Part shown: piece after piece, positions 1 through 64,000 of the stretch
How the letters are laid out: each line of letters starts with the position of its first letter
Numbering within the stretch: the stretch's first letter is position 1
Assembly: GCA_025829515.1 (NCBI GenBank)
Contig: GCA_025829515.1_4865.1
Reading direction: 5' to 3' (one strand)
Length of the DNA stretch: 64,000 nt
Source of the DNA: a phage
Translations under genes and position numbers: made by a program
The notes under the pieces: model-generated
The model's input: only the letters and a program-made list of their open reading frames with translations
The model's database searches: none
Told to the model about the DNA's origin: nothing

Positions 1-55
1 ATGATACGATTATGAAACGTATTGAGTACGCTTATAGAGCCCGAGGAGGTCGCTA

Positions 56-1369
56 ATGTCGTTTGGTCGGTTACAACAGATGGCGAACGGTCACATCGCT
101 AATGCTCGGGGGTTACCGGCTATCGACTACGGGATATTCCTCACGGTACACGGTGCCCCAGTGACGGTGTTGAAGATGCTGTCTATCATTCACACCGGTC
201 ACTTTACGCGTGATATCTGTTTATTGACACATCTCACCTTGGCTATACCCTACAGCCACATGCGAATGATCACGTCGTCCGCAGAAGGGGATTTGAAGGT
301 AAAGCTGTTATTGCGTCGTGGACAGAAAATCGCGGGGGTCTTTAACTACCGCGGCATCGTGATAAATAACCGCGACCACAACGCGGAATCACCAACGATG
401 TTCTTGAGTCAGTCTGATGAGAAATCTATCGCTTTGGTAACATTGGAGCTGATGGATGAGTCGATGTGGTTCCTGCGTAATCGTCAAGTGGGCGGCATCT
501 ACCACGAAACAGATGGGTTAACAGTGGCACGCTCGATACTGGCGGATACGTTACCGGAAGGGGTGGCTGCAGAGGGGCAGTTGAAAGGGATTGAATACGA
601 TGAAGAAGAACAGCAGGCATATCGGGACATCGTTATACCAGACTCTGAAGACTTCTTAAGCGTGTTTGATTATCTGCAGAACCATTACGGTGTTTACAGC
701 AAAGGTATTGGGGTCTTCCAATACCTACAACGATGGTATCTGTATCGACCTTGGGACTCGTTGAAGTTTAATAACACAACGAAGCCTAAACTGGTCATCT
801 ATAATCTGCCTCGTGAACAGGCTGCTCACATTGACCGCACCACCGATATCGCGGGTAATGTTATCTATCTGATTTGTGGCGGCGACACCAGTAGTTTGGA
901 ATACCGTGACCAGGCCGCGCTTAACCATGGTACGGGTTACCGGGTAGGGTCTGTACGTGTGTTGGATGGGCGTAGTAGTTCATTTACGCCTGGCGACATC
1001 AGTATGACCACACCTGATAAGTTTGTGGCGCAGGCCGACCCTGCTGCGTATCCAGGCGGCGTGGTTAACGCACCAATCGATCCTGATAAGCACTTTAGCG
1101 ATACCGATAAACCGCAGCGGTCTAAACTGGAGATGAGTCTGGGTACGATTGTGCAAACAACCTGGAACCGTTCAACGCACGGCATCCTATATCCCGGTAT
1201 GCCGGTAAAATACGTTTTTGCCAACGAGTATGGGGTCTATACCCGCTACGGCACGTTGGTGGGTGAAGTGTTCCAGTCTGCTGTCGACGGTCAAACGATG
1301 GCATCAGGACGCTATAACACCCAATCACAACTGAGTCTTTGGCTCAAAGATGAAAAATTTACAGCTTAG
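56..1369 (+). CDS. hypothetical protein (437 aa)
   Basis: Long ORF; SD GAGGAGG at 43-49, 6 nt before ATG. No recognisable motif. Confidence 0.75.
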   Translation: MSFGRLQQMANGHIANARGLPAIDYGIFLTVHGAPVTVLKMLSIIHTGHFTRDICLLTHLTLAIPYSHMRMITSSAEGDLKVKLLLRRGQKIAGVFNYRGIVINNRDHNAESPTMFLSQSDEKSIALVTLELMDESMWFLRNRQVGGIYHETDGLTVARSILADTLPEGVAAEGQLKGIEYDEEEQQAYRDIVIPDSEDFLSVFDYLQNHYGVYSKGIGVFQYLQRWYLYRPWDSLKFNNTTKPKLVIYNLPREQAAHIDRTTDIAGNVIYLICGGDTSSLEYRDQAALNHGTGYRVGSVRVLDGRSSSFTPGDISMTTPDKFVAQADPAAYPGGVVNAPIDPDKHFSDTDKPQRSKLEMSLGTIVQTTWNRSTHGILYPGMPVKYVFANEYGVYTRYGTLVGEVFQSAVDGQTMASGRYNTQSQLSLWLKDEKFTA

Positions 1370-1412
1370 TCATCTAGTATGACCCGTAAGTAACCTTAAG
1401 GAAAATATTGCA

Positions 1413-2210
1413 ATGAAAGCGATTCACACCTTTCGCATGACCGGCCAAACTGTTCTCGACATTGATGCGTACGAAGCCGCTAACTTCACCAAACCGACCA
1501 AGCTCTGGGATCGCCTGGTTAAGGTACTACCGCAAAGCGGTGAGGTGCAGTTGGATTTTGTCATGGCATCGACGTTGGATAAAACAGTGGCAGTTATTTA
1601 TACTGCTGACGGTGTGCAGAGTAAGAAGGACCTGGCAATCGAAGATAAAGGCGGGCTGGGTTATCACTTGTTCCTGCACTGCGTAACCACTGCACCGATT
1701 TCAGCTGCGCTGGCGGGACAGTACGGTTTCGCGAATGCGTATTTCCTGGCACAGAAACTCGCCGTGAATGTTATTCCGGGTGACGTGACCACTTACCCTG
1801 AATACGTACAGCGTATCCTGCCAGAGCACTTCGCTGCAGACGACTACGATTTCAACGTGTTCCGTTTCGCATTGATCGGCGAATCGCGCGATCCAGAATA
1901 CACCGTTGGCTTGCGTGCCTGTCTGCGTCACTCCGTTATCTCTTCGGATGAAGGGATGTCGAATAACGTGAACGAAGTGTTCCCGATGATGCAAGTCGGT
2001 CCGTATATCACTTTCAACTCGTACATTCCGTTCCCGGCACAGATTCTGCCGCCGCAGAACGATAACAGTGTACTGCCAATCGCCGACAAGTATTCACTGC
2101 GTGCGAGCGAAGCAGTTGAAGTGATTAACGATCGTCGCTTTACATTGTCAGTGACCAGCGGCATCAGTGAACCGGAAGTTGCGGTCTCTCAGAGCCTGGA
2201 TTTGATGTAA
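1413..2210 (+). CDS. hypothetical protein (265 aa)
   Basis: Long ORF with AAGGA upstream; followed by strong terminator. Confidence 0.75.
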   Translation: MKAIHTFRMTGQTVLDIDAYEAANFTKPTKLWDRLVKVLPQSGEVQLDFVMASTLDKTVAVIYTADGVQSKKDLAIEDKGGLGYHLFLHCVTTAPISAALAGQYGFANAYFLAQKLAVNVIPGDVTTYPEYVQRILPEHFAADDYDFNVFRFALIGESRDPEYTVGLRACLRHSVISSDEGMSNNVNEVFPMMQVGPYITFNSYIPFPAQILPPQNDNSVLPIADKYSLRASEAVEVINDRRFTLSVTSGISEPEVAVSQSLDLM

Positions 2211-2217
2211 ATGTGTG

Positions 2218-2252
2218 CCTGGTCTCCTTGTGAGACCAGGTCTCTTTATTTT
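2218..2252 (+). terminator. rho-independent terminator
   Basis: Perfect 9 bp stem cctggtctc/gagaccagg, loop cttgt, then tctctttatttt. Confidence 0.8.
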
Positions 2253-2304
2253 AGCCCTCTAAACGCACTCACAACCTTCTAAAGCCACTCTAACGGTAGA
2301 ACGA

Positions 2305-2356
2305 CCCTCTATAGTGATAAAAGCTCTCAAAACGCGTTTGAGAGCGTTATAGAGGG
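2305..2356. repeat. imperfect nested palindrome (structured element upstream of promoter-like motif)
   Basis: ccctctata...tatagaggg outer arms with inner gctctcaaaacg/cgtttgagagc arms; sits between terminator and promoter motif. Confidence 0.5.
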
Positions 2357-2376
2357 TGTACTCTGAATAAAAATAA

Positions 2377-2400
2377 TTTCAGATATATATTACCTAGGTG
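2377..2400 (+). promoter_or_regulatory. conserved promoter-like motif, copy 1 (TTTCAGATATATATTACCTAGGTG)
   Basis: One of three near-identical copies (also 30881, 49652), each after a terminator and before a conserved leader ending in AAGGAG-ATG; contains TATATTAC. Confidence 0.55.
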
Positions 2401-2452
2401 ATAGAAGACAATCTATCAACTCAATCGACTATTAATCTAAAGGAGTATTGCC

Positions 2453-2596
2453 ATGTTAACTCGTAACCATAAACGTGCCATCTTTGCCATCGTTGCTGTT
2501 GTTGCTTTCGCGGTACTGTCTATCACTGTAACTCAAGATTACAATAAGTGTATCGATAACGGTAACTCTGTTGCCATGTGTACAGGTCGCGGCTAA
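2453..2596 (+). CDS. small membrane protein (47 aa, one TM helix)
   Basis: Not in ORF track (<60 aa). AAGGAG 8 nt before ATG; hydrophobic core AIFAIVAVVAFAVLSITV; stop overlaps next start (TAATG). Confidence 0.6.
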   Translation: MLTRNHKRAIFAIVAVVAFAVLSITVTQDYNKCIDNGNSVAMCTGRG

Positions 2597-2778
2597 TGGA
2601 CTTTTCTGATGCGCAGTTTGCCGAGTTCTTATCTCACCCGCGTGTTAAACGTGAGTGGGATAATCTCACTAACAGTGTTCGTCGTCAGGACGAAGAAGAA
2701 ATCGTTCACGTTACCGCACAAGTCTTACTCGTCTCACCGACAGGTAATGTGTTTCCAATGCAGCAGGAGATTTACTAA
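2596..2778 (+). CDS. hypothetical small protein (60 aa)
   Basis: ATG overlapping upstream stop (TAATG); same frame as track ORF 2578-2778, whose annotated start is GTG. Confidence 0.55.
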   Translation: MDFSDAQFAEFLSHPRVKREWDNLTNSVRRQDEEEIVHVTAQVLLVSPTGNVFPMQQEIY

Positions 2779-2966
2779 TGGGTGTTTTAGTTAATTACGA
2801 TGGTAAAAACGGAATCGTGCTTCGTGAAGTGGAAGATAACGAAGCAGTAGAGGTGAATCCGCAAACCTCAGAACGCACATTTATCGTGGGGCCGAAAAGC
2901 GCACTACCGAAGCCGGACTGGAAAGAAGAGCTGGCGAAGTTCCGTGGGGAACTCGGGAAGAAGTAG
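2778..2966 (+). CDS. hypothetical small protein (62 aa)
   Basis: ORF with TAATG start overlap; followed by terminator. Confidence 0.6.
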   Translation: MGVLVNYDGKNGIVLREVEDNEAVEVNPQTSERTFIVGPKSALPKPDWKEELAKFRGELGKK

Positions 2967-2978
2967 TATAGCTAATTT

Positions 2979-3007
2979 AATACCACCTACGGGTGGTATT
3001 ATTTTTT
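2979..3007 (+). terminator. rho-independent terminator
   Basis: Stem aataccacc/ggtggtatt, loop tacg, then T-run. Confidence 0.75.
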
Positions 3008-3025
3008 GCCTAAGGAACGTGAAAA

Positions 3026-3442
3026 ATGATTAATGAGAAGCTCCAAAAGTATTTAAAGAATGACACCGACTGGATGGTCCTTGACCAGTACGGACGATTT
3101 GTTCCGCTATCCAAGGATTCCCCTATACCCCGTGACAAGGCGATTTATATTCCTGACGGTAAGGGCGGTTATCGTTTCTGGGAAGGCCAGGAAGTAAAAG
3201 AGGAAATGTTCTACATGGAGCCGAAGTTCCGTGCGGCGTTCCCATCGAAAAATATCAACGGCTATGTTTACAACGCAATTCCGCCAATTACGCATCCTAA
3301 CTTTGAGGTTGTGAACTACCCCGCAACTGTTCTGGATTGGCAACGTGCCATTAGTGAACACTACACGATCCCGCTTGAAGGTGTTTACTTCCCATTCCGT
3401 GATATTAGTTTAGATGACTTTATTAACTCTCTTAAGGACTAA
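3026..3442 (+). CDS. hypothetical protein (138 aa)
   Basis: ORF with AAGGA upstream. Confidence 0.7.
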   Translation: MINEKLQKYLKNDTDWMVLDQYGRFVPLSKDSPIPRDKAIYIPDGKGGYRFWEGQEVKEEMFYMEPKFRAAFPSKNINGYVYNAIPPITHPNFEVVNYPATVLDWQRAISEHYTIPLEGVYFPFRDISLDDFINSLKD

Positions 3443-3444
3443 AA

Positions 3445-4305
3445 ATGTACAGCATTACTGATTTCATCAAAAGTTCAGATTTCCCCCTACCTCCCGACCA
3501 CGAAGTATTGGCTAGCGATCCGTTAACCGATGCGGCCATTGTCCAGCTGGACCGCGACAAACGTCGTACTTACGTCGTGTTGGTCGAAGGGCAGAGCTAC
3601 GGCCTGTCTTCTTACGACCTGGAGCAGCAGGAGCGTTTCCTCGATGAAAACCGCAAAACGTCAATGTATAGCGCTATCTCGCGTGCGCTGTGCAAGGTAA
3701 TGGCAACCGTTACAGACAGCAAAAAGCGTATCGCTGTGTTACAGGGTATCAATGCACTAACGACCAAAATCCAACAACTTGAAGGTTTCCATTGCCCGCG
3801 ATTGGAAGCCGCACAGAAGGATGCTAAGGGCGATGAGGCCATGGCACTGTTTGAAGGCAATACTGTCTTTGCAACAGCTGAAGCTTGTTATCTCACCTAT
3901 CCAACTTTTAACTATACGCCAATCAGCGACACCGTAGACGGGATTAAAGTAGAGAACGTCGTGCAATGGGGTCGTGCAAATCTCAAGTTTGTGATGTCCC
4001 ATGAAGAAGAAAATCAAGATGGCCTTGGGCAGAAGATTCAACGTTGGTTCACGGCGCGTTTGGACGCCGACTGGGAAGCGCATGTTAACGCAGAGCTTCG
4101 TAAATTTCACGCGGTAGTCGCATTGTTAAAAGAAGACGCTCCCGCCCCGAAACAATCGAAGGCACCAGTGGTTGGCTGGACGTGTTCCGGCTGTAACCGC
4201 AACCATGTCGCTACAGTACCGAGAACTCATCGCTACACTTCGCAGACGATGAACATTGCTTGCCCGGCTTGCGGTAAGATCAACGAAGTTGATTATAAAC
4301 CGTAG
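3445..4305 (+). CDS. hypothetical protein with C-terminal zinc-ribbon-like CxxC...CxxC (286 aa)
   Basis: C-terminus CSGCNRNH...CPACGKINEV; coupled to upstream gene. Confidence 0.7.
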   Translation: MYSITDFIKSSDFPLPPDHEVLASDPLTDAAIVQLDRDKRRTYVVLVEGQSYGLSSYDLEQQERFLDENRKTSMYSAISRALCKVMATVTDSKKRIAVLQGINALTTKIQQLEGFHCPRLEAAQKDAKGDEAMALFEGNTVFATAEACYLTYPTFNYTPISDTVDGIKVENVVQWGRANLKFVMSHEEENQDGLGQKIQRWFTARLDADWEAHVNAELRKFHAVVALLKEDAPAPKQSKAPVVGWTCSGCNRNHVATVPRTHRYTSQTMNIACPACGKINEVDYKP

Positions 4306-4312
4306 TAGTACC

Positions 4313-4351
4313 CCCTCTTACCTTCGGGTAAGAGGGTTTTATATTTATTTT
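4313..4351 (+). terminator. rho-independent terminator (UUCG tetraloop)
   Basis: ccctcttacc-ttcg-ggtaagaggg plus ttttatatttatttt; hairpin identical to the one at 30800-30823. A second hairpin gctctctcc-cgaa-ggagagagc follows at 4372-4393. Confidence 0.8.
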
Positions 4352-4419
4352 CCGAAAAGAAAATAAAAGGCGCTCTCTCCCGAAGGAGAGAGCTTATTCA
4401 CATCCACTTAGAGGTTAAC

Positions 4420-4566
4420 ATGAATACCTTTATACAACAACTGCGTCAGCAACAGCTGAAACAAGTCGCTTTTCAACAACGTCTGCAAGAGGTTAGCCGC
4501 CAACCGCAGACTTCCACCCGTACCATTAAAGGACTAGGAGGTGACATCATCTTCAATAAGAAGTAA
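4420..4566 (+). CDS. small Gln-rich protein, paralog 1 (48 aa)
   Basis: Not in track (<60 aa). GAGG 5 nt before ATG; same length and about 40% identity to 4679-4825 with shared C-terminal IKGLGG(D/E)I motif; own terminator. Confidence 0.55.
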   Translation: MNTFIQQLRQQQLKQVAFQQRLQEVSRQPQTSTRTIKGLGGDIIFNKK

Positions 4567-4575
4567 CACTAACCA

Positions 4576-4597
4576 GGGGTGCTCGAACACCCCTTTT
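4576..4597 (+). terminator. terminator hairpin
   Basis: ggggtg-ctcgaa-cacccc followed by tttt. Confidence 0.6.
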
Positions 4598-4678
4598 AAC
4601 TCCCGTGACAGTATATCAGTGCATTGTGTACCACCACAGCGCAGCGATATATTAACAACCTGCCTAAGGAGGCACTAC

Positions 4679-4825
4679 ATGGAACAACTACGTTCGCAAA
4701 TACTTAACCATTACGTTAAGCAAACCCAATTCAACCAACGTGTACAACAGTTGACTGCGCCCAAGCAGAACACTGTTCGTCGTATCAAGGGTTTAGGAGG
4801 TGAAATACTACTAAACAAAAGTTAA
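4679..4825 (+). CDS. small Gln-rich protein, paralog 2 (48 aa)
   Basis: AAGGAGG 6 nt before ATG; the track ORF 4541-4825 is a read-through extension across the terminator. Synonymous third-position differences relative to paralog 1 (att/atc, aaa/aag, gga/ggt). Confidence 0.6.
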   Translation: MEQLRSQILNHYVKQTQFNQRVQQLTAPKQNTVRRIKGLGGEILLNKS

Positions 4826-4838
4826 CATGAAATAACTC

Positions 4839-4866
4839 TTACCCGAGTGTTCCAGCACTCGGGTAA
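4839..4866 (+). terminator. hairpin, probable terminator
   Basis: 11 bp stem ttacccgagtg/cactcgggtaa; T-run lies about 27 nt downstream (4894-4901), so efficiency is uncertain. Confidence 0.45.
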
Positions 4867-4957
4867 TTCCATGCATATAAATAGTTCGTCGTATTTTTTT
4901 TGATCTTGGCAGGACGCATAAACTGCCCGTAGGGGAGCCTAAGCTCCCCAGTGTTCG

Positions 4958-6520
4958 TTAGAACAAATCATCACCCATTCCACCGGTGAAGAAGTTGATA
5001 GACGACGCTGTTACGGTTTCTTCTTTATCACAATCCCAAGGCAGGATGCCAACATCCTGGAAAGGTATCACTGTGTAGTGATAAGATTCTTTAGTATCGA
5101 TAATGGTGCGGTGCTTACCGCGTTGAACTTCTAAGAAGCTATGGCCGTTGACCACACGCTTGTTAAAATACATTTCACCATCGGCCTCGTTATCAAGGCT
5201 CGAACAACTATCGTAAAGACCACGACCAGGTAAGTTCTTACAGAAACCTACCGGGTCTAACGCTTTTAAGCGCTTACCTTCTGGGGAAATCTGGTGTGGG
5301 GCAATTAAGAACCCACGGTTGCGTACCACTTGAATGTTACGAGCAATACGATAAATTTCTTTGATATCACTCCCGGCAATGCCGTTGCCGTGTCCTGCTT
5401 TGCTGATTGTGCCTAAGTAGTCTGCGCGAATGCCAACAACATGATAACCGCGACGACGTAAGTCGAGAATAAGGTCGTTGATGTAGTGCACTTTAAAATC
5501 GGAGTTGGTGTGCTTTTGGAAAACGTAGTCCCAACCGTTTGCGCGAATCTTACCACAGAGGTAATCAGACATTGCTGTTGTGTGTGCTAACTTCTCTTCA
5601 GCGGTCGCATCTTGGGCAATGGTCATCTGTGGAACTTGTCCTTCAAAATGACCGTACAGTGCTTGATAGCCGTAAGCTAAGTTAACGTCGAGTTCGTTTT
5701 CTAAACTCAAGTCAAGAATAATTGGTTGCAGTGTGCCCTTCACATCCGCCATTACTTTCTCAGGCGTGTTGAAGATAGGAATCGACAAGCTCAGTAAGAG
5801 ACTGAACAAAGACTTACAGTTAAAAGGTAACGCCGGCATTAGCCACAGTTCTTCGGTAATCCCTTTGTTACAACCGAGCATTTGGTTAATGGCTTTCCAG
5901 CCCGTCTGCAAACCATTACCTGCTGCTTTCTTGTTAATCGAGTCGAACACTTTAACAAACGGAGCACGATTATCCGTAACCAGCTCACCAACCAGTGATG
6001 GAATCTTATTATGAGAGCGTTCACCGAACGTAGATAGCGCCTCTTTGAGTTCGAGCACTGCGGTGTTCAGATCAACACGTGTCTCAGTTCCATTCAATGC
6101 TCCGAACGCGCGACCCATTTTTGTTTTGAGTTCGACGCTCTGTAAACATTGACGTAATTGGAAATAATATTGAGACAGTTGTCGATTAAGATGCTCGGTA
6201 CGTTTGTCTTCTTCCTCGGGCAAATCGTCTTCGAGGAATTTGGTAATCGTATCGTATAGAGGACGTACTTGAGTGGTGGCCAGCTTCAAGCGCTTCATAA
6301 CGCTCGCGTGGTCGTATTCCATGCCGCCGTCTATGATAGATGTGATAATGTCCTTGATCTCGATGAGTGCAAAGCGCTCTTCGCCATCTTCCGCATATTC
6401 CGGAAGCTTGATCTGCATCAGAACTTTTCTTATGACATCATGATCCTTGCTAGGGTCCGTCAGCATAGATTCTGTATACAGTGCGGCTAAGGCGGTTATC
6501 AACATCATTTTACTATTCAT
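4958..6520 (-). CDS. hypothetical protein (520 aa), hydrophobic N-terminus
   Basis: Long - strand ORF; AAGGA 6 nt before ATG on - strand; N-terminus MNSKMMLITALAALYTESMLT is signal-peptide-like; hairpin 4932-4949 at 3' end. Confidence 0.75.
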   Translation of the reverse strand: MNSKMMLITALAALYTESMLTDPSKDHDVIRKVLMQIKLPEYAEDGEERFALIEIKDIITSIIDGGMEYDHASVMKRLKLATTQVRPLYDTITKFLEDDLPEEEDKRTEHLNRQLSQYYFQLRQCLQSVELKTKMGRAFGALNGTETRVDLNTAVLELKEALSTFGERSHNKIPSLVGELVTDNRAPFVKVFDSINKKAAGNGLQTGWKAINQMLGCNKGITEELWLMPALPFNCKSLFSLLLSLSIPIFNTPEKVMADVKGTLQPIILDLSLENELDVNLAYGYQALYGHFEGQVPQMTIAQDATAEEKLAHTTAMSDYLCGKIRANGWDYVFQKHTNSDFKVHYINDLILDLRRRGYHVVGIRADYLGTISKAGHGNGIAGSDIKEIYRIARNIQVVRNRGFLIAPHQISPEGKRLKALDPVGFCKNLPGRGLYDSCSSLDNEADGEMYFNKRVVNGHSFLEVQRGKHRTIIDTKESYHYTVIPFQDVGILPWDCDKEETVTASSINFFTGGMGDDLF

Positions 6521-6534
6521 GGAGCATCCTTAAA

Positions 6535-7059
6535 ATGCAAATTCGTTTTAGTCCACCGTGGGAAGTTCAATCTAACATAGATAAAGGGGCTGGCGTTAAA
6601 AAGTTGGAGGAACTCCAAGCAAGCTTCTTTAACTGGTTATATGACTGCTCGTCGGGCTTTAGTTCCATCATACTGCCAGTGAGTGACCCTATTTCGATTT
6701 ATAAATCGATTATGGCACCACCTGCACTTCCGACTCTTTATTATGACCAGGTCTTAAACCTGGTTGAGAAAGGTACGAATGAAACCCTTGCTGATTTATA
6801 TGGGGAATCATTCGACGGTCGTTTACGTTGGGTGTTCTCACAACGTGGCGATGTTGTTGTGGCGTCTTTTGCAGAAGCTAAATCCGGACCGGGTTTTTCT
6901 TTAAGTGAAGACCACGCTGCGAAAAAGATGTTCTGCGCAGAACTTTTTAAATATATGCGTCCCAAGACTCGTGTCGTGGATGATACGTTCAGTACGTCGA
7001 CGCAGTTTGCTGCGCACGAAGTGCTGACGCAGTTGTACGCATGTCATTTATCTAAATAA
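6535..7059 (+). CDS. hypothetical protein (174 aa)
   Basis: ATG at 6535 preferred over track start 6481, which would overlap the divergent - strand gene; GGAG at 6521-6524. Confidence 0.6.
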   Translation: MQIRFSPPWEVQSNIDKGAGVKKLEELQASFFNWLYDCSSGFSSIILPVSDPISIYKSIMAPPALPTLYYDQVLNLVEKGTNETLADLYGESFDGRLRWVFSQRGDVVVASFAEAKSGPGFSLSEDHAAKKMFCAELFKYMRPKTRVVDDTFSTSTQFAAHEVLTQLYACHLSK

Positions 7060-7071
7060 GGTAAACTTGAA

Positions 7072-9369
7072 ATGAAAGATACCCGTATCGCTAGTCTGGA
7101 CCAGCTGGTTCAGCAGGGCAATGCTCTGGTCGCTGCTGCCAAGGCAGGCTCTTCCGCTAATGACGTATGGCAAACCGTAGCCGTTGGCGAATCTGTACGT
7201 AAAAATGCTGCCGGCTTCACCAACCTGCGTGACACTGCTCAGCAGCACTACGAAGCTGTAAACCCTGGCAAAACCATGAGCCACGCTGCTCAGGTTGCTT
7301 CTGCGATGATTCTGGCTGCTGCCGGTCACGAAGATGACTTCATGACCCGTGTTGCTGCTGAGAGCGCGAAGCCGGAATATGCCAGCTACATGCCGATCGC
7401 TATTTCTGGTGCAGCATCTCTGGCTGCTGACTACGGTAAAACTCCGCTGGTCGCAACCGAATACTACACCAACAAAGACCTGGACAAAAACCTGGGTCTG
7501 ACCTGGACGCTGAACGTGCGTGCTCTGGAAACTCAATCCAAGTTTGCAGAAACCCTGTTCCCGACCATCACTGTGGACACCAACGACGTCGGCATCACCG
7601 TTCGTACCAAAGTTACTACTGTAACTCGCGGTATCCTGAACGCCCTGCTGACCAAAGACGTGGTTGAAGACAACCGTCAGCCGCTGCATAACGCGCTGTC
7701 TAACCACAAAGTCCTGCAGGACGATGCTATCCGTATCGTACCTTACGTGATGGAAACCGGTGAGAACGCGAAGTTCTTCGTATCCGAAGACATCATCGAA
7801 AACGAAAACGTTCAGCTGGGTCGTGTGCCGGCGTATCCGACCAACTACCTGAGCTTCTCTGAACGTCGTCTGAACCTGTTCCAGCTGTCTGCCCATCCGG
7901 GTATCGTGCAGGAAGGTTACGATGAAACCGACGAAATCGCACCGGGTGCGGCGCTGGGTAGCCTGCTGCTGTCTGTGCGTAAGCCGACTGAAGAAGCGAA
8001 AGATGGCGCGCTGATCAAACTGAACGTACGCGACATGCAGTTCGCTACCTTCCAGCGTCCTCCTGAAGGTGATGGCCGTGAGCTGGTCCTGCAGTTCCGT
8101 CGCACTGTGTTCTCCCTGAACGCCAAGTCTCTGGACTGGAAAGGTGCTGAAATCCCGGCACTGGCCGCTCTGGCACAGAACGATTACACCATTCGTTATT
8201 CCATGAACATCAGCATGTCTCTGTTCACCAACGGTCAGTTCTCTGGTCGTGTTGACGTGACTGCACCGTCTCTGGAAATCGAAGGTCTGTACGACGCAAC
8301 TGGTACTGCTGTTGATATCGAAAGCGGCACCGGCAAAGTCATCATCGACAACCTGAAACTGGAGCTGCTGGGCTGGCGCTTCGACGGTACTCGTACCAAC
8401 GAGAACCGGAGAACCCAGGGCCTTCTGCTCGACCCGATTTGGGAACAAGAGAACTACAAACTGCAGTACGGTTCTCCGATCATGACCAAATCTCCGGTTG
8501 GCGTTGAATACGACGACACCGAACGTCTGGACGACCTCGTTTCTGCGGTTAACATCCGTAACGAAATGCTGGCTATCACTCAGACTCTGTCTTACACCGA
8601 AGCGGTTAAGAACGCAGCTGCGTCCATGATCACTCCGTGGGACAAACCTGCTATCCGCGGCCTGGGCCGTCACTGGGTTGCTCCGTGGTACAGCGAAAGC
8701 GACTACGAAGTGGACAAAGTGATCCAGTCTCTGGATACCAAAGATGCGCTCATCAACGCCCGTCAGGGTCTGGTACAGCGTATCGGCGACCAGGTAACTC
8801 GTGCTATCCAGGATTCTCGTTTCATGCCGGCTCTGCGCCTGCTGACTGCGGACCCGAACGCACTGCCGAAAGTTGTTATCGCAACTGACGAACCGACTGC
8901 TGCAATGCTGCTGCTGGTTCAGGGTGACCAGCGTCTGCTGGGCGATCGCTACGAGTACGAAGTTATCACCACCAACGATGACCGCTGGCGTGTGAAGAAC
9001 GAAGCTGACGGCAGCTGGACTCGCCGCCTGCAGTGGGTTCTGAAAGTTCCAACCGCTGATGATGGTTCTTACTGTGTTCTGAACTGGGGTAACCACTTCT
9101 GGTCTCCGATCATGGTAACCAACATCAACATCCAGCGTAACGGCGCTACCAGCAAAGAGCTGGCAGTACAGCCTCGTAACGCGCACATCTGCCACTGCCC
9201 GATCACTGGTCTGATCTGGATTAAAGGTATCACCAAGTTCGTGGAAGAGAAACTGGCGTTCAACGTCACTACTACTTCCAACGGTACCGGCGGTACTGAC
9301 GGTGGTAATGCTGGTGATGTTGGCGGCGGTACCCAGCCAGGTACTGGCGGTGAAGGCGCTGGCGGCTAA
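7072..9369 (+). CDS. major structural protein, candidate major capsid protein (765 aa)
   Basis: Strongest high-expression codon bias in the window (CTG, CGT, GGT, ACC; antisense frame stop-free); size fits large-phage capsid/sheath proteins; Gly-rich C-terminal tail. Capsid vs sheath vs other abundant protein is not resolved. Confidence 0.45.
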   Translation: MKDTRIASLDQLVQQGNALVAAAKAGSSANDVWQTVAVGESVRKNAAGFTNLRDTAQQHYEAVNPGKTMSHAAQVASAMILAAAGHEDDFMTRVAAESAKPEYASYMPIAISGAASLAADYGKTPLVATEYYTNKDLDKNLGLTWTLNVRALETQSKFAETLFPTITVDTNDVGITVRTKVTTVTRGILNALLTKDVVEDNRQPLHNALSNHKVLQDDAIRIVPYVMETGENAKFFVSEDIIENENVQLGRVPAYPTNYLSFSERRLNLFQLSAHPGIVQEGYDETDEIAPGAALGSLLLSVRKPTEEAKDGALIKLNVRDMQFATFQRPPEGDGRELVLQFRRTVFSLNAKSLDWKGAEIPALAALAQNDYTIRYSMNISMSLFTNGQFSGRVDVTAPSLEIEGLYDATGTAVDIESGTGKVIIDNLKLELLGWRFDGTRTNENRRTQGLLLDPIWEQENYKLQYGSPIMTKSPVGVEYDDTERLDDLVSAVNIRNEMLAITQTLSYTEAVKNAAASMITPWDKPAIRGLGRHWVAPWYSESDYEVDKVIQSLDTKDALINARQGLVQRIGDQVTRAIQDSRFMPALRLLTADPNALPKVVIATDEPTAAMLLLVQGDQRLLGDRYEYEVITTNDDRWRVKNEADGSWTRRLQWVLKVPTADDGSYCVLNWGNHFWSPIMVTNINIQRNGATSKELAVQPRNAHICHCPITGLIWIKGITKFVEEKLAFNVTTTSNGTGGTDGGNAGDVGGGTQPGTGGEGAGG

Positions 9370-9400
9370 TAATCCGTAAGGATTACGTTGCCTAAGATTA

Positions 9401-9438
9401 GCTTACTCCCTTCGGGGAGTAAGCTTTTTCTTTTTTTC
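9401..9438 (+). terminator. rho-independent terminator (UUCG tetraloop)
   Basis: gcttactccc-ttcg-gggagtaagc plus tttttctttttttc. Confidence 0.85.
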
Positions 9439-9444
9439 TAAAAA

Positions 9445-9469
9445 TTTATAGATAGATATTATCTTAGGG
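9445..9469 (+). promoter_or_regulatory. promoter-like motif variant (TTTATAGATAGATATTATCTTAGGG)
   Basis: Shares the AGATA-N-ATATTA core with the three-copy motif; sits between terminator and AAGGAG-ATG of the next gene. Confidence 0.4.
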
Positions 9470-9504
9470 AGAGAGTCGTTCGGTTTTAACTTAAGGAGAC
9501 AGTA

Positions 9505-10203
9505 ATGGTAATCAATTTAGAAAAATCAAGATTAGTTGCGCCTATGTTCGACGGCAGAGGATTTATGGCAGCCGGCTTTTTTGCATCGGAATGCTCTGTT
9601 CCCTTCCGTGAAAATTCTGAAGAACCTACTAATTTTTATCTCAGTCACGATGCGGTAAGTGCGATATTGCAGTGGGTGAGGATGTGGGAACTTCATTTAC
9701 AAGGTGATGATAGTCTGCGGATGGATTATCCGCAGTTAAATATAAACGGTGTTGTGTTCACTCTATATTCCATCGCCGACTACGACTACAATGAGCTGAA
9801 AAATATACACCCTAGCCAGGCAACGCAAATATTCGACACCATACGTCAGAACTTCGCGACTGGGTTTACTGAACGGAAAGATTTGTGGGAAAAAGCCAAT
9901 CACCCATTTGGTAGTTATTCTGCGGAGTCGTTTAACGTTCTCGGCAGAAGGATGGAGTTTGACTACGATAACGCCGCAGTGCGTTATAATTACCAAATCG
10001 TGAATCAGCCGATCCCCGCCCCGTATGCGTCTCTCGAGTTAACGATGGTAAAGATAGCCGATGCACTCCTCTCAGTAGCAAACACGAACACGTATCCGCA
10101 AGCTGGATACGAGCTGGGTCTGAAGTTGGGCTTCGGCGACCAGAAGTTGGCCGATTTAACCCGCGACCAACTCCGCGAAATAGCCCAACGCCTAATACCC
10201 TAA
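9505..10203 (+). CDS. hypothetical protein (232 aa)
   Basis: ORF with AAGGAG 6 nt before ATG. Confidence 0.75.
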   Translation: MVINLEKSRLVAPMFDGRGFMAAGFFASECSVPFRENSEEPTNFYLSHDAVSAILQWVRMWELHLQGDDSLRMDYPQLNINGVVFTLYSIADYDYNELKNIHPSQATQIFDTIRQNFATGFTERKDLWEKANHPFGSYSAESFNVLGRRMEFDYDNAAVRYNYQIVNQPIPAPYASLELTMVKIADALLSVANTNTYPQAGYELGLKLGFGDQKLADLTRDQLREIAQRLIP

Positions 10204-10250
10204 AGTTTTTTACGTTACGGGCACTGGGTATGAACCCGTGCCCAAAGTAA

Positions 10251-10276
10251 TCTGAGATAGATATTATCTACGTGAA
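10251..10276 (+). promoter_or_regulatory. promoter-like motif variant (TCTGAGATAGATATTATCTACGTG)
   Basis: Same AGATAGATATTATCT core as 9451; preceded by hairpin 10219-10243. Confidence 0.4.
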
Positions 10277-10308
10277 TAATTCTTTTGGTATTATTACTGG
10301 GATGCTCA

Positions 10309-11313
10309 ATGAACCGTTATGATTTAGACGTTCAGCCAACGCTAACCCAGCGGCCCATGCACCGTGGTGCCGTGTCGAAGACTATCACGTACGAAAATAA
10401 TACCGGGTTTCCCATTTACGTCACTGAACTCAGTGGCGGGCATTTTGTTTTAGCCCCGTCGTCCACCACAGCGGCGGAATTTGGGATTGTTATTTACGTG
10501 ACCTATACGGTGTTTGCGAACGGTGCTAACCTATCTGGTTTGCGCGACGCACATTCGCCAAAGCAGTATGCGCAGATATGTAAGGAATTAACTACGAACG
10601 GCGAAACAACGCTGATGTATGTAGTTGATGATATCGGTGCATTAATGCGAGGCGACTTGGTGGTGTTGAAGAAGCTAGGAATGGCTTTCTCTACCCAACC
10701 AGTAAAACTCGATTCTGAGGTTATTGGTAAGCCTGGAGGGGATCGTAAAGAATTTGCCTTGGGCGTGGTAGTTGTGCAGAAGTACGAAGACCCAGCACCT
10801 TTAAAGTGGCTGAGGTTCTATACAACGATGTTGGAAGTCGAACCGATTCGATCGAAGTATTACGACGAGGGTATTTACATGGTAATCGGTGGTGCGGAGT
10901 GTGTCGAAGGGGGTAAGATGATAATGTACGCTTTCGATGACCCGATGTCCCCGTTCCGGGCGTTTGCATCTGAAGATGAAGCGAGGCGTTATCGGTGGCT
11001 CGATAACATTCCAGAGTTGCGAGATGTTCGTGCGAAGCTGGAAGCCACGTATCAGGCCAAGTTGCAAGATCTCGATGAGAAAAAGAATCGGCAAGACCTC
11101 GATTATCGTACGCAACTTAATAATCTGGCGCTGGAGAAGGAGAGGATTAACACCCTTAACGCAATCCAGACGAATGAGCTTAAGTTGCGTTCCGATGTTC
11201 GTAAAGACCAATACGAGTCCCGAGCTTATCAGCGAAAAGATAGCTCGGAGTTCTTGAAATCCATTCCCGCGTATTTGGCTGCAGGGGTAGCACTCGTTGG
11301 GATGATTCTCTGA
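10309..11313 (+). CDS. hypothetical protein with C-terminal coiled coil and TM anchor (334 aa)
   Basis: In-frame ATG at 10309 (track start 10285 is TTG); C-terminal heptad-like region ending in hydrophobic AYLAAGVALVGMIL. Confidence 0.65.
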   Translation: MNRYDLDVQPTLTQRPMHRGAVSKTITYENNTGFPIYVTELSGGHFVLAPSSTTAAEFGIVIYVTYTVFANGANLSGLRDAHSPKQYAQICKELTTNGETTLMYVVDDIGALMRGDLVVLKKLGMAFSTQPVKLDSEVIGKPGGDRKEFALGVVVVQKYEDPAPLKWLRFYTTMLEVEPIRSKYYDEGIYMVIGGAECVEGGKMIMYAFDDPMSPFRAFASEDEARRYRWLDNIPELRDVRAKLEATYQAKLQDLDEKKNRQDLDYRTQLNNLALEKERINTLNAIQTNELKLRSDVRKDQYESRAYQRKDSSEFLKSIPAYLAAGVALVGMIL

Positions 11314-11324
11314 GGGAGGCCGGT

Positions 11325-13103
11325 GTGTTTAAAGATGCGATTAGGAAGATTAAAGAGGCAGGCGAAATAGTGCCTTTTAATCGTGCAATTGCAGAAGGAG
11401 TTGGGTACACACAAGCTAAAGATGGGATACATGATCGTGTGGCAACCATTCTACGTCGTGAGTTGACGTATGATGAAATCGATAACCCGAAATTACCAGA
11501 AGGGTTAACGGTGTTAGGCTGCCGTCAGATGTCCCCGTTTGAAGCTTTTATCTTTAAGTTATCGAAGTCGGATAACAATTCACGAAACAATCGTGGCCGG
11601 TCAATTATTAACATCTCATCCACTGACACGTATATGGTAATGGCCTCGTTCCGAGTTCCAGGCGATCCTCGCCCGGTGCAACGACCAATGAGCCTGCCGT
11701 TTATTCGTCGTGGCGGCTTAATGAACTACTACGGTACAACGTACCACGTAGCACCTGTAATCCACCAACCTGGTATTTGTCGTGAGCACGGTGGTATCTT
11801 TATTAACTTTGACTTCACACGCAAGGTGTCTATCAAGTTCTGTAAGAAACCAACGAAGATTCTGGTGAATGGTCGCCCTGAGCAGCTGTTCTTGCCAGGT
11901 ACATCGAATCTGTTTGTCTCAACTGGACAGATTGGACACGACACCGATGAGAAGCCACTGATGTATTGGCTCTTTGGGCGTTATGGCTTTAAACAAGCCG
12001 TGAAGCGTTATGCGGGCGTTGATGTGACGATTTGGCCAGCGATTAAAGTACGTGATGTGGACTTAACGAAGTATGTGGTGATTCAATCTGGTGAGCCACA
12101 ACTCGCGAAGACCATCCAGTACGTACTGTTGGTTAAACGTGAAGATATGCCTAACACCGATGCAGGGCGTTGGGATCAAAACGAACATCTGTTGCTGGTA
12201 GCGACTGCCGCATTCTTCAAAGCGGCGCACTATTACGCAGGTAAACAGAACAGTAAGAACGGTCGTGCACCAACACTGCCGGGGCTGTTTACACAGATTA
12301 ACGAAATGGCAATGGACGAAGATATTGCGAACCTCAATTCTGCAGCCTCCTGGCGCGAAGTGTTGGGTCGTAGTATTCGCGGACTGAAGCCTTCGGATAT
12401 CGAACTGAGTCGCAGTATGGACAGCCACTTCCAGGAATGTGAACGCTATGTCAACAGCACCTTCCGTGGTGAGCTGATGGCAAACGATCCGTCCATCCCT
12501 GATGATTTGGATATGTTTGATTTCCTCTGGTACACCACGCAGCTGATGGTGCGTACTCGTCTTACCAAACAAGATGATATTCCGTCTATGTACGGAAAAC
12601 GTCTCACGGTAACCGATTACTTACTGTTGGGCCAACGTGGCTTTACCACAACGATCTCGAAAATACGTTGGAAGCTGGGGCAGTTGGAACATCGGACTCC
12701 AGAGACAGCGGCGAAGTCTATTCGAGACGCACTGAACAAACAGATCGTGCTCAATCTGGTGATGCGCACCATTACGAGCAACGGCGGTATCAGTTTCTTC
12801 AATGCCTCTACAGAATCAATGGTATTGGCAGTGTCTACGCACGCCATCGGTCAAACCGAAACCGATGCTAAGCGTTCGAAGAAAGGAGGCAAGACCGTTA
12901 ACTTGAACGACCGTACTAAGCACGCATCTGCGTCGCATCTGGAATGTGGTAACGTCTACTATATTCCTAAGTCGGCACCGTTTAAGGCGAACATCCTCAA
13001 CCCGTACATGAAGACCAACCCAAGTTTGGTAATGATGCGGAATCCTAAACTGGACCCGTACATCAGACCGACCGAAGAAGACATTGCTAAAATCGGCCGC
13101 TAA
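11325..13103 (+). CDS. hypothetical protein (592 aa)
   Basis: GTG start with GGGAGG 5 nt upstream, immediately after upstream stop. Confidence 0.75.
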   Translation: MFKDAIRKIKEAGEIVPFNRAIAEGVGYTQAKDGIHDRVATILRRELTYDEIDNPKLPEGLTVLGCRQMSPFEAFIFKLSKSDNNSRNNRGRSIINISSTDTYMVMASFRVPGDPRPVQRPMSLPFIRRGGLMNYYGTTYHVAPVIHQPGICREHGGIFINFDFTRKVSIKFCKKPTKILVNGRPEQLFLPGTSNLFVSTGQIGHDTDEKPLMYWLFGRYGFKQAVKRYAGVDVTIWPAIKVRDVDLTKYVVIQSGEPQLAKTIQYVLLVKREDMPNTDAGRWDQNEHLLLVATAAFFKAAHYYAGKQNSKNGRAPTLPGLFTQINEMAMDEDIANLNSAASWREVLGRSIRGLKPSDIELSRSMDSHFQECERYVNSTFRGELMANDPSIPDDLDMFDFLWYTTQLMVRTRLTKQDDIPSMYGKRLTVTDYLLLGQRGFTTTISKIRWKLGQLEHRTPETAAKSIRDALNKQIVLNLVMRTITSNGGISFFNASTESMVLAVSTHAIGQTETDAKRSKKGGKTVNLNDRTKHASASHLECGNVYYIPKSAPFKANILNPYMKTNPSLVMMRNPKLDPYIRPTEEDIAKIGR

Positions 13104-13134
13104 TTATTACATCTCTTAAGGAGTATTATTTACA

Positions 13135-14805
13135 ATGAGCATTACTGTTGAACAAATCAAAAACGTCATCGTTAAACATCTCGATCAGGACGCGGTACTG
13201 TCGCAGTTGAATAACGTGATGCGTAGTCGTAGCATTCCGCCAGATCAGGCGTTAAAGATTGCGACGTATGTTGCGGCATGGGCAGCATCCAAAGGGGGTA
13301 GTGAAGCACAGGTTATCGCATATGCAGTCGATGCGTATAAAGCAGCTGCCTATCAGCAAGTGCATAACGCAGGCGACGCGTATAACGACGATCGTCACAC
13401 CAAACTGGTTAATGCTTGGGAACAAGTCGGTAAGATTCTTGCCGAAATTCGTTCTCAGCAGTCCGGCGGTTTGGGTGGCAGTGGTGGTTTAGGTGGTGGT
13501 AGCAACGCAGGCGGGTTACTGGGCGGTAACAGTTCTGGCGGTGTGCGTGTTACTGACGGCTTGACTATGTCTTCTGCGCCATCCGGTGGTGTTAAGATTG
13601 GTAACACAGATGCGGCACTAACCGTGATTGCTGGCGGTGCAGGTCTTAACCTGGTCAGTGATCCTATTCTGAACCCACAGCCAGCGCAAGTAGCCCCAGC
13701 ACAACAGCCCCAGCCTGAACCAGCACCGGTGCCTGTACAACCAATGCCGGTGTCTAATGCTACAGTTAATAACCCAGTGCTTTCCCCACTCGGCGCAACA
13801 GAAGAAACCGAGAAGGACACTACCAATGGCCCAATTAACAACATTCTGCAGGAGATTGATTTGATGGAAGACTACGCACTTCACGAGCTGAAAACCCCCG
13901 AGCTTAAAATGTCGATTCCAGCGAAGGAAGCTAACAGTCGCATTAAGCAATCTGTTTACGCGGAAACGCGTGATTGGGCTACACCGTTGCAAGATATCTT
14001 TAACGGTAATGAAGAGGTTGTTTTCTACGACGGGGCTGACCTGATTGTGCGTGCACGGGATAGTTATCGCGCGTATCTGGTTGGTGTTAACACTGATATG
14101 TGCGAACGCATGAAGCAATTTGTTGCTAAGCACGACGCACTGAAATCCGATCTCGACAGCCTGGCGCTGGTAGAAGATGTTGAAACTATCATGGCTAAGG
14201 TGAAACGTACGATCGATGAGCTGCGTAAGAACACGAAAGAACTGCACGATTATGCGATTGCGAACAGCAGCGAAGCAGAAGTGGTTATCAGTGAGATTTC
14301 TCGCTTTGCTAACGCGTATCTGGCGAACATCACGTTCTTGGTACATAACGCGCTGTCGCTGGGCACTAAGCGTGGTAAAGATGTGCCGAAGTTCAAAGCC
14401 ATCGATTTCGAACGGAAAATCAGCGATATTGATTTCTTCGTAAAAGATCTGTTCACTGCAACCGCTGGCGACAATGGCGTAAGTGAATATGAAGATTGGT
14501 TCCGTGACCTGTTCCTGATGGTGGCGAACTCTCTGCGCAAACTGACTATCAAGCTGAGCGATTCTGGCAAGGTGGTTAATCTGATTCAGAGCCAGTTCAC
14601 CATCGTGATTCCAGGCATGTACCATTCTGTTGATAAACACGACGTAGTTACGGTAGCGTCTCTGGGCAATACCGCAGACCCGGTTGTGTCTATCTACGAA
14701 GCAGTACAGGAAAACGTGCCACATGCAATTGTATTGATGCAGCTGCCGCAGCACACTTACTTGCTTCTGAGCAATGGTGAGAAAACTGCACCAGTGTTGT
14801 ACTAA
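13135..14805 (+). CDS. hypothetical protein with Gly-rich and Pro/Gln-rich linkers (556 aa)
   Basis: AAGGAG upstream; low-complexity GGLGGSGGLGGG and PQPAQVAPAQQPQPEPAPVPV segments; terminator follows. Confidence 0.75.
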   Translation: MSITVEQIKNVIVKHLDQDAVLSQLNNVMRSRSIPPDQALKIATYVAAWAASKGGSEAQVIAYAVDAYKAAAYQQVHNAGDAYNDDRHTKLVNAWEQVGKILAEIRSQQSGGLGGSGGLGGGSNAGGLLGGNSSGGVRVTDGLTMSSAPSGGVKIGNTDAALTVIAGGAGLNLVSDPILNPQPAQVAPAQQPQPEPAPVPVQPMPVSNATVNNPVLSPLGATEETEKDTTNGPINNILQEIDLMEDYALHELKTPELKMSIPAKEANSRIKQSVYAETRDWATPLQDIFNGNEEVVFYDGADLIVRARDSYRAYLVGVNTDMCERMKQFVAKHDALKSDLDSLALVEDVETIMAKVKRTIDELRKNTKELHDYAIANSSEAEVVISEISRFANAYLANITFLVHNALSLGTKRGKDVPKFKAIDFERKISDIDFFVKDLFTATAGDNGVSEYEDWFRDLFLMVANSLRKLTIKLSDSGKVVNLIQSQFTIVIPGMYHSVDKHDVVTVASLGNTADPVVSIYEAVQENVPHAIVLMQLPQHTYLLLSNGEKTAPVLY

Positions 14806-14812
14806 GTAATAC

Positions 14813-14848
14813 GGAGACCTTCGGGTCTCCTATTATTATTTTTTATTC
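14813..14848 (+). terminator. rho-independent terminator (UUCG tetraloop)
   Basis: ggagacc-ttcg-ggtctcc followed by T-rich run. Confidence 0.8.
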
Positions 14849-14870
14849 TATCGTGAAAAGGAGTATTAAA

Positions 14871-15137
14871 ATGTCTAGTGTTGAAGCAGTAATCTATTTT
14901 GAAAACGATGGGGTCGCAGGGTGCGGCTTCCCGAAGACAGCTGGGGTTAAATCTCTGTTGGCAAAGTATAAAGAAGAGCTTAAGAAAACGGCAGGGCAGA
15001 ACCCTGGCGTGCCACTGCGTAGTGTTTTTCCTGAGATGGAGAAGGCTGCAAAAGTTGATCCGGTGTTGGGTATGTTCTGCGGGATGATCAAAGAGCGATT
15101 CCCTGACATTGATAAGTACCACATTACGCTGGTGTAA
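14871..15137 (+). CDS. hypothetical protein (88 aa)
   Basis: ATG at 14871 with AAAAGGAG 7 nt upstream (track start 14853 is GTG inside the terminator tail). Confidence 0.65.
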   Translation: MSSVEAVIYFENDGVAGCGFPKTAGVKSLLAKYKEELKKTAGQNPGVPLRSVFPEMEKAAKVDPVLGMFCGMIKERFPDIDKYHITLV

Positions 15138-15139
15138 TT

Positions 15140-15160
15140 ATTATAGAGTAGCTCTATAAT
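15140..15160. promoter_or_regulatory. perfect 9 bp inverted repeat, operator-like
   Basis: attatagag-tag-ctctataat immediately before the SD/ATG of 15172. Confidence 0.3.
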
Positions 15161-15171
15161 GAGGTTCGAGC

Positions 15172-15474
15172 ATGGTAAAGTTCATTGTTGTCAATATGGA
15201 TTTTGAGCGTAGTGTGCGTTTTCGCTTTGAGTTACCTGAAAACAAAGCGACTGAAGCTTTCTTAGCCGACTTCCACAAAGCCAAAACTGCGATCAGTCAT
15301 GGACGTCGCTGGCAAATCTTCTATAACGCCCGTAAAGGCCTCCTGAAGGCGTTAAAAGCAGCAAAGGATACAAAGGTATTGGAAAAGCTAGAACCTTTCC
15401 AGAACGACCCTCTGGCGATTGGTATCATGCTCGACGAATTGGTTAATAAACCTAAAGCTGCTACAGAAGATTAA
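15172..15474 (+). CDS. hypothetical protein (100 aa)
   Basis: ORF with GAGG upstream; ends at the bidirectional terminator. Confidence 0.65.
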   Translation: MVKFIVVNMDFERSVRFRFELPENKATEAFLADFHKAKTAISHGRRWQIFYNARKGLLKALKAAKDTKVLEKLEPFQNDPLAIGIMLDELVNKPKAATED

Positions 15475-15539
15475 AAAAAAAGAAAAGGTACCTCTCCCCG
15501 AAGGGAGAGGTAAACCTTATTTCTTTTTCTTTTTTTGTT
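15474..15539. terminator. bidirectional terminator between convergent genes
   Basis: Hairpin cctctccc-cgaa-gggagagg (15491-15510) flanked by an A-run upstream and a T-run downstream. Confidence 0.75.
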
Positions 15540-18283
15540 TAGAGGACGTTGTCTGGGTTGTCGTCGGTAGTTCCTTCACCGCCTTCTGTGCCTTCCGTTC
15601 CCTCGGTAGTTGTTTCCGTGGTTTCGGTCGACTCAGTAGTTTCCTCTGTACTATCGCCACCGGTGCCGTTATCCGTATCGAGATCGAGGTCTAAATCATC
15701 GTCACCCCCACCGCCGAGATCCCCATCATCACCACCAGTGTCACCGCCCGCATCAAAACCACCACCGAATCCGCCGGAAGCATCATTAGGATCAAGGTCG
15801 GCATTCTTCGCTAACGTTTCCAGTCGTCCGGTGAAACGTTTCGCCAATTGAATCAGCGTTTTCGAAGCAGCCATCGCTTCATCAGTCATCATGGTGATGT
15901 TGTCCTGACGAGAATCATCGTCGTAAACCAGATCGAAGAAGTCGGTTTCAATACCTTGTTTACGCAGCCAGTTGCGCGTATAGAAGGACTTGATCATCGT
16001 CTTCAGATCGTTCGGGTCCATCGAGATGCCTTCTTGCTGGAGTTGCGCAGCAATGTCATCCGTTACAACCAGATCAGCCAGCTTCTCAAAGAACTCCGTA
16101 CGTTTATCGAACAGCTCCATCTGCGAAGCTGCTGCCGATGTGTCGGGTGGTGGTAAGGTTACTTTCATACCGTTGATAAACGCAGCCAGATACTCAGAGA
16201 CCTTTTTCGTAATCTGGTCAGTAGTCATCCCATTGCCGTTAGCATTGATGTACTCTGCAATGATTTTAATCATCGCTGATTGCAACGACGGAGAGGCCAA
16301 CATCCCATTAACTACGTAACGTGTCAGTGGCTTAGAGAGAATCTCTTGCTTCTTAACAACCTGCTGGGTGACCAGTAACGATTTAGAGAAGATCTGTGAA
16401 GCAAACTCGATGTTCTCGGGGGTCATTACCAGGTCAGGGTCAACACCTGCGATGTGACAAGTGCGACGTAACAGACCTTCGTCGAAATCCTTATCCGGGT
16501 ATTTATAATCCGGCGTAGTGTCCGACACAGACACTTTGGTACTACCGTAGTAGTCGTTACCAATAACGTTAAACGCAATACCTGCGTTTGTCGTCATTGC
16601 CCAGGTGTCGTTCATGTCCCCCCACATCGGTTGACGACGGTTATAGGAGTTCATGATGTCTGTTTTCAGCTGGTCAATTGTTTTCTGACCGTTCATGTCG
16701 TCTGGTGCCAACTCAATGTCGTACTGCATGTGACGTGCAGAGTTCAGCACCGCAGAGTTCATGGTAGCGAACAACAGCGCCATACGGACAGTAGAGATAA
16801 CGAACGAGCGTTCGGTAATAGATACACCGATACCATCTTCATCAAAGTCCGTGGCAAAATAGCAAAGGTTTTCCGCAGGAATATAAATAACCTGCGTATG
16901 ACGTTTTGCCAGATGGCGCGCCAGCATGATACGGCTGAACGTTTCGGTTACTGTCATGCTAATCTCAGCACCACCCAACGCCTCACCCAACGCTTTTGTC
17001 AGCTGGTCTTCAGCAATCTCACCATAACGCGCTGTTAAGCGGTTAGCAATGTCTGGTGTGATTCGGGTTGTGTTGCCCATCCCCAGATTCGCGCGGTTGA
17101 TTGTCGAATCTACCATACCGTCGTTGTTCAGGTAGTTCATGAAGTTCGCATCCCCGTAAAGTGTGGAACGCGAGTTAATGAAGTTACCCATTTCGTCAAC
17201 GATGGCCAGATAACCTATGGGGTTACGAACATCGTCTCCGATAACGAGTGGGAGTGTGGACTCTGCTGGCAGTAATCGTTCCGTGTATTCGATTTTGTTG
17301 GCATCGGAGAAACTCATCTTCGGTACTTCGCCGTAAAGCTTTTGCTCAGGCGTTTTCTGGTACGCTTCGTTGAGGTCGCCGATGTTGATTAAACCGAGTT
17401 TTGCCTTCTCTTGTTCGCTGTCTGTGAACTGGTCAGCGTTATACTCTGACGCACCTGTCGGCGTAGAAGGTTGTTCATATGCGTACTGCTCTAACTGACC
17501 GAACAGGCCGGTGCGAGCATTCTCCTGTGCCACACGGCGATAAGCCTCTGGTAGCAGGGTAATACGCGGGTTGTCGGTGATAACGATATCCAGGGAAGCT
17601 AACATACCGTCTGCTTTAAACGGACTGTTAGGGGCTGCTGCAAAGTTAAGTTTAATGGTTTGTGGCTTGGTGGGCTTGTCAGCGCCACGTGCACGACCCA
17701 GAATACTTTCTACGCCAACCTTCGGTTTGTTTTCACCGCCAATCTTGCCCAGGATACCCAACTGACGTTCAAAGAAGTCAGATTGGCTACGGCGCAACGA
17801 TTCGGTTGCAACAGACGGCTTTAAGCCGAAGAGTTCATCGAATCCGGTATCTGAAATCAGCAACACCGGGCTCGCGCCTTTGGATTTCAGTGCATCGTAA
17901 ATCCACTGATACAGTTTGTTGGGTAACTGGCGCGTGTGGTCATGGAATTCACGCACAGGTTCCAATAACTGCTGACGCAGGTCGATCGGGATATCAGCCA
18001 CGTTGTCGTAAATCAGCGTGGTGTTAATCAAATCTTTTGTGGACAGGAGCGAGGAGGTCGCGATGGTAACAATGACCTCTAACTCAGGGAGCGCATCAAA
18101 GATACGTTCGGCATTTTTAACGGTGCGAATGCGGCTACTCGCAATGCCCGTGAGTTCTGTACGGGTTGGTGTAACGCCGCCATCTTCACGCTTACCGCGT
18201 TGCTGCTGAGCCGACGGGCTCGTGGACTTACGCAGTATGGCAGCTACCGCGGGGTCGCCCGTTAATTTACTAATATCTTCCAT
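15539..18283 (-). CDS. large virion-type protein with acidic disordered C-terminal tail, candidate portal (914 aa)
   Basis: Long - strand ORF; GGAGA 6 nt before ATG; C-terminal about 80 aa low-complexity acidic (DLDLDLD, TEETTESTETTETTTEGTEG). Portal assignment is inference from size and composition only. Confidence 0.3.
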   Translation of the reverse strand: MEDISKLTGDPAVAAILRKSTSPSAQQQRGKREDGGVTPTRTELTGIASSRIRTVKNAERIFDALPELEVIVTIATSSLLSTKDLINTTLIYDNVADIPIDLRQQLLEPVREFHDHTRQLPNKLYQWIYDALKSKGASPVLLISDTGFDELFGLKPSVATESLRRSQSDFFERQLGILGKIGGENKPKVGVESILGRARGADKPTKPQTIKLNFAAAPNSPFKADGMLASLDIVITDNPRITLLPEAYRRVAQENARTGLFGQLEQYAYEQPSTPTGASEYNADQFTDSEQEKAKLGLINIGDLNEAYQKTPEQKLYGEVPKMSFSDANKIEYTERLLPAESTLPLVIGDDVRNPIGYLAIVDEMGNFINSRSTLYGDANFMNYLNNDGMVDSTINRANLGMGNTTRITPDIANRLTARYGEIAEDQLTKALGEALGGAEISMTVTETFSRIMLARHLAKRHTQVIYIPAENLCYFATDFDEDGIGVSITERSFVISTVRMALLFATMNSAVLNSARHMQYDIELAPDDMNGQKTIDQLKTDIMNSYNRRQPMWGDMNDTWAMTTNAGIAFNVIGNDYYGSTKVSVSDTTPDYKYPDKDFDEGLLRRTCHIAGVDPDLVMTPENIEFASQIFSKSLLVTQQVVKKQEILSKPLTRYVVNGMLASPSLQSAMIKIIAEYINANGNGMTTDQITKKVSEYLAAFINGMKVTLPPPDTSAAASQMELFDKRTEFFEKLADLVVTDDIAAQLQQEGISMDPNDLKTMIKSFYTRNWLRKQGIETDFFDLVYDDDSRQDNITMMTDEAMAASKTLIQLAKRFTGRLETLAKNADLDPNDASGGFGGGFDAGGDTGGDDGDLGGGGDDDLDLDLDTDNGTGGDSTEETTESTETTETTTEGTEGTEGGEGTTDDNPDNVL

Positions 18284-18294
18284 TGGGGTCTCCG

Positions 18295-20478
18295 ATGCAG
18301 AGATTTAACATTTTTCGTGACCAGGCTATCCAGTTAGCGAAATCCCTGATTGTCAAATCAGAGAGCATCGCACAACAGATGAACCTGGCAATAACCAAAA
18401 ACGGCGGTTTCGTTTCCGAGAACCGTGAGACGTGGCGGTATTACCTACACTTAGCAGGTAAACGACATGCAATCGACAAGCCGATATACATTACGTCACT
18501 CGACACGCAAGAGCAGATAGAGTTAACGACGCAGAACCTCTCCCGTCATAAAAAGACCTCAAACGTATATCGTTCTAACCCGGAGTATATCGACGACTTA
18601 ATCGCCGAGTATCCGGACTACGCAGTATACATTCGCGGTACTTTCAATCCGATTGATATTGCATACGCGATACGTGTCGATGACTGCTCAATTTTGTATT
18701 ACGATCCTGCTTTAGTTGAACCGCAGGAGACGTCGTTAATTACACATATTGAGAACTTTATTCGTGCAGCACATGTGCGTTTCATGGCTGATGGCTGGAA
18801 AGTTCACAACGACTGTTTCGTACTGGCCTTTTACATGCAGCAGTACCCGGTGTGGCCGGGGCTTATCATGTACATCCGCAAACGGTTACAGTTTACGACC
18901 GAAACGCACTCCTACTACGTGACCGAGTTCTTGGCTTCGCACCAAGAACTGCACGAGTTCATGCCGTACCTGACCCTCAAGCAGAAATTCACACTGTATC
19001 GCAATATCCGTTACTGGGAACGTAACTCTGGTAAGGAAGAAATCTTTACCTGGATGATTGACACCCTGCTGACGGGTTGGGGTATGCCTGCTGTTGGATA
19101 TAAGGTCGCCCAGCAGATTCACGACCCGACGACGGGCAGTGACGATGACCTGACACCACTCCCGATCGGCTACCAGTCATCGCTTAACTATACTGAACGT
19201 GACTCGGGCCGTGACCTGGACATTGTTAGCACAACTGACATCATCCAGAAAGAAATCAATCTGGCGTACAATAACCCAGTGCACGAACCTGACTATCAGG
19301 AAGACCTCGATCGGCGTTTGAGCTTGACGCAGTATCCGAACCTGCCAACGAAGTTAGTTGAGGTAACGGCGATTGACCCAGAGGCCATCGAACGTTGGGA
19401 ATTTATGCATGGCTTGTTCAACGAGTGGATGCATATCGTGGCACGTGGACAGTACAACATTTACCACGAAATTCTTAACCCAACGAACGGGGATACGCTA
19501 AAGCTCACTTCAAAAGAGCTGCTGGCACTGTTCTTGTATGCGAGCTTCAAAGGTTATTCTGGCGTAGCACTGGATAAAATCCCGGTGTGGAATGTGTTTG
19601 GTGTGTTAATCAAACGCTGGGTTGGTTTTGATGAGATGGTGCAGCATCTGCCAAGCTCATGGCCCGGCCGTTTTAATGCGCTGATTAACTATTACACGGA
19701 CACGCATCATGAAGTTATCGGTAATTTGATGTCTGCAGATGAGTTGTACGATGAAATCAGCGAAATCATGGTGCAGAAGCGTCGTCGTTACCGTTACTCG
19801 TATAATCGACACAAGCTAGCCGACCGTGCTGCCGGCACAATGCTGTTTACCTACCATTACCGTGACTATAAGTGCGATCTTGACCTACCTTACCGCGATT
19901 ACGACGAGTTCTTCAAAACGTTTGGTTTTGATTACGAGTTAGTCTCCGCGGAAACCTGGCAGGACATCGCCACCGACGCTTTAAACGTGGCCACTAATCT
20001 GGAAACACGTGCGTCTGTCTCACAAGCTGAAATACAACGCGCGATGGTGCGGTTAATGACGAAACTCTCGTCGTATACTGTCCATTTTGCCGCACGTATG
20101 GGTTCTGACACCTACGATGTCACCGACCCAGTCATCCCGATTCTGGATGATATTCTCGCAGAGGCTGCCGATACAACAAATATCATTTACCCTCTGACAG
20201 ACGTGCAGCGCGTGAGCCGTAGTTCATTCATGACGACGGATAAACCCATCCCTGTCGCTCCCGTGATAAAGGAAATGGCAATCCCGCAACGTATTAAGTT
20301 GCGGATGAATGTCTACCCTGGTATCCGTGTGAAGGTCGAGCAGGATGTTGTGGTCGATACGGTACAACCGCCTATCGACGTTGTCCGTGTGCGGACGTCA
20401 TTTGAGGAGTGGACGCTTGCCGAGCGCGTGGCCGACCGTGACATGGATGGCTTCCGGCTAGACCAATTACCAAAGTGA
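18295..20478 (+). CDS. hypothetical protein (727 aa)
   Basis: ATG at 18295 (track start 18283 is TTG coinciding with the divergent gene start); no Walker A, so not a terminase large subunit. Confidence 0.7.
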   Translation: MQRFNIFRDQAIQLAKSLIVKSESIAQQMNLAITKNGGFVSENRETWRYYLHLAGKRHAIDKPIYITSLDTQEQIELTTQNLSRHKKTSNVYRSNPEYIDDLIAEYPDYAVYIRGTFNPIDIAYAIRVDDCSILYYDPALVEPQETSLITHIENFIRAAHVRFMADGWKVHNDCFVLAFYMQQYPVWPGLIMYIRKRLQFTTETHSYYVTEFLASHQELHEFMPYLTLKQKFTLYRNIRYWERNSGKEEIFTWMIDTLLTGWGMPAVGYKVAQQIHDPTTGSDDDLTPLPIGYQSSLNYTERDSGRDLDIVSTTDIIQKEINLAYNNPVHEPDYQEDLDRRLSLTQYPNLPTKLVEVTAIDPEAIERWEFMHGLFNEWMHIVARGQYNIYHEILNPTNGDTLKLTSKELLALFLYASFKGYSGVALDKIPVWNVFGVLIKRWVGFDEMVQHLPSSWPGRFNALINYYTDTHHEVIGNLMSADELYDEISEIMVQKRRRYRYSYNRHKLADRAAGTMLFTYHYRDYKCDLDLPYRDYDEFFKTFGFDYELVSAETWQDIATDALNVATNLETRASVSQAEIQRAMVRLMTKLSSYTVHFAARMGSDTYDVTDPVIPILDDILAEAADTTNIIYPLTDVQRVSRSSFMTTDKPIPVAPVIKEMAIPQRIKLRMNVYPGIRVKVEQDVVVDTVQPPIDVVRVRTSFEEWTLAERVADRDMDGFRLDQLPK

Positions 20479-20485
20479 GAGACTT

Positions 20486-21013
20486 ATGGGATACCGTATA
20501 GATTTATCAAAAACCCCGAAACAGATTCTGGTTGAGAGAATCAATTACGTTTTTAAGTTATCGTATAGTGAAAATAACTACGAGTTTAACCCACGTGGGG
20601 TGTGGCCGCTAACCCAAGCAGAGCGACGCGCTAAAGGTGTGGAGTCTAAAGTTGCGGCGCGCTTTGTAAATGGGGTACACGGCACTCAAGAGTTTTACCT
20701 GACTCGTGCGGACTTAAACAAGTTACTTAAAGACGTAACGGTTGAAGTCCCGAAGGGTGCGGCAGAATGGAGCCATGAATTAGTTCCGTATATTGTCGAT
20801 GAGCTGGGTCTCCAGCTTGACACCTACGATATCATGGTTGAACCGATTACCCCAGAAATGGAATCGTATGAGGCGCGCTTAATCCCGCACCATCTATCTT
20901 TCAAAGGCACGATTGCGATTACTTTTGTTGACCCAACTCCCCGTAAGCTGGCGCAGCTGGTAACTAAACGGGCACTCGACGGGTTTCGCCCAGGAGAATT
21001 TTTAAATGGCTAA
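20486..21013 (+). CDS. hypothetical protein (175 aa)
   Basis: ORF overlapping the next gene start by 8 nt. Confidence 0.7.
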   Translation: MGYRIDLSKTPKQILVERINYVFKLSYSENNYEFNPRGVWPLTQAERRAKGVESKVAARFVNGVHGTQEFYLTRADLNKLLKDVTVEVPKGAAEWSHELVPYIVDELGLQLDTYDIMVEPITPEMESYEARLIPHHLSFKGTIAITFVDPTPRKLAQLVTKRALDGFRPGEFLNG

Positions 21014-21893
21014 CACCAAAGTTTACGATGGTAAACTGTCAACAGTGACTCTTAACGCGATGCGACTTACGACCGCGTTATTGACAGGTGCTGACGTGCA
21101 GTACCCACAGAAATCCACGATGAACGAGTTTTATAAACTCATGACCTCGAAAGTTCCCGATGGCGCTACACGTCCGCATTTAGGATACATGTGCGTGGGT
21201 AACCGTGGTCACATCGTTGATCAGTCTGATGTTGTGGCAGACGTTGTTCCCGTCGCGAAATCCCCGATTGCGTCAGGGATGTTCTCGCGCGTTCCATTGG
21301 TACTGCGTACGTTGGATAATGACTTGTCTGATGAGCAACGTAAACAGTACGCTTTCCGTACTCGTGAAACTATCGGCGCGCGGGATTACTGGGCGTATTA
21401 TCTGAAACGTATCGACATGCGCGCAGTGAAGACCACTGACCTGGATATCACTCGCGAAAACGGTGTTGAAACCGTCAAAGATTTCGTCTATACCGATGCG
21501 GAACTGAACCCGGTACCGAAAGAACTCCCAGACTACGATTACGACGATGACGGCACTGTAGAGATCCCCGACGGTCGTTATGTTGAATCGGGCGCAGACC
21601 TGGTGATTCCATGGACTGAGTTTGATGTTCAGGAATACATGAACGTGACGGCGATTCTACGTGGTACGCCACGCAGTTCGATTATCTCTGAAATTGCGCT
21701 GTGCTCTGGCGTTGATACCCCTGAAACGGGTGAGTCGGCTACCGGTTCACAGTTCAGCTACGACGAAGCTATCGGTGTGCAGGCGTTGTACTACATCTCC
21801 CTGTTCACTAACCTGGCACAGACCAACGATCGTCTGTCACTGACCATCCGTATCGGCCAGCCGGCACCGTGGTTCTTAGGGACAGCTAACTGA
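21006..21893 (+). CDS. hypothetical protein (295 aa)
   Basis: ORF; stop overlaps next start (TGATG). Confidence 0.7.
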   Translation: MANTKVYDGKLSTVTLNAMRLTTALLTGADVQYPQKSTMNEFYKLMTSKVPDGATRPHLGYMCVGNRGHIVDQSDVVADVVPVAKSPIASGMFSRVPLVLRTLDNDLSDEQRKQYAFRTRETIGARDYWAYYLKRIDMRAVKTTDLDITRENGVETVKDFVYTDAELNPVPKELPDYDYDDDGTVEIPDGRYVESGADLVIPWTEFDVQEYMNVTAILRGTPRSSIISEIALCSGVDTPETGESATGSQFSYDEAIGVQALYYISLFTNLAQTNDRLSLTIRIGQPAPWFLGTAN

Positions 21894-22543
21894 TGCTGAT
21901 TCCCGAGCCGAGGTTACCCGACAGTATGGTGAGGATTGCGGCTGTTGACCCCGGTACTGCCCATCTTGGGATGGCGGTTATCGACTGGGAATTTGGCCAA
22001 CCTCAAGGTGAAGTTGTCTGGGCGGGCACGGCTCATGTTGCGGACCCTACGCACAATGGCTCTTTTGGTGAGTGCGTAGGGAAACGCGATGCGCGTTTGG
22101 TAGAATTAGAAGAACGCTTTCGTGAGTTTTTAAAACTGGCAAGGCCGACTTTTGTCGCTACCGAAACTCCGTTCATGCGAAGAGCTAAGCTCTCAGCGTA
22201 CGAATCTGGGGTGGAATTGCAACTGATGTTGCGGCGAACGCTTTGGGACGTGTTTCCCGAAAAATATCTCCATGGGTTTAATCCTATTATTGTGAAGTCG
22301 TACGTTGGTGTGGAAGCAAAGGGTACAGATAAATCGCATATGCAACAAGCGGTGACCAAACTCTACGCGAACCATACCCGGTGCGACTTATCGGTATTGG
22401 ATGAACACAGTATCGATGCCGTGGCGGTGGGTAATATCTTCGTCAGGGTCAACTTATTAAACCTAAATAGTCTTCTTCCGCCCAAGGTTAAAGTTCCTAA
22501 AGCTAAGGCCGGTAAGCAGAAAGGAAGACGCCGGAGGAAATAG
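21893..22543 (+). CDS. RuvC-like Holliday junction resolvase (216 aa)
   Basis: N-terminal VRIAAVDPGTAHLGMAV resembles the RuvC first catalytic Asp strand; later VATETPF and DEHSIDAVAVG resemble the Glu and Asp/His motifs; basic C-terminal tail. Confidence 0.5.
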   Translation: MLIPEPRLPDSMVRIAAVDPGTAHLGMAVIDWEFGQPQGEVVWAGTAHVADPTHNGSFGECVGKRDARLVELEERFREFLKLARPTFVATETPFMRRAKLSAYESGVELQLMLRRTLWDVFPEKYLHGFNPIIVKSYVGVEAKGTDKSHMQQAVTKLYANHTRCDLSVLDEHSIDAVAVGNIFVRVNLLNLNSLLPPKVKVPKAKAGKQKGRRRRK

Positions 22544-22545
22544 CG

Positions 22546-23118
22546 ATGTCGCAGTCTTTGCAAGAAGCCTCGACGGATGTGTTGGATGTTCTTATCCAGG
22601 CGGGCACCAATAAATTAAGCCTGGAAGAGAGTAACCGACTAAAAACAGCCGCCCAGACCGCTTTGGGAAGTGATGTTGAAATTGATGTCACTAAACCTGC
22701 TAACGTGATTCTTACTTCTTTACGCCCCCTCATTCTTGAGCAGGTGGGGAACATGGCGAAAACGTTTGAATCGCAAGCAAAAGCCGCTGTAGAAAGCATG
22801 GATGAAAAGCTCGCCAAAGAAACGTTATTGACCCTGTGGCCAAATTTGAAAGGTCCGCAGAAAGTCCTTATCGTTTTGTTGGTGCTGACCACTGTGGTGA
22901 TTACTGGCGCGATGGCCTGGGACACGCACCTGCATTATCCACAGGAGTTAACGGATGTGCTGATTGTGGCGCTCTTACCTTTGTTTGCTCAGGCCGTGTT
23001 CTTTACATGGCCGATTAAGACGCTTGCTTACAATTCGATGGCCATTGGTGCCAAGGTTGTTGAATACAAGCTGAATAAGAGCAACGCGAAGCAACAGACT
23101 ACCGCACCTAAAGAGTAA
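22546..23118 (+). CDS. membrane protein (190 aa)
   Basis: GGAGG upstream; two hydrophobic segments (VLIVLLVLTTVVITGAMAW, VLIVALLPLFAQAVFF). Confidence 0.7.
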   Translation: MSQSLQEASTDVLDVLIQAGTNKLSLEESNRLKTAAQTALGSDVEIDVTKPANVILTSLRPLILEQVGNMAKTFESQAKAAVESMDEKLAKETLLTLWPNLKGPQKVLIVLLVLTTVVITGAMAWDTHLHYPQELTDVLIVALLPLFAQAVFFTWPIKTLAYNSMAIGAKVVEYKLNKSNAKQQTTAPKE

Positions 23119-23122
23119 TTAA

Positions 23123-23167
23123 GCCCTCTTCTCCTCCTGGAGAAGAGGCTTCTTATTTTTTTTTATT
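23123..23167 (+). terminator. rho-independent terminator
   Basis: cctcttctcc-tcct-ggagaagagg followed by a long T-run. Confidence 0.8.
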
Positions 23168-23215
23168 ACGTCTACGTAAATTACTGTGTAAGCACGGCCC
23201 AAAAGGAATATAAAA

Positions 23216-23854
23216 ATGCAATTACAATTTCGTCAACGGTCTGTACTACTACCGTTTAGCGCTATATTAGGTTCGTTTACCAAAATGCTGTCTGTGGATT
23301 TTACTGCAGCTGAGAAAGAAGCGCTGTTATTGGCGGCAGTCGAAGAAGTATTGTGGGAGGCGTTTTACGTAGTGCCGTTTCGTAGATGCTTAAACGCCCC
23401 GTATGTTGAAGGGCAGTTTGTCAGCGCGCTTTCCGCTGCGATTACCAAACGTAAACTAAATGCCATGGCGCATGTCAAAGAGATCACCGCGCAACGAGGA
23501 CGGATATTCGCTACCATCAGAAATGTGTTAATTAAAGAAGGGTTTCTTGCAGATGCGTTAGGTCCCGAGGTTCCTTGGGAACCGGGTCATCCACCGCGTC
23601 AGTTTGACCACGGGTACAAGTTAAGTATAATTATGCCACGCGGTAAGCGTGACGTCTCATTGGGGAAATGGTTACAGATAAGTTGGGTTCGTCCTACTAT
23701 CGATTGGCAAGAAATGTCGGTCAATCGCTATCTGGAACACCTGGCAAAAACACCGGCACAGTTTCACCGTTCAACAATCCTGCCGCTACACTTGCTGTTA
23801 AAACCGTCCCTGTCATTGGCAGAAGCCAGATACCTGCTTAGTGGAGAGAAGTGA
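23216..23854 (+). CDS. hypothetical protein (212 aa), coupled to downstream GNAT
   Basis: AAGGA upstream; stop overlaps the GNAT start (ATGA). Confidence 0.7.
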   Translation: MQLQFRQRSVLLPFSAILGSFTKMLSVDFTAAEKEALLLAAVEEVLWEAFYVVPFRRCLNAPYVEGQFVSALSAAITKRKLNAMAHVKEITAQRGRIFATIRNVLIKEGFLADALGPEVPWEPGHPPRQFDHGYKLSIIMPRGKRDVSLGKWLQISWVRPTIDWQEMSVNRYLEHLAKTPAQFHRSTILPLHLLLKPSLSLAEARYLLSGEK

Positions 23855-24336
23855 TGCTTGTTATTAATGTGGTCGAGGATAAGATTCCCGCGAATGTTTA
23901 TCCTGAACTGGTTGAATGGGTACGCGACTTAAACAGTATTCGCGAGGAGCCTATTAAACTCACGATGTTTGTTGAGGATGATATCGTGCGGGGAATCATG
24001 GCATGGGAACCTGGCCATTTGGTCTATATGGTTGTGCCCGAAGAATCGCGGCGGGGCGGTGTCGGCAGATTTATGCTTAAGTATCTTCAGCAGAACTCCG
24101 ATCGTAAACACATCAGCTGTCGTGTTCACCCGACCAACATTCCCGCGCTAGGATTCTTTCACCAACAAGGCTTCCAGATTGACCGATGGTATATTGCTGC
24201 TGACGGCCAACGGTATTTTCGTATGACGAACTACAATGTTATTTCGTCACACACGCCGCCGGAGGAAAAGCTTTTAACTCATTACGCTGAAAGCGTTCCC
24301 ATTTTTCTTTCGATGGCAGAAGGTCATTTCGTCTAA
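23851..24336 (+). CDS. GNAT-family N-acetyltransferase (161 aa)
   Basis: Acetyl-CoA loop-like RRGGVGRFML and C-terminal GFFHQQGFQI. Confidence 0.65.
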   Translation: MMLVINVVEDKIPANVYPELVEWVRDLNSIREEPIKLTMFVEDDIVRGIMAWEPGHLVYMVVPEESRRGGVGRFMLKYLQQNSDRKHISCRVHPTNIPALGFFHQQGFQIDRWYIAADGQRYFRMTNYNVISSHTPPEEKLLTHYAESVPIFLSMAEGHFV

Positions 24337-24353
24337 ACGAGCGAGAGTGTATA

Positions 24354-24830
24354 ATGATACGTGTTGCTTACGAAACACGAGATACGGATGGAACCCGTAT
24401 AAACGTCATCCGCCGTGTGGAGCTTGTTCCTCAGCATGAACTGAATATTGCAGACAGTTCGCTTAGGGGCACTCCTGTTAAGATTCTGAATCTTACGAGA
24501 TGTTCTTTTCATCACAGTAAGACATCACCAGCAATACGGTCCAGTAAAAGAAAAAGTTATGCCGATTTAAAACGTCGGTTGTCCCGGCATTTTCGTCGGA
24601 GTGCCTGGAAGGCTTTAGTTGAGGTTTTGGTCGACGAGCACCTTATCCAGAGGTTGGAGTGGGAAGAAGTTCTCAGGGAAGCGGGCTATCCAACAAAACC
24701 TTTCTCTTATCACTGGCATCACTTCAAAAAACAGTTCCATGATGCCTTACAGGTATCGCCAAACACTCGCAACATGATTCACCGTTTGGAGAAAATGGAC
24801 TGGCTTCTACCCTATCTGGAAGAGGACTAG
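24354..24830 (+). CDS. hypothetical protein (158 aa)
   Basis: ORF in operon context. Confidence 0.65.
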   Translation: MIRVAYETRDTDGTRINVIRRVELVPQHELNIADSSLRGTPVKILNLTRCSFHHSKTSPAIRSSKRKSYADLKRRLSRHFRRSAWKALVEVLVDEHLIQRLEWEEVLREAGYPTKPFSYHWHHFKKQFHDALQVSPNTRNMIHRLEKMDWLLPYLEED

Positions 24831-24832
24831 AT

Positions 24833-25222
24833 ATGATGCGTGCTGTATTAGCTGTGTTTATAGTCTGCGTTACTGCGCCAGTAAACGCCTTTACCATTCA
24901 GGACTTCCCGCAGTATAAACCGATGTGGGAAACTGACGCACCTGTGAAATTCAGCGACAAAGATGAACCAGTCGTGACGGTGGAAAATGGTGAGTTTGCC
25001 GTGGTTAACTACGGACGTTCTGAACTGTGTCCAGGCGGTGGCTTTTATCTCGTTAACACAAAGCGCAAGACGTACCAGCCAATAGATGCGGGTACGTGTT
25101 CGTCGAAAGTTAAAGCGACAATTGCCCCGTCAGTACGAACACACTGCAGAGTTAATAACCTACGGTTAACTTTTTGGGTAGGTAAAGAAATTTCCGCACG
25201 GTATCCTTTGTACGATTATTAA
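24833..25222 (+). CDS. predicted secreted/periplasmic small protein (129 aa)
   Basis: Signal-peptide-like N-terminus MMRAVLAVFIVCVTAPVNA; terminator follows. Confidence 0.65.
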   Translation: MMRAVLAVFIVCVTAPVNAFTIQDFPQYKPMWETDAPVKFSDKDEPVVTVENGEFAVVNYGRSELCPGGGFYLVNTKRKTYQPIDAGTCSSKVKATIAPSVRTHCRVNNLRLTFWVGKEISARYPLYDY

Positions 25223-25229
25223 ACACAGC

Positions 25230-25268
25230 GTATAGGGGCTTCGGCCCCTATACTGTTTATTATTTTCC
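25230..25268 (+). terminator. rho-independent terminator (UUCG tetraloop)
   Basis: gtataggggc-ttcg-gcccctatac plus T-rich run. Confidence 0.8.
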
Positions 25269-25313
25269 TGTGAAGTATTATGACCCCCCTTAATCAAATA
25301 CCAGGAGCGAGGC

Positions 25314-25931
25314 ATGTCTTTTGTTATTGACTTTAACCACCATCATAGTCAAACCTTGCTCGATTTAGTCAATGCTTTTAATGCTGAAACCGTTTATACG
25401 CCCCTGACCACAGAACGTATCCGTGTGGAGAGTTATGGTCCACCGGAACCGGACGGTCGTGTAAGTGCTTTGCTGACTAATAAGAGTAAGCCAGATGACT
25501 ATGTGGTTGTGCGTTACCGCAAATTGAGCTTAAATGATATAATCACATTGGGACCTGAACATCTCACGTGGTTTGATTTGTCGAAAGGTAAACCGGCCGA
25601 TTTGCGCGTATGGTCTGAACCTGCAATGGCCAGTTTTGAATCGGCGTGTGCAGAACGCGGCATCGTTGTAAGTAAGGCGTGGGAAAACCCCGCGCAATGC
25701 CACGTAGAGTACGACATCCTGACCGATCGATATATCCTCGTCTATGAATGTGAATCGTTTGTTTACGAATCACGCACACGTATTACGCTACCGTACCATA
25801 TCGGCCAAGACTTAACCAAGACAACGCTGCCTGGTCTGGAATACGACTTGGCTGGTTTCTGGGGGCGTAAGCTGTTAGAAGAAGTGACTATCACGAAGCT
25901 TAACGGTTTTCGTTATCGTGTGTTTGTTTAA
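25314..25931 (+). CDS. hypothetical protein (205 aa)
   Basis: ORF with AGGAG upstream; flanked by terminators. Confidence 0.7.
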   Translation: MSFVIDFNHHHSQTLLDLVNAFNAETVYTPLTTERIRVESYGPPEPDGRVSALLTNKSKPDDYVVVRYRKLSLNDIITLGPEHLTWFDLSKGKPADLRVWSEPAMASFESACAERGIVVSKAWENPAQCHVEYDILTDRYILVYECESFVYESRTRITLPYHIGQDLTKTTLPGLEYDLAGFWGRKLLEEVTITKLNGFRYRVFV

Positions 25932-25936
25932 GACAC

Positions 25937-25978
25937 TACCCTCGCCCGTTTAGCGAGGGTAGGTATTTATTTTTTTCT
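25937..25978 (+). terminator. rho-independent terminator
   Basis: taccctcgc / gcgagggta stem followed by atttatttttttc. Confidence 0.75.
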
Positions 25979-26012
25979 TACGAATCGTCCACTCCGTATA
26001 GGAGGTAAGTCC

Positions 26013-26612
26013 ATGAAAAAGATTTATAAAATTGCGGTAATCGGTTCTCGGAAGACTGATGAAGATACCATGTCTGAAATGTACATGCGATTGTTACGTG
26101 GGTTTAATGCGCTGCACGCCAAAGATTACACGATTCATTTTTCCTCTGGCGGCTGCTGGTGTGGTCCAGACCAATTGCAATTCCGATTTGCCCGACAGTG
26201 GGCGAATACAATCGACCAAGATACCGGCAAGAAAGTGGTGTGGGATGATGAGTTCATTTGTTACCTACCCGATGAGAAAAAGCTCTGGCTCAAGAAACAG
26301 AATCCCAACGTAGAGTTCCGTGTAATCCCTCAGGATGACCGCTATCGTGAGATAGTAGGTAAGCTTCATCCCGCGCCAGAAAAGCTCCAGGAGTTCGCCT
26401 GGGCGCTTCATGGCCGTAATCTGAATATAATTATGGGCGATGATTTAGCAACGCCTGTAGACGCAGTTTATTACTCTGCGCCTTTAGATAAACAAGGTAA
26501 TCCGACCGGCGGTACTGCCATGGGCGTGAAATACGCTAAGCAGTGTGGTATTCCTTGTTACCACCATGCGCTTGAAGGACATCTGTGGCTTGAGAGCTTG
26601 TGCTTATTATGA
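26013..26612 (+). CDS. SLOG/DprA-like Rossmann-fold protein, putative (199 aa)
   Basis: AGGAGG upstream; pattern IAVIGSRK ... SSGGCWCGPD ... TGGTAMGVKYAKQCGIPCY resembles the Gly-rich loops of the DprA/LOG (SLOG) superfamily. Motif-level only. Confidence 0.35.
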   Translation: MKKIYKIAVIGSRKTDEDTMSEMYMRLLRGFNALHAKDYTIHFSSGGCWCGPDQLQFRFARQWANTIDQDTGKKVVWDDEFICYLPDEKKLWLKKQNPNVEFRVIPQDDRYREIVGKLHPAPEKLQEFAWALHGRNLNIIMGDDLATPVDAVYYSAPLDKQGNPTGGTAMGVKYAKQCGIPCYHHALEGHLWLESLCLL

Positions 26613-26642
26613 CCACGTTGCCTTTAATCAGAGGTCGCTATT

Positions 26643-26915
26643 ATGCAAACTACCAGTTTAGCTCGTCGTTTGTGGGAAGCATTCTTCCCTACGCCGTCAA
26701 AACCGATTAAGAAGGTGACTAGCCTTCGCTTGTTCCCAGGCTCCGAGGATGAGTTCTTCGATTACCTGGAACGCCACGGTTTTGATTCGAAAGTCGCACC
26801 ACAAGAAAATGACCCAATTCAGACAGTTTACACCACGCCGGATACGGGAGAGATATTTGCCTTGTGTGTTCGATGGCCACATCGCAACTACTACTATACT
26901 TTGACGCAGATGTAA
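26643..26915 (+). CDS. hypothetical protein (90 aa)
   Basis: ORF with GAGG upstream. Confidence 0.6.
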   Translation: MQTTSLARRLWEAFFPTPSKPIKKVTSLRLFPGSEDEFFDYLERHGFDSKVAPQENDPIQTVYTTPDTGEIFALCVRWPHRNYYYTLTQM

Positions 26916-26925
26916 GGAGCAGGGG

Positions 26926-28059
26926 ATGTCGACGCTCGATTTAGATTTAGAAGTCCTGACTGACGACTACGATCGCCTGGTCGCACTCGAAGGTCTGGGA
27001 GTTAAGCCCGACTTCCCTGCGGTTTGCGCGATCCGTCAGCGTTGGTGCTTAACCGACGACGGTGAAGATATGTTGGTTGCTCGTGAATCGCGCGAAGCGA
27101 TGGAGCGTGCTCAGTTTATGACTGATACTGACCCGCGGGCTGGCATCCATCGCGCAGCAGGGCGCATTACTGCGAAAGCTGTTAAAGGTACTGGAAAGTT
27201 AGTGGGTGCTGGACTAGGTGCAACCGCAAAGGGCGCGGGTAAACTCTCGAAAAAGCTCGCATTACGCTTTTACGATTTCGCGGAAGCGCTAGCGAAAGAA
27301 CAAGCCGACCGTTTGAAAGAAATAACTTCGAAAGCTGCTTTCATGGAACGTAAGCTCAATAAGCTTAAAACGCGAATGTCACTGCTAGATGACCACAAAA
27401 CACTCGCTGCGGTCGACGTTCACACGAGTAGCTGGACGTCTAAAATTTGCTTTGAAGATCGACCCGATTTTGAAGCGTGTGTTAAGTTTTCTAAACAAAC
27501 AAATGCGTACGAAGGCGTCGTGCAAAAGTACACGGTTTACACACGCACCGCTCTGAAGAAAAGCAAAGCATTCGAAGGGCCGGGCTTAAAACAAATCAGC
27601 AAGTCCACGAACTGGGCAGTTAAGCGTGCTGCTGGGTTGCTTGGCATCATCGATCCCTTTAAAAAGGTGGAAGCTTTTCCTGTCCCTGGAAATATCGTTG
27701 TGGTTGAGCACCATAGTGGTAAGGTCAGTTGGGCAATTGCGCGTGACGGTGAGTATGGTGAAACCATTAAATCGCTGGATATGCATCAGTGTGGGAAAGC
27801 AATAGAGGCTGTGGAAGCACTTATCAAATCTATTGCTGCACGTGGAACAAAGAACCGTGTTGTGGGCTACACCGGCATTTACGAAGAAGTGGAAGCGATG
27901 AAGTCCGAGCTTAAGAACCTAGAAGGGGATGAGCTGAAGGAGGCCACGTTACGTTACCGTAATGCAATGGCGATGGAAGACGCTTTCACCACGGCGTTGG
28001 TACGTGTGGCGGAGGGTCTAATGGAGTGGACGAAGCAATCGTTGGCTGAGGTGAAATGA
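26926..28059 (+). CDS. hypothetical protein (377 aa), coupled to downstream GNAT
   Basis: AAGGAG upstream; stop overlaps the GNAT start (ATGA). Confidence 0.7.
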   Translation: MSTLDLDLEVLTDDYDRLVALEGLGVKPDFPAVCAIRQRWCLTDDGEDMLVARESREAMERAQFMTDTDPRAGIHRAAGRITAKAVKGTGKLVGAGLGATAKGAGKLSKKLALRFYDFAEALAKEQADRLKEITSKAAFMERKLNKLKTRMSLLDDHKTLAAVDVHTSSWTSKICFEDRPDFEACVKFSKQTNAYEGVVQKYTVYTRTALKKSKAFEGPGLKQISKSTNWAVKRAAGLLGIIDPFKKVEAFPVPGNIVVVEHHSGKVSWAIARDGEYGETIKSLDMHQCGKAIEAVEALIKSIAARGTKNRVVGYTGIYEEVEAMKSELKNLEGDELKEATLRYRNAMAMEDAFTTALVRVAEGLMEWTKQSLAEVK

Positions 28060-28523
28060 TGAAAATTGTTTTTGTCACCAAGCCCAACTCTCCGTATGGA
28101 AAGAAATATTACGCCGACTTGTTAGGACTACACAACAAGTTATACGACGATCAGAAAATAAAACTTGCCGACTTAAACGGTCGTGAAGGGTTTAATCAAA
28201 TCTCAAAACTGGAGGAGGTTTGGGGTGAAGGTACGCTGTGCGCTTGCGCCGTTGATGACCGTGGTGTGGCTGTTGGCTTCATCACCTTTGGCTACACCAA
28301 AAAGGGACAACGTTTCCTCTGGGTATATAACTTTTTTGTAGATGAATCGGTTCGTTCACAAGGCGTTGGTCATGAACTGATCGAAGCCGTAGAGAACTAT
28401 GGCAAATCAAAAGGTTGCGCGTGGATGCAGCTTAACGTGCTCGGTAATAACGACCGTGCTATTGCGTTTTATGAACGTTTCGGATTCCGAACTGAATACC
28501 AGGATATGGTAAAGGAGCTTTAA
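28056..28523 (+). CDS. GNAT-family N-acetyltransferase (155 aa)
   Basis: VRSQGVGHELIEAV acetyl-CoA loop and C-terminal AIAFYERFGF. Confidence 0.7.
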   Translation: MMKIVFVTKPNSPYGKKYYADLLGLHNKLYDDQKIKLADLNGREGFNQISKLEEVWGEGTLCACAVDDRGVAVGFITFGYTKKGQRFLWVYNFFVDESVRSQGVGHELIEAVENYGKSKGCAWMQLNVLGNNDRAIAFYERFGFRTEYQDMVKEL

Positions 28524-28524
28524 C

Positions 28525-29133
28525 ATGGTAGCTGTCCGCAGCGTGCCACATCAGACTGGCTCGCGATATACTTTTTGTGTAAAGCGTTTTGGGGCAAGAA
28601 ATCGCCCTGGTTGGAAGGTGGTACGTGCGATGGGACAGTTCTGGCAATTACCGCCCGGCACGTTAAAATATTTTTCAGTAGACAGAATAACCCGGTTCTT
28701 AAATGCGGCTGACCCAAGTCAACGGTCCAGTTTTATAGCAGGGGTTGTTTGTCGTCCCGATGGGAAAACACGCGATGCAACCACACGTGGAATTTACTGG
28801 ACAGGACAGAACGCGTTTCAGGTTGGCTTACCTTGCCTGAAGTGTGAAGTGACGCCGTTTAATGGCCCCTATGCCGATGCGTACTTCACCGGTATCTTTG
28901 TGTCGTTCCCAGACGACCCGTCTTTAAACTACTTTCTATCGGTAGACAAAGACGTCAGTATTGATACCTTCTACAAATACTTGTTGTTTTACAGCCGGTA
29001 TATCCGCGTGACTCCTGTGCATGAAGATTGGTATTATAAAAATCCCTTGAACTATGGGAGGGACAGGAGACTAGAAGGATGTTCTATCGAGAGCTTCAAC
29101 TCTGTACCGCAGCGCTCCATGGCGCTAATGTGA
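28525..29133 (+). CDS. hypothetical protein (202 aa)
   Basis: ORF immediately after the GNAT gene; 3' end overlaps the next ORF by about 55 nt. Confidence 0.6.
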   Translation: MVAVRSVPHQTGSRYTFCVKRFGARNRPGWKVVRAMGQFWQLPPGTLKYFSVDRITRFLNAADPSQRSSFIAGVVCRPDGKTRDATTRGIYWTGQNAFQVGLPCLKCEVTPFNGPYADAYFTGIFVSFPDDPSLNYFLSVDKDVSIDTFYKYLLFYSRYIRVTPVHEDWYYKNPLNYGRDRRLEGCSIESFNSVPQRSMALM

Positions 29134-29450
29134 GCAAGAACGGGGACCTGGAAGACGTCGCGCAAGCCTTACGGACTGTGTCGGAGGTTGACCAGGTCGA
29201 TATCGACGCTAAGTATTTAGGCGGCGGTGTAAAGCGTATTCAGTTGACCGTGCGAGCCAAACATGGCAGCTGCTCGTTACATTTTCGAGTCAGTGCGGAT
29301 TATTTCCTGGTACTGCGCTCCACATTCAGTCACGATGGTCGGACTCACCGGGTTCGGTGGATGCACGACATTACTAAATTTGGCTACCCGCTTGCAGAAC
29401 AACGTAAAGTCGTGCATGACTTTATGGCTGCAGTCGTTGCGGGGTTTTAA
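29079..29450 (+). CDS. hypothetical protein (123 aa)
   Basis: ORF with GAAGG upstream; overlaps the previous gene in a different frame. Confidence 0.5.
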   Translation: MFYRELQLCTAALHGANVSKNGDLEDVAQALRTVSEVDQVDIDAKYLGGGVKRIQLTVRAKHGSCSLHFRVSADYFLVLRSTFSHDGRTHRVRWMHDITKFGYPLAEQRKVVHDFMAAVVAGF

Positions 29451-29462
29451 GGGGAGACTGTG

Positions 29463-30059
29463 ATGTCTGAGATGATTCTCGATTCGCTGTTTTTGATTAC
29501 GGTTGCAAACATCAATAAAAACGGCAATCTTCCAGAATACGTAGACATAAGTCGTCATGGCTTTAAGCGTCGTTATCAAATCGGTAAGGTACTAGAGATT
29601 GCCTGTTTAGTAACGAACATGCGTAGACCGGTGGAAGGCTGTAGCGTTAAACATGCACAGATGATACTCGGGCGTGCTATTTCAGAAGTACGTCGTAAGC
29701 GTCGTCGCGCACCGTATCGCTTTTATCCTAACTCCACCAAACAGGTGGTCGGTGAGGGGGAAGGTGTGGTTGATTTGCGTGAGGCCAGTTGCAATGTAGG
29801 TGGTATTGCACGTGACTGGTTAATGAGCATTATCAGTAAGCATCCACGTACGCCTACACCGCAAGAAGGGCAGGCGGTACTCGCACTTATGCGTAAGACC
29901 CATTTGGTGATTACTGACACACCAAACCAGGCAGCACGAATGCAGCACTATTTAGCATGTCGTGGATTTACCACACTTGCAGTACCTTCAGAATACGCAG
30001 CTGATATTAAACTTCCGACAGTTCCCGAGTGGTCTGAACCGAAAGTTGATCATCAGTGA
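29463..30059 (+). CDS. hypothetical protein (198 aa)
   Basis: ATG at 29463 with AAGGGGAG 6 nt upstream (track start 29460 is GTG). Confidence 0.65.
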   Translation: MSEMILDSLFLITVANINKNGNLPEYVDISRHGFKRRYQIGKVLEIACLVTNMRRPVEGCSVKHAQMILGRAISEVRRKRRRAPYRFYPNSTKQVVGEGEGVVDLREASCNVGGIARDWLMSIISKHPRTPTPQEGQAVLALMRKTHLVITDTPNQAARMQHYLACRGFTTLAVPSEYAADIKLPTVPEWSEPKVDHQ

Positions 30060-30065
30060 GTTATA

Positions 30066-30109
30066 CCCACTCCTTCGGGAGTGGGTCGACTCTATTCTTT
30101 TTTTTCTTT
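30066..30109 (+). terminator. rho-independent terminator (UUCG tetraloop)
   Basis: cccactcc-ttcg-ggagtggg plus a T-run. Confidence 0.8.
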
Positions 30110-30169
30110 ACGTCTGGTCGCTATATTGTGACACCACTACAATTAATTAAACTTTTGGGGAAGAATAAA

Positions 30170-30793
30170 ATGTTAAACTCAGTGGCGCTGGATGGTCCAG
30201 ATTTTTCTGGCAAATCAACACTCGCTATAACGATTCAAGCGATGTTGCGCTCCGCTGGCGTTAATGCCATCATCGTCAATCACCCGACGAATACCACTGA
30301 AGCCGGTATTAGTGCACGCTCTCTGGTTATCCAGCACGCCTCTAATGAACGTATTGCCAAAGCGATGTGTCTGGATTTCCAATACACGATGGATTTCGTT
30401 GTACCAGAGCACGATGTCGTTATTTTTGACCGTTTTTGTCAATCGACTATTGTCTACCAGGGCGTAGATGGTAAAGGGGAAGTTTTCCGTTCGCGGGTAT
30501 TAGACCACATTAACGCACCAAAGCTTTACGTGGCAACCGATGTATCTTACGAAACCGCCACAGAACGCTTTAAGAAGCGCGTAGAAGCACAAGGTAAGCA
30601 CTGGGATGATGAGGTACTGACAGCGAAGTATCTGCGCACACAGACCGATTGGGACGCCTTACGCGACCATTACCGTTTTGCGTTCCACATCACTACAGAC
30701 GGTGGTGATAAGTTTCCACTGATGCGAATTACAGCAGACGACGATATGGCGTTACAAGCCGCCCGTATCGTTGAACGTATTCTGGCAGGTTAG
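30170..30793 (+). CDS. tmk: thymidylate kinase-like nucleoside monophosphate kinase (207 aa)
   Basis: P-loop LDGPDFSGKST near the N-terminus and DRFCQSTIVYQG matching the Tmk DR(H/Y)xxSxxAYQG motif; internal ATG 30170 chosen because track start 30056 lies inside the terminator. Confidence 0.6.
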   Translation: MLNSVALDGPDFSGKSTLAITIQAMLRSAGVNAIIVNHPTNTTEAGISARSLVIQHASNERIAKAMCLDFQYTMDFVVPEHDVVIFDRFCQSTIVYQGVDGKGEVFRSRVLDHINAPKLYVATDVSYETATERFKKRVEAQGKHWDDEVLTAKYLRTQTDWDALRDHYRFAFHITTDGGDKFPLMRITADDDMALQAARIVERILAG

Positions 30794-30798
30794 TTGTA

Positions 30799-30836
30799 CC
30801 CCTCTTACCTTCGGGTAAGAGGGCATTGTCTTTTTT
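30799..30836 (+). terminator. rho-independent terminator (UUCG tetraloop)
   Basis: ccctcttacc-ttcg-ggtaagaggg, identical 24-nt hairpin to 4313-4336, then a T-run. Confidence 0.8.
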
Positions 30837-30880
30837 ACAGATCAGAACAGTCCTATGCTTTTTGCTTCCAGTCCACTAAA

Positions 30881-30908
30881 TTTCAGATATATATTACCTT
30901 AGTGAGAG
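30881..30908 (+). promoter_or_regulatory. conserved promoter-like motif, copy 2
   Basis: TTTCAGATATATATTACCTTAGTGAGAG; same downstream leader (aatcgactattaatctaaaggagtatt) as copy 1. Confidence 0.55.
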
Positions 30909-30955
30909 TTGTCGTTAAACTCTCTAATCGACTATTAATCTAAAGGAGTATTCTA

Positions 30956-31321
30956 ATGCGTTTTAAACATCAAACCGTTGTGTTGGCAAAGAAAGCATTT
31001 CTGGTTCGTCTCTCTTACATTATTACTCGTGTCACTGCGAAGGATGTTACGCAGAAAGACATTGCATTGTTGGTAGGCTGCTCACCGTCACAAATCTCTG
31101 CGATTAAAAATGAACGCGAGAAAGCCGTGACTATCGAAACTCTGATGCGTGTTGCCGATACACTGCGCCTGAATTACGAAATCGTTTACCGTTCCATCAA
31201 CGGCAAATGCCGCCATAGCTTCAAAATTGAATCCTGCATCGACTACATGAACAACTGTCCTATCCGGGTACGAGAAACAGGACTTAAAGTCATGGCACGT
31301 AAACCTTCTGCAGTGATGTAA
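30956..31321 (+). CDS. XRE-type helix-turn-helix DNA-binding protein (121 aa)
   Basis: QKDIALLVGCSPSQISAIKNE matches the HTH_XRE pattern; first gene after promoter cassette copy 2. Confidence 0.55.
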   Translation: MRFKHQTVVLAKKAFLVRLSYIITRVTAKDVTQKDIALLVGCSPSQISAIKNEREKAVTIETLMRVADTLRLNYEIVYRSINGKCRHSFKIESCIDYMNNCPIRVRETGLKVMARKPSAVM

Positions 31322-31358
31322 ATTAAGGAGCATTTATGAACATAGATGAGGGCTTCGA

Positions 31359-31748
31359 ATGAACTGGTATGTGAGCGGTATCACCCGTCGTGTAATGACG
31401 GAAGAGGATGATCGATGTAAACATCTTAAAGTGGGGTCTATAGCTCCACGTTATACGGCAGAGTGCGACCCATGGGGCCGCGAAACGTATTACATGTGCG
31501 AGAACTGCTGGGAAAAGCTGCAGGCTGAAATTGCAGCTGAAGAAGTGGTCTGCGACGATTGCAAAGGTACCTTCCCGAAACGGGATACTGTTGAGTGGAA
31601 ATGGCACGACTTTGACCCCAGTCAAGGGGATAAAGGACTTTGTATCTGTAATAACTGCGTGTCTTTACCGACACATTTAAACCGTGTAGAGAATGACCGT
31701 CGGGCATTTGAACACGACTGTCCAGAAGCAGCTTTCTGGGATAACTAG
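31359..31748 (+). CDS. Cys-rich zinc-finger-like protein (129 aa)
   Basis: Paired cysteines CENCW, CDDCKG, CICNNC; preceded by an 8-codon micro-ORF (31336-31362) that carries the strong SD and overlaps the start as ATGA. Confidence 0.6.
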   Translation: MNWYVSGITRRVMTEEDDRCKHLKVGSIAPRYTAECDPWGRETYYMCENCWEKLQAEIAAEEVVCDDCKGTFPKRDTVEWKWHDFDPSQGDKGLCICNNCVSLPTHLNRVENDRRAFEHDCPEAAFWDN

Positions 31749-31770
31749 TATAACCCTTAAGGAGTATATC

Positions 31771-32427
31771 ATGGCGAAGGCCCCTAAAACTGTAGCAAAA
31801 GATTCAATGGCAAGCAACGCGATTAAAGCCACAAAAACGCGTACTACCGAATCTCCACGCTCACCTACCATTCCTAAACCGGATGTAATTGTACCAATCA
31901 GTGAACGTCTGAAAACAATTCACATCGAGCGCGAATATCCGATTGACCTTGGTCAGGAAATCGTTGCGGTTAACCTTGGTAGCGACGTACGCTTTACCAT
32001 CTATAAAGGCGCGCATCTGAACAACATGGTGCTAACCCGCGGTGATGAAGTTATCGGTCTGTCTCGTTACGACACGCAAATCGAAAACATCTATCCGGTG
32101 TTTGCAGTAGCGATGTTGCGTTTGTTCATGCAGGATAAAGCCGACCTTTGTGGTCAGCTTGCGGGTATGGCGGATCGTGTTGGTCATATTCTGCCGACGC
32201 TGGTGAAACTGTACCCAGTTACGATTGACGTGGCGTTTACTACTGTAGACAACAACCACGGTTATATCGTGCTGACCAAAGACGGTAAAGTTATCGCTGG
32301 TAATCTGACTGATAACGAAGTGCAGAAGCATATGGACAAATTTGCGTTCATGGTGAATCGCTTGGCGCACGTCAGTGTCAAACATTCTGAAACTTGGACG
32401 ACGCTTGTCTCCAAACCTGAACTGTAA
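31771..32427 (+). CDS. hypothetical protein (218 aa)
   Basis: ATG at 31771 with AAGGAG upstream (track start 31693 is upstream in frame); terminator follows. Confidence 0.7.
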   Translation: MAKAPKTVAKDSMASNAIKATKTRTTESPRSPTIPKPDVIVPISERLKTIHIEREYPIDLGQEIVAVNLGSDVRFTIYKGAHLNNMVLTRGDEVIGLSRYDTQIENIYPVFAVAMLRLFMQDKADLCGQLAGMADRVGHILPTLVKLYPVTIDVAFTTVDNNHGYIVLTKDGKVIAGNLTDNEVQKHMDKFAFMVNRLAHVSVKHSETWTTLVSKPEL

Positions 32428-32430
32428 TCA

Positions 32431-32468
32431 TTAAGGGGTCTTCGGACCCCTTAATTTTTTGTCTTTTT
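32431..32468 (+). terminator. rho-independent terminator (UUCG tetraloop)
   Basis: ttaaggggtc-ttcg-gaccccttaa plus ttttttgtcttttt. Confidence 0.85.
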
Positions 32469-32516
32469 ACGCGTTATCCTCATGTTGTGACAGCATTACC
32501 TTTTGAGGGCATTACA

Positions 32517-33518
32517 ATGAAAACTGTGGCTAAATTGTTCCGCAGCAGCATTCGCTCTGCCGAGTTCCAAAATAACGTCGGTACCGATACTGTACGAGCA
32601 CGCCGCCTAAAAGAGTTTCTAAAGGACGAGACTTATTCTGTTTACGTGGTCCGGAATAAAGAAACCTGGGAGGGTTATTTAGTGGCCACCTATCGACACG
32701 GTGACCCTACACTAACCTGTCACTATTTTGAGGAGTTTGTACCTGGGGCGTTCGATAAAGTTGGTTTGGCCCTTGTGCTCGACCATACCGGATTCGAATA
32801 TATGTCGTGCCCAGCACCTACTGACGATGTTGAACAAAAACTGGTCGAAAAAGGGTTTGTTCTTTCAGATATCGTTTGGGCATGTCATTCTAAACTGTTT
32901 GACAAAGTAATCACCGCATCAGAAATCAAGATTATTTCTGGTGATGCATACGCAGAACTTACCAAGGAAGATAAAGACGTTATCCTGAATTTGATTAGCG
33001 GTGCAATTTGCGAAGAGTTAGAGTACGATGTGCGCGGCTACTATACACACATTGGTCCGTTAGCAGAAACAGTAATAGCAAGAATTCAGCACGCTAATGT
33101 GGAGACTGCAATTTGGCGAGACGGTCATGATATCGTCGGTATTGCCCAGATGCGCTTGGTTACACCAGGCGTCGTTGAACTTTCTGGTTTAACCGTTGCA
33201 CCTACGCACCGTAAACGTGGCATTGGTCGCCGGCTAATGGGCGCGCTATTCGATTTCGCACAACGTCATTCCGACCAAGTCTATATTGAAACAGCTGCTG
33301 ATAATAATCCAGCAAATCACCTGTACGGCAACATCTTACGTTGCAAGCAGGTACTGCGTACACTAACGTTGAAACGCGATCCTGAACTTATTAGCTGGAA
33401 ACGGGTGAATGGGAACCGCGCCGATCGAGTGCTGAAAGAAGAACCTAGCATTCCGGTGGAGACTACAACCAGGCTGACTATCAGTGATATGTTTCAATCT
33501 GGCATGAGAGGATGTTAA
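32517..33518 (+). CDS. two-domain protein with C-terminal GNAT acetyltransferase domain (333 aa)
   Basis: C-terminal VELSGLTVAPTHRKRGIGRRLMGALFDFA is a GNAT acetyl-CoA-binding motif; N-terminal about 200 aa unassigned. Confidence 0.6.
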   Translation: MKTVAKLFRSSIRSAEFQNNVGTDTVRARRLKEFLKDETYSVYVVRNKETWEGYLVATYRHGDPTLTCHYFEEFVPGAFDKVGLALVLDHTGFEYMSCPAPTDDVEQKLVEKGFVLSDIVWACHSKLFDKVITASEIKIISGDAYAELTKEDKDVILNLISGAICEELEYDVRGYYTHIGPLAETVIARIQHANVETAIWRDGHDIVGIAQMRLVTPGVVELSGLTVAPTHRKRGIGRRLMGALFDFAQRHSDQVYIETAADNNPANHLYGNILRCKQVLRTLTLKRDPELISWKRVNGNRADRVLKEEPSIPVETTTRLTISDMFQSGMRGC

Positions 33519-33521
33519 CGG

Positions 33522-34340
33522 GTGATAAAACCAATTTTAAAATGGATGGGTGGTAAGAGTCGTGTACTGCCCGAGCTGCTACAGGTGTTTCCGGATGCTG
33601 AGTATTTCGTTGAACCTTTTGTGGGCGCAGGGTCAGTGTTTTTAAACACTAAATACCCGAACTATATTCTCGGCGACACGAACCCGGACTTAATCGAGTT
33701 ACTGACCATGGCGCGCGATCGTCCGGAAGCGCTGATTCTGGAAGCAAAGGCGCTCTTTGCAAATGGGACGGACCGCGGTCTCTACATGGAACGGCGCGAG
33801 GGATTTAACAGCGAAGCAACCACGGGGAAACCTAATCTCCAGCGCGCCGCGATGTTCCTGTATCTTACACGTCATGGTTACAATGGTTTGTGCAGATACA
33901 ATCAGTCGGGTGGGTTTAACGTGCCCTATGGTCAACACCCGAACGGTGTCTATTTCCCTGAAGAGGAAATTCTGGCGTGGGCAAAACGTTGTTCGGAAAC
34001 CAACGTCGAGCTGCTCTGCGCGGACTTCCGCGACATCCTAAATAAGTGCCCATCTAACGCTGTGATATACGCCGACCCGCCCTACATCCCACTTTCGGAT
34101 ACGGCTAAACATGCGCAGTATCACAGCAAAGAATTTTCACAAGCTGACCACCGCGAGTTAGCGAAACTTTTAAAACAACAAGCTGCCGATGGCAATAAGG
34201 TCGTTCTGTCAAACGCAGATACGTTACTCACACGTGACATCTACTACGGTTTTACCTGGCGTGAAGTTCAGGTGGGCCGATATATGTCCGCCGATGCGAA
34301 TAAACGTAAAGCGGTGACAGAGCTAATCGGCACCTTATAA
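33522..34340 (+). CDS. dam: Dam-type DNA N6-adenine methyltransferase (272 aa)
   Basis: Dam signature blocks LKWMGGK, VEPFVGAGSVFLNT, LYLTRHGYNGLCRYN, FNVPYG and catalytic DPPY; GTG start. Confidence 0.92.
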   Translation: MIKPILKWMGGKSRVLPELLQVFPDAEYFVEPFVGAGSVFLNTKYPNYILGDTNPDLIELLTMARDRPEALILEAKALFANGTDRGLYMERREGFNSEATTGKPNLQRAAMFLYLTRHGYNGLCRYNQSGGFNVPYGQHPNGVYFPEEEILAWAKRCSETNVELLCADFRDILNKCPSNAVIYADPPYIPLSDTAKHAQYHSKEFSQADHRELAKLLKQQAADGNKVVLSNADTLLTRDIYYGFTWREVQVGRYMSADANKRKAVTELIGTL

Positions 34341-34349
34341 GGTACCAAC

Positions 34350-35153
34350 ATGCAACTATTTAATCTATACGGTATGGACAAAAATGACCTGACCGTAGAG
34401 TTTAGTGGTCGATTGACCACCTTGGGGCAACTCCGTGAACGGATTCAAGATTTGCGACCCGTCGCAGACCAAGAAGACGATCATTGGTTAGTGTTGAGCA
34501 ATAGCGGTCGTGCGCAAATGTATTTTCGTGGATGTCGTTCAGGTATTGTTTACTACATCTACGAGTTGCACGTGCTTTCCGAGCCCCTGTTCCACGAGTG
34601 GAAGCGTTTAACGCGACTCCTGGAAGTGCAGATGCTTGATATCACCTGTTTTCCGCATGACACCGAACATGCGGCATTGTACCAACGTCTGGGGTTCGAA
34701 GCTGTAACGAAGCGTGTGGAGATTACTGTCAGTCCGAAATACGGTTTTACGTCAGACCCATCGGTTGTCCCGTTGGAGACATTGTCATTAGAACAAACCC
34801 AAGATGTTTGCTATCTAATGCGACCTACGCTAAAAGACGCAGGAACGCGTGAGATGTTGGGTGAATTAGCAAATGGTTTTGTCTCTGCGTTCGTGGGGCT
34901 GCACGGCCAGAAACCGTTTTCATTAATGCTTTATAAGGAGTTCCCGAAGAGCATCATTACTGAGCAATTCTGCTGCCAAACTTTTGACCCGGTTGCTTAC
35001 TCGGTAGAGTTTCTAAAACACTACCACGCCATTTTGCATTTGGCGGGACAGAAAGGTAAGAAGGTCAACATGGGCGTTGCGATAGAGCACGAGTTTCCTT
35101 CTATCGAAGGGTTAGAGTATCGTGTAATCACGCATCACTACACCCTTGCGTAA
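34350..35153 (+). CDS. hypothetical protein (267 aa)
   Basis: ORF in operon; contains AALYQRLGFE, weakly GNAT-like. Confidence 0.65.
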   Translation: MQLFNLYGMDKNDLTVEFSGRLTTLGQLRERIQDLRPVADQEDDHWLVLSNSGRAQMYFRGCRSGIVYYIYELHVLSEPLFHEWKRLTRLLEVQMLDITCFPHDTEHAALYQRLGFEAVTKRVEITVSPKYGFTSDPSVVPLETLSLEQTQDVCYLMRPTLKDAGTREMLGELANGFVSAFVGLHGQKPFSLMLYKEFPKSIITEQFCCQTFDPVAYSVEFLKHYHAILHLAGQKGKKVNMGVAIEHEFPSIEGLEYRVITHHYTLA

Positions 35154-35162
35154 GGAGAGAAT

Positions 35163-35975
35163 ATGCTGAGAGTTATCGAACGCACGGAGAGGATTCTGGA
35201 CCGAACGTGGTTGGAAGACCGTAAAGCGTTATCGTTGTTAAACGATATCGATCCTTCCACGTTACAAGATGAACGTCGTCTTTACTACCGAATCTTTGAA
35301 GTTTTCAGTCGGGACACAGTTGCGCCCGACGCGATCGTGCTCTGTCTGGACCACGGATACATGTTAGAAGTTATCAACATGGTTCGTGCTTTAGACGCCC
35401 AGTTAACCTCGCTTGCGGATGCTTTACTCCGCTCAGCGGGGTGTAACTACGCGATGCATTTTACTCGTTCGGAAGGGGACGAATATGCTCGCATGGGCTT
35501 TTGTTGCGAAACGATAAACTACCGCAAAATTAATACATCGGTGCCAAGTCACGATGAGGATTTCTGTGGGGATGTCAGTTCGCTGTTCGATAGTAAGAAA
35601 GCGTTCTTGGATTGGGTTAGAATGCTTTACGGTACAAGCTCTATCTACTCAACGCTCGTCATGGGCGGGAGGATGATGTCATGGCGGAGCAGCGATAGTT
35701 ACAAACTGACAGTGCTCTCACATCGTGGACAACGCTGGGTTATTGGTGGATGGTTTACCGCAGAAGGGGTGGTTACCCTAAGCCGTGAGGAGTTCGGACT
35801 GTTGATGCACTGTATCCAGTCTGAATTACCGGTGGGGGATGAATTAGTTTACACTTACCACCAATATACTGGGGGACCAGCCGCAATGTGGTTATTAGAA
35901 AACGGTTGGCTACCCGAAAGTTATGTGTACGGACGTGCCCTGAAAACTACTAATGGAGAAAATAATGCAAATTAA
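35163..35975 (+). CDS. hypothetical protein (270 aa)
   Basis: ORF with AAGGAG upstream. Confidence 0.65.
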   Translation: MLRVIERTERILDRTWLEDRKALSLLNDIDPSTLQDERRLYYRIFEVFSRDTVAPDAIVLCLDHGYMLEVINMVRALDAQLTSLADALLRSAGCNYAMHFTRSEGDEYARMGFCCETINYRKINTSVPSHDEDFCGDVSSLFDSKKAFLDWVRMLYGTSSIYSTLVMGGRMMSWRSSDSYKLTVLSHRGQRWVIGGWFTAEGVVTLSREEFGLLMHCIQSELPVGDELVYTYHQYTGGPAAMWLLENGWLPESYVYGRALKTTNGENNAN

Positions 35976-36243
35976 TCGTACAGTGTCGAAGTCTAAAGAA
36001 GTCGTTTACAACGTTGAGGACGGCGACGTAATGCAGTTCCGTGCCGTTATTGACGAACAGCACGTACTCCAAGTTGTTTATTCGAAAGAAGAGATGACTC
36101 GTGCACATAGTCGCGTGTTGGAAAAGCTCGTCGCGAAAGCCAAACAACGCGACGGCATTAAATCCTACAACGTTATGTACGGTTATCAGTTACGTGAGGT
36201 GGAAGGGGAGCTGTTAATCACCCCTGTTCCGGTAACGGCGTAA
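35965..36243 (+). CDS. hypothetical protein (92 aa)
   Basis: ATG at 35965 with GGAG upstream (alternative in-frame ATG at 35953). Confidence 0.55.
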   Translation: MQINRTVSKSKEVVYNVEDGDVMQFRAVIDEQHVLQVVYSKEEMTRAHSRVLEKLVAKAKQRDGIKSYNVMYGYQLREVEGELLITPVPVTA

Positions 36244-36283
36244 TTCGCCATTGTATGACCCTTAAACACCGTTGAGGTTAACT

Positions 36284-36766
36284 ATGGATATGATCGAATT
36301 AGGTCAGCTCCCTCAGCACGATTTCGATTTAGGCGTGCGCCATGAGGAAGGGGCCGACGCGAACACACTAATGGCCCGCTACTACGAGCTACTGACCGGT
36401 CAACCGTTGGACGATGAACACATCAACCGTTTTGAAAAACTGTTGGCACAACTCATCACCTCTAACGCAGAACGCATTGGCATGTTGAACGAAATGAACT
36501 TTGCCGATGTAGAGCCGTCTGACGCTCAGAAGATTCTTATCGATGGCCCTGTGCCAAGCGATGAAGTACAAGACCTTCTGGCAGGTATCCGTGCAGGCTT
36601 CGATGAAGCTGCTGAGAAATACGCGGAAGAGCTGGCAGATGTCGATTTGGCTGCGCCGGTTGACCCGAATCCATCTGCAGAGGAGACTGCAGCTGCGAAA
36701 TTGAAACTCGCACGCTTTATCTGTGCTGCTGTCTTGACAGACGACCGTGAAGAAAACCAACTGTAA
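36284..36766 (+). CDS. acidic hypothetical protein (160 aa)
   Basis: ATG at 36284 with GAGG 6 nt upstream (track start 36272 is TTG); Asp/Glu-rich. Confidence 0.6.
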   Translation: MDMIELGQLPQHDFDLGVRHEEGADANTLMARYYELLTGQPLDDEHINRFEKLLAQLITSNAERIGMLNEMNFADVEPSDAQKILIDGPVPSDEVQDLLAGIRAGFDEAAEKYAEELADVDLAAPVDPNPSAEETAAAKLKLARFICAAVLTDDREENQL

Positions 36767-36809
36767 GGCCCGCCTCCTTGCCCACGGGTGAGGAGGTCCC
36801 TTTTTATTT
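36767..36809 (+). terminator. rho-independent terminator
   Basis: cctcct ... aggagg stem with GC-rich loop, then tccctttttattt. Confidence 0.7.
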
Positions 36810-36862
36810 ACATCAGTCCACTAACTTATGTGAAACAACCCACGTAATGAGGAATTAAGAGA

Positions 36863-37180
36863 ATGTGGTTAAGTGCTATTCATCGTGACCTGCCAAAACG
36901 TGAAGTGACTCTTTCTGTCGATGCGGAACCGATTACCGTTGGTGTCGCTAACTTCGACCGTATGGAAGAAGGGCAGTATGTCGTGGTGGACAACGATGAA
37001 AACGAATTCATGTTATTCCATCCCGAAGTTGATGCGTCTGAAATCCGCGAGGGTTCTATCTTGTTTTCTTGGCAAGACAAAGAAACTAAACAGTGGATGT
37101 GGTGCGTTGCTAACACAACCAATGAAAAAGGTACCGCGTATGCCCCAGGACAGCTTCATGTCGAACCTAAACCCCATTGA
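36863..37180 (+). CDS. hypothetical protein (105 aa)
   Basis: ORF with GAGG upstream. Confidence 0.6.
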   Translation: MWLSAIHRDLPKREVTLSVDAEPITVGVANFDRMEEGQYVVVDNDENEFMLFHPEVDASEIREGSILFSWQDKETKQWMWCVANTTNEKGTAYAPGQLHVEPKPH

Positions 37181-37472
37181 GCCCACACTGACGCACCAGG
37201 AACTGCACGTCCGTTTTATTCGGGCGTTCACACCCCCGTTAGGTGGTGAGGTACACGATCGTTCCGTGGTTGCAGAAGTTAAAGGTATCGGCGAAGAACT
37301 AATGACACTGTCTAATATTGTGACGGGTGTTGAGTTCACGTTACCGTTAAACGTATTTCGGTTTATTCCGCGCGTAAACGAAACGCTGCTCATCGACCGT
37401 GTACATCATCGGATTATGGCGCAGGTACATCCTAGCCGTAAAGAGTATGTGCGCTTAGAGATGATGGTCTAA
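37140..37472 (+). CDS. hypothetical protein (110 aa)
   Basis: Internal ATG of track ORF 36921-37472, chosen to minimise overlap with 36863-37180; start uncertain (alternative ATG at 37158). Confidence 0.45.
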   Translation: MPQDSFMSNLNPIEPTLTHQELHVRFIRAFTPPLGGEVHDRSVVAEVKGIGEELMTLSNIVTGVEFTLPLNVFRFIPRVNETLLIDRVHHRIMAQVHPSRKEYVRLEMMV

Positions 37473-37480
37473 CGCACGAC

Positions 37481-37510
37481 TTTTCAGATAGATGTTATTT
37501 TACTGAACCT
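37481..37510 (+). promoter_or_regulatory. promoter-like motif variant (TTTTCAGATAGATGTTATTTTACTGAACC)
   Basis: Shares TTTCAGATAGATGTTAT-N-TGAACC with the copy at 45886; lies just upstream of the 37535 gene. Confidence 0.4.
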
Positions 37511-37534
37511 AACTGTAAAGAAAGGAAAAAGTAG

Positions 37535-37840
37535 ATGGCTAAACAATACACAATTGTTAAACGCGCAGGTACGACTCTGCTGTACGTGGAGAAAGGTTGT
37601 GAGAACACTGCAACCGCCAAGAAACTGAACCTGCAAGGGTTTCTGTATCAAGGTCTCCGCGCGGGTTTGACCATCACTTTCAAAGGCTTACCACAGGCGA
37701 AGAATCTGCGCGTCGTGCGTGCAGACGGTGTAGAGCGTGCCTTGGTAGCCGACACCCCGGTTGATACTATCCCTGCCACTAAGAAGGCAGCGAAAGCAAC
37801 CAAGAAAGTCGTCGATAAACGCAAACGCGCTGTCGCTTAA
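37535..37840 (+). CDS. small basic protein, possibly nucleic-acid binding (101 aa)
   Basis: Lys-rich C-terminal tail KKAAKATKKVVDKRKRAVA; terminator follows. Confidence 0.6.
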   Translation: MAKQYTIVKRAGTTLLYVEKGCENTATAKKLNLQGFLYQGLRAGLTITFKGLPQAKNLRVVRADGVERALVADTPVDTIPATKKAAKATKKVVDKRKRAVA

Positions 37841-37845
37841 GTAGT

Positions 37846-37888
37846 CCCCTACCTAACTTCGGTTAGGTAGGGCTCTTTTTATTTTTAA
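37846..37888 (+). terminator. rho-independent terminator (UUCG tetraloop)
   Basis: ccctacctaac-ttcg-gttaggtaggg plus ctctttttattttt. Confidence 0.85.
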
Positions 37889-37906
37889 CCCTCTGGGGGA
37901 TATACC

Positions 37907-38359
37907 ATGTTTCAATGTTCAGTCGTCAATGATGCGGAATTGGCCGTGTACAAGCAGCGCACAATCCGGGCGCTGGATGCTGAAAAACCAGTCGATGTTA
38001 AAACGCGTGCAATCATTAGGGCATTTAGCGAATGGCCGAATATCGCAACCGTTTGGGCATTCACGGGAGAAGTTCGCAAAGACGGAGACAAGCTTCGTAC
38101 ACGTAGACACCACAGCTTAACATTTGTGGCAACCGAGGCGGGTCTTAAAGACATTAATCATTTATTAGAAGGATGGCAGCCGCACGAATACGGGAAACGT
38201 TTTCAGTTAAACTTTACTTGGCTGCGTCAAGAAGGCAACGCGAATCTCTGTTATCCAAGCTGGACGTTTAGACTCAACTATCGACCTGACCCAGATGTGA
38301 TGGAAAGAGTGATGGAGCACTGGCTCGCACTCGCAATTTTTACAGAACACAACCATTAA
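37907..38359 (+). CDS. hypothetical protein (150 aa)
   Basis: ORF after terminator. Confidence 0.65.
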   Translation: MFQCSVVNDAELAVYKQRTIRALDAEKPVDVKTRAIIRAFSEWPNIATVWAFTGEVRKDGDKLRTRRHHSLTFVATEAGLKDINHLLEGWQPHEYGKRFQLNFTWLRQEGNANLCYPSWTFRLNYRPDPDVMERVMEHWLALAIFTEHNH

Positions 38360-38387
38360 ATGAAGACACCCTTAAGGAGAATTAAAG

Positions 38388-38858
38388 ATGCCAGTTTTAT
38401 ACGGTGGTGTGGATCTGAAAGTTTTGGATCGGTTTAAACTACGGGCATCCGAAGCGCTCGTAAACGGTTGGGTCGAGCGTGGGGTACGGGATGCGTGTGA
38501 AGTTATTTGCCGTTACCCCGGCGCGACGACAATGTGGTCATGTCATGGACACGGACCATATTCTAAAAAGAACTCGCCAGGGGAGTTCCATGTAGTGTTT
38601 GTTCTTGGTGTTGGCTTTGAGCACAAAGCGCATGAGCTAGTTGCTGAGTTAATGAAAGCGGATATTCCACCGTTGTGGGATTTATCCATGGCGAGACTCA
38701 TGTACCCTGATGATGATTTCGTTTATGACCTCAGCGAAATCACCCTGAAAAACACGTATAACGCGTGGAAGATAACGTATCGTTATCTGCACACCGAACA
38801 ATCCCTTCGTGAAATTCGTAAAGTATTCCACACAGTTTGCAAAAAGGTTTTTAACTAA
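38388..38858 (+). CDS. hypothetical protein (156 aa)
   Basis: AAGGAG upstream; TAATG coupling to next gene. Confidence 0.7.
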   Translation: MPVLYGGVDLKVLDRFKLRASEALVNGWVERGVRDACEVICRYPGATTMWSCHGHGPYSKKNSPGEFHVVFVLGVGFEHKAHELVAELMKADIPPLWDLSMARLMYPDDDFVYDLSEITLKNTYNAWKITYRYLHTEQSLREIRKVFHTVCKKVFN

Positions 38859-39556
38859 TGGCTAAGCAAAAGAAACCCCGTAACAAAAAGTATAACCCGA
38901 AAGTTGCCACAGAACGTACGGCACACACCGTCGCTGAAAACGCTCTGAATCGTATCACGTTTATCGGCAGTTCGATTCGTCGCCTCGGGCCGTACGCGGG
39001 CCGTGGTTTTCACTTTACGGCAAGTCCTCGTATTCGTGCTATCGCCACAGATATGTTAGTCGGTGGGCTGTTCGACCAACCGCGACCATGGCATCTTTGG
39101 GTGATGCACCTCACTGAACTCGACACCGGTGAAATTGTAACAGAAACCGCAGTTGCCACACTCGACGATTATACTTTGGCGGACTTCTGTGAACACGCTG
39201 AGAAGTTAGTTAAATCGTTACGCCCTGAACAGGAAGAGGGGAAGTATTTCGGTTATGCATTTGTGGCCGCCCCGAACGAGCGGTACGACTTCAAAGCGGA
39301 AGAAGACCAACTCATTGAAAACTTCATGCATTCTGGACTACTTGATACGTCGTTACATCTGTCGGAAGAGCAACAGTTCGTTAGTCGTGCAGAAATGGCC
39401 AACCTGCTCGTTGGTTATACTCGGAAGTTTGACGTGACCGTTGAACATGTCAAAGAAGTACCAGAGATTGTGAGCAAGAAAGACGAGGTGGTGCTTCCGG
39501 TTGACGAGGTTGTCAGTAAAGTAGCGACTGCGATAGGGGCAACGGGGGATTACTGA
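38858..39556 (+). CDS. hypothetical protein (232 aa)
   Basis: ORF in coupled operon. Confidence 0.7.
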   Translation: MAKQKKPRNKKYNPKVATERTAHTVAENALNRITFIGSSIRRLGPYAGRGFHFTASPRIRAIATDMLVGGLFDQPRPWHLWVMHLTELDTGEIVTETAVATLDDYTLADFCEHAEKLVKSLRPEQEEGKYFGYAFVAAPNERYDFKAEEDQLIENFMHSGLLDTSLHLSEEQQFVSRAEMANLLVGYTRKFDVTVEHVKEVPEIVSKKDEVVLPVDEVVSKVATAIGATGDY

Positions 39557-39765
39557 TGAATCTACGTTGGCCGATCGTGGCTGCTGTGTTGTTTTGTATT
39601 TATATCGCCATCAGCACCAGTACCCGCACTGCAGAACGTCGCGAGACCGCAACCAGTACGTTCAGAATGTGCATTGACCGCATAGACCCGAACAGCACCA
39701 CTTATCCTGACGCGGTGAATGCGTGCCGTAAAGCAGTTGCTGAGATATTGAAAGAGGAAAATTAA
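39556..39765 (+). CDS. small membrane protein (69 aa)
   Basis: TGATG coupling; N-terminal TM helix WPIVAAVLFCIYIAIS. Confidence 0.6.
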   Translation: MNLRWPIVAAVLFCIYIAISTSTRTAERRETATSTFRMCIDRIDPNSTTYPDAVNACRKAVAEILKEEN

Positions 39766-39992
39766 TGGAAAACCTCACACCGATTGAGATAGTGTCGCCA
39801 TTCGACCGTTACGTATATGGACAAACGCAAGCAAAGAAAATGCTGGCGATTGCGCTACGTAATCGATATCGTGCCAACAAACTCAACGTAGTGGACCGTA
39901 TGTCGGTCCACAAACAGAACCTTTTAATAGAAGGTCCAACAGGCACGGGTAAAATGGCGCTGATGCGTGAAGAAAAACAGAAACAAAAGTGA
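39765..39992 (+). CDS. truncated HslU-like AAA+ ATPase N-terminal fragment (75 aa)
   Basis: Aligns by eye to the first about 70 residues of HslU as recalled ([32 protein letters not shown] ... ILMIGPTGVGKT versus PIEIVSPFDRYVYGQTQAKKMLAIALRNRYRA ... LLIEGPTGTGKM); ORF stops right after the degenerate P-loop; TAATG-coupled. Confidence 0.6.
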   Translation: MENLTPIEIVSPFDRYVYGQTQAKKMLAIALRNRYRANKLNVVDRMSVHKQNLLIEGPTGTGKMALMREEKQKQK

Positions 39993-40000
39993 GGTAAAGG

Positions 40001-41008
40001 ATGGCGAAGCTCGTTTCGTTTTCAGCAGGGTTGGATTCCACCTGGATAATGTATCAGCTGCTATGCAAAGCACCGGCCAATGAAGCACGACATGTCCGTC
40101 CTGCGTATTTCTCCATGTGGAATGGAGGTAACGCGAACTTCATGGAAATTCTTTGTAGCGTGGCCATTGTTGAACGGTTGATGGATAGACACCATGCACA
40201 AACCGATCATGTTACATGGGCGGTGCTCGGGGAAGAGAACTTCCCGCCTGTCGTTAGCGCTGGATATGCTAACGGCTGGTCGCCTCTGGTTCAGCAGGGC
40301 AATGTTGTTAACGGTCTCGCTAAACTGATGTGTGGTATTACGCGCAAACAGCACCACGCCTATGCAGTTGTTGGTTGGAATAAGCTAGATGCGTTGGAGA
40401 ATAGTCTAGAGCTGGGAGATTGGACATTAGACGAGTACGCTCGCTTAAAGAACCTCTATAGCGAATTGATGTATTTCCAAGATCATGCCGGTCGCGTTCC
40501 ACCGCTTCTAACACCTGCGTGGGATAAAGAGAAACTGGAAATGTGGCAGGAGTTGCCGGAAGATATTCGTAGGTTGGTACAGGTCAGTAACTACAACAAC
40601 TACGAATTCGCGATAGACCGTGAGAATAACGTGCTCATCGTTTATGCCAATCCGTCAGCAAAGTCGCAGAATTATCGTAGTCTTGGTATTACACCGTCAG
40701 TGGGATGGGAGATTAAAATCAACGATGCTTACAGACGGGTATGGTGTTCTGCTCTTGGTAGTGCTATTTCTGCTATGGGTTTGGACGTGCCGGCTTTTGC
40801 TAACTTTAAGGACACGGAAAGAAACCACACGACCTTTACGGTAAGTGAAGATACTGACCGGTTATGTATCACATCGTTTACCGCGGAAGAGTGGTGCGAG
40901 TATGCGCCACATTTTAAAGCGCTTCAGGAGAAAGAAAAAGAGATAGCGAAAAATGCCAAAGCAAGTAAAGCTGTGGACGCTCCAACTGGCGAAGTGGCGG
41001 ATAGCTGA
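40001..41008 (+). CDS. PP-loop ATP pyrophosphatase superfamily protein, QueC-like N-terminus (335 aa)
   Basis: N-terminal LVSFSAGLDSTW resembles the SGGxDS PP-loop (QueC VVVFSGGQDSTT); no QueC-type C-terminal Cys cluster seen. Confidence 0.4.
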   Translation: MAKLVSFSAGLDSTWIMYQLLCKAPANEARHVRPAYFSMWNGGNANFMEILCSVAIVERLMDRHHAQTDHVTWAVLGEENFPPVVSAGYANGWSPLVQQGNVVNGLAKLMCGITRKQHHAYAVVGWNKLDALENSLELGDWTLDEYARLKNLYSELMYFQDHAGRVPPLLTPAWDKEKLEMWQELPEDIRRLVQVSNYNNYEFAIDRENNVLIVYANPSAKSQNYRSLGITPSVGWEIKINDAYRRVWCSALGSAISAMGLDVPAFANFKDTERNHTTFTVSEDTDRLCITSFTAEEWCEYAPHFKALQEKEKEIAKNAKASKAVDAPTGEVADS

Positions 41009-41336
41009 AAAACGGAATTTGCCAAAGCTGGATATAACGGTTAAGTCGGGGCTGAAATATTTGGCACCCGACTGGGACTTTCTGATGGACTACAAGAAGT
41101 CTGACAAAGGCCCCGACGCAGAAGCTGCGTATACCAAACGCTACCTGCAGAAACTTAGTCGGTTGTTTGATGAAGACACTGATAAGTTGATAGAGATTCT
41201 CCGCCAGGGCGAGGTCGTACTAATGTGCTATTGCCCACCGGGGAAATTCTGTCATCGCCACTTGCTAGTTTCTTACCTTATTGAAATCGGTGAGTGGTTC
41301 GGTTATGAAGTAATTTACATGGGCGAATTATCGTAA
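40953..41336 (+). CDS. hypothetical protein with CYC-x6-CHRH motif, DUF488-like? (127 aa)
   Basis: Overlaps the 3' end of the PP-loop gene by 56 nt; motif VVLMCYCPPGKFCHRHLL. DUF488 attribution is from recollection and weak. Confidence 0.45.
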   Translation: MPKQVKLWTLQLAKWRIAEKRNLPKLDITVKSGLKYLAPDWDFLMDYKKSDKGPDAEAAYTKRYLQKLSRLFDEDTDKLIEILRQGEVVLMCYCPPGKFCHRHLLVSYLIEIGEWFGYEVIYMGELS

Positions 41337-41347
41337 GGAGAGTCCTC

Positions 41348-41743
41348 GTGAAATTGATTATGCCTAAAACAGTTCCTAATCAGGATATGGTTACGACTAC
41401 ACTGTTTTCTGAATCATTACGTAACTCTGTACGTCAGACCGCTTCACGTCTAGACGTAGCAGTTGAAGAACTCGACCCAGAAATCTTCATGAAGTATGCG
41501 TTTATTGCAGAAGGTTACGCGATCGCCCTGAGTTATGCGCGGTATGTCGATGACGTGACAGAAGCTAAACGTTATTTAGAAGGCTGTTGTCAAGTTTTCC
41601 GTGAAGAAATCACCGAGATGGAGATGGTTGACCGCGGCTTACCTGAATTTGTAAAGGTGGGTTACGATAAGCTGTTGCAATCCATCGCGGATGAAATCGG
41701 ACGTCGCGGGTTAACTGTAGTGCACAGCGCTACACTGCACTAA
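41348..41743 (+). CDS. hypothetical protein (131 aa)
   Basis: GTG start with AAGGAGAG 6 nt upstream; terminator follows. Confidence 0.6.
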   Translation: MKLIMPKTVPNQDMVTTTLFSESLRNSVRQTASRLDVAVEELDPEIFMKYAFIAEGYAIALSYARYVDDVTEAKRYLEGCCQVFREEITEMEMVDRGLPEFVKVGYDKLLQSIADEIGRRGLTVVHSATLH

Positions 41744-41756
41744 CACCGTACGAGTA

Positions 41757-41798
41757 GGCTACCACACGATCATATGTGTGGTAGCTTATTTTTTTTGT
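41757..41798 (+). terminator. rho-independent terminator
   Basis: ggctaccacac-gatcatat-gtgtggtagc plus ttattttttttg. Confidence 0.85.
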
Positions 41799-41812
41799 TT
41801 CTGGAGGCGTTA

Positions 41813-42346
41813 ATGGCAGACCGCTATCAGCCCGACCTAACACTCTCGTCGAAAGCGCTTGTCGTGGCGTTGATTAATCACGATAACGGCTTGTCATTAT
41901 CGCCTGACGAGATTGTGATAAGCGGGGTAGGGCCTATCGACTTAGGTGTTGAAAGTGCCCGTACCACGCAAGCGTACATTGCAAAAGCACGTAAACCTAA
42001 CGGTAAGAAGATTACCGTCTATTACGACCGTCTAGCTGCTAATAAGATTATCGACCCGCAAGGACCGATACTGGTTACTGTAGCTCCCGGCGACACCTAT
42101 GCTGATTTAGCGACAGTTGTAAACCAGTTGTGCGGTTTAAACTTGTCACGTGAGGACATCTCGACAGGGGTTATTACACCAACAAACGAGCCGTTGATTG
42201 CACCGATGAGTGACGATTCGCCGGCTTGGACGGCTACCTTTACATTCACGGCGTTTAATGAAAAAGAAGCTGTGGCAAGTCTGGATGAAGAAACTGTTTT
42301 ATGCATCGGTGATGATGCAGTGTTAACCTACGGAGACGATGCATAA
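41813..42346 (+). CDS. hypothetical protein (177 aa)
   Basis: ATG at 41813 with GGAGG 5 nt upstream (track start 41774 lies inside the terminator). Confidence 0.7.
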   Translation: MADRYQPDLTLSSKALVVALINHDNGLSLSPDEIVISGVGPIDLGVESARTTQAYIAKARKPNGKKITVYYDRLAANKIIDPQGPILVTVAPGDTYADLATVVNQLCGLNLSREDISTGVITPTNEPLIAPMSDDSPAWTATFTFTAFNEKEAVASLDEETVLCIGDDAVLTYGDDA

Positions 42347-42819
42347 TGGCAACTGTAGTCAAAAAGAAACGTTTGCATGAACTCGATTCTTACAACGGTG
42401 ATAAGTCGAGCGCAGTAGCGCTTATCAGCGTTGATGAAAAGGAGTACAAACTTCCTCTCAGTGAAATCGGCGGTGGTGGGGCAGATGCAAACCCTATCCA
42501 AAACTTATCCGGTGCTGACGGTGTCGTTGAAATAGATCCCAATATTGCGGACGACTTCATTATCCGTTTAGGTGACCCCACCACTGCGCTTTCTATCACA
42601 CCTATTACCGACCCGGTTCCGGGTACGCGATATGAGTTATTACTGACGCTACGTCAGGGTACCGGTGCAAACAAAATCACCTGGCCGGCTTCGGTTAAAT
42701 GGCCTAACGGTGCAGAACCTCCGTTATCGTACACGCTGGACGCCGAGGATGTGTTGTCTTTGTCATCTACGGATGGCGGCACAACCTGGAAAGGGGCCAT
42801 TTGCGGAACAGGATACTAA
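42346..42819 (+). CDS. hypothetical protein, possible virion component (157 aa)
   Basis: TAATG-coupled; Gly/Thr-rich; precedes the 1005 aa protein. Confidence 0.6.
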   Translation: MATVVKKKRLHELDSYNGDKSSAVALISVDEKEYKLPLSEIGGGGADANPIQNLSGADGVVEIDPNIADDFIIRLGDPTTALSITPITDPVPGTRYELLLTLRQGTGANKITWPASVKWPNGAEPPLSYTLDAEDVLSLSSTDGGTTWKGAICGTGY

Positions 42820-42822
42820 GCC

Positions 42823-45800
42823 ATGCGCAAATTTAAAATCTCTGCTAAACGACATGCGCTGAACTACGCACTGTCGCTGGCTTACGGACATCAGGACTTT
42901 GTTCGTCGAAACACCGGCTTAACTAACGACGCCCACAATGACCATTATCTGATTAACCCAGAAGGGGTGCTATCTAATAACCGGCATTTCATTGCTGACT
43001 CCATGGCAGTGTATCAACCTAATGGTGACGCCACCACAGAAGGTCAATCGTTGCTGATTATTGGCTACTGTCACATGTACATTGCTACCAAAAACCAGAT
43101 GTGGTTAGATGCGGCGATTCGTGCATGGGAAGCGTACGCTACCTACTATTACGCAGGTCAGGCCATTCCCGATTCACCACAACGTTGGATTTGTAACTGG
43201 CTAGTTAACGGTAAAGAGCCAGTGCTGGCAGACTATCCGGTGCATCCGACCGAGCCAACCCACGGTGGTTATAAGTGTGTACCGGTAACGTTTACGAACG
43301 GGCGTTGCCAGATACCCCAAGGCGCACCATTCTTTGGTGAATATCTGAACAATTTCTTTTCTGCGCATCGTGGCCATCCTACTTGGGGTGCGGTTAATGC
43401 CGACGTACAGAAAATTAAGGAATCGGAAGACGGGTTAATTGACTGGTCTAAAGTCCCTGATTACTTAATCGTCAATCCAGAGAAACCTTACGATGTAAAA
43501 GCGTGGGTGGACTGGAACACGATGCTAAACGACCCAACCGGATATACACCAATGTGGGGCGGTTCTACCTCGAAAGGTCCGCGGTACGAACCTGACTGGT
43601 TTGTTGTGTGGACGGGTGAGAAGGTTCAAGACGGCGATGTCATCGAATCCGGTTTACCTGATGCCCAGAAAGGAACCGTACAATTAAAGGACACTAGTAT
43701 TAACGGTGTATATTTGATTAACTACGCTTCCCAGGTACCTGTAGAGCACGGCGGATATTTGTTTGACCGCAATGAGCCGTGGCACAACCGTCCGGTTCAT
43801 ACCCCGTTAAAAGGGTCTGTTAACCAGATGGGTAACGCGGCAGATGCGGAAGTGTGGTTTATTGATGCCTGTTATCTGCTCTGGCGTATCACGGGTGAAC
43901 CGCGCTATAAAGCCGCATTAGACTCTGTGTTCTATACAGCGCACGAGTACACGTATATCGATGCGAAGGACAAGTTTTTCCGTCGTTCTAAGCTAGCCGA
44001 AACGCCATTTACAGATGGTATCTCGTACGACTATAAATACCCCAGCACTGTTGAGGTCGCTTACAGTCGTGATGAAAATGGTGATATTGTGTTCCGTTCT
44101 GAGGAAGCTGTGCAGAACTTTATGGAACAGCAAGCCGTGCGTTTCAGGATAAACAGTCAATCGAAGTTACGTGTGACATATGGCGGTGTTTGCGACAACG
44201 GTGATGCACTGGCGTGTAAAGTGATGGTGGATATTAACCCCGTCAAAGCGGATACTGAAGAAGTAAACTGGTACGGCTGTACGCTTCCGGGATCAACATC
44301 GATGGAAGTAGAACAGCATGACATCGATTTAGGGCATCTGGCCAGAATGACCAATCCGGCCAACGGCGAAGATTACATCATTGCCGATGCGCGAGCATGT
44401 TCGGACTACGGTGGGTGTACGTGGCAGGAGAAGTTTGAGAACAACATTTACGATGGTCGTTCAGGCACAATCGTAGAAGCGTTATTCCCGAACGACGATG
44501 CGGGTTTCATTATCGGTTTCTGGTTAACCGATGCCGGCGTTGCACCCCCGCAGTCAATTGTCTATCGTGCCGATGCTGATTTCAACTTCCGTTTCGAAGA
44601 TACCGACAAGTGGCGTTGGTGGTGGATGTTGCCCGCGACTAACGGGGAATGGAAACAGGTTATTATTCGCCCTGAAGACGCAACACTCTCGGGCTATCAA
44701 CCTGACCACGATACTGATGTCGAAACAAAACCGGCTGCGCCAAACTACACAACTATCGATCAGGTAACCATACTGCCCGATTCGGCTGTGGAGAATGCGC
44801 ACTTTAGCTGGTATTGCGTAAACGATGTTCCGCCACTGTTTAATGCAGATGATGGTTGGACGTTAACGTTCCGTATTGTAATTCGGGGAGGTTCTGCATT
44901 TACGGGTAAAGTGGGCGATTGTACGATAAAAGATTACCGTCTTGACTCGCTCGCGTATTGTCCAGGTACGATACCGTTCTCGAACATTTATTCGGAAGGA
45001 ACGTATCAGCTAGGTGCATGGCACGGGATGCCGTATCCCGGCTATCAGTATCCGTTTATGTACACCATACACACCGATGATCGCTACAAAGACTGGCTCT
45101 TAAATCAGATTCGGTTTATGCACGATTCACAAACCAACTACCAAACGCAGATAGGTGAGTTAGGTCCAGGTTGTGCGGCGTATATTTGGAACCGTTGGGA
45201 TAACTACTCTTACGGCCCGGCAGATACGTGGACAACGTTCCATTGGGGCGATGGACATCCGTGGGCAGGTTATCAGCCGCGCGCGTATAACGCCGCTGCG
45301 CGTTGTTGGTACGAATTAGTTGTGCGTGGTAAAGAGGTTCCACCTGAGCTAGTAGTGTACGTTGAAAATTGGGCTAAGTGGCTCGTAGGGTTCTTAGACC
45401 GCTTTGACAACCACACCCCGAATGAATTCCCTACGGCACCAAATAAACCGGTATGGGTAGAGAATGATTTCACAGCACATATGTGTGCGCTCTGGATAGC
45501 AGGCAGTGCTTACGCAGCAATGGCCGGCTGTACAGTGGAAGGGTTGAGCCGTATTATGGATATGGGGATGAAGGAGATGGGTGATAACTTCACCGTCACC
45601 GACATTCCAGGAAAAGCCATTAACGGTGCCTGGTCTCCGTGGGCAAATCCTACCACGGATAACGGTCAGGCTTTTGGGTTTTATACTGGAGAAGCGATGC
45701 GCGCCATCGGATTGTATCTCCTCTATAAAGAACACGGCCCAGGGCATGATATTTATCGTGACTTGGCAATCCCCGACCACACAACAGCCTCGCTCGATAT

Positions 45801-45840
45801 AACGTTTACTATCCCAGACGATCCGCTCGAAACTAATTAA
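42823..45840 (+). CDS. large Trp/Tyr-rich protein, possible tail-associated enzyme (1005 aa)
   Basis: Very long ORF rich in aromatic residues; N-terminal region loosely resembles alpha/alpha-toroid glycosidase-like folds. Function is speculative. Confidence 0.3.
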   Translation: MRKFKISAKRHALNYALSLAYGHQDFVRRNTGLTNDAHNDHYLINPEGVLSNNRHFIADSMAVYQPNGDATTEGQSLLIIGYCHMYIATKNQMWLDAAIRAWEAYATYYYAGQAIPDSPQRWICNWLVNGKEPVLADYPVHPTEPTHGGYKCVPVTFTNGRCQIPQGAPFFGEYLNNFFSAHRGHPTWGAVNADVQKIKESEDGLIDWSKVPDYLIVNPEKPYDVKAWVDWNTMLNDPTGYTPMWGGSTSKGPRYEPDWFVVWTGEKVQDGDVIESGLPDAQKGTVQLKDTSINGVYLINYASQVPVEHGGYLFDRNEPWHNRPVHTPLKGSVNQMGNAADAEVWFIDACYLLWRITGEPRYKAALDSVFYTAHEYTYIDAKDKFFRRSKLAETPFTDGISYDYKYPSTVEVAYSRDENGDIVFRSEEAVQNFMEQQAVRFRINSQSKLRVTYGGVCDNGDALACKVMVDINPVKADTEEVNWYGCTLPGSTSMEVEQHDIDLGHLARMTNPANGEDYIIADARACSDYGGCTWQEKFENNIYDGRSGTIVEALFPNDDAGFIIGFWLTDAGVAPPQSIVYRADADFNFRFEDTDKWRWWWMLPATNGEWKQVIIRPEDATLSGYQPDHDTDVETKPAAPNYTTIDQVTILPDSAVENAHFSWYCVNDVPPLFNADDGWTLTFRIVIRGGSAFTGKVGDCTIKDYRLDSLAYCPGTIPFSNIYSEGTYQLGAWHGMPYPGYQYPFMYTIHTDDRYKDWLLNQIRFMHDSQTNYQTQIGELGPGCAAYIWNRWDNYSYGPADTWTTFHWGDGHPWAGYQPRAYNAAARCWYELVVRGKEVPPELVVYVENWAKWLVGFLDRFDNHTPNEFPTAPNKPVWVENDFTAHMCALWIAGSAYAAMAGCTVEGLSRIMDMGMKEMGDNFTVTDIPGKAINGAWSPWANPTTDNGQAFGFYTGEAMRAIGLYLLYKEHGPGHDIYRDLAIPDHTTASLDITFTIPDDPLETN

Positions 45841-45845
45841 GTGTA

Positions 45846-45888
45846 TACCAGCTATCCTTCGGGGTGGCTGGTACGCTTTATTTTATTT
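45846..45888 (+). terminator. rho-independent terminator
   Basis: taccagc / gctggta stem enclosing a cc-ttcg-gg mini-hairpin, then tttattttattt. Confidence 0.7.
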
Positions 45889-45913
45889 CAGATAGATGTT
45901 ATCTCAGTGAACC
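45886..45913 (+). promoter_or_regulatory. promoter-like motif variant (TTTCAGATAGATGTTATCTCAGTGAACC)
   Basis: Matches 37481 variant; overlaps the terminator T-run; upstream of 45968 gene. Confidence 0.4.
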
Positions 45914-45967
45914 TCTGAAATTTACGTTTCAATCAGAGCTTATGTCATGTATTAAGGAGCACTTAAA

Positions 45968-46300
45968 ATGTCTAAAGTCTATCACATTGCGGTATTGCGT
46001 CAGGCAACTGACCTTGAAAGCGACGGTGAACTTCGAATGCAGGAAGCCATTCTGAGCACTGTTAAAGAACTTAACCAAGCAAACAATTTCGATGCACGCT
46101 TCGAAGCGCTGCCTGTAAGCCGTGGTGCTTTCTACGGCAGTCAAATACTGGCAACCCAGTATGCGATGGCGTTAAGTGAATTGCGTAATAACCCTAGCCC
46201 AGAGACCGCAGCGAAGATGAACAAGCTGTCGTTATGGATGAATAACCTGGATGTCCCCGCAGCATCCACTGTAAGTGGTTTGGGGGTGGTTAATGGGTAG
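45968..46300 (+). CDS. hypothetical protein (110 aa)
   Basis: AAGGAG upstream. Confidence 0.65.
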   Translation: MSKVYHIAVLRQATDLESDGELRMQEAILSTVKELNQANNFDARFEALPVSRGAFYGSQILATQYAMALSELRNNPSPETAAKMNKLSLWMNNLDVPAASTVSGLGVVNG

Positions 46301-46628
46301 AGTAATCGGTGTTGCCAGACCAATGCGTCTCAATAGGACACCGATGATAAAACGTGATATCGGTGAAGCTGTAAAACAGTTGTCGAATATCGACGGTTAC
46401 ACCTTTAAAGTGATAACACTGTACGACTACCCAGAAGGTAAAGTTCCGCAAGAGGCGCTGGATATATTCGTTAATGTATTAGACGATTGCCTTAAGAGTC
46501 CAACGGACGTAAATCTTATCAAACTAAACACCATGTCCCTTGAACTGTACCGGCTGCGTAAAATGGGCATTCATGCTCGCATCGGTAAAGGTGACCAAAC
46601 GTTAGCCGAATACTGGGCTAAACAGTAA
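46293..46628 (+). CDS. hypothetical protein (111 aa)
   Basis: ATG overlapping upstream stop by 8 nt (track start 46275 is GTG). Confidence 0.6.
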   Translation: MGRVIGVARPMRLNRTPMIKRDIGEAVKQLSNIDGYTFKVITLYDYPEGKVPQEALDIFVNVLDDCLKSPTDVNLIKLNTMSLELYRLRKMGIHARIGKGDQTLAEYWAKQ

Positions 46629-46655
46629 GCTATTTTAAATCCTAAGGAGCATTAA

Positions 46656-47174
46656 GTGAATATTATCATGAACCTGTATACCAAACGGGAACGTAACGTT
46701 TTAGAATCGGGCGTTGCCCCGGAAGTATTGGCTGCGGGGGATATTAGTATCGACCCATTGAAAGTGAAAGTCGCGGAACTGTTCCCTCGTGATGAATGGG
46801 ACATCTGGTATTTCCGTTGTTCGTCGGTATTAAATGCAATCAAGCAACTGTCTGATTATCAGCCTGGTCCGTATATCGGTACTTGGCACTGGTACGTTCC
46901 ACGCACACCAAACTTCCTTTACCTGCACGACGATGATAAACGTACTCATATTCGCACTGTAGCGACGCCTGCGCGTTTGGAGCGTTATCTGGAGCTAATC
47001 CACGACCGGCCTCGTAACGAGCTGCAGAGCATCGTAGAGGTGCTCAGACAGGTACCTTTAGACGGTATACTGGAACTGGACATGAAAATCGCCGATCGTC
47101 CGAGACATTACTGGGAATTTTCCTGGGTAGACGCGAAGTACGAAAACCATAACGTTATCTATCTGAAACGTTAA
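46656..47174 (+). CDS. hypothetical protein (172 aa)
   Basis: GTG start with AAGGAG 6 nt upstream (alternative ATG at 46668). Confidence 0.65.
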   Translation: MNIIMNLYTKRERNVLESGVAPEVLAAGDISIDPLKVKVAELFPRDEWDIWYFRCSSVLNAIKQLSDYQPGPYIGTWHWYVPRTPNFLYLHDDDKRTHIRTVATPARLERYLELIHDRPRNELQSIVEVLRQVPLDGILELDMKIADRPRHYWEFSWVDAKYENHNVIYLKR

Positions 47175-47184
47175 GGGGGACAGG

Positions 47185-47505
47185 ATGTTGAACTGGTTAC
47201 TTGCGCTGATTAACAAGCGACAAAAACAACTGTACGAAGAAAACCGAGAATTAGCTGCCGCTAACCGTCGTGTACAGGCCGATAACTTGCAGTTAAGACA
47301 CGACCTCGCGAAACTGGACGTTAATGCGAGTAGGCTCTGCACGCACATAAGTCGCTGTCACGACATTATCGAACGTATTGGGCACTACCATCTTACGTCC
47401 CCTGCGCGTCGTGCCTATGACGCGGCCGTTCAGGGATTAAAAGATACCAGGAGTGCGTACGACGAGATGTTAGAAGAATTTAGTAAACGTGAGGATAAAA
47501 ACTAA
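47185..47505 (+). CDS. coiled-coil protein (106 aa)
   Basis: N-terminal heptad-like region; TAATG coupling to the next gene. Confidence 0.6.
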   Translation: MLNWLLALINKRQKQLYEENRELAAANRRVQADNLQLRHDLAKLDVNASRLCTHISRCHDIIERIGHYHLTSPARRAYDAAVQGLKDTRSAYDEMLEEFSKREDKN

Positions 47506-47888
47506 TGGAAATGCCAATGAACACCGACTTAGCACTGGCAATCGAACACATGAAAAACCATCAGCTGACGTTACTGAATGCAAGCACAGACGGACAACGT
47601 CAAGGGTATGCACTCGTTGCAAAAGCAGCGTTAGAACTTAACAAAATCCTGCTCGCTAAACTCTACAGCCTGGAGAACAGCGTGCTTCACGCAACGCATC
47701 TGGGTGAGGCCAGCGAGCTGGTTACAGACGTGCGCCTATATGCATCGCGCGAAATGGAGCGCTTAGTCAACGAGTGGAACCTTCAGTGTAACAGTGAGCG
47801 TGCTGATAACGATCCACGTAAAGTTGCACTGACGCCAGGCGTGTATATCAAGGACGGTAGCATCAACGAATATACCGGATTTAACTGA
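47505..47888 (+). CDS. hypothetical protein (127 aa)
   Basis: Coupled ORF. Confidence 0.6.
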   Translation: MEMPMNTDLALAIEHMKNHQLTLLNASTDGQRQGYALVAKAALELNKILLAKLYSLENSVLHATHLGEASELVTDVRLYASREMERLVNEWNLQCNSERADNDPRKVALTPGVYIKDGSINEYTGFN

Positions 47889-47911
47889 TCGGTAGATAAG
47901 GGTGATTGTGA

Positions 47912-48337
47912 ATGGTAACCATAGACGTAGCTATCTCTATCGAGCTTCAACGCATCGGTGTAGGTACACTAAAACTTCGTTATCGCGATTTACCGCATTA
48001 CAACAAGATGTTTGATGTTGGGGTGATAAAGTTTTATAACCGGTACGGGCCAAGAGAACTATGTCTATGGTTTGTTGAGTTAGCGATAACCTACGGCGAG
48101 TTCTATCATCCTAACATACCACATGTCAGACATGTGTCAAGAGGGCACCTGGAAACTTCCAGAGAGTTCTGTCAGCGATTGTATAGCGCGATGGAGGAGT
48201 CCGCACCCATCGACTATGACGTGCCACCTGAACTGTTATTAATCGACCACGAAGGAGAAGCTGGTGTCTATTTCATTACGGGGACTGACTATTCACGAGA
48301 TTCAGAAATATTTACTCGAGGGCGGGAAACTGACTGA
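47912..48337 (+). CDS. hypothetical protein (141 aa)
   Basis: ORF; 3' end overlapped by the next ORF. Confidence 0.6.
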   Translation: MVTIDVAISIELQRIGVGTLKLRYRDLPHYNKMFDVGVIKFYNRYGPRELCLWFVELAITYGEFYHPNIPHVRHVSRGHLETSREFCQRLYSAMEESAPIDYDVPPELLLIDHEGEAGVYFITGTDYSRDSEIFTRGRETD

Positions 48338-48569
48338 CGACTATCAAACCGCAGATATGTTGCTACAGTCATTTGTACCGTTACGTGCTGAGTATTACGA
48401 AATCGCGTTCCTGGGCGATGAATATTGTGTCCGTACACAAGGTCGCGAGTACGAAGCAGTTCGCGTACCACGAACACTCGGCGGGGTGATGATACTTATC
48501 GCTAATATCGAAGCACTCAATGCGAAATGTGCGTTATACATCGCACATGGAGGTCGCAATGGATTTTAA
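48264..48569 (+). CDS. hypothetical protein (101 aa)
   Basis: GTG start with GGAG at 48254-48257; overlaps upstream gene by 74 nt in another frame. Confidence 0.45.
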   Translation: MSISLRGLTIHEIQKYLLEGGKLTDDYQTADMLLQSFVPLRAEYYEIAFLGDEYCVRTQGREYEAVRVPRTLGGVMILIANIEALNAKCALYIAHGGRNGF

Positions 48570-48634
48570 GTGGGAACCGTTAACGTTAGCAGAAATTCGT
48601 AACAGAATCGATAGAGCTATTGCAAGGAGAAAAC

Positions 48635-49036
48635 ATGTTCGGCCTGTTTCAGGAGAAAAAACAGTTGCGTCGCCAATTAGAAATACTGGAATTGGAACTC
48701 AGCCTATCAAAGACTGAGTTGGAAATTTCGAAAGAAGCGTGGAAAAGAAATCTTGATGAATCTTTCGAAGAACGCCGTAAGCTTACACGACTACTTTCTG
48801 AGGAACAGTCTAAGAACCGGAAACTCGAAGATGAGCTACGGGATGCCCGACGAGATGCGGATCTGCGTGACAAGATGTTAGGACGGAACCTGGGTGCCCT
48901 AATCTATTTCATAGAGCAACGTTGGGAACCAAAAACACTCCTTGAGTTGCTCTATGAAAAACTCTCCTGTGTAGGTAAACGTTCTGCGGCCATCGAGTAT
49001 TTCCGTAGTCACGGTTTCGAGGTAAAAGATGAGTAA
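48635..49036 (+). CDS. coiled-coil protein (133 aa)
   Basis: ATG at 48635 with AAGGAG 5 nt upstream (track start 48620 is TTG); charged heptad repeats. A competing 52 aa ORF (48559-48717, GGAGG SD) overlaps its start. Confidence 0.6.
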   Translation: MFGLFQEKKQLRRQLEILELELSLSKTELEISKEAWKRNLDESFEERRKLTRLLSEEQSKNRKLEDELRDARRDADLRDKMLGRNLGALIYFIEQRWEPKTLLELLYEKLSCVGKRSAAIEYFRSHGFEVKDE

Positions 49037-49113
49037 ATTAGAGGTTGGCAGGCTGTTCGTTAATCCTTAAAAGCAACAGTTTCAAATTAGTTACGACCAT
49101 AAGGAGTATTAAA

Positions 49114-49554
49114 ATGTTAAAGCCACGCAAACAGAAAAGATTACAGTTTGTCAAAATAGTACATCCGGAGTCCCGTCGTGTTACAGGTGGACGTCTCTAC
49201 GTGGGTAAACACCGTAGTCGTCTTATCAGCTGGTCGGCAATGGCCAACGTAGCCACCCAACTCCAGGCAATGGTTGAAGACCGTTGTCAGTTAAAAGGTG
49301 ATTTCTTTCAAGAGAAGAAACCCTATCGTGATATCTTCCGTACACTAAAAGCGTGCTGGGTACTCAGCTGGGTGCCTGGCCGCGAACAACTTTATTTTCT
49401 GCGTAAGTTCCCACGCCCTATGCCGAAGGAAAACATTAGCGTTTTCTTAGACAAACTAAAACGCTTTAATGACATCGGCATTAACGCTAATAAAGAGCAA
49501 GTTTCTGCTACAGTAGCAGCCCGGAAACTCTTACGCGATTACGTGGCCGATTGA
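49114..49554 (+). CDS. hypothetical basic protein (146 aa)
   Basis: ATG at 49114 with AAGGAG upstream (track start 49045 extended). Confidence 0.65.
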   Translation: MLKPRKQKRLQFVKIVHPESRRVTGGRLYVGKHRSRLISWSAMANVATQLQAMVEDRCQLKGDFFQEKKPYRDIFRTLKACWVLSWVPGREQLYFLRKFPRPMPKENISVFLDKLKRFNDIGINANKEQVSATVAARKLLRDYVAD

Positions 49555-49595
49555 CTTGAGAGGCACTTATCCCAAAAGAGGTCAATAAAGCAGCA

Positions 49596-49631
49596 CCCTA
49601 CTCCTTCGGGAGTAGGGTTTCTTCTTTTTTT
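49596..49631 (+). terminator. rho-independent terminator (UUCG tetraloop)
   Basis: ccctactcc-ttcg-ggagtaggg plus tttcttcttttttt. Confidence 0.85.
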
Positions 49632-49651
49632 GTCTAGTCCGATTACAATTA

Positions 49652-49680
49652 TTTTCAGATATATATTACTTAGGTGAGAG
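49652..49680 (+). promoter_or_regulatory. conserved promoter-like motif, copy 3
   Basis: TTTTCAGATATATATTACTTAGGTGAGAG; leader ctaatcgaccattatcttaaggag related to copies 1 and 2. Confidence 0.55.
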
Positions 49681-49729
49681 TTAACCATTAACTCTTATCT
49701 AATCGACCATTATCTTAAGGAGTTTTAAC

Positions 49730-50176
49730 ATGTACATTCTGAATAACGAACTTACTAAGTACGCTAGCAAAAACCCGATTATGATTTCTTTCCTAATCGT
49801 GATGGCGGCCAACAAACAAGACCCTAGCGAATTCACTACTGAGGACTTCGAAGAGATTATCGCTAACGCCAAAGAAGCCACGTTCCAGACCACAGAGCCT
49901 ACTCGCGACGAGTTCCCCCTAGGTGAAGCCGGCGATGTAATGTTTAACGACATGGTTGCTTCGTACTACATCAATAGACGTGGTATGGAAATCGAATACG
50001 ATGAACTTCCTACTAGCAGCTTTGCTGAAATGATTCGTGATTATCGTCGTCAAGTTGTCTCTGACGATATCGTAAAGAAATACATGGCACAAATCAGCCC
50101 ATTCAGTCTTGAATTCGAAAACCGCGCGGTTGCCTTAGCAACACATCGCCTGCGTTTAGAAAAAGAAGTACACTAA
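49730..50176 (+). CDS. hypothetical protein (148 aa)
   Basis: First gene after promoter cassette copy 3; AAGGAG upstream. Confidence 0.7.
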   Translation: MYILNNELTKYASKNPIMISFLIVMAANKQDPSEFTTEDFEEIIANAKEATFQTTEPTRDEFPLGEAGDVMFNDMVASYYINRRGMEIEYDELPTSSFAEMIRDYRRQVVSDDIVKKYMAQISPFSLEFENRAVALATHRLRLEKEVH

Positions 50177-50237
50177 TAATAACCCGGCGGGCAAAGTCCC
50201 GCCAATCAACCTGCAATCTACAAAAAAGGAATATCCC

Positions 50238-50456
50238 ATGCGCAACCTCTTCTCCAAATCTGAAATCAAACCTGTTGTTGAAACCACCGCCAAACGTAAG
50301 CCTGACATGATTGACCTGCTGCTGAAAATGTCTGCAGCAGAAGCCAAAGCTTTCATGAAAACAATGAAAGACGGCGATAAAATGATTGACAATGTTGAAG
50401 TAACCTACGGTGTTAAAGACCGCCCAAAGAATAACGGCCTCGTGTGGGTCTGTTAA
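50238..50456 (+). CDS. small protein, probably abundant (72 aa)
   Basis: AAAAGGA upstream; high-expression-type codon usage. Confidence 0.6.
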   Translation: MRNLFSKSEIKPVVETTAKRKPDMIDLLLKMSAAEAKAFMKTMKDGDKMIDNVEVTYGVKDRPKNNGLVWVC

Positions 50457-50477
50457 TCGACGATTGAGGATAAAGTC

Positions 50478-50909
50478 GTGAACGTAATCAAAAAGCTGAA
50501 CGGCGATACTTTCCATGCTCTGATGCCGAAGGGTGCACGTATTCGGATAAACAACAAAAACAAACCCTATAAGACGGACTACACGTTCGACACCACTGAC
50601 CACGCATTCGGTATCTGCGACGAAGGGACGAACGATGTCAAATGGATTATCGTGGTATACGAAACGTCTAGTGGGTATAAGTTCTGGGATGCCTATGAAC
50701 TGCAGAAGGGCTATTGGTGGTATGTCAGTTGGGAAGCTTTCAATGACAAGGTATCTTATTCGTGGAACGACTTCCCGCACTTTTGCTGGGATAGTTGGTT
50801 TCATGATTGCGGGGATAAGATTTCTGATCTTGTCCAGGAACTCTACAAACACTACAAAGAACACAATGGAAACTTCGTCTATCCTGAATGGGAACTGCCG
50901 AAGTCGTGA
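50478..50909 (+). CDS. Trp-rich hypothetical protein (143 aa)
   Basis: GTG start with GAGGA upstream; terminator follows. Confidence 0.6.
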   Translation: MNVIKKLNGDTFHALMPKGARIRINNKNKPYKTDYTFDTTDHAFGICDEGTNDVKWIIVVYETSSGYKFWDAYELQKGYWWYVSWEAFNDKVSYSWNDFPHFCWDSWFHDCGDKISDLVQELYKHYKEHNGNFVYPEWELPKS

Positions 50910-50914
50910 AGAAA

Positions 50915-50960
50915 AGGGAGCTTCGGCTCCCCTTCTTTTTTGTTTCCTTTTCTTTTTTTG
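50915..50960 (+). terminator. rho-independent terminator (UUCG tetraloop)
   Basis: gggagc-ttcg-gctccc followed by a very long T-rich run. Confidence 0.8.
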
Positions 50961-51062
50961 TTTGCTCTTGTTCGGATTCTGGTACGCACTACGCTTTTAA
51001 TATGCTGGCAGGGGGTCTAAAAATCTTACGACCTCAATAATCCCTTAACTCGAGTTAACGCG

Positions 51063-51860
51063 ATGTCTTTTACTTCAAAACAGAATCTGCTAAAACTCAT
51101 CAACGAAGAGAATAAGATAAGCCCACCGCTTACCTTTGACGATGTTGATATCGGACTGCCGGAGGTTGTGTCAGTAGACGGTCGTGATTCGGAGGTAGTC
51201 CTTACCTCGAAGATGCGCGGTGATGAAGGTACGCAAGTGATTGTGGACTACCATCGTCGCCCATTAGAGGACTACCTTACAGGCGATGTTGCCTTTGGAG
51301 ACGAGGACGTGCAAACCACGCACGACTTACTCGCGGCGATTAACGAGCGTTTTAATCTGTCTATCTTACCTGAGGATATCGAAGATAACCCCATTGATGG
51401 ACAGACGCACACAGTCGTTGCTGTTGAAACTTCCCACGAGTGGCGAAGTCAAGCGGTCATCGAGCTGAAACCTGCTACACCTCTGGCAGAAGTAGTAACC
51501 AATACAGAGTTGAGCGGTCTTCTGTACCCGGATCACCAGGACATCCAGTTGGGTCAGGCGTATATCTATTCGCGTGACATCGATTGTAGCCACATCTCTC
51601 GTTTCCTGAGCCTCTTAGCGGTCGGTATCGAGGTAGATGACACGGCGTTGGCAATCGAACTCAACAAATGTGTTCCTGAGATTTGGGTAGCTGAAGATAC
51701 CCCATCCCCGTATAACCTGCGTGGTGCCACTGTCGTATTCGACGGCGTACCTGCAGACTTGCCGGGAGCAAATACGGCGTTCGCGAATGTCGTGTCAGTG
51801 CAACTGACCGATAAATGTACGAACTTCCAGGGCAGCCTCAACCTACACTTTAACAACTAG
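51063..51860 (+). CDS. paralog family 1 member 1, virion/fibre-like (265 aa)
   Basis: Shares an N-terminal domain of about 90 aa (LL..IN..N ... NT ... YDR ... L) and a C-terminal LH(F/Y)N motif with six downstream paralogs. Confidence 0.7.
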   Translation: MSFTSKQNLLKLINEENKISPPLTFDDVDIGLPEVVSVDGRDSEVVLTSKMRGDEGTQVIVDYHRRPLEDYLTGDVAFGDEDVQTTHDLLAAINERFNLSILPEDIEDNPIDGQTHTVVAVETSHEWRSQAVIELKPATPLAEVVTNTELSGLLYPDHQDIQLGQAYIYSRDIDCSHISRFLSLLAVGIEVDDTALAIELNKCVPEIWVAEDTPSPYNLRGATVVFDGVPADLPGANTAFANVVSVQLTDKCTNFQGSLNLHFNN

Positions 51861-51870
51861 GAGGGTATAG

Positions 51871-52713
51871 GTGTCTATTTACGATAAGCCCTCGAAAGAG
51901 ATGTTGTTAGATGCTATTAACCGACAGAACGGATTAACGGCCAATCCACTCACATGGGAGCAGGTTGCAACTGGCTTCCCTGAGTCTGTCCAAACGCCTG
52001 GCGCTGACCGGAATACGCGTGTGCTCTTATACGGGTTGAACGGCAAGGGCTACAAAGGCAACGTTACGCTCGAATACGACCGTATCGAAATGGAAATTCT
52101 GTTCAGGAACGTAATACCGGTAGTCGTTGCCGACCCGGTAAATAAACTCTCTGAGTTGTTGCCGTTTCTGAATGCGAAATACGGCTTGTCTTTAGTTGCC
52201 GATGATATCGTTGACCAGTCAGTAAAAGATTTGGGAGAAAGCTGGTTAATCGATGTGACTATTAAGCCCGGTTGCTTGGCCTGGCAAGGTGGTTTCCGTT
52301 TACGCTTTGCGAAGTTCTTCCCGAACTTGGCGGATGTGGTGACGGATGTTGACCTCAGCGCAATAATCGCACCGTTCGTGGTTGCTAGTAAACCACAGGC
52401 CGAGTATGTGGCGTATGGTTACGATTGGACTGAACTGCAAAAACAGTTCACCACCGATTGGGTTTACAACCGTGCAATCACTGCAGCGGATGTTGAGTTG
52501 TTGAATGAAGTGGTGCCATTAAAGTTTGCATATGTGACGGGGGCGAATGCGCAACCTGAACAAATTGCACTCCAAGGTGCACGATTTATGGGGATAACTT
52601 CAGTCACACCGAACGATAGTTACAACCCCGATTATCAGCGTGTGGCGATTATCAAGCTAGCTGCGGACAGCAACTACGCCGGTAATCTCATCCTTCATTA
52701 TCTCCCGATATAA
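51871..52713 (+). CDS. paralog family 1 member 2 (280 aa)
   Basis: GTG start with GAGGG 5 nt upstream; family N-terminal domain; ends LHYLPI. Confidence 0.7.
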   Translation: MSIYDKPSKEMLLDAINRQNGLTANPLTWEQVATGFPESVQTPGADRNTRVLLYGLNGKGYKGNVTLEYDRIEMEILFRNVIPVVVADPVNKLSELLPFLNAKYGLSLVADDIVDQSVKDLGESWLIDVTIKPGCLAWQGGFRLRFAKFFPNLADVVTDVDLSAIIAPFVVASKPQAEYVAYGYDWTELQKQFTTDWVYNRAITAADVELLNEVVPLKFAYVTGANAQPEQIALQGARFMGITSVTPNDSYNPDYQRVAIIKLAADSNYAGNLILHYLPI

Positions 52714-52723
52714 GGATTTTGAC

Positions 52724-53569
52724 ATGCCACTTTTAGCCACAGCTGAAAAGATTATTATCGCGGAAGTTAACGTCGAAAACAATCTCGATTTAAAAGTCGA
52801 GGATGTTGTTTTTGGTGTCCCTGCGATTCCAACGTCTGACGAAGACTTGGCAAAAGCTAACGGTCACAACGCGATGGTGCGCATTCAGGCATTGGCCACG
52901 GCTAATGCTATCGGTGCCACTACCGTGTATTACGATCGTGTTGACTTCGCAGACATGTTTACCGATCCGGACGGGATTCAACCTTTACGTGTTCCTGCGC
53001 GTCTCGATGCTGTTTACCAGATGCATGACGTGGTCGGGTTAATTAACCAGTATTACGGTCTCAGCCTTAAACCTGCAGATGTGGTGAATACCGAAATCGA
53101 CAGGAAGACATGGCGTGTGGATCTGGTTGCCACGCCCACTTCTTTAGGTTGGATAGGGCAACAACAGGTACAGCTGTTACCAGGCGATGCCTTGCTTCCT
53201 GCAAACTTCGAACCGTTAACAGTGACACCTTACGAGTACCCGTATTTCAACATCAAGGTCGGTCAAGGTGCAGTTTATTCGTATCCCTGGCGCTTTGATA
53301 ATTTCGCGGAGGAATTTCAACGACTAGGTGCTGCGATAACCACAGAACGTCTGGCACAGATTCTCAAAACGGTCACCGGGGATAACTGGACAACGTACCG
53401 TAACCCTATCGACTTTAACCTTCGTGAAGCCGTCGTCGTCTATAACGGGCGTAACAAAGCGGAATTACCAACCAACCCAGCAGTCGACAACGTGCTGATT
53501 GTGGAGCTGTCGTTGTACTGTCTGAATTTTGGCGGGCGTTTGTATTTGCATTACAACGACCCTGATTAA
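52724..53569 (+). CDS. paralog family 1 member 3 (281 aa)
   Basis: Family member by position and C-terminal LHYN motif. Confidence 0.65.
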   Translation: MPLLATAEKIIIAEVNVENNLDLKVEDVVFGVPAIPTSDEDLAKANGHNAMVRIQALATANAIGATTVYYDRVDFADMFTDPDGIQPLRVPARLDAVYQMHDVVGLINQYYGLSLKPADVVNTEIDRKTWRVDLVATPTSLGWIGQQQVQLLPGDALLPANFEPLTVTPYEYPYFNIKVGQGAVYSYPWRFDNFAEEFQRLGAAITTERLAQILKTVTGDNWTTYRNPIDFNLREAVVVYNGRNKAELPTNPAVDNVLIVELSLYCLNFGGRLYLHYNDPD

Positions 53570-53590
53570 TCCTGAGTAAAGGAAGTAAGA

Positions 53591-54502
53591 ATGAAACCTT
53601 TAAACAAAACGTCCGATCAGCTGGTTCTGGATTTTATTAATGAGAAAAACCCAGACGCAGAACTGGAACTTTCTAAAATAACGCTCGGCACACCGACCCC
53701 TATTGTCGATGAAGGTGCCGATCGCAATACCAGCATGACCCTGACTGCGAAAAAGAACTCCGGGTACATCGGTACTCAGGACGTGACTTATAATCGCCTG
53801 GAAGGCGGTGCGCTGTTCCGTAATGTAACCGCATACCTCGACGTTAAACTGCCGAAAACCACCACCGACCTGCTGACGACCCTGAACACCCAATACGGAT
53901 TGAAGCTGACCGAAGACGATATCGTTCCGGCGGCTATTCCGGAAAATACCAACCCGCCGCTGACTAACCCGAACGATCCGGACCCAGCACCGGTTGACCA
54001 TGTCATTACCTTCAAAGAAGACTGCTACGCTTATCTGGGCAGCATCCCGGTTAAAATCGGTGCTAAGCCTCAGGTTGGTGAACGTCTGAGTCTGGTGGTA
54101 ACACAAACCAAGCTCGACGGCCTGGTTTACCCAGATGGTCCAAGCGAAGCGAAGGGTCAGGGCTACATCTACTCTTACGGTGTAGACTGCACAGCAATCG
54201 CAGCATTCCTGAAAGTACAGACGAAAGGTGTTATCGCTGGCGACTCTGCATTCCCGGTTGAGCTGAATAAAGTTGTGCCGGAACTGTGGGTTGCATCTGA
54301 TGAGCCTGCGGATTATAACCTGAAAGGTGCTAACGTGTTGTACGTTGGTTCTACTACTGACGATGGCACTGCTTCAGGCGACGATCCTAAGAAACCGGTT
54401 GAAGGTGCAAACACTGCTTACAACCAGGTTCTGCTGCTGCAGCTGGATGACACTCTGTGCACCAACTTCCAGGGCGTCATGTACCTGCACTTTAATGCCT
54501 AA
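53591..54502 (+). CDS. paralog family 1 member 4, codon-optimised and probably the abundant member (303 aa)
   Basis: Family N-terminal domain; markedly stronger high-expression codon bias than its neighbours; the only member followed directly by a terminator. Confidence 0.7.
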   Translation: MKPLNKTSDQLVLDFINEKNPDAELELSKITLGTPTPIVDEGADRNTSMTLTAKKNSGYIGTQDVTYNRLEGGALFRNVTAYLDVKLPKTTTDLLTTLNTQYGLKLTEDDIVPAAIPENTNPPLTNPNDPDPAPVDHVITFKEDCYAYLGSIPVKIGAKPQVGERLSLVVTQTKLDGLVYPDGPSEAKGQGYIYSYGVDCTAIAAFLKVQTKGVIAGDSAFPVELNKVVPELWVASDEPADYNLKGANVLYVGSTTDDGTASGDDPKKPVEGANTAYNQVLLLQLDDTLCTNFQGVMYLHFNA

Positions 54503-54514
54503 TTAGGCCTCGCT

Positions 54515-54556
54515 GGGAGGAGGAAATCCTCCTCCTGGCTACTCCTTTCTTTTTTG
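54515..54556 (+). terminator. rho-independent terminator inside the paralog array
   Basis: ggaggagg-aaat-cctcctcc plus T-rich run. Confidence 0.75.
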
Positions 54557-54571
54557 GCCGAGGAGGCTATT

Positions 54572-55411
54572 ATGGCTTTATATAGTCTGTCTCAGCGACA
54601 ATATCTGTACGATGCGATTAATGCCGAAAACCCGGATGCTGTTCTACCGATGGGTTTAGACAATGCTATCATCGGTACGCCGAAAGCAATCACACCGACA
54701 GCAAGCGGTGCCAATACTGAGATTATCATTCGTGGTCGTCAAGGTCGTGGCTATATCGGTCCTCAGACGTTCCGTTATAAGCGCTTGTCGCTGAACGACT
54801 TATTTAAGAACATGACACCTCAGGTAACTGCACCGAATGCCTACGGTTGGTTGAACGTGGAGTCGAAACGTACTGCGTTTGCGCAGAACCTGAACGGTCG
54901 TTATGGATTAAACCTGGTTGCAGACGATATCCCAGAACAATACGTTTATCTGAACGTAAACAACACGATGCGCATTAACGCTAGCTGTATCCAATACACT
55001 GGCAGCATCACCTTTATGTCTATCCGGGGTAAGAATAGTCTCGAAGACCTCGTGGTAAACGACATCTTGTTGGCTTTGAACCACCCTGCAGCAGCAAGCA
55101 CTGGTAAGAAATACATGGGCTTCTTGACGTACGGGGAAGACTTTACCGATGAAGTGCAGGTTATGGCCTCGTTTAAGAACGGGCGAATGGATGTAGGAAG
55201 TAACTTTGATTTGGGTTACACGTCCAATCTGATGGCCACATTGGTCGCACGTGGGGTACCGTCGTTTGATCCGACGAACTGCACAATTACCCGCTACAAA
55301 ACGAGTGAGTTGGCGACCGCCAATAAAGCGTACGATAACGTATTGCTGATTACCGGCATTCAGAACGACCCGAAAGTAATCGGCGAGTGTATGTTGCACT
55401 ACAACAACTAG
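54572..55411 (+). CDS. paralog family 1 member 5 (279 aa)
   Basis: ATG at 54572 with GAGGAGG upstream (track start 54554 is TTG inside the terminator tail). Confidence 0.7.
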   Translation: MALYSLSQRQYLYDAINAENPDAVLPMGLDNAIIGTPKAITPTASGANTEIIIRGRQGRGYIGPQTFRYKRLSLNDLFKNMTPQVTAPNAYGWLNVESKRTAFAQNLNGRYGLNLVADDIPEQYVYLNVNNTMRINASCIQYTGSITFMSIRGKNSLEDLVVNDILLALNHPAAASTGKKYMGFLTYGEDFTDEVQVMASFKNGRMDVGSNFDLGYTSNLMATLVARGVPSFDPTNCTITRYKTSELATANKAYDNVLLITGIQNDPKVIGECMLHYNN

Positions 55412-55421
55412 GAATTAGCGA

Positions 55422-56309
55422 ATGGCTATTTATCAACCTTCTAAAGACGTCCTGTTGGCAGCAGTGAACGCACAGAACTCGCTTGCTGTTAAGATGACTG
55501 ACATCATCTGGTCCTCGCCAAAGGACATCCGTGGTACGGAGAAGGAAACGCTGACTAACCGTAACACGCAAATTAAAATTACGGCAGATGGGGTAACGGG
55601 CTCTACCTGGTCGGGTAAGAAAAATGTCTTCTACAACCGCATGAAAGTCGAAGACTTGTTAGTGCTGATTGGTGACACGTTGGCGATCGGCCCATCCAAC
55701 GAAACCTTGTATGCGGCCATTCCTGGACTGAACCAACGTTACGGTTTTGTTCTGGAAGAAGCTGACCTGCAGGACGCAGATATCGAATGGAACGGTGATA
55801 AGACCGAAGGTACTGTGCGCGTTGTTGCACATCCGGAGTCTATCGGCTGGGTTGGACAGGCGACATTTAAAGTCGTGAAAGGCGATGAGTCGTTAGTCTC
55901 TGCGGTCACTACTAACGTCCTGACCGGTCTGAAATACCCGAACGGTCAGATGGGTTCCGAAACCGTTACTGCGGTCATTGCAGAGGTTTATTCCTACCCG
56001 TACAACTTCACCAAATACCGTGATGAGTTGCTGGCATACGTGCCGGGTATTCTGTCCGGGCAGCCGTTAACGGATATGGTTAACCTGCTGAAAGATATCA
56101 CGGGTACTGCATGGGTAGCGACCACCTCCGCTTCCTACGGTTTGGCGGGCGCGGAGGTTATCAGCGTTGGTCTGAATGACCCTGTTGCAATGCCGACAAA
56201 CGCGAAGTACAAGTATGCGCTGGTGTTGAAACTGCCTGTTACCTGTACCACCATCGTCGGAACGTTGTATCTCCAGTTCAACGATCTGGACGATCCAAGC
56301 GAGGTATAA
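55422..56309 (+). CDS. paralog family 1 member 6 (295 aa)
   Basis: Family N-terminal domain; ends LYLQFNDLDDPSEV. Confidence 0.7.
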   Translation: MAIYQPSKDVLLAAVNAQNSLAVKMTDIIWSSPKDIRGTEKETLTNRNTQIKITADGVTGSTWSGKKNVFYNRMKVEDLLVLIGDTLAIGPSNETLYAAIPGLNQRYGFVLEEADLQDADIEWNGDKTEGTVRVVAHPESIGWVGQATFKVVKGDESLVSAVTTNVLTGLKYPNGQMGSETVTAVIAEVYSYPYNFTKYRDELLAYVPGILSGQPLTDMVNLLKDITGTAWVATTSASYGLAGAEVISVGLNDPVAMPTNAKYKYALVLKLPVTCTTIVGTLYLQFNDLDDPSEV

Positions 56310-56312
56310 TTG

Positions 56313-57140
56313 ATGATCAACTATGCTAAGCCGTCAAACGAGTTGGTCTTTGACCTCATTAACCGGGATAACCCAAACCTACCTATTAAAGCGTCGCCGG
56401 CAAACTGCTACGTGGAGAAAGTGACACAGGTTCCCGTTAATGCAGCTTCCAACAACCGCAATACGTCGGCACGCTTGCGCGGTATTCAGGGTTCTGGATT
56501 TCGAGACGCAATCACCGTTTACTACGACCGTGTGAACTTAGCGCGGTTATTGCCGTGGGGGCCTTCCGTCCAGGCGCAGTTCGTCACGTTTGACGCACCC
56601 AACCTCCACTCAGCCTTTTCGGTGCTCTTGGATACCTACGGAGTAAACTTCTCCGCAATCGATATCCAAAACTACTCACTGTTTGGTGCCAATACCCCAA
56701 ATTACACCAATACACAGACCATTGCAGCGCTATCGACATCTCCGGCTTATATCGGTTCTGCGACGTTGCGTTATAACCGTGGTTTACCGGTACTAGACAC
56801 TTCGGTGAAATCGGATGTCTTGAATGCGATTCAAGAGCCTATTTCACCGTCTCTCGGTAAGAAGTGTATTGATTTGTTGACGTACGGTATTGACTTTACC
56901 GCGTATAAAAACCTACTGACAGTAGATGCTTCTGGCCTACCGCAGTGGGCTGGTTTGCGTAAGGTGTTGGATGACCTGGGTATTCCGAACTACGCGGGGC
57001 CACTGAACAGCAACACCGTTCAGGATGTGCCGACTTCCACCGCTCAGTTCGCTAACAAATCGTACGACCGCGTGGTTATCCAAACGGGTATCGATGAGGA
57101 AGGCGTGAAAGGCGTGGCGTACTACCACTATAACAGCTAA
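56313..57140 (+). CDS. paralog family 1 member 7 (275 aa)
   Basis: ATG at 56313 (track start 56310 is TTG); family N-terminal domain; ends YYHYNS; terminator follows. Confidence 0.7.
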   Translation: MINYAKPSNELVFDLINRDNPNLPIKASPANCYVEKVTQVPVNAASNNRNTSARLRGIQGSGFRDAITVYYDRVNLARLLPWGPSVQAQFVTFDAPNLHSAFSVLLDTYGVNFSAIDIQNYSLFGANTPNYTNTQTIAALSTSPAYIGSATLRYNRGLPVLDTSVKSDVLNAIQEPISPSLGKKCIDLLTYGIDFTAYKNLLTVDASGLPQWAGLRKVLDDLGIPNYAGPLNSNTVQDVPTSTAQFANKSYDRVVIQTGIDEEGVKGVAYYHYNS

Positions 57141-57145
57141 GTGTA

Positions 57146-57170
57146 GGGGCTCTTCGGAGCCCCATCTTTT
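57146..57170 (+). terminator. terminator hairpin (UUCG tetraloop)
   Basis: ggggctc-ttcg-gagcccc followed by atctttt. Confidence 0.7.
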
Positions 57171-57187
57171 GGCGATGCGGAGTCCCT

Positions 57188-58600
57188 ATGCTATTTTACT
57201 CGAAGGAGTCGGCACTGCTTGTATACGACCAAGTCAATCGGGATAACCCTGATTTAGTTATTAAGCTGACGCCGGCTATCGCTGCTTTAACCAGTGGCCC
57301 AACCTCAGTTACGTTAAACCAACGTAACACCAAAGCTGTTTTCACCGGGTATCCAGGGACAGGTGTACAAGGTAATGTTACCGTGTACTACGACCGGATT
57401 AACCTGGCCACCTTATTTAATTTTGTGCCGACTGTGGCTATCAAAGACACAGTCTTAACGGTACGAGACGCGTTACCTGCAATAAACGACGCATTAGGAC
57501 TTACATTAGTTGCTTCTGATTTGCAGTCACCTGACGCAAGTTTACCTAAACCGAGCGTTTCGCCGCAGACGTTGAAATTAAATATCTCAGGCAATTGCCC
57601 TGCGTTTACAGGCAGCTTAACGATACGTTATACCGTCCCGAGTGGTGCAATTTACCCCGATTCTGGACCTGGCCCTAAAACGTTGCTGCAAGGTAACACT
57701 ATCGCGGGTTATTTCGGAACAACCAGAACTGCAGAGTTGTTTACACACTCTCAACTTCTTAATGCCACTATATCGGCCGGTGCGTTACCACCGGTACATT
57801 CTGGTGCCGAAGGTTGGTACAAGTTCTTTTACCAGGGTAGGGTTATTTACCTCCCGATCAGTCCTGTCGCTGGCTCCATCTCCTGGAATACGTTATATAC
57901 AAACGGACTCGTTTACGGAACAGACGATAACGGTAAATACCCTGCAGCGACGCCCGTTAACCAGGGACGCATCATTAGCTTTACAGGCGCAGACAACAAA
58001 AGGTTTTACTTCCGTGTTCGTCTACCTAGTGCCGGGAAAGACCCATACGTCAGCGGCACCCCAACTGCCGCTGAGTTAGCAGGTAGTGAGTTTGAGATGT
58101 TCAACTTTCTGTATAATGGAACGTGGGACAAACCGATTAACAGTTACTGGACGCTGTTCTGTTTATTGAAAGATACACTGAAGACCAACGTCGCCCATCA
58201 TCGCATGGCGACGTTGTCTGGAGCAAGTTGGACAAACTTAGAAAAATCATCGAGTGCGGGCAACTACTACTGGTTCCCGGTGCTGGAGTTGGTGGATAAG
58301 TCCACAGTTACCTTGGGTTTAGAAGATATCCACGGTACGGCAGATTACAGTCTCCAACCGTGCAGCGTGTCCGCAGAAAACACATTTAGTCTCAAGCCGT
58401 TAGTGCTCGGTAATCCGGATACTACCGATTTCGAACCGGTAGTTGTTACTTCAGAAAACAGTTTCGCACTGCATCCGCCTGCTTTAATGCTGCCGAAGAC
58501 AGTCGACTTCCAACCTATTGCGGCTACCGCTGAAATGTATACGCCCCCTGACAAGACAACGTTAACGTCTCTTAACGGTGAACTGGACGGCTTTAAGTAG
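57188..58600 (+). CDS. cassette gene A1: family 1 N-terminal domain plus GPGP module, fibre/receptor-binding candidate (470 aa)
   Basis: N-terminus homologous to family 1; central GPGP...GYFG...ELF...YGTDD...RLP module; C-terminal NGELDGFK shared with A2. Confidence 0.7.
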   Translation: MLFYSKESALLVYDQVNRDNPDLVIKLTPAIAALTSGPTSVTLNQRNTKAVFTGYPGTGVQGNVTVYYDRINLATLFNFVPTVAIKDTVLTVRDALPAINDALGLTLVASDLQSPDASLPKPSVSPQTLKLNISGNCPAFTGSLTIRYTVPSGAIYPDSGPGPKTLLQGNTIAGYFGTTRTAELFTHSQLLNATISAGALPPVHSGAEGWYKFFYQGRVIYLPISPVAGSISWNTLYTNGLVYGTDDNGKYPAATPVNQGRIISFTGADNKRFYFRVRLPSAGKDPYVSGTPTAAELAGSEFEMFNFLYNGTWDKPINSYWTLFCLLKDTLKTNVAHHRMATLSGASWTNLEKSSSAGNYYWFPVLELVDKSTVTLGLEDIHGTADYSLQPCSVSAENTFSLKPLVLGNPDTTDFEPVVVTSENSFALHPPALMLPKTVDFQPIAATAEMYTPPDKTTLTSLNGELDGFK

Positions 58601-58611
58601 AGGTATCATCT

Positions 58612-59610
58612 ATGTCTTTTACTTTGCGTTGGAAAAATCCAAACGTAATCTCTACGGTAGTAAAAATCTACCGTGATGTTAAAGATATCACACCAAGCGC
58701 TTTGCCTGAACCGATTGCAACGCTCTCAAACGGCGAGACAGAATGGCGTGATACCACCGCCACACCAGGCGCAACCTATTATTACCTTCTGACGGTAACC
58801 GCCAACGGTAAAACAGTGGCATCGTCTAGCCAGAAATATACCATTGAACTGAAGCGGGGAATCGGTCCAATGACTATTCTAAACGGTGACGACCGTTTAG
58901 GGTTTATGGGTGCGGTTCCTTACGACGAACAGTGGCTTCCGTCGCAAATGCCACCTGCATTTTTGGCGATGTTCCCTAACCTACTAACCGATCGTGTGGC
59001 GTTGTATAAATTTACCCGAAACGGGAAGATCTATTACATGCTATCTAGCACGTCGCAGTTCCCGAATACGCCTGTGGACTGGGCTTCCCTCTATCAAGCT
59101 GGTTTAGTCTACGGTACAGGCGATGCTGGCCCAGAGAACGGCCATGGAACGCTACCGGCCACTCCACAAGACGCTAAGATAGTCCACAGAGGGGATACGT
59201 ACATTATGCGTCTTCCTCGCGGCCTGACGACGTCTAGCGAGTCTCCTGCGTATCCTTTCGTGGCTGACTACAATGGGAAAACCCACGATGAAATCGCTTC
59301 TCTAACCAACCCGTGCGAGTATAACGATTTACTTTACACGATGGTTAACGAGGTGCCGAAGAAACAACGTTGGGCTAACTGGGCAACAATCGGTTATACT
59401 TATCTGGGACAGGGTACTTTGGGAACCTTGGCACAGTATTTCGGCGGTGGTGTTCTCTGTATGGAACACGACACCGCGGAAGACCGTGTGCTCCATCGTG
59501 GTATTTTTAACAATGCCGGTGGAACACCCGTATCCACGATTCAGCGTATAAACTATTTATCACCCACCACGAAAGGGCGCTACTACCCTATCTTTGAACT
59601 GGTCGAGTAA
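58612..59610 (+). CDS. cassette gene B1: FN3/Ig-like N-terminal domain plus shared module (332 aa)
   Basis: FN3-like N-terminus (W..P ... KIYRD ... TYYY..TVTA); paralog of 61988-62974. Confidence 0.7.
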   Translation: MSFTLRWKNPNVISTVVKIYRDVKDITPSALPEPIATLSNGETEWRDTTATPGATYYYLLTVTANGKTVASSSQKYTIELKRGIGPMTILNGDDRLGFMGAVPYDEQWLPSQMPPAFLAMFPNLLTDRVALYKFTRNGKIYYMLSSTSQFPNTPVDWASLYQAGLVYGTGDAGPENGHGTLPATPQDAKIVHRGDTYIMRLPRGLTTSSESPAYPFVADYNGKTHDEIASLTNPCEYNDLLYTMVNEVPKKQRWANWATIGYTYLGQGTLGTLAQYFGGGVLCMEHDTAEDRVLHRGIFNNAGGTPVSTIQRINYLSPTTKGRYYPIFELVE

Positions 59611-59619
59611 GGGGCAGTC

Positions 59620-60543
59620 ATGACTATACGGTTAAGCTGGCCGTCCCAAGCCAGCAAAGGTCTTACCGCGATTGAAATCTACCGCAAGGAAGGATGGAAC
59701 GCAACAATCGACGTTTACAACCCAGGCACACCCCACGCCACCTTATCCGGTAGCGCGGTAGAGTTCGTAGATAATATCGATACCCTGACGAAGAATACAA
59801 CTTATCGTTACTGGGTAGCTGCTGTGAAAGATAATGAACGACTTATCGGCAATCCGATTACGCAAGGGTTCTATCCGGACACTGGACCGGGGCCACAAAC
59901 TATTTTGCGTGGCGATTGGGCGTCAGGCTATTTCGGTACGGTATCTAATACCGAGTTCTTTAATACTGCCGAGTTAAAACTCATGTTAACCGCGCAGCAG
60001 GGAAACATGTTTACTTACGACCCTCAGGAATGGCACAAGTTTATTTTCCGTGGGCGAATTGTCTTCTTCCCAGCGACGATGCATTCGAAAAGCAACTCGG
60101 TACAAATGGCGTATCAGTACGGCATGATGTACGGGACCGATGATGTCGGAAGTATTGTTCCGCAGGGAGCCACGGCGACTAAACAAGATTGTAAGGTCAC
60201 GAAGGATGGTCGTACGTACCGTATCCGATTACCTTACGCAGTCCCGTACGACGCGGCACTCTCAGGACAGGATTACAACAACGGTGAATGGCGAAACACA
60301 ATGGGCCGTTTGTATCCTGTCGGTGCACAGTACGCAGCCCTCGGTCTTGGTGCGATTGACTCACTTGAAAGACAAGGCGCGACTGCGCAGCCGAATGAGT
60401 CAGGTGCCGCTGTATTAGCTCCTTTGTGGAGCAACAACATATTCGCTTATGCGTATGGCACCGTGCCTATGGGGATTAGTAACACCGCAGGTGTCGGGAA
60501 CTCGGCCACGATATTCTTTGCTTTTGAATTAGTCTTACCGTAA
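59620..60543 (+). CDS. cassette gene C1: FN3/Ig-like N-terminal domain plus GPGP module (307 aa)
   Basis: IEIYRK ... TYRYWVAAVKD FN3-like; DTGPGPQ..GYFGTV..ELF module; paralog of 62977-63876; ends ELVLP. Confidence 0.7.
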   Translation: MTIRLSWPSQASKGLTAIEIYRKEGWNATIDVYNPGTPHATLSGSAVEFVDNIDTLTKNTTYRYWVAAVKDNERLIGNPITQGFYPDTGPGPQTILRGDWASGYFGTVSNTEFFNTAELKLMLTAQQGNMFTYDPQEWHKFIFRGRIVFFPATMHSKSNSVQMAYQYGMMYGTDDVGSIVPQGATATKQDCKVTKDGRTYRIRLPYAVPYDAALSGQDYNNGEWRNTMGRLYPVGAQYAALGLGAIDSLERQGATAQPNESGAAVLAPLWSNNIFAYAYGTVPMGISNTAGVGNSATIFFAFELVLP

Positions 60544-60556
60544 TGGAGTAAATACC

Positions 60557-61975
60557 ATGGGGTTGTATACAGAACCTTCAATGGAACTGCTCTGCCAACA
60601 AATTGTGCGTGACAATCCCGGTTTAGCAGGAAAAATCACCCCTGACTCCATTGGGGTCAGGGGTGTTCCTGTTGCGAAAAACGTTAACGGACGAAACACT
60701 CAGATTACGTTGGTAGGAAAACCCGGTAAAGGATTTGCTGGGGAAATAACGGTATATTACGACCGGTTGAATCTGGCCAGTCTATTTAAGTCTGGCCCGA
60801 ATATGGTGAGTATTCCACGTAGCGCACAAACCCATGCGGAAGCGTTACCGGCGTTCAATGAATTGAACGGGTTGAACTTAACCGCGAGTGACATCACCAG
60901 TCCAAACGTTGCATTAATGAAATACGCTACGCCGGAAACTGTAACTCTGACGGCGCACGCTAACTCCTTGTGTTATACCGGGTCATGCAAGATGACCTAT
61001 GTTTACGAACCGATTGCGATGTATCCGAAGTCGGGTCCTGGGCCAAAAGGATTAATGGCCGGTAATGAGTTATACGGATTCTTTGGGCTGGTAAGCGCGG
61101 AAGAGTTATTCACATCTGATGAAATGGTGTATGCCCTCTATAACGGCACCAACTGGCCTAACCGCTACGCTATCAAGTGGCTCAAATTCTTTCTGAATGG
61201 GGCGGTAGTGTTTGTTCCGACCCGTGCGATTTGCAACGTTACCTGGGCAGACCTGTACAACAAGGGTGCAATATTTGATTCCGGAGACGCAGGACCTCGC
61301 CCGAAGTCGACTTACACACCTGTCGATGTTGAACAGTTGAAATACATGGTAAAACGGGATGATGAAGGAACGCATTATTTCAGAATGTCTATCCCGTATT
61401 ACACCGAGAACGCCGCCGCGCCTGATTGGAGTAAACCGCCGTCAATCACCTCTATCCTGTCACTGACCAGCAAATTGGGGTCGGTGAACGTATATGGGGA
61501 GTGGGGAACTCTTAGCACGACTGATGCTAACTTCCTGGATTACGTGTGGTTACGACATCAGTTCGGTGCCGACCAAGCGTATTACCAGTCTATCAGTGGG
61601 AGCTATCGTTCATACACCTACATCTACACCTCTTCTGGCTTTTGGCCAATCCTGGAGATGTTTGATGTTGCCAATGAACCTGTGCCGTTGATTGACGAAG
61701 GTGCAGAGCTAACATGGGCACCGTCCGTGGTTACTCTGACGGACATCGACCAAAATGAATCGCTTCGTGTGGTGCCTATTACGGAAACCTCCGCTGCAGC
61801 GAATCCACGTCCTCTGCTTGCCGCGACGGACAATGATGAACGTGCATATTCCGTCGCGGTAACAGGCATGGCTAGCGTTAAGATTAGACCGATTATTCTC
61901 ACGACTGACCAAATCGCCCAACCTTCAAAAATTACTCTGGGCGATACTAACGGTGAGTTGGATGGATTCCAATAA
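60557..61975 (+). CDS. cassette gene A2 (472 aa)
   Basis: Paralog of A1 (shared N-terminal domain, GPGP module, C-terminal NGELDGFQ). Confidence 0.7.
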   Translation: MGLYTEPSMELLCQQIVRDNPGLAGKITPDSIGVRGVPVAKNVNGRNTQITLVGKPGKGFAGEITVYYDRLNLASLFKSGPNMVSIPRSAQTHAEALPAFNELNGLNLTASDITSPNVALMKYATPETVTLTAHANSLCYTGSCKMTYVYEPIAMYPKSGPGPKGLMAGNELYGFFGLVSAEELFTSDEMVYALYNGTNWPNRYAIKWLKFFLNGAVVFVPTRAICNVTWADLYNKGAIFDSGDAGPRPKSTYTPVDVEQLKYMVKRDDEGTHYFRMSIPYYTENAAAPDWSKPPSITSILSLTSKLGSVNVYGEWGTLSTTDANFLDYVWLRHQFGADQAYYQSISGSYRSYTYIYTSSGFWPILEMFDVANEPVPLIDEGAELTWAPSVVTLTDIDQNESLRVVPITETSAAANPRPLLAATDNDERAYSVAVTGMASVKIRPIILTTDQIAQPSKITLGDTNGELDGFQ

Positions 61976-61987
61976 GAGGTAACGACA

Positions 61988-62974
61988 ATGGCTTTTACAA
62001 TTCGTTGGACGAACAATAACCCTGGGGCTTCGACCGTGAAGCTGTACCGCGACACCAAACCTCTGGTGCGTACGGCATTACCTGAACCTCTGGCAACGTT
62101 CACTGACGGGGAAACTGAGTATACTGACCGAACGGCGATACTGGGGACAACGTATTACTACATGACCACCGTGACAGTGGGAAGCCGGACACTGTTCAGT
62201 CCGCAGAAATCAATTCTGATTCAGAACCGTCGCGGTATCGGCATCGTGGCTCCACAGTACGGTGATGACCGCTTTGCGTATTACGGGTATGTGGCGTACG
62301 GTGAATTACCTAGCGCGGGTGATTATCCGCCAGGGTTTGTGGCCCTTTCTGGATACGACCCAACTGTTAAGCCGGGCTTGATGAAGTTCCAGCTAGACGG
62401 TAAAATTCTGTATCTGTTTAGTGGTCTTCGTGTGAACGGCAACACGCTGTATAGCCGTGATGCGATTTATAACGCGGGTTTGCTGTACGGTGTGGCGGGA
62501 CCTGGTCCGGAAGGCGGTCATGGCGATTTACCTGACGTTGACCAGGCTGGGGAGTTTACGTGGTTGGGTGACCGCTATCGGATGCGCCTGCTGCGCGGTT
62601 TAACACTCGACAGTGAAAGCCCGGTCATGACACTCGATGCACAGTGGAACGGTAAACTCCATGACGCGTCACCGTATACTGCCGATAGCGAATACAACCG
62701 ACTCATCTATGGGATAAGTAGCTGGTTCCCAGAAAAGAAAAAAGTGATGTCCCTGATAAAGTGGTCGAACTCCAGCATATTCGGAAGTGGATCGCTGGTG
62801 GCAGGCCGTGGGGCGCATTGTCAGGAGTTTGACCCAGACCGTAAGTTGGGGCTGACGCGCGGATGGGCGGCGGCGGATTCCACTGATACCGTGGATAACC
62901 TCCAGCGTATACAACATGTCCCTGGTGCGACCGGCGGTATTTGGATTCCAGTAATCGAGCTTATCGAGGATTAA
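61988..62974 (+). CDS. cassette gene B2 (328 aa)
   Basis: Paralog of B1 (FN3-like N-terminus, GPGPEGGHG, ends IELIED). Confidence 0.7.
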   Translation: MAFTIRWTNNNPGASTVKLYRDTKPLVRTALPEPLATFTDGETEYTDRTAILGTTYYYMTTVTVGSRTLFSPQKSILIQNRRGIGIVAPQYGDDRFAYYGYVAYGELPSAGDYPPGFVALSGYDPTVKPGLMKFQLDGKILYLFSGLRVNGNTLYSRDAIYNAGLLYGVAGPGPEGGHGDLPDVDQAGEFTWLGDRYRMRLLRGLTLDSESPVMTLDAQWNGKLHDASPYTADSEYNRLIYGISSWFPEKKKVMSLIKWSNSSIFGSGSLVAGRGAHCQEFDPDRKLGLTRGWAAADSTDTVDNLQRIQHVPGATGGIWIPVIELIED

Positions 62975-62976
62975 TC

Positions 62977-63876
62977 ATGCCTATTACATTAAACTTTGCA
63001 CAACGGAAGCCACAGGCGCTCGATAACATTGAAATCTATCGCAAGACGCCGGGCAACGCCACCATTGATGTTAATGCACCGGGAACGCCTCTGGCAACCC
63101 TTCCGGGTGACGCTACATCGTACGAAGACAACGCTGTGGAAAACAACACCACTTACCGTTATTGGATTGCTGCGGTTAAAGACGGTGAGCGTGTCTTCAA
63201 CACCCCTACCGCCCAAGGGTTCTTTTTAGACACCGGGCCTGGCCCCCAGAAACTGTTATACGGCGACTGGCACGCTGGATACTTTGGAACAGTAACGCCA
63301 GCAGAGTTATTCACTAACGCGGAACTGAACAGCCTCGTGGTGAATATGTTCAGTTCCGCCGTTGGTGCCTGGCATAAGTTCATTTACAAAAACCGTATTC
63401 TGTTTATGTCCGATAACTCGATAATATACGCTAGCCCGCAGTTCATTTATAACCAGGGGCTGATGTACGGCCAGGATGGCAACGGATATGTGCCGAGCTG
63501 GGCTAGTGCACGTAACCAACGCCGCACGGTGACGAAAAACGGTTACGAATACGTGGTGCGCTTGCCGTATTTGTTCGACTACAAATACTGGACGTCTTTC
63601 GTTGGAGGCGGTAACACCGAGTTGTATCTCGACGGTGAGTGGTTTAACACCTTCGCGCGCCTGTACAACTACAGTGGGCAGTTTCCGCGCTTTGACGACC
63701 TTCCGGTCGGTTCAATCGATTCGGTTACTGCCCAACAATCTGCATTCTTTGCGGCTATGAATAACTCGTTCAGTCAGTGGTACAACCGTCCACCTTACCC
63801 AGAGTCGCCGACATGGAGTAACTACGGTACCACTACAGTGCGTTCTATTGCGGTACTTGAACTCGTTCTGCCTTAA
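62977..63876 (+). CDS. cassette gene C2 (299 aa)
   Basis: ATG at 62977 with GAGGA 6 nt upstream (track start 62941 is TTG inside B2); paralog of C1. Confidence 0.7.
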   Translation: MPITLNFAQRKPQALDNIEIYRKTPGNATIDVNAPGTPLATLPGDATSYEDNAVENNTTYRYWIAAVKDGERVFNTPTAQGFFLDTGPGPQKLLYGDWHAGYFGTVTPAELFTNAELNSLVVNMFSSAVGAWHKFIYKNRILFMSDNSIIYASPQFIYNQGLMYGQDGNGYVPSWASARNQRRTVTKNGYEYVVRLPYLFDYKYWTSFVGGGNTELYLDGEWFNTFARLYNYSGQFPRFDDLPVGSIDSVTAQQSAFFAAMNNSFSQWYNRPPYPESPTWSNYGTTTVRSIAVLELVLP

Positions 63877-63887
63877 CAGGAGACTTC

Positions 63888-64000
63888 ATGGGATTGTATA
63901 GCGCACCCGAACTGGAATTACTCTGCCAACAAGTCGTAAGGGATAACCCTGAACTCGCAGGAAGAATCAGCGCTGATTCGATTGGGGTGAGGGGTGTTCC
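63888..64000 (+). CDS. cassette gene A3, 5' partial (runs off the window)
   Basis: N-terminus MGLYSAPELELLCQQVVRDNPELAG is nearly identical in pattern to A2; GGAG upstream. Confidence 0.65.
   Translation, partial: MGLYSAPELELLCQQVVRDNPELAGRISADSIGVRGV

Follow-up and report, generated by a model that had tools for sequence, protein, structure and literature searches.

A non-coding spacer at positions 2253-2376 of the analysed stretch of phage DNA (the window, 64,000 nt) contains one copy of a ~40-bp block of three head-to-tail repeat units at 2319-2358. This block is a conserved primary-sequence element without a conserved fold, and its carriers use polymerases and replication systems that are unrelated. 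The direct repeats, palindrome and hairpin of the spacer exceed chance; the hairpin itself is ordinary, and the block from which it is built is the interesting part. Comparison of syntenic regions shows that the 124-bp spacer once preceded an Nlig-Ia gene, and that the SPN3US lineage deleted the gene from this accessory slot but kept the DNA upstream of it. Our tentative reading of the block, held at slightly below even confidence, is a helically phased, double-stranded array for a putative DNA-binding protein.

Setting of the spacer

The window belongs to an SPN3US-like jumbo phage of Salmonella (Seoulvirus) with 98-99.5% identity to SPN3US, SEGD1, SPLA3 and ~30 others. The spacer has a late structural operon terminator on one side and a phiKZ-type early promoter on the other, the same borders that the earlier note had recognised as a terminator and promoter copy 1. 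Two late genes precede it, one for a virion structural protein and one for a homologue of SPN3US gp201 (1413-2210); they are followed on the plus strand by the intrinsic terminator of the operon at 2217-2251. This terminator has a GC-rich 10-bp stem, a 5-nt loop and the T-run tail CTCTTTATTTT, and it is conserved in all relatives. No ORF of at least 30 aa overlaps 2211-2452 on either strand, in agreement with the ~120 bp previously noted as free of ORFs, and the nearest minus-strand gene lies 2.6 kb off, past five plus-strand genes.

The right border of the spacer is the early promoter core TTTCAGATATATATTACCTAG (2377-2397, plus strand; virion RNA polymerase type), with further copies at 30881 and 49655. 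It is part of the motif TTTCAGATATATATTACyTAGGTGA, which together with a conserved leader runs from 2375 and recurs in the window at 30879 and 49653; CAGATATATATTAC has five exact copies in the genome, the spacer-side copy beginning at 2380. The motif from 2375 fits a phiKZ-type early promoter, a class assigned from a review in which the early promoters of phiKZ-like virion RNA polymerases are A+T-rich, ~10 nt long, centred on -10 and located upstream of early operons (PMC7598289). Nothing similar to this motif was found inside 2253-2376. The conserved early-operon leader (2398-2452, plus strand) then contains a hairpin, GATAGA...TCTATC (2400-2417), followed by AATCGACTATTAATCTAAAGGAG and the ATG at 2453. 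At the other two promoter copies in the window the gap between terminator and promoter is just 20-40 bp, and the extra ~124 bp is peculiar to 2253-2376.

A conserved three-unit block

The block (2319-2358, plus strand) was delimited from an nhmmer profile, ungapped alignments and its distribution across families. It comprises an A-rich lead (2319-2322), unit 1 GCTCTCAAAAC (2323-2333), unit 2 GCGTTTGAGA (2334-2343) and unit 3 GCGTTATAGAGGG (2344-2356). Across 17 spacers the consensus is ~40 nt long and ungapped, aAAA GCGCTTAGAAt GCGTTnnAGA GCGTTtTAGAGGg TAt, and resolves into three head-to-tail units of 10-11 bp (GCGCTTAGAAt, GCGTTnnAGA and GCGTTtTAGAGGG) followed by TAT. An 11 + 10 bp spacing of the units holds throughout 34 distinct instances, from which a consensus was also derived. 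At least seven jumbo-phage lineages have the block in common. Conservation in related phages, which had been proposed as a check, is found for the block: it is ungapped in all 17 syntenic regions, where the neighbouring protein is 47-58% identical and the rest of the spacer is unalignable.

With a profile built from 18 homologues, 2319-2357 is the sole strong nhmmer match in the window (E = 3.7e-9; next best 0.09). Units 2 and 3 match the consensus exactly, with GCGTT cores and an AGAGCGT junction as in the rest of the family. Unit 1 departs at three positions from the family form (G)CGCTTAGAA(T/C), reading GCTCTCAAAAC versus GCGCTTAGAAC; the three changes create complementarity to unit 2, and the window copy is a diverged member of the family. 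The location of this copy and of nearly all other instances is non-coding, the exception seen being the 3' end of mobQ on a 4-kb plasmid.

SPN3US carries a second full copy at ~137,550 (E = 2.4e-7), located after the gp108 stop codon and before a bidirectional terminator that faces gp107. At the ends of the SPN3US record, a 1.7-kb non-coding region holds single or paired block units together with a ~100-bp pure A+T palindrome, and Rfam scans of these end regions returned tRNAs only. The string GCGTTNNAGAG occurs six times in the 239 kb of SPN3US, always on the plus strand and in five of six cases within the intergenic 6% of the genome. A role for the block as a dispersed promoter was rejected, as it does not lie upstream of other genes in the window. 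The likely late-promoter word in this phage is TAGTATG. Intergenic enrichment of AGAGGGT and GAGAGGTA was also set aside as a signal, since it comes mostly from terminator stems.

Inverted units and a lineage-specific hairpin

The two imperfect direct repeats and the nested palindrome described in the earlier note are both present in the spacer. The repeats CCCTCTAAACGCACTC (2255-2270) and CCTTCTAAAGCCACTC (2275-2290) are identical at 13 of 16 positions and lie 20 bp apart. The palindrome (2304-2357) has outer arms ACCCTCTATA (2304-2313) and TATAGAGGGT (2348-2357), which are complementary at all 10 positions, and inner arms 2320-2331 and 2337-2348, which are complementary at 11 of 12 positions and enclose a 5-nt loop. 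Folded as DNA, the hairpin segment reaches -16.2 kcal/mol (z = -6.9), a value equalled by none of 200 shuffles, while RNA folding of the complete 124 nt yields z values of -2.9 (plus strand) and -2.7 (minus strand).

Three inverted, minus-strand copies of block unit 3 account for the left part of the spacer. Unit a is direct repeat 1 (2255-2270), whose reverse complement, GAGTGCGTTTAGAGGG, matches block unit 3 and which gives a weak minus-strand nhmmer match to positions 22-39 of the block model. Unit b is direct repeat 2 (2275-2290; reverse complement GAGTGGCTTTAGAAGG), 20 bp after unit a, and unit c is the left outer palindrome arm ACCCTCTATAGTG (2304-2316), 30 bp after unit b and reading ...CTATAGAGGGT on the complementary strand. 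The spacings of these extra units in the SPN3US lineage, 20 and 30 bp, are multiples of 10 bp. With up to one mismatch allowed, CCCTCTAWAS has 13 matches in the 64-kb window, four of them inside the 102 bp of 2255-2356. Since the direct repeats and palindrome consist of inverted unit copies plus the drift of unit 1, they represent inverted local duplications of a single repeated unit, together with drift. The same added units and drift suggest that the hairpin is a by-product of duplication and not a selected RNA fold.

The nested palindrome (2304-2357, strand unassigned), recognised by complementarity and folding, is specific to the SPN3US lineage. The long hairpin is confined to SPN3US-type genomes and is absent in ChrisDB, Caitlin, Asesino, Machina, Wellington, SPAsTU and others. 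Its perfect outer stem is strain-specific: at 2305-2314 the sequence of SPN3US, of a metagenomic relative and of SPFM2 is CCCTCTAAAG, which introduces a stem mismatch, and SPFM2 has an additional, uncompensated A-to-G change in the inner stem. RNAalifold applied to 17-20 homologous regions found neither conserved structure nor compensatory change on either strand (plus strand, four pairs, 0 compensatory changes, -2.7 kcal/mol; minus strand, two pairs, 0 compensatory changes). A scan of 2100-2600 against Rfam at E values up to 10 gave only noise: the lowest-E hit, MIR8562, scored 17.6 bits (E = 0.73) where the gathering score is 211, and none of the hits neared the gathering score of its own family.

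A repeatedly lost Nlig-Ia gene

Syntenic spacers, located via the gp201 homologue in 14 GenBank phages, four further IMG/VR contigs and 13 metagenome loci, occur in three states: the promoter directly after the terminator, an ORF present, or the ORF absent with its preceding sequence kept. The first state is that of the Derbicusviruses Phobos, CR5 and EarlPhillipIV, in which the terminator runs straight into the early promoter and the block is absent at the locus. SPAsTU/STsAS, pEa_SNUABM_29, pSal-SNUABM-04, pEa_SNUABM_4 and two metagenome contigs have a 134-136-aa ORF in the slot, with a match to Pfam Nlig-Ia (ligase N-terminal domain; E = 7e-27). This ORF begins 10-15 nt past the block, and in these gene-bearing phages block unit 3 (GGAGG or AGAGGG) supplies the Shine-Dalgarno sequence of the ribosome-binding site. 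All other syntenic spacers, including that of the window, lack the ORF and retain the sequence that precedes it.

In the window, the slot is represented by a deletion scar, TGTACTCTGAATAAAAATAA (2357-2376, plus strand), defined by comparing junctions with SPAsTU, SNUABM29, SNUABM4, ChrisDB, pSal04 and Machina. SNUABM4, for example, reads ...AGAGGGTATTACGC[ATG...]TTTGATTAAAAAAG versus ...AGAGGGTATTACAC-TGTAG-TTTGATTAAAAAAG in ChrisDB. ChrisDB, Machina and the window each show a precise ORF-sized deletion with a different scar, and because the scars differ, the Nlig-Ia gene was lost at least three times. The block was retained at each loss. It is intact in at least six lineages from which the gene has been lost, while the neighbouring spacer has diverged beyond alignment, which argues for selection on the sequence itself.

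The block beyond jumbo phages

Wider searches used SPN3US copy 2 and then a 41-nt consensus as queries. The first T5-like matches were weak (E 0.1-4); copy 2 and the consensus returned hundreds of full-length matches. Block matches were found in 968 phage records (846 covering at least 80% of the block), in 1525 plasmid records, mostly from Escherichia, Salmonella and Klebsiella, and in 1228 of 5426 complete E. coli genomes, at 1441 places on plasmids and 844 on chromosomes. BLAST of these 5426 genomes found no core-chromosome copies, the matches being on plasmids, integrated plasmids and islands. The exact pattern of 19 specified bases had 15 hits in IMG/VR and 11 in species-representative bacterial genomes (596 Gb; chance estimate ~4); the latter are scattered over phyla, near chance and uninformative except for one in Rahnella. 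T5-like phages, of Salmonella, Escherichia, Klebsiella and Vibrio, make up most of the phage carriers, with Felix O1-like, Vequintavirinae-like and other jumbo phages also represented. Across the non-coding DNA of these phage families and plasmids the block is 85-95% identical and mostly co-oriented with flanking genes, and almost none of the matches is annotated.

Individual copies lie in a variety of non-coding contexts. The copy in the T5-like left terminal repeat reads CGCGTTAGAATGCGTTACAGAGCGTTTTAGAGCTAT and directly follows a terminator, with a CTGTATAAATATACAG palindrome and TGTGGATAA boxes (LexA-box-like and DnaA-box-like sites) within 100 bp. In Felixounavirus Si3 the block runs antisense to its neighbours within non-coding DNA rich in repeats, and the Seunavirus copy reads GCGCTTAGAAAGCGTTTTAGAGCGTTTTAGAGGGTAT. 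A 24-kb R6K/IncX-type plasmid of E. coli ATCC 25922, which has five 22-bp iterons and two DnaA-type boxes, carries two co-oriented copies 300-500 bp beyond the iterons, both of them between the origin and a toxin-antitoxin promoter. An integrated R6K/IncX-type plasmid carries the block on an E. coli chromosome, and in two E. coli islands it borders 1.5-3 kb of non-coding DNA rich in iterons. On the 4-kb MobQ plasmid, the 3' end of mobQ reads through block-like sequence ~250 bp from rep iterons; the coding origin that this read-through might imply was rejected because the phage copies have TAG stops in the same frame.

We found no description of the block in the searchable literature by sequence string, where the matches were sgRNA primers and other unrelated text and where an older account in subscription journals is possible. 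Publications on the T5 injection stop, the Felix O1 genome, R6K Sfx, MOBQ4 and pIGMS31 do not describe it, and it is absent from Rfam.

Possible roles of the block

From the position of the block one may guess at a boundary or regulatory role: it stands between a late operon and an early promoter here, and beside origins or along the edges of large non-coding regions elsewhere. We propose that 2319-2358 is the functional core of the spacer and would act as double-stranded DNA. Because the GCGTT cores recur once per helical turn, they would share one face of the helix, where they could be read by a sequence-specific and probably oligomeric protein. Judging from position, such a putative binder might mark or regulate the boundary between the late and early operons. 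The SPN3US lineage has gained three inverted single units (at 2255, 2275 and 2305), which would reinforce the site at 20- and 30-bp steps, and its unit 1 has drifted toward complementarity with unit 2. Among the roles that the earlier note had put forward, a protein-binding site is the one that the evidence favours, and we infer binding from the conserved phased repeats and the inverted units.

Action at the level of DNA is suggested by the 11 + 10-bp phasing, the lack of a conserved fold, retention after gene loss and the presence of few, non-coding copies. It is also consistent with the unrelated polymerases of the carriers and with several copies at which sense transcription is unlikely, either after a terminator or antisense to neighbouring genes. 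Counting against a DNA array, no binder candidate was found, and no protein family is known to be common to all carriers. A host-factor reader would predict arrays on the core chromosome, and the BLAST result given above therefore weighs against one. SPN3US-type phages probably replicate within a protein shell closed to most host proteins, which makes a host DNA-binding reader harder to picture. Furthermore, three 10-bp units make a short array, and the high identity seen in unrelated elements may be due in part to recent horizontal transfer and not to constraint.

Co-orientation with genes and overlap with the Shine-Dalgarno sequence mean that an RNA role fits too. Once transcribed, the block might serve as an unstructured 5'-UTR or 3'-UTR signal for a cytoplasmic host RNA-binding factor, with the ribosome or S1, an RNase, or a chaperone as candidates; this would adjust how the neighbouring message is translated or how stable it is. 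We regard this as unlikely, though several observations are consistent with it: the block abuts the start codon in gene-bearing relatives, with unit 3 as the ribosome-binding site; in most contexts it points the same way as the ORF that follows; SPN3US copy 2, with a stop codon before it and a terminator after it, falls within a 3' UTR; GU|UUU within the block resembles the preference of RNase E; and a reader in the cytoplasm would solve the problem of access to the phage nucleus. However, strict 11 + 10-nt spacing has no obvious meaning in single-stranded RNA, and neither strand has a conserved structure. The window and T5-like copies directly follow strong terminators and have no recognisable promoter before the block, the Felix O1-like copy is antisense to its neighbours, and the IncX-type copies lie between an origin and a toxin-antitoxin promoter. 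A structured RNA is far harder to sustain. The earlier note had suggested a regulatory RNA structure, and the hairpin at 2304-2357 could be read as a small regulatory RNA, a riboswitch-like element or a minus-strand intrinsic terminator, given its strength (z = -6.9 as DNA and about -2.8 as RNA) and an inner stem (2345-2323) that is followed on the minus strand by TTTTATCACT and, with TTTTAT, passes a simple terminator scan. Yet folding on both strands, the check that had been proposed, gave a strong single-sequence fold and no conserved structure among homologues; lack of conservation in relatives had been named as grounds against the idea, and the hairpin is conserved in SPN3US-type genomes only. 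It shows no covariation on either strand, belongs to no Rfam family, has a mismatched outer stem in SPN3US itself and a further uncompensated change in SPFM2, and lacks a T-run on the plus strand. No minus-strand gene ends at the hairpin, the nearest being 2.6 kb away, and we consider any such role very improbable.

The suggestion of an origin-like element fared better in other genomes than in the window. The block could be an auxiliary origin component, such as a loading, priming, fork-pausing or topology site, and the spacer would then belong to a small set of sites near origins in the jumbo phage. Such a role would accord with the ~300-500 bp that separate the block from R6K/IncX-type iterons and DnaA boxes, with the ~250 bp to rep iterons on the 4-kb MobQ plasmid, with its position bordering iteron-rich DNA in E. 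coli islands and with the adjoining DnaA-box cluster of the T5-like terminal repeat (Davison preprint). In SPN3US, unit copies share the 1.7-kb non-coding region with the A+T palindrome; in the window, 2.6 kb separate the spacer from a DnaB-like helicase gene downstream. Nevertheless, we judge a replication role quite unlikely: the spacer in the window contains no iterons or DnaA-box matches and has no neighbouring initiator gene, and its sole A+T-rich stretch is the early promoter. The replication machineries of the carriers are unrelated, Derbicusvirus relatives do without the block at this locus, and the sister-phage gene lies between the block and the A+T-rich promoter, so that spacing to an unwinding element is not conserved. 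Alternatively, the block may be a patch of recombination homology for the swap or loss of accessory genes, or a functionless relic of the lost gene's leader. It does sit exactly at a gene presence/absence polymorphism that arose repeatedly, it is common to unrelated mobile elements that co-infect the same hosts, and it is rare in species-representative bacteria, with the 11 exact hits in 596 Gb being near chance. The deletions, however, lie downstream of the block and not between two copies, the block is intact in at least six gene-less lineages whose neighbouring spacer is unalignable, and a homology patch needs no phased-repeat architecture, all of which make this explanation distinctly improbable.

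More broadly, the block might be an undescribed cis-element of unrelated Enterobacterales and Vibrio mobile elements, a single signal read by one conserved factor. This broader proposition is possible but doubtful. Conceivable functions of such a signal are control over replication or topology, a decoy at the entry stage or against defences, and recruitment of a host protein; the SPN3US spacer would then be a locally amplified version of it. If this is true, the occurrence of one signal in the T5 first-step-transfer region, in R6K-type origins and in nucleus-forming jumbo phages would indicate that all of them depend on one factor, with uses in studies of host takeover, plasmid maintenance and defence evasion and as a handle for annotation. 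On its own the spacer is a minor curiosity, but it leads to a ~40-bp block found across carriers that have no replication or transcription machinery in common. The block also allows part of the "repeat regions" at T5-like termini, long unexplained, to be read in a concrete and testable way. Were it a recombination patch only, it would still mark sites of accessory-gene exchange.

Comparison with known systems

Several familiar sites were set aside for misfits in sequence or spacing: those of sigma-70/32/E/54, IHF, Fis, ArcA, OmpR, PhoP and MetJ, as well as the MotA box, the P1 C1 operator, the cold box and Tus/ter. Like a Rho-independent terminator, the spacer has a GC-containing stem-loop, with TTTTAT after the inner stem on the minus strand; unlike one, it has no U-tract on the plus strand, its hairpin lacks conservation, and there is no convergent transcription unit that would require it. 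The complementary strand of the block junctions, ACGCTCT(N2)AACGC, has a CGCTCT core and following AAC in common with the boxA antitermination signal (TGCTCTTTAACAA in rrn, CGCTCTTA in lambda nut). In contrast to boxA, this reading is mostly antisense to genes, is tandem and lacks a boxB, and it was rejected on account of its orientation. SPN3US-type jumbo phages also transcribe with their own polymerases, unlike boxA users.

Short conserved non-coding junctions of exchangeable accessory genes are known from the promoter-early stem-loops of T4-type phages and from lambdoid boundary sequences. The block resembles these in bordering a site of gene gain and loss between a terminator and an early promoter. 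It differs in that they consist of a promoter and stem-loop within one phage group, whereas the block has neither a promoter consensus nor a conserved stem-loop and crosses phage families and plasmids. With iterons of the R6K gamma origin type it shares direct non-coding repeats, and it lies within a few hundred bp of iterons on R6K/IncX and small Rep_3-type plasmids. Iterons, however, are ~20-22 bp long, Rep-specific and numerous, while the block units are 10-11 bp long, the same across unrelated replicons and also present in phages without a Rep-iteron system.

Parallels in architecture are tandem direct-repeat operators with oligomeric readers, such as OmpR/PhoB-family sites, the MraZ boxes (three pentamers with 5-nt spacers), the four 10-bp repeats of the TorR tor boxes and the lambda CII site, TTGC-N6-TTGC. 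Unlike these, the block matches none of the boxes in sequence, it has no known cognate protein, it resides on phages and plasmids and not at the promoters of a host regulon, and its orientation and distance from promoters vary. As in these operators, its head-to-tail units recur once per helical turn, each with a GCGTT core, a variable spacer and a conserved flank, and they lie close to promoters and gene starts. The 10-11-bp phasing that characterises tandem direct-repeat operators is found in all 34 instances of the block.

Copies of the block and its flanks

Besides the copy in the window, the conserved three-unit block recurs in full a second time in SPN3US, at about 137,545-137,634 (11046-11135 of the SPN3US piece L044), where it lies between the gp108 stop codon and a bidirectional terminator common to gp108 and the converging gp107. 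In many jumbo-phage copies, ATTTATCG or CGATAAAT is found about 25 bp 5' of the block, as at L002 1560-1590, L008 2376-2392 and L044 11015-11035. The high-affinity nucleation motif of H-NS is TCGATAAATT, and by eye we take the upstream words to resemble it.

The block also occurs in the left terminal repeat of the T5-like phage saus176N (L047 697-830, flanking sites included), where both a perfect LexA-box-like palindrome, TACTGTATAAATATACAGTA, and DnaA-box-like sites, TGTGGATAA, follow it within 100 bp. These sites are part of 'repeat region 3' of the T5-like terminal repeat, which Davison (preprint) proposed to be the injection-stop signal. A block-like sequence, ACGTCTCAGAATGCGTTACAGAGCGATTTAGAC, is present in a 4-kb Serratia MobQ plasmid (L080 395-440), where it forms part of the 3' end of mobQ as annotated; it reads CAG where the phage copies have TAG.

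A two-unit copy of the block, inverted, lies together with GCGTTTTAGAGGGGG in a stretch of some 1.7 kb that has no genes and spans the ends of the SPN3US record (L046 13584-14114 and L042 1-1185), outside the window. Within this region, a palindromic tract of pure A+T, about 100 bp long (L042 110-215), is flanked by G+C-rich repeats of the CGCGTGCG type. An Rfam scan of the region returned no match, and we regard it as a candidate origin or packaging region. In the window itself, the largest gene-free gap by a crude ORF call is 339 bp long (41009-41347).

Early promoter and a probable late promoter

The early-promoter motif, TTTCAGATATATATTACyTAGGTGA, and its leader occupy window positions 2375-2452, 30879-30955 and 49653-49730. 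At all three copies a short hairpin, whose sequence varies (GATAGA..TCTATC, GAGAGTT..AACTCTC), follows the motif on its 3' side, and the conserved leader AATCGACyATTAwCTwAAGGAG extends from there to the start codon. Genome-wide, the early-promoter word CAGATATATATTAC has five exact copies. In SPFM2 (L005 690-735), a 27-bp tandem duplication has doubled the early-promoter core, so that GATATATATTACCTAGGTGATAGAAGA is present twice, at the locus homologous to window 2382-2408.

A different word, TAGTATG, stands at window 1375-1381, upstream of the ORF at 1413-2210, a gp201 homologue in the late structural operon. It is enriched in intergenic sequence, and of the nine copies in the genome, six are placed 30-45 nt before the start codon of a structural or late-looking gene. 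TAGTATG resembles TATG, the core of the phiKZ late promoter, and probably serves as the late promoter in this group of phages.

Follow-up and report, generated by a model that had tools for sequence, protein, structure and literature searches.

The window analysed here, a stretch of phage DNA of 64,000 nt, shares ~99% identity with SPLA1a and SPLA3 and 98% with SPN3US, and on this sequence comparison its phage is an SPN3US-like Salmonella jumbo phage and a relative of phiKZ. Multiple RNA polymerase (RNAP) beta-subunit coding sequences are annotated in SPN3US, which carries two split beta/beta' sets, virion (vRNAP) and non-virion (nvRNAP), and the vRNAP subunits have been detected in virions (PMC5105663). 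One nvRNAP subunit gene lies within the window: the ORF at 11325-13103 matches PHIKZ123 of PDB 7OGP at E=3e-20 and, as judged from its sequence, encodes the nvRNAP beta-like subunit gp77. The phiKZ-like biology proposed in a first-pass annotation of this DNA, which had named split multisubunit RNAP genes as the feature to look for, is borne out by the SPN3US-like identity together with these vRNAP and nvRNAP genes.

Seven copies of a promoter-like element lie between the genes of the window (Table 1). An oriented weight matrix returned exactly seven sites, with cores from 2381, 9450, 10255, 30885, 37486, 45890, and 49657, all on the + strand and scoring 33-49 bits, with a runner-up score of 9. 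A matrix trained solely on 16 SPN3US sites from outside the window region re-found the identical seven at 21-46 bits; its shuffle maxima had a mean of 9.5 and a peak of 21.8, which leaves 37486 as the sole marginal site. The three copies previously reported at 2377, 30881, and 49652 are exact matches to the 19-mer TTTCAGATATATATTACYT, the third starting at 49653. Further copies with 3 mismatches occur at 37482 and 45886, which makes 5 matches where shuffling predicted 0.03. The shorter box TATATTAC alone was not enriched in the window (4 matches vs 1.8 expected, equalled by 16/100 shuffles), and its fourth copy, at 60753, falls within a coding region. A weak variant claimed at 4645 scored -4.4 bits with the oriented matrix and was rejected as a member.

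Table 1. Promoters, terminator-like hairpins, leader elements, and first ORFs in the window
Feature	Position	Strand	Details
Terminator-like hairpin with T-tract	2217-2241	+	5' of promoter 1
Promoter 1, class I (TATATTAC type)	2359-2400	+	A-tract; TTTC 2377-2380; core AGATATATATTACC 2381-2394; GTG 2398-2400; predicted +1 2400
Promoter 1 hairpin	2400-2417	+	Predicted transcript 5' end; GATAGA-agacaa-TCTATC
Promoter 1 leader block	2423-2434	+	AATCGACTATTA; SD AGGAG 2441-2445
Promoter 1 first ORF	ATG 2453		47 aa, phrog_8574
Terminator-like hairpin	9400-9425	+	3' of major capsid gene; promoter 2 follows after 25 nt
Promoter 2, class II	9428-9469	+	Core AGATAGATATTATC 9450-9463; predicted +1 ~9469
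Promoter 2 first ORF	ATG 9505		232 aa, phrog_15414
Promoter 3, class II	10233-10274	+	Core 10255-10268; GTG 10272-10274; ATG 10309
Terminator-like hairpin	30800-30823	+	5' of promoter 4
Promoter 4, class I	30863-30904	+	TTTC 30881; core 30885-30898; GTG 30902-30904
Promoter 4 hairpin	30904-30924	+	Predicted 5' end; GAGAGTT-gtcgtta-AACTCTC
Promoter 4 leader block	30926-30937	+	AATCGACTATTA; SD 30944-30948
Promoter 4 first ORF	30956-31321		ATG 30956; 121-aa XRE-type HTH protein (HTH_3/XRE)
Promoter 5, class II	37464-37505	+	Weakest site; core AGATAGATGTTATT 37486-37499; ATG 37535
Terminator-like hairpin	45846-45873	+	3' of 1005-aa tail protein gene
Promoter 6, class II	45868-45909	+	Core AGATAGATGTTATC 45890-45903; GTG 45907-45909; ATG 45968
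Promoter 6 leader hairpin	45913-45938	+	CTCTGA...TCAGAG, from predicted +5
Intrinsic-terminator-like hairpin with T-tract	49595-49618	+	5' of promoter 7
Promoter 7, class I	49635-49676	+	TTTC 49653; core 49657-49670; GTG 49674-49676
Promoter 7 hairpin	49676-49696	+	Predicted 5' end; GAGAGTTAA-cca-TTAACTCTT
Promoter 7 leader block	49701-49712	+	AATCGACCATTA; SD 49718-49722
Promoter 7 first ORF	ATG 49730		148 aa, phrog_8484

All seven sites are located 30-59 nt 5' of a start codon and outside both the window ORFs and the annotated genes of SPN3US and SEGD1. An ATG-only greedy ORF map placed 6/7 in non-coding DNA and flagged 49657, seemingly on account of a short spurious ORF. A + strand terminator-like hairpin stands 17-140 nt 5' of 5/7 sites, namely the three class I cassettes, each of which had been said to follow a terminator and was found to follow such a hairpin, and the sites at 9450 and 45890. 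The stem sequence of the hairpin at 30800-30823 recurs at 4313-4336.

The consensus reads A-tract-TTTC-AGATA(G/T)ATATTA(T/C)CT-N2-GTGA. The matrix contains an invariant A at position -10 of the core, the A-tract, and TTTC directly 5' of AGATA, and the same features were found in 54 IMG/VR instances. An AT-rich box, either TATATTAC or KATATTAY, is present in 7/7 window sites and ~24 SPN3US sites. Two core classes were distinguished. Class I, with the core AGATATATATTACYTAGGTGAG, comprises sites 2381, 30885, and 49657 and is the minority class, while class II, with the core AGATAGATATTATC, comprises 9450, 10255, 37486, and 45890 and represents the majority consensus genome-wide. The four copies at 9445, 10251, 37481, and 45886 that the first-pass annotation had listed are real members of the family, but its description of them as degenerate was mistaken. 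Class II leaders are mostly short and plain, whereas class I is a fixed-length cassette; the class II core has a partial palindromic symmetry (AGATA-T-TATCT) that is absent from the class I core. In promoter 5, GTG is replaced by CTG. Since the flanks and spacing (TTTC...GTGA) are common to both classes, a single recogniser is suggested.

In SPN3US, in which 93.6% of the genome is coding and 6.4% of bases are intergenic, the matrix detected ~24 sites, 22/24 of which were wholly intergenic and 2/24 of which overlapped coding sequence, such that the equal frequency inside genes that would have spoken against a promoter role was not seen. These sites are co-directional with the downstream + strand gene, and 19/19 matches to a loosened core were on the + strand. 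Sites stand directly 5' of all three nvRNAP operons, at 15614/15707 (gp22-23), 28969 (gp34-35), and 72684 (gp76-77), and in the window promoter 3 heads the operon gp76-gp77; no site was found upstream of the SPN3US vRNAP genes gp42, gp218, and gp240/241. The site before this operon is conserved in 12 phages whose gp76 homologues range from 83% down to 25% protein identity: the top matrix match of the entire locus fell every time within the intergenic gap preceding the gene, 48-54 nt ahead of the start codon (34 nt in Vibrio phage pVa-21). In IMG/VR, the strict motif was almost exclusively present on contigs of 220-250 kb.

The box TATATTAC was named in the first-pass annotation as the early-promoter core of phiKZ-like phages, and the literature agrees: it is the core in phiKZ, and OBP, N1M2, and 201phi2-1 share the consensus TTTYARR-N-KATATTAY-N4-GTG (PMC7058600). 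The 201phi2-1 early promoter has been given as TTTRARR-B-TATATTAC-DWHD-GTG and those of OBP and N1M2 as AWWWWW-TTTYARRYAKATATTATYWWADTG (PMC7058600), and the agreement of the cassette with the extended consensus (Table 2 of that study) is near base-for-base. AT-rich boxes have been located ~10 bp 5' of early transcription start sites read by vRNAP (PMC7598289; PMC8244752; PMC11512511). As with phiKZ-like early promoters, the sites in the present study combine an AT-rich box with TTTYAR and GTG at equal spacing and an upstream A/T tract; they are intergenic, co-directional, and number tens per genome; and they precede nvRNAP subunit genes as well as small genes of unknown function in a phage that encodes split vRNAP and nvRNAP. 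The present phage differs from these relatives in having two sub-consensuses, the phiKZ-like TATATTAC and an OBP-like one, GATATTATC, side by side within a single genome.

Therefore, we consider it highly probable that the seven sites are early-class promoters of an SPN3US-like phage, most likely read by a virion-packaged multisubunit RNAP. What is proposed for the start site, the polymerase, and the early timing is carried over from phiKZ, 201phi2-1, and AR9 by homology and genomic context; a literature search for 5'-end mapping, time-course, or rifampicin data on SPN3US-like phages returned none. In the mechanism proposed, virion RNAP injected with the DNA would recognise a directional element of ~40 bp, with the A-tract at ~-30, TTTC at ~-20, (T/G)ATATTA(C/T) at ~-14 to -7, and GTG ending at ~+1. 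Transcripts would begin ~30-59 nt ahead of the gene that opens a + strand unit, in most cases shortly after the terminator of the unit before it. Class II promoters head the nvRNAP operons, among others, and their position there suggests that a vRNAP-to-nvRNAP cascade is set up.

The cassettes may additionally be substrates for recombination events by which small early genes are shuffled, with the promoter role retained, although we regard this as unlikely. The model for such a function is the PeSL (promoter-early stem-loop), a composite terminator/early-promoter cassette of T4-type phages (Arbiol 2010, PMC2839356; Comeau 2014, PMC4122927), with which the cassettes share the repeated intergenic order of terminator stem-loop, early promoter, SD, and start codon between small variable ORFs of unknown function. 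Paralogous cassettes are also near-identical over ~70 nt, and close relatives differ by at least one complete promoter-gene-terminator module: a 918-bp module of SPN3US (92531-93448) is absent from the window. However, the junction of this module lies in terminator T-tracts rather than in promoter repeats, and the other of the two indels compared, an internal ORF deletion, has no cassette boundaries, which leaves cassette recombination putative in this phage. Moreover, PeSL promoters are of the sigma-70 type and are read by host RNAP, whereas the sites in the window match the phiKZ-type motif assigned to virion RNAP and carry an extra hairpin downstream of the predicted +1.

It is improbable that the sites are middle-class promoters of nvRNAP, or that the two classes differ in phage polymerase or timing. 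The two distinct cores do differ in leader architecture and downstream gene sets, and some nvRNAP subunit genes of 201phi2-1 are under middle or late promoters (PMC11512511). On the other hand, class II precedes all three nvRNAP operons, which would need to be expressed before nvRNAP exists, class I has the exact early box TATATTAC of phiKZ and 201phi2-1, and the TTTC...GTGA flanks and spacing are alike in both classes. The phiKZ middle motif, in which TACT at -22 follows an A-repeat, and its late motif, TATG at the start site, also differ from those found in the present study (PMC7598289, PMC8244752).

We give even less credence to an operator, replacing or overlapping a promoter, for a DNA-binding regulator such as the XRE-type HTH protein whose gene spans 30956-31321. 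This HTH_3/XRE gene is directly 3' of site 30885, the partly palindromic class II core AGATA-T-TATCT would suit a dimeric DNA-binding protein, and an unoriented matrix scored most sites near-equally on both strands. The asymmetric flanks nevertheless make the sites directional, with 7/7 window sites and 19/19 SPN3US regex matches co-oriented with the gene; the distance to the start codon is constrained, the class I core is non-palindromic, and the motif, which is homologous to experimentally mapped promoters of relatives, is retained as far as pVa-21. Host sigma-70 promoters with TATATT as the -10 box are scarcely credible: TATATT has 5/6 of TATAAT and one + strand sigma-70-like call (10252-10280) overlaps site 10255, but the remaining six sites have no + strand call, only isolated antisense calls; such calls were not enriched in three scanned regions (10 vs 13.8, 7 vs 9.7, and 8 vs 6.8 expected); the conserved TTTC is 5 nt before the box, in contrast to the 16-18 nt that separate TTGACA-like and TATAAT-like hexamers; the best-conserved positions (AGATA...TTA.CT..GTGA) are not sigma-70 determinants; the strict motif is nearly exclusive to jumbo-phage contigs; and phiKZ develops without host RNAP (PMC7598289).

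With the sites regarded as early promoters, the promoter itself represents the expected biology of this giant-phage group, and the modest novelty is confined to the leader. The conserved leader and AAGGAG-ATG that had been noted ~50 nt downstream were found in all three cassettes as AATCGACYATTA-N5-6-AAGGAG-N7-ATG, with start codons 52-54 nt 3' of the predicted +1 (n=3). The class I transcript would begin with a stem-loop of 6-9 bp at +1, followed by the leader with AATCGACYATTA, a strong AAGGAG, and AUG. A hairpin of <= -4 kcal/mol occurred at the predicted +1 in 56-63% of 54 independent instances vs 13% of shuffles, and in 2-13% at offsets of +10 to +40. In a swap test, 24 distinct stems averaged -7.0 kcal/mol vs -2.7 +/- 0.4 for deranged chimeras; the stem covaries, with its sequence free to vary. 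In the SPN3US orthologue of the promoter 4 hairpin, the stem is kept while 5/7 loop bases are changed. No individual leader stood out in its stability (z = -0.1 to -1.1).

In coliphage N4, a single-subunit vRNAP is injected and reads a DNA hairpin of conserved sequence upstream of +1. The present phage resembles N4 in the association of a short hairpin with early promoters that are probably read by an injected virion polymerase. An N4-type hairpin promoter was rejected because the hairpin starts no earlier than the predicted +1, its stem varies freely across 24 distinct versions, and the conserved element is a linear duplex sequence. Another parallel may be the ompA-type 5' hairpin of Emory, Bouvet and Belasco (1992), which reportedly blocks 5'-end-dependent RNase E/RppH decay and stabilises the mRNA. 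The hairpins in the present study similarly start within 0-4 nt of the predicted 5' end, and the remaining leader and SD are predicted to be unpaired in 2/3 cassettes (30885 and 49657); the leader at 2381 is predicted to form a weak second helix. Unlike the ompA type, roughly half of the SPN3US sites carry the hairpin, and the exact 5' end of the transcript is a predicted one. A 5'-terminal hairpin may shield early mRNAs from 5'-end-dependent decay.

The 201phi2-1-type promoters examined possess neither a +1 stem-loop nor a CGACYAT block before the SD, both of which distinguish the TATATTAC class of the present phage, and we found no description of either feature in the accessible literature. 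Since these promoters and about half of the SPN3US sites lack the hairpin, it cannot be essential for promoter function. The CGACYAT block may act at the RNA level as part of the translation initiation region: 11/70 copies were located 12-45 nt 5' of a same-strand start codon vs 1.3 expected (p=7.5e-8), and 8/11 of these start-codon-linked copies were in class I operons.

The motif of the present study is its clade's member of an already known kind of promoter. The consensus from an oriented weight matrix, which comprises an A-tract, TTTC, AGATA(G/T)ATATTA(T/C)CT, N2, and GTGA, aligned nearly base for base with the published early-promoter consensuses of N1M2 (TBYAWWWWWTTTCARRYAKATATTATYWAAGTGWA), OBP (...TTTYARRYAKATATTATYWWADTG), 201phi2-1 (...TTTRARR-B-TATATTAC-DWHD-GTG), and phiKZ (TATATTAC) (PMC7058600 Table 2), which bears out the suggestion in the first-pass annotation that TATATTAC is a phiKZ-type early-promoter core. 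An AT-rich motif located approximately 10 bp upstream of early transcription start sites and recognized by the virion-packaged split RNA polymerase (vRNAP) has been reported in every RNAP-encoding jumbo phage (PMC7598289), and its position was confirmed by dRNA-seq in phiKZ (PMC8244752) and by ONT-cappable-seq in 201phi2-1 (PMC11512511). Since the strong conservation at -2 in 201phi2-1 (PMC11512511) fits the G of GTG, the transcript start (+1) is predicted to lie at approximately the last G of GTG. In the literature searched, no description of the motif was found for SPN3US-like phages, and its logo may already be in print; Lavysh 2016 is reportedly the paper cited for the motif in "each jumbo phage". 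A covarying hairpin at +1 and a leader element, the CGACYAT block, may be the only new parts.

Regarding the window, the exact 19-mer TTTCAGATATATATTACYT was found at 2377, 30881, and 49653, and the three copies have approximately 70 nt of downstream sequence in common, with AATCGACYATTA, AAGGAG, and ATG within it, confirming that the repeated promoter-leader cassette noticed at first reading is real. With three mismatches allowed, the 19-mer also matched at 37482 and 45886 (5 matches in total vs 0.03 expected); TATATTAC by itself gave 4 matches vs 1.8 expected in the window, which was not significant, and its occurrence at 60753, inside a coding region, was rejected as a chance match. The oriented matrix, extending from 22 nt before to 24 nt after the AGATA core start, returned exactly seven window sites (Table) with scores of 33-49 bits, the next-best score being 9. 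A leave-out matrix built from 16 SPN3US sites only, all outside the region of the window, recovered the same seven at 21-46 bits; since its maximum on shuffles averaged 9.5 and peaked at 21.8 bits, only 37486 is marginal. All seven lie between window ORFs and annotated SPN3US/SEGD1 genes. A crude ORF map restricted to ATG starts placed six of them likewise and flagged 49657, apparently owing to a spurious short ORF. A + strand terminator-like hairpin was present 17-140 nt upstream of five of the seven. An identical 24-nt terminator-like hairpin, CCCTCTTACCTTCGGGTAAGAGGG, occurs at the distant intergenic positions 4313-4336 and 30800-30823, which suggests that the terminators too are repeated modules. 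A weak candidate proposed at 4645 is not a member of the set (-4.4 bits by the oriented matrix); the sequence at 4643-4681, GATATATTAAC, found approximately 25 nt upstream of a strong Shine-Dalgarno sequence (SD), AAGGAGG, and an ATG at 4679, falls outside the early-promoter model and could reflect chance or a different promoter class.

Motif sites (core starts) and polymerase operons in the window and in SPN3US
Feature	Sequence	Position	Strand	Context
Class I site	window	2381	+	fixed-length cassette
Class II site	window	9450	+	
Class II site	window	10255	+	gp76-gp77 operon
Class I site	window	30885	+	fixed-length cassette
Class II site	window	37486	+	
Class II site	window	45890	+	
Class I site	window	49657	+	fixed-length cassette
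gp76	window	10309-11313	+	gp76-gp77 operon
gp77	window	11325-13103	+	gp76-gp77 operon
Motif sites	SPN3US	15614 and 15707		directly upstream of gp22-gp23 (nvRNAP operon)
Motif site	SPN3US	28969		directly upstream of gp34-gp35 (nvRNAP operon)
Motif site	SPN3US	72684		directly upstream of gp76-gp77 (nvRNAP operon)

When one 3-kb and one 25-kb piece of the window were searched, they matched approximately 35 jumbo-phage genomes of the genus Seoulvirus (Salmonella, Escherichia, Proteus), with an identity of ~99% to SPLA1a and SPLA3 and ~98% to SPN3US and SEGD1, and Erwinia jumbo phages at 75-80%; window position 1 corresponds to SPN3US ~63,032. SPN3US is an established phiKZ relative, the virion of which packages a split multisubunit vRNAP (gp42, gp218, gp240, gp241, and gp244) and which also encodes a non-virion polymerase (nvRNAP) with gp35 and gp77 among its subunits (PMC5105663). 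Many "RNA polymerase beta subunit" fragments are annotated in its RefSeq record. In the full SPN3US genome, the motif was found at ~24 loci, 22 of 24 sites being wholly intergenic in a genome with 6.4% intergenic bases. All are directed toward a downstream + strand gene, and the predicted +1 lies ~26-60 nt from the start codon at most of them. The class II core, AGATAGATATTATC, is the majority form, and the class I core, AGATATATATTACYTAGGTGAG, which is the TATATTAC form, is the minority, with six sites, three of them within the window. The variants described as degenerate at first reading belong to the majority class. The partial palindrome of the class II core (AGATA-T-TATCT) led an unoriented matrix to score sites on both strands, and its iteration was rejected after it collapsed to a palindromic model with every site on both strands. 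Directionality is set by the flanks, namely the A-tract and TTTC upstream and GTGA downstream, and the + strand was used by 7/7 window sites and 19/19 SPN3US matches to a loosened core. The AT-rich palindromic stretch TATAATAATACCTTTAGGTATTATTATA at SPN3US 128-167, close to the left end of the record, was weakly picked up by the unoriented matrix and is not a promoter-type site.

The order of terminator, promoter, and SD resembles that of T4-type PeSLs (PMC4122927), a likeness that is architectural, and a second role of the cassettes as PeSL-like recombination substrates is no more than a possibility. Of two indels compared, the first is consistent with such a role: a self-contained 918-bp module of SPN3US and SEGD1, consisting of a motif site (SPN3US 92540), the gene gp167, and a terminator (SPN3US 92531-93448), is absent from the window at 30094/30095, the junction lying within T-tracts after two terminators, and is a moron-like indel. 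The second argues against it. A 232-aa ORF (9505-10203) between sites 9450 and 10255 is intact in the window and SEGD1, and SPN3US carries a deletion of ~620 bp (window 9570-10192), with 198 bp left between the two promoters; as this deletion is internal to the ORF, a cassette-bounded origin was rejected.

All three nvRNAP operons of SPN3US are headed by motif sites, and no site was found in this genome ahead of any of the vRNAP genes gp42, gp218, and gp240/241, a context that fits a vRNAP-to-nvRNAP cascade. The split polymerase genes anticipated at first reading are present as vRNAP and nvRNAP sets in SPN3US and, in the window, as gp77, which matches PHIKZ123, one of the beta-like subunits in the solved structure of the phiKZ nvRNAP (7OGP chain E, E=3e-20). 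Pfam recognized neither gp76 nor gp77, and a PDB sequence search with gp76 found no relative, gp77 being the only one of the two to match; gp76 is syntenic with an RNAP subunit gene in 12 phages. As is typical of early genes, those after the remaining window sites encode small proteins without known function and, in one case, an XRE-type HTH protein. The core could accordingly be read as an operator bound by the neighboring HTH protein, in place of or overlapping a promoter; this reading is disfavored by the strict directionality of the sites and their homology to experimentally mapped promoters, although an operator that overlaps the promoter may exist. That the sites are middle-class promoters of the nvRNAP is unlikely because they head the nvRNAP genes themselves. 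Host sigma-70 promoters were rejected since hexamer-pair matches were not enriched in the scanned regions and the calls that overlap the sites are isolated antisense ones, with a single exception on the + strand at site 10255.

The assignment to early promoters was also examined by phylogenetic footprinting. A related-locus search with gp76 returned SPN3US itself only, and homologues were collected by tblastn against a phage collection, with 400-nt flanks taken from eleven further phages (83% to 25% protein identity; Seoulvirus, Erskinevirus, Wellingtonvirus, Machinavirus, Derbicusvirus, and Vibrio phage pVa-21). In 11/11, the leave-out matrix gave its best match of the entire locus, both strands considered, in the intergenic DNA that precedes the gp76 homologue. 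The distance of this match to the start codon is 48-54 nt, except for pVa-21 (34 nt), and the DNA flanking the site has diverged. Among 2.9 million IMG/VR contigs, the strict motif matched almost only those of 220-250 kb, and the looser TTT-N-A-N4-TATATTAC-N4-GTG also matched 201phi2-1 and other contigs of 260-325 kb. The leader before the gp76 homologue (window 10274-10308) carries a conserved TGGT...CTGG without a canonical AGGAG in several genera; either a conserved structure or an atypical ribosome-binding site may account for this. Jumbo phages of Pseudomonas, Salmonella, Erwinia, Cronobacter, and Vibrio share a conserved architecture of vRNAP promoters. For SPN3US, the main genetic model among enterobacterial phiKZ-like phages, the sites provide a concrete and testable map of early transcription units (seven in the window and ~24 genome-wide), among them those whose promoters launch the nvRNAP, and represent ready-made parts toward orthogonal, host-independent expression.

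In addition to the promoter, a hairpin was predicted at +1. In SPN3US, a hairpin of <= -5 kcal/mol begins within a few nt of the predicted +1 at 11/24 sites (mean -4.0 kcal/mol vs -1.4 +/- 0.4 in shuffles). Among 54 non-identical IMG/VR instances, 56-63% reached -4 kcal/mol or better vs 13% of shuffles, and only 2-13% did so when the test window was shifted 10-40 nt downstream. Column-wise pair counting on the paralogue alignment was abandoned because hairpin geometries differ and MAFFT places the hairpins out of register; a swap test was used instead. The stems, with 24 distinct 5' arms, covary: joining a 5' half to the 3' half of another site weakened the mean from -7.0 to -2.7 +/- 0.4 kcal/mol. 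Between the orthologues at window 30885 and SPN3US 94239, the stem GAGAGTT/AACTCTC is kept and 5/7 loop bases are changed. Each of the three window cassettes has its hairpin starting at nt +1; the remaining leader, SD, and AUG are predicted to be unpaired at 30885 and 49657, and the MFE structure of 2381 has an additional weak second helix across part of the leader. The MFE z-scores of single leaders were unremarkable (-0.1 to -1.1), and Rfam gave no family at gathering score in the whole window (1-64000). Since short-leader sites and 201phi2-1-type promoters have no +1 hairpin, it is a clade-specific accessory outside promoter recognition. 5' hairpins can act as mRNA stabilizers, and we infer that this one may be a 5'-terminal protective stem-loop.

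The CGACYAT block, which precedes the SD in class I leaders, is enriched ahead of start codons on its own strand in SPN3US: 11/70 copies lie 12-45 nt upstream of one vs 1.3 expected (p=7.5e-8), and class I operons hold 8 of these 11. Some copies belong to internal genes, at distances of up to ~1 kb from the promoter, and one copy follows an intrinsic terminator; blocks before an SD without a nearby promoter motif were observed at SPN3US 57149, 112247, 166647, and 224200, at internal genes of early-type operons. Within the translation initiation region, the block therefore behaves as an element in its own right. In Erwinia phages, it adjoins the SD directly (GACTATCAAGGAG), and the less strict form GAYYATY was carried by 41% of class I leaders in the IMG/VR set and by no class II leader. 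The sense-strand bias, fixed SD spacing, and internal-gene copies point to a role at the RNA level, possibly in translation initiation or its control. The covarying hairpin and the block are cheap targets for reporter and half-life work on the first transcripts of giant phages.

It is doubtful that the TATATTAC-class cassette represents, beyond a promoter, a dedicated 5' module of early mRNA formed by the +1 stem-loop and CGACYAT at a fixed spacing before the SD. Blocks are also found at internal genes of the same operons, and such a module would be specific to the clade of SPN3US/Erwinia jumbo phages. The module could be a post-transcription signal for the stabilization, handling, or export of vRNAP transcripts, or for their translational control. 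The early transcription compartment of Chimalliviridae is separate from translation, which is why such a module would matter. At SPN3US 165687-165780 and 167506-167620, a motif site and +1 hairpin are followed by a canonical intrinsic terminator and then by a CGACTAT block and gene. These loci may produce short 5'UTR-derived RNAs, with a likeness to the prematurely terminated 5'UTR sRNAs of 201phi2-1, or act as attenuators; if the module reading were true, such attenuators or short regulatory RNAs would belong to that system.

Follow-up and report, generated by a model that had tools for sequence, protein, structure and literature searches.

Two 48-codon genes, tandem paralogs, beside the replicative helicase gene of an SPN3US-like Salmonella jumbo phage

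RESULTS

Two small ORFs with deposited counterparts

The window analyzed, a stretch of 64,000 nucleotides of phage DNA (contig GCA_025829515.1_4865.1), contains two ORFs of equal length on its plus strand, ORF1 and ORF2 (Table 1). ORF1 was 94% identical to SPN3US gp71 (AEP83904.1) and ORF2 was 98% identical to gp72 (AEP83905.1), at the same locus in each case. Similarly, both matched the phrog_18219 profile HMM (PHROGs v4) with residues 1 to 48 on positions 1 to 48 of 48 (E values of 5e-26 and 4.8e-26, respectively). They are thus the same genes as those of SPN3US and phrog_18219, with no structural difference, and their rediscovery in this SPN3US-like giant Salmonella phage is correct but ordinary. 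The deposited annotation (SPN3US_0071/0072 and SPLA3_PHROGS00079/00080) names all of them "hypothetical protein," and the database label of phrog_18219 is "unknown function." None of the searchable papers named SPN3US gp71 or gp72, the supplements of three SPN3US papers, searched by gp name and accession, did not list them, and no description of the paralogy, of chimeric single-copy forms, or of the cassette structure was found in the searchable papers.

The program-made ORF list showed a gap at this locus, as the first-pass annotation had remarked: ORF1 falls below its default cutoff of 60 amino acids and was missed, and ORF2 appeared only as the tail of a 94-amino-acid GTG-started ORF (4541..4825). 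The deposited annotation had overlooked neither gene.

The same first-pass annotation had described the ORFs as tandem paralogs of 48 amino acids with about 40% identity, in agreement with our comparison (19/48 residues, or 40%, ungapped; 47% with one four-residue gap; composition-adjusted BLASTP E value of 6e-12). This similarity is far beyond chance, and Gln-richness is not its cause. ORF1 and ORF2 are tandem paralogs whose flanking structure was duplicated too, the leader and the GTG-N6-CAC hairpin having been duplicated together with the ORF at a period of 259 nt. The central region of ORF1 has diverged and its ancestral C terminus, DIIFNKK, has been retained; ORF2 is the copy nearest the single gene of the SPAsTU-type Seoulviruses (77% amino acid identity).

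Table 1. Features at the ORF1-ORF2 locus, in positions of the window
Feature	Position	Strand	Details
Hairpin H1, UUCG loop, T-rich tail	4313..4336	+	-18.2 kcal/mol, z -4.1
Hairpin H3, directly 5' of ORF1 untranslated region	4372..4393		-17 kcal/mol, z -3.8
ORF1 5' leader	4394..4419	+	Motif TTATTCACA + Shine-Dalgarno; similar sequences at the same place in relatives
ORF1 Shine-Dalgarno AGAGG	4410-4414	+	5 nt before ATG
ORF1	4420..4566	+	48 aa, reads MNTFIQQLRQQQLKQVAFQQRLQEVSRQPQTSTRTIKGLGGDIIFNKK; SPN3US gp71 homologue, phrog_18219
TAGGAGGTGA in ORF1	4535..4544	+	Codons L39-D42 of the KGLGGD motif
ORF1 3' hairpin	4575..4594		AGGGGTG-CTCGAA-CACCCCT; -12.1 kcal/mol, z -3.8
ORF2 5' leader	4654..4678	+	Diverged copy of ORF1 leader
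ORF2 Shine-Dalgarno TAAGGAGG, strong	4665-4672	+	6 nt before ATG
ORF2	4679..4825	+	48 aa, reads MEQLRSQILNHYVKQTQFNQRVQQLTAPKQNTVRRIKGLGGEILLNKS; SPN3US gp72 homologue, phrog_18219
TAGGAGGTGA in ORF2	4794..4803	+	Same 10 nt; recombination partner of 4535-4544
ORF2 3' hairpin	4839..4866		11-12-bp perfect palindrome, GTG-TTCCAG-CAC top; -19.6 kcal/mol, z -7.2
Conserved intergenic element, right cassette boundary	4892..4949		T8 run (4894-4901), GGCAGGACGCATAAACTGCC, hairpin GGGGAGCCTAAGCTCCCC

Hairpins and promoter sequences around the ORFs

The cassette forms a terminator-bounded island between the end of the upstream operon and the 3' end of a convergent replicative helicase gene. On its left side, H1 is the intrinsic terminator of the operon of gp66-gp70 homologues and separates the small genes from it. 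H1 was present in all genera, with differing stem sequences (not formally counted). With its T-rich tail on the minus strand, H3 resembles a terminator of leftward transcription, a stem-loop at the 5' end of the ORF1 mRNA, or both. An H3 hairpin also precedes the single-copy gene in Seoulvirus, Machinavirus, and Wellingtonvirus, again with differing stems (not formally counted). On the right side, the conserved intergenic element adjoins the stop codon of the DnaB-like helicase gene (4958-6520, minus strand) and retains about 90% identity even in Erskinevirus, whose phages have no small gene.

Each ORF had been credited with its own Shine-Dalgarno sequence and terminator. Both Shine-Dalgarno sequences are good, and each ORF does form a unit with its Shine-Dalgarno sequence and a 3' hairpin; "terminator" was, for its part, overstated, because the U-tracts on the coding strand are weak (ORF1) or missing (ORF2). 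An intrinsic terminator was defined as a G+C-rich hairpin plus a run of 5 or more U directly after the stem; on the coding strand both ORFs had such a hairpin and neither had such a tract. The ORF1 hairpin is followed on the plus strand by TTTTAAC, with only 4 T, and the ORF2 hairpin by TTCCATGC, with no U-tract, the T8 run beginning 28 nt later at 4894. A consensus terminator scanner scored both 3' hairpins on the minus strand only. The stem top of the ORF1 hairpin, GTG-N6-CAC, is family-wide, and in the hairpin of ORF2 both sides had changed across the homologues in 7 of the 10 stem pairs. These elements are conserved hairpins, and as intrinsic terminators they are putative.

No sigma-70 promoter was found upstream of ORF1 or ORF2. 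A conserved AT-rich 17-mer, TTTCAGATATATATTAC, which we infer to be a putative early promoter of the virion RNA polymerase, was likewise absent upstream of both; it occurs in the window at 2377, 30881, and 49653, with two variants elsewhere, and near the ORFs only a degenerate GATATATTAAC was seen, at 4646-4656. Several other candidate signals were rejected. The phiKZ-type TATATTAC motif was not enriched in the window by itself, and the longer 17-mer that was enriched does not precede the ORFs; neither TTATTCACA nor GTG-N6-CAC was enriched as a window-wide signal; and the AT-rich spacer between H1 and H3, considered as a repeated promoter, had no second occurrence.

Evidence for translation and selection

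A total of 18 syntenic gene copies from three genera (Seoulvirus, Machinavirus, and Wellingtonvirus) were compared, and an ORF of 47 to 49 codons was intact in all of them. The remaining five frames were interrupted by stop codons in all 18 copies, except for one minus frame in two Machinavirus-type copies. Among these copies the mean pairwise divergence was 0.34, 0.23, and 0.53 at codon positions 1, 2, and 3, respectively (3>1>2); pS exceeded pN in every informative pair, with omega values of 0.2 to 0.5. Differences in length among the homologues were confined to the linker and kept the frame. The codons of the KGLGG motif varied synonymously (GGA/GGT/GGC, CTA/TTA, and GGA/GGG). The first-pass annotation had claimed that the differences between the two paralogs are often synonymous, pointing to selection on the protein, and had held that loss of the frames in related phages would tell against it; a Nei-Gojobori comparison of ORF1 with ORF2 gave a pS of 0.77 versus a pN of 0.41, in concordance with the claim, and the frames were kept in every relative examined. 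Residue 5 of ORF1 is Ile rather than Met, which excludes an alternative internal start at codon 5. It is therefore well supported, on comparative sequence grounds, that ORF1 and ORF2 are genuine, separately translated protein-coding genes under purifying selection.

Two further candidates at the locus were set aside. The in-frame TAGGAGGTGA, considered as a conserved functional Shine-Dalgarno or pause element, was rejected as the main constraint, since other genera have TAGGGGGTGA, the neighboring codons vary synonymously, and there is no usably spaced start codon. A minus-strand ORF of 26 amino acids (4839-4919) is not conserved, because a difference in the length of the A-run cuts its counterpart in pEa_SNUABM_29 to only 9 codons.

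Family distribution and protein features

The family comprised 33 clusters in a set of 5.8 billion proteins, every one of them from jumbo-phage contigs of about 240 kb, and it is a lineage-specific orphan. Only family members and three repeat proteins (P0034-P0036) were returned when this set was searched by a word index and 1.84 billion cluster representatives were scanned in full with a HMMER profile; the repeat proteins had matched through Q-rich or GG-containing repeats. Searches of Pfam and NCBIfam, including KH and other nucleic-acid-binding domains, gave no match above noise, and a PDB profile search gave no relative. PADLOC gave zero matches; its models describe defense and not anti-defense proteins, so this result says little on an anti-defense role. 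When PDB and BFVD were searched for folds like that of the AF2 model, no relative outside the family emerged, the sole near-significant match (E value of 9e-3) being a 48-amino-acid protein 48% identical to ORF1 and evidently a family member.

The protein has a mass of 5.6 kDa, a pI of about 11 to 12 (10.4 to 12.0 in all 22 members analyzed), and a net charge of +4 to +9. The prediction places an amphipathic helix with a hydrophobic seam in heptad spacing at the N terminus, joined by a flexible linker that contains Pro to a short GG-turn beta-hairpin. In the AF2 model (whole-model pTM of 0.33), helix 2-25 (pLDDT of ∼83) is followed by a disordered stretch and by strands 35-38 and 41-44, this C-terminal beta-hairpin being of low confidence (pLDDT of ∼56 to 59). 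With residue 1 at position a of the heptad register, mean hydropathy was +1.74 at the a/d positions versus -2.21 elsewhere, and the hydrophobic moment reached its maximum at 102.9 degrees; the hydrophobic a/d periodicity, which served as our indicator of a coiled coil, extended over at least three heptads. Residues Q20, R21, G38, L39, G40, G41, I43, and K47 were invariant.

Duplication, collapse, and synteny

Synteny of the small gene with the DnaB-like helicase gene and the major capsid gene held in phage records and in metagenome contigs. The number of copies at the locus was two in the SPN3US branch and one in the other Seoulviruses, Machinavirus, and Wellingtonvirus; Stratton (Erskinevirus) has kept the helicase gene, and the small gene is absent. 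The genes of phage 1252 and SEGD1 showed a clean switch from copy 1 to copy 2 at TAGGAGGTGA. As read from the sequences, the SPN3US branch of Seoulvirus acquired its second copy by tandem duplication of a unit of about 259 bp (a short leader with its Shine-Dalgarno sequence, a 48-codon ORF, and a hairpin). In SEGD1/1252-type phages, recombination between the two copies of the 10-nt TAGGAGGTGA, which encodes the invariant KGLGG motif, has reduced the pair to a single in-frame chimera. The occurrence of zero, one, two, or chimeric copies among relatives indicates that the gene is accessory and that there is at least partial redundancy between the two copies.

DISCUSSION

Proposed role and its alternatives

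Our preferred reading, advanced tentatively and with somewhat less than even confidence, is that gp71 and gp72 are dispensable, non-virion, dimerizing binders of a polyanionic target. The helix would mediate dimerization, yielding homodimers in phages with one copy and perhaps a gp71/gp72 heterodimer in the present phage, and the invariant Q20-R21 together with the hairpin flanked by K37 and K47 would contact a polyanion of the infected cell, most probably nucleic acid. Dimerization and nucleic acid binding are suggested by just two properties, the heptad pattern and the charge, and for a basic peptide the ribosome or an acidic protein would be an equally plausible target. A narrower version, which we regard as rather improbable, would make the basic coiled-coil heterodimer (homodimer in single-copy phages) a clade-specific nucleic-acid-binding regulator of the phiKZ-related jumbo phages. 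Such a regulator might bind the invariant GUG-N6-CAC hairpin top found after every family member and so autoregulate or stabilize its own mRNA, or, during takeover, it might bind RNA or DNA of the host.

Another role that is possible, if unlikely, and that follows the first-pass annotation in its suggestion of a host-factor inhibitor, is that of a host-takeover or anti-defense factor, which would use its amphipathic helix and beta-hairpin to bind a host protein (protease, division, polymerase, or defense) and so block it. Many phage proteins of this kind have fewer than 70 amino acids and no recognizable homologues, and the accessory distribution of the family, absent from Erskinevirus, single-copy in most genera, and duplicated in the SPN3US branch, is in accordance with it. 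However, neither similarity to a known inhibitor or defense-related family nor a structural analogue was found, and so high a pI is less usual among the best-known small inhibitors, acidic DNA mimics in many cases. It could also be argued that the ORFs are incidental and that conservation acts on elements of RNA or DNA, that is, hairpins or an antisense or 3'-untranslated-region RNA of the helicase transcript, given that the island is rich in conserved palindromic hairpins and that the minus-strand T-tail of H3 raises the prospect of leftward transcripts crossing the ORFs in antisense. This explanation is scarcely credible, and codon statistics have largely refuted it: divergence followed the order 3>1>2 with pS above pN, changes in length preserved the frame, the invariant peptide motif was written in synonymous codons, and the sole frame open in all 18 gene copies was that of the ORF. 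In addition, no Rfam family was matched; the only hits were far below threshold, namely, a miRNA-like match on the H1-H3 palindromes.

The genomic neighborhood brings in two other roles. Small basic proteins can be DNA-associated head proteins, and the presence of the major capsid gene about 2.2 kb downstream, the strong Shine-Dalgarno sequence of ORF2, and the organization of each ORF as its own unit would suit a minor virion protein, whether one that cements or decorates the capsid or a basic one packaged inside it. We consider this quite improbable, since Erskinevirus shares the helicase and major-capsid neighborhood yet lacks the gene and since copy number differs among near-identical phages. 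Moreover, the spectral counts of the SPN3US virion list gp64, gp74, and gp75, and gp71 and gp72 are missing (Table S4 in PMC5105663). That absence carries little weight, because gel-based mass spectrometry can miss a protein of 5.6 kDa; the smallest protein in the gel-based table is of 10.5 kDa (PMC5105663). The small gene adjoins the 3' end of the helicase gene in every genus that carries it, which would be in agreement with an accessory factor (loader or regulator) of the DnaB-like helicase. We hold this role to be very improbable: the two genes are convergent and hence not cotranscribed, and Stratton has the helicase without the small gene. The upstream neighbors vary between genera, so adjacency to the helicase gene may reflect only an intergenic site tolerant of insertions.

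Likeness to known systems

Morons are autonomous accessory gene cassettes of tailed (lambdoid) phages with their own transcription signals. Like them, the cassette described here is a short accessory unit between two conserved genes, with hairpins or terminators on both sides, and it is present or absent between related phages with its neighbors undisturbed. Unlike morons, it shows no sign of horizontal acquisition, because its homologues are confined to this phage clade; no promoter was found for it, and the phage is a lytic phiKZ-like jumbo phage. Studied members of the phiKZ-like phages use RNA polymerases of their own (PMC5312081).

At the protein level, gp71 and gp72 resemble lambda CIII, lambda Kil, and T7 Gp2 in having about 50 amino acids, a dominant amphipathic helix, and homologues only in a narrow phage group. 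These three are small phage host-takeover peptides. In contrast to them, gp71 and gp72 are far more basic and carry a conserved C-terminal KGLGG[DE]I motif, predicted to form a beta-hairpin, and there is no similarity in sequence or fold. The stretch I-K-G-L-G-G-D-I superficially resembles the I-G-x-x-G-x-x-I of the KH-domain GXXG loop, and the charge would suit nucleic acid. However, the predicted context is a beta-hairpin and not helix-loop-helix, the following Ile is spaced differently, and there is no Pfam KH match; the KH likeness is a resemblance only.

Significance

The immediate impact of these results is small, because two annotated hypothetical genes have been correctly rediscovered. 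The locus offers a clean test case, a very small family of ORFans whose translation is supported unusually well by sequence comparison. It also provides a natural series, in which jumbo phages that are near-identical in other respects carry no copy, one copy, two copies, or a chimera. It is also a convenient target for functional work on small proteins, genetics and proteomics being already available for SPN3US. If gp71 and gp72 were a clade-specific nucleic-acid-binding or host-takeover factor, they would add one more entry to the largely uncharacterized accessory genes of jumbo phages.

Identity of the gene pair and of its source

ORF1 and ORF2 encode 48 residues each, and the observation of a tandem paralogous pair, made in the first-pass annotation, was correct. 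The two products showed 40% identity without gaps and 47% when one gap was allowed (E = 6e-12, composition adjusted). Each ATG is preceded by the Shine-Dalgarno (SD) sequence that had been reported for it, AGAGG at 5 nt for ORF1 and TAAGGAGG at 6 nt for ORF2. As had also been pointed out, the ORF track shows ORF2 merely as the tail of a GTG-started 94-aa ORF (4541-4825) and misses ORF1, which falls below the default length cutoff. Both genes were already known, having been deposited as hypothetical proteins in SPN3US (SPN3US_0071 and SPN3US_0072, gp71 and gp72) and SPLA3 (SPLA3_PHROGS00079 and 00080). They matched the phrog_18219 profile (48 positions; function unknown) end to end (E ∼5e-26) and are plain members of that family.

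At positions 4300-4950 of the window, identity was 100% with Salmonella phage SPLA3 and 97.9% with SPN3US; the two phages belong to the genus Seoulvirus and have genomes of ∼240 kb each. Seoulviruses are phiKZ-related jumbo phages with their own multisubunit RNA polymerases (PMC5312081). Beyond the small-gene region, no deposited genome was identical to the window, and the best match of positions 39001-64000 was SPLA1a (98.2%), which argues for an unlisted or mosaic SPN3US-like phage as the source. From these alignments, the window is to be taken as an SPN3US-like Seoulvirus and not strictly as SPLA3, whose annotation coordinates drift from it past ∼9.5 kb.

Layout and distribution of the locus

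Features of the intergenic island and occurrences of the 17-mer TTTCAGATATATATTAC in the window
Feature	Position	Remarks
Stop codon of gp70 homologue	gene 3445-4305	left edge of island
H1 hairpin with T-tail	4313-4336	canonical rightward terminator
AT-rich palindromic spacer	4337-4371	between H1 and H3
H3 hairpin	4372-4393	T-rich tail on minus strand
ORF1 leader with SD		26 nt
ORF1 and its hairpin	4420-4566 (ORF)	plus strand; hairpin behind
Inter-ORF spacer		112 nt; ends in diverged leader copy and stronger SD
ORF2 and its hairpin	4679-4825 (ORF)	plus strand; hairpin behind
T8 run and 58-nt conserved element	4892-4949	right side, before helicase stop codon
TTTCAGATATATATTAC, exact	2377-2393, 30881-30897, 49653-49669	
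TTTCAGATATATATTAC, variants	37482-37498, 45886-45902	

The small gene occupied the same locus everywhere examined, with the final gene of the upstream operon on one side and, on the other, the 3' end of the convergent gene for a divergent DnaB helicase; beyond the helicase gene come the gp74 homologue and the gene for the major capsid protein. This synteny was seen in Seoulvirus, Machinavirus, and Wellingtonvirus records and in metagenome and SRA contigs, and the order H1, spacer, H3, leader, ORF, and hairpin was common to all three genera, with H1 and H3 stems of differing sequence. When 5.8 billion proteins were searched with the family profile, 33 clusters resulted; apart from two ORFs miscalled in SPFM assemblies of low quality, all were of 44-49 aa, and their long contigs were of ∼240 kb. 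HMMER, run in full against 1.84 billion representatives at 50% identity, recovered only three representatives of the family, three further matches being repeat proteins and hence false positives. Searches of Pfam, NCBIfam, PADLOC, and PDB sequences, and Foldseek comparisons with PDB and BFVD, returned nothing save one family member. On these searches, the family is very narrow.

The small gene was absent from Erskinevirus phages. Directly behind its gp70 homologue, Stratton has a single hairpin, T-runs, and then the conserved element that borders on the helicase gene. In the window, this element consists of the T8 run, GGCAGGACGCATAAACTGCC, and the hairpin GGGGAGCCTAAGCTCCCC, and carries TATG on the minus strand; it was ∼90% identical in Stratton and phiEaH2, both without the small gene, and no query sequence matched its flanks in these two phages. 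In the Wellingtonvirus Erwinia phage pEa_SNUABM_11 (record 2579-2980), ∼400 nt of extra noncoding DNA, with further hairpins and no conserved ORF, separates the small gene from the helicase gene. As for the gp70 homologue itself, its N-terminal 240 residues matched phrog_10180 (function unknown), and its C-terminal ∼40 residues, with a CxxC...CxxC zinc-ribbon-like motif, weakly matched two PHROG families, one a "translational regulator" and the other Lar-like (E values of 0.002-0.17).

Evidence for coding

Homologues were found by tblastn in 43 phage records. The reading frames, on whose conservation in relatives the first-pass annotation had made its claim depend, were kept there: an intact ORF of 47-49 codons was present in all 18 gene copies compared, the remaining five frames contained stops in nearly all of them, and length differences fell in frame, within the linker. 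Mean pairwise divergence in the 18 copies was 0.34, 0.23, and 0.53 at codon positions 1, 2, and 3, respectively. The proposed excess of synonymous differences was borne out by Nei-Gojobori estimates for the paralog pair (pS of 0.77 versus pN of 0.41), and pS exceeded pN throughout, as for ORF2 versus SPAsTU (0.40 versus 0.17) and Machina versus pSal-SNUABM-04 (0.41 versus 0.11). Omega was 0.2-0.5 for pairs with unsaturated dS. The comparison showed both genes to be under purifying selection.

The Shine-Dalgarno-like tract TAGGAGGTGA, 10 nt shared by both ORFs, was rejected as the conserved object. It spells the invariant KGLGG motif in Seoulvirus, and the other genera use different codons (GGA/GGT/GGC, CTA/TTA, GGA/GGG); what is constrained is therefore the peptide and not the tract.

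Duplication and collapse of the cassette

The repeat has a period of 259 nt (4420 to 4679), and its unit spans leader, ORF, and hairpin. ORF2 was nearest to the gene that SPAsTU-type Seoulviruses carry as a single copy (aa identity of 77%), while ORF1 has a diverged center and retains the family-typical C terminus DIIFNK(K/R). Many Seoulviruses contain one gene (SEGD1, 1252, EC001, the SPFM series, SaP7, and JN03), with a query coverage of only ∼61-65%. Base-by-base comparison showed that the gene of phage 1252 follows copy 1 until TAGGAGGTGA and copy 2 onward through the downstream hairpin, and the same switch was present in SEGD1 relative to an SPLA5c-type copy 2. From this comparison, both genes are in-frame deletion chimeras made at the 10-nt identity encoding LGGD/E. 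The two chimeras carry unlike copy-2 alleles (EILLNKS versus EIILNKR) and unlike downstream sequence, which suggests two independent collapse events. By comparison among phages, the cassette has thus been duplicated and has collapsed by recombination. Since these phages tolerate having no copy, a single ancestral or chimeric copy, or two copies, the gene is accessory and its copies at least partly redundant. In its way of working, as an autonomous, hairpin-bounded accessory unit, the cassette resembles a moron.

In Escherichia phage vB_EcoM_Lh1B (∼1650-1665), NNNNN directly follows the single small gene, where copy 2 would start, and the lone copy may reflect a gap in assembly at the repeat and not the true gene content. 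The alignments of several SPFM records are also broken into many short pieces here.

Hairpins and expression

Both ORFs had been described as followed by a terminator. Stable hairpins were indeed found (-12.1 kcal/mol, z = -3.8, for ORF1; -19.6 kcal/mol, z = -7.2, for ORF2), but the coding-strand U-tract of a terminator was not: just four U follow the first stem and none the second, behind which the T8 run begins 28 nt further downstream. With a consensus terminator scanner, neither hairpin scored except on the opposite strand. Among 12 sequences of the 3' hairpin, 95% of cells were paired, 7 of the 10 stem pairs had changed on both sides, and the covariation score was 0.69, versus 0.16 for shuffles and ≤0.26 for slid controls; the three top pairs (GUG/CAC) were invariant in every copy, including those of ORF1 and ORF2. 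Arm-to-arm copying could maintain this pairing mechanically, without selection on RNA structure, because the stems form perfect palindromes in the DNA and their loops are observed to invert. In near-identical phages, the 6-nt loops at 4582-4587 and 4850-4855 are found in exact reverse-complement form: TTCCAG in the window versus CTGGAA in SPN3US, Proteus phage 7, and phage 1252, and CTCGAA versus TTCGAG in SPN3US. CTGTAA in SPAsTU versus TTACAG in pEa_SNUABM_29 is a further case. Such pairs suggest that the loop inverts recurrently, in flip-flop fashion, between perfect palindromic arms.

The 17-mer TTTCAGATATATATTAC occurred 5 times in the window (3 exact matches and 2 variants) versus 0.16 expected. 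It is intergenic, lying ∼60 nt 5' of the gp66-homologue start and elsewhere downstream of terminators, and related forms of the type AGATAGATATTAT stand before other genes. The 17-mer resembles the AT-rich virion RNA polymerase promoters of AR9 and phiKZ (PMC5312081), and by this analogy is probably the early promoter of the phage for its virion RNA polymerase. It stands at the head of the operon running up to H1 and was not found upstream of ORF1 or ORF2, where there is only a degenerate GATATATTAAC at 4646-4656, mutated in SPLA5c; a promoter scan gave no sigma-70-like promoter for either ORF. Transcription of gp71 and gp72 would proceed via read-through of H1 or from an unrecognized promoter for the nonvirion RNA polymerase. 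Together, H1 and H3 make up a pair of back-to-back terminators, and from the minus-strand tail of H3, leftward helicase transcripts may cross gp72 and gp71 antisense, ending at H3. The palindrome TGCCTAAGGAGGCA (4661-4674) holds the ORF2 SD inside a 5-bp stem and could modestly limit translation initiation.

Protein features and possible function

The 22 members analyzed were of 5.4-5.7 kDa, with a pI of 10.4-12.0, a net charge of +4 to +9, and 17-35% Gln plus Asn. AlphaFold2 with the family alignment predicted a helix at residues 2-25 (pLDDT ∼83), a disordered Pro-containing linker, and a beta-hairpin (35-38 and 41-44) around a Gly-Gly turn (pLDDT ∼56-59; whole-model pTM of 0.33). Column-averaged hydropathy was +1.74 at positions 1, 4, 8, 11, 15, 18, 22, and 25, in heptad register, and -2.21 at the rest, with the hydrophobic moment peaking at 102.9 degrees; a coiled coil or a partner-docked helix would show such a narrow hydrophobic seam. 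M1, Q20, R21, G38, L39, G40, G41, I43, and K47 were invariant, and K37 nearly so. IKGLGGDI was considered as the GXXG loop of a KH domain and rejected, since there was no domain match and the predicted secondary-structure context was different.

We tentatively propose, at somewhat under an even chance for the mechanism as a whole, a small nonvirion protein that would dimerize through the heptad helix, with the invariant Q20-R21 and the lysine-flanked C-terminal hairpin binding a polyanionic partner, most plausibly nucleic acid; a gp71/gp72 heterodimer would be possible in two-copy phages. A protein-protein role against a host factor, as first suggested, or against host defense is somewhat less likely; the small phage takeover peptides lambda CIII, lambda Kil, and T7 Gp2 share with the family size and helix-based design only. 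Most of the remaining probability is divided among virion, helicase-accessory, and noncoding readings. With regard to the last, ORF1 and ORF2 are, so far as comparative data reach, almost certainly coding. As to the virion, Table S4 of Thomas et al. (2016), which gives spectral counts of SPN3US virion proteins, includes gp64, gp74, and gp75 (PMC5105663); gp71 and gp72 are absent from it, which is weak evidence since the table is gel based and its smallest entry is of 10.5 kDa (PMC5105663). Because of this absence, the lack of the gene in Erskinevirus, and its variable copy number, a structural role is weakly disfavored.

What is most useful to carry forward is the natural series of phages with zero, one, two, or chimeric copies of the gene.
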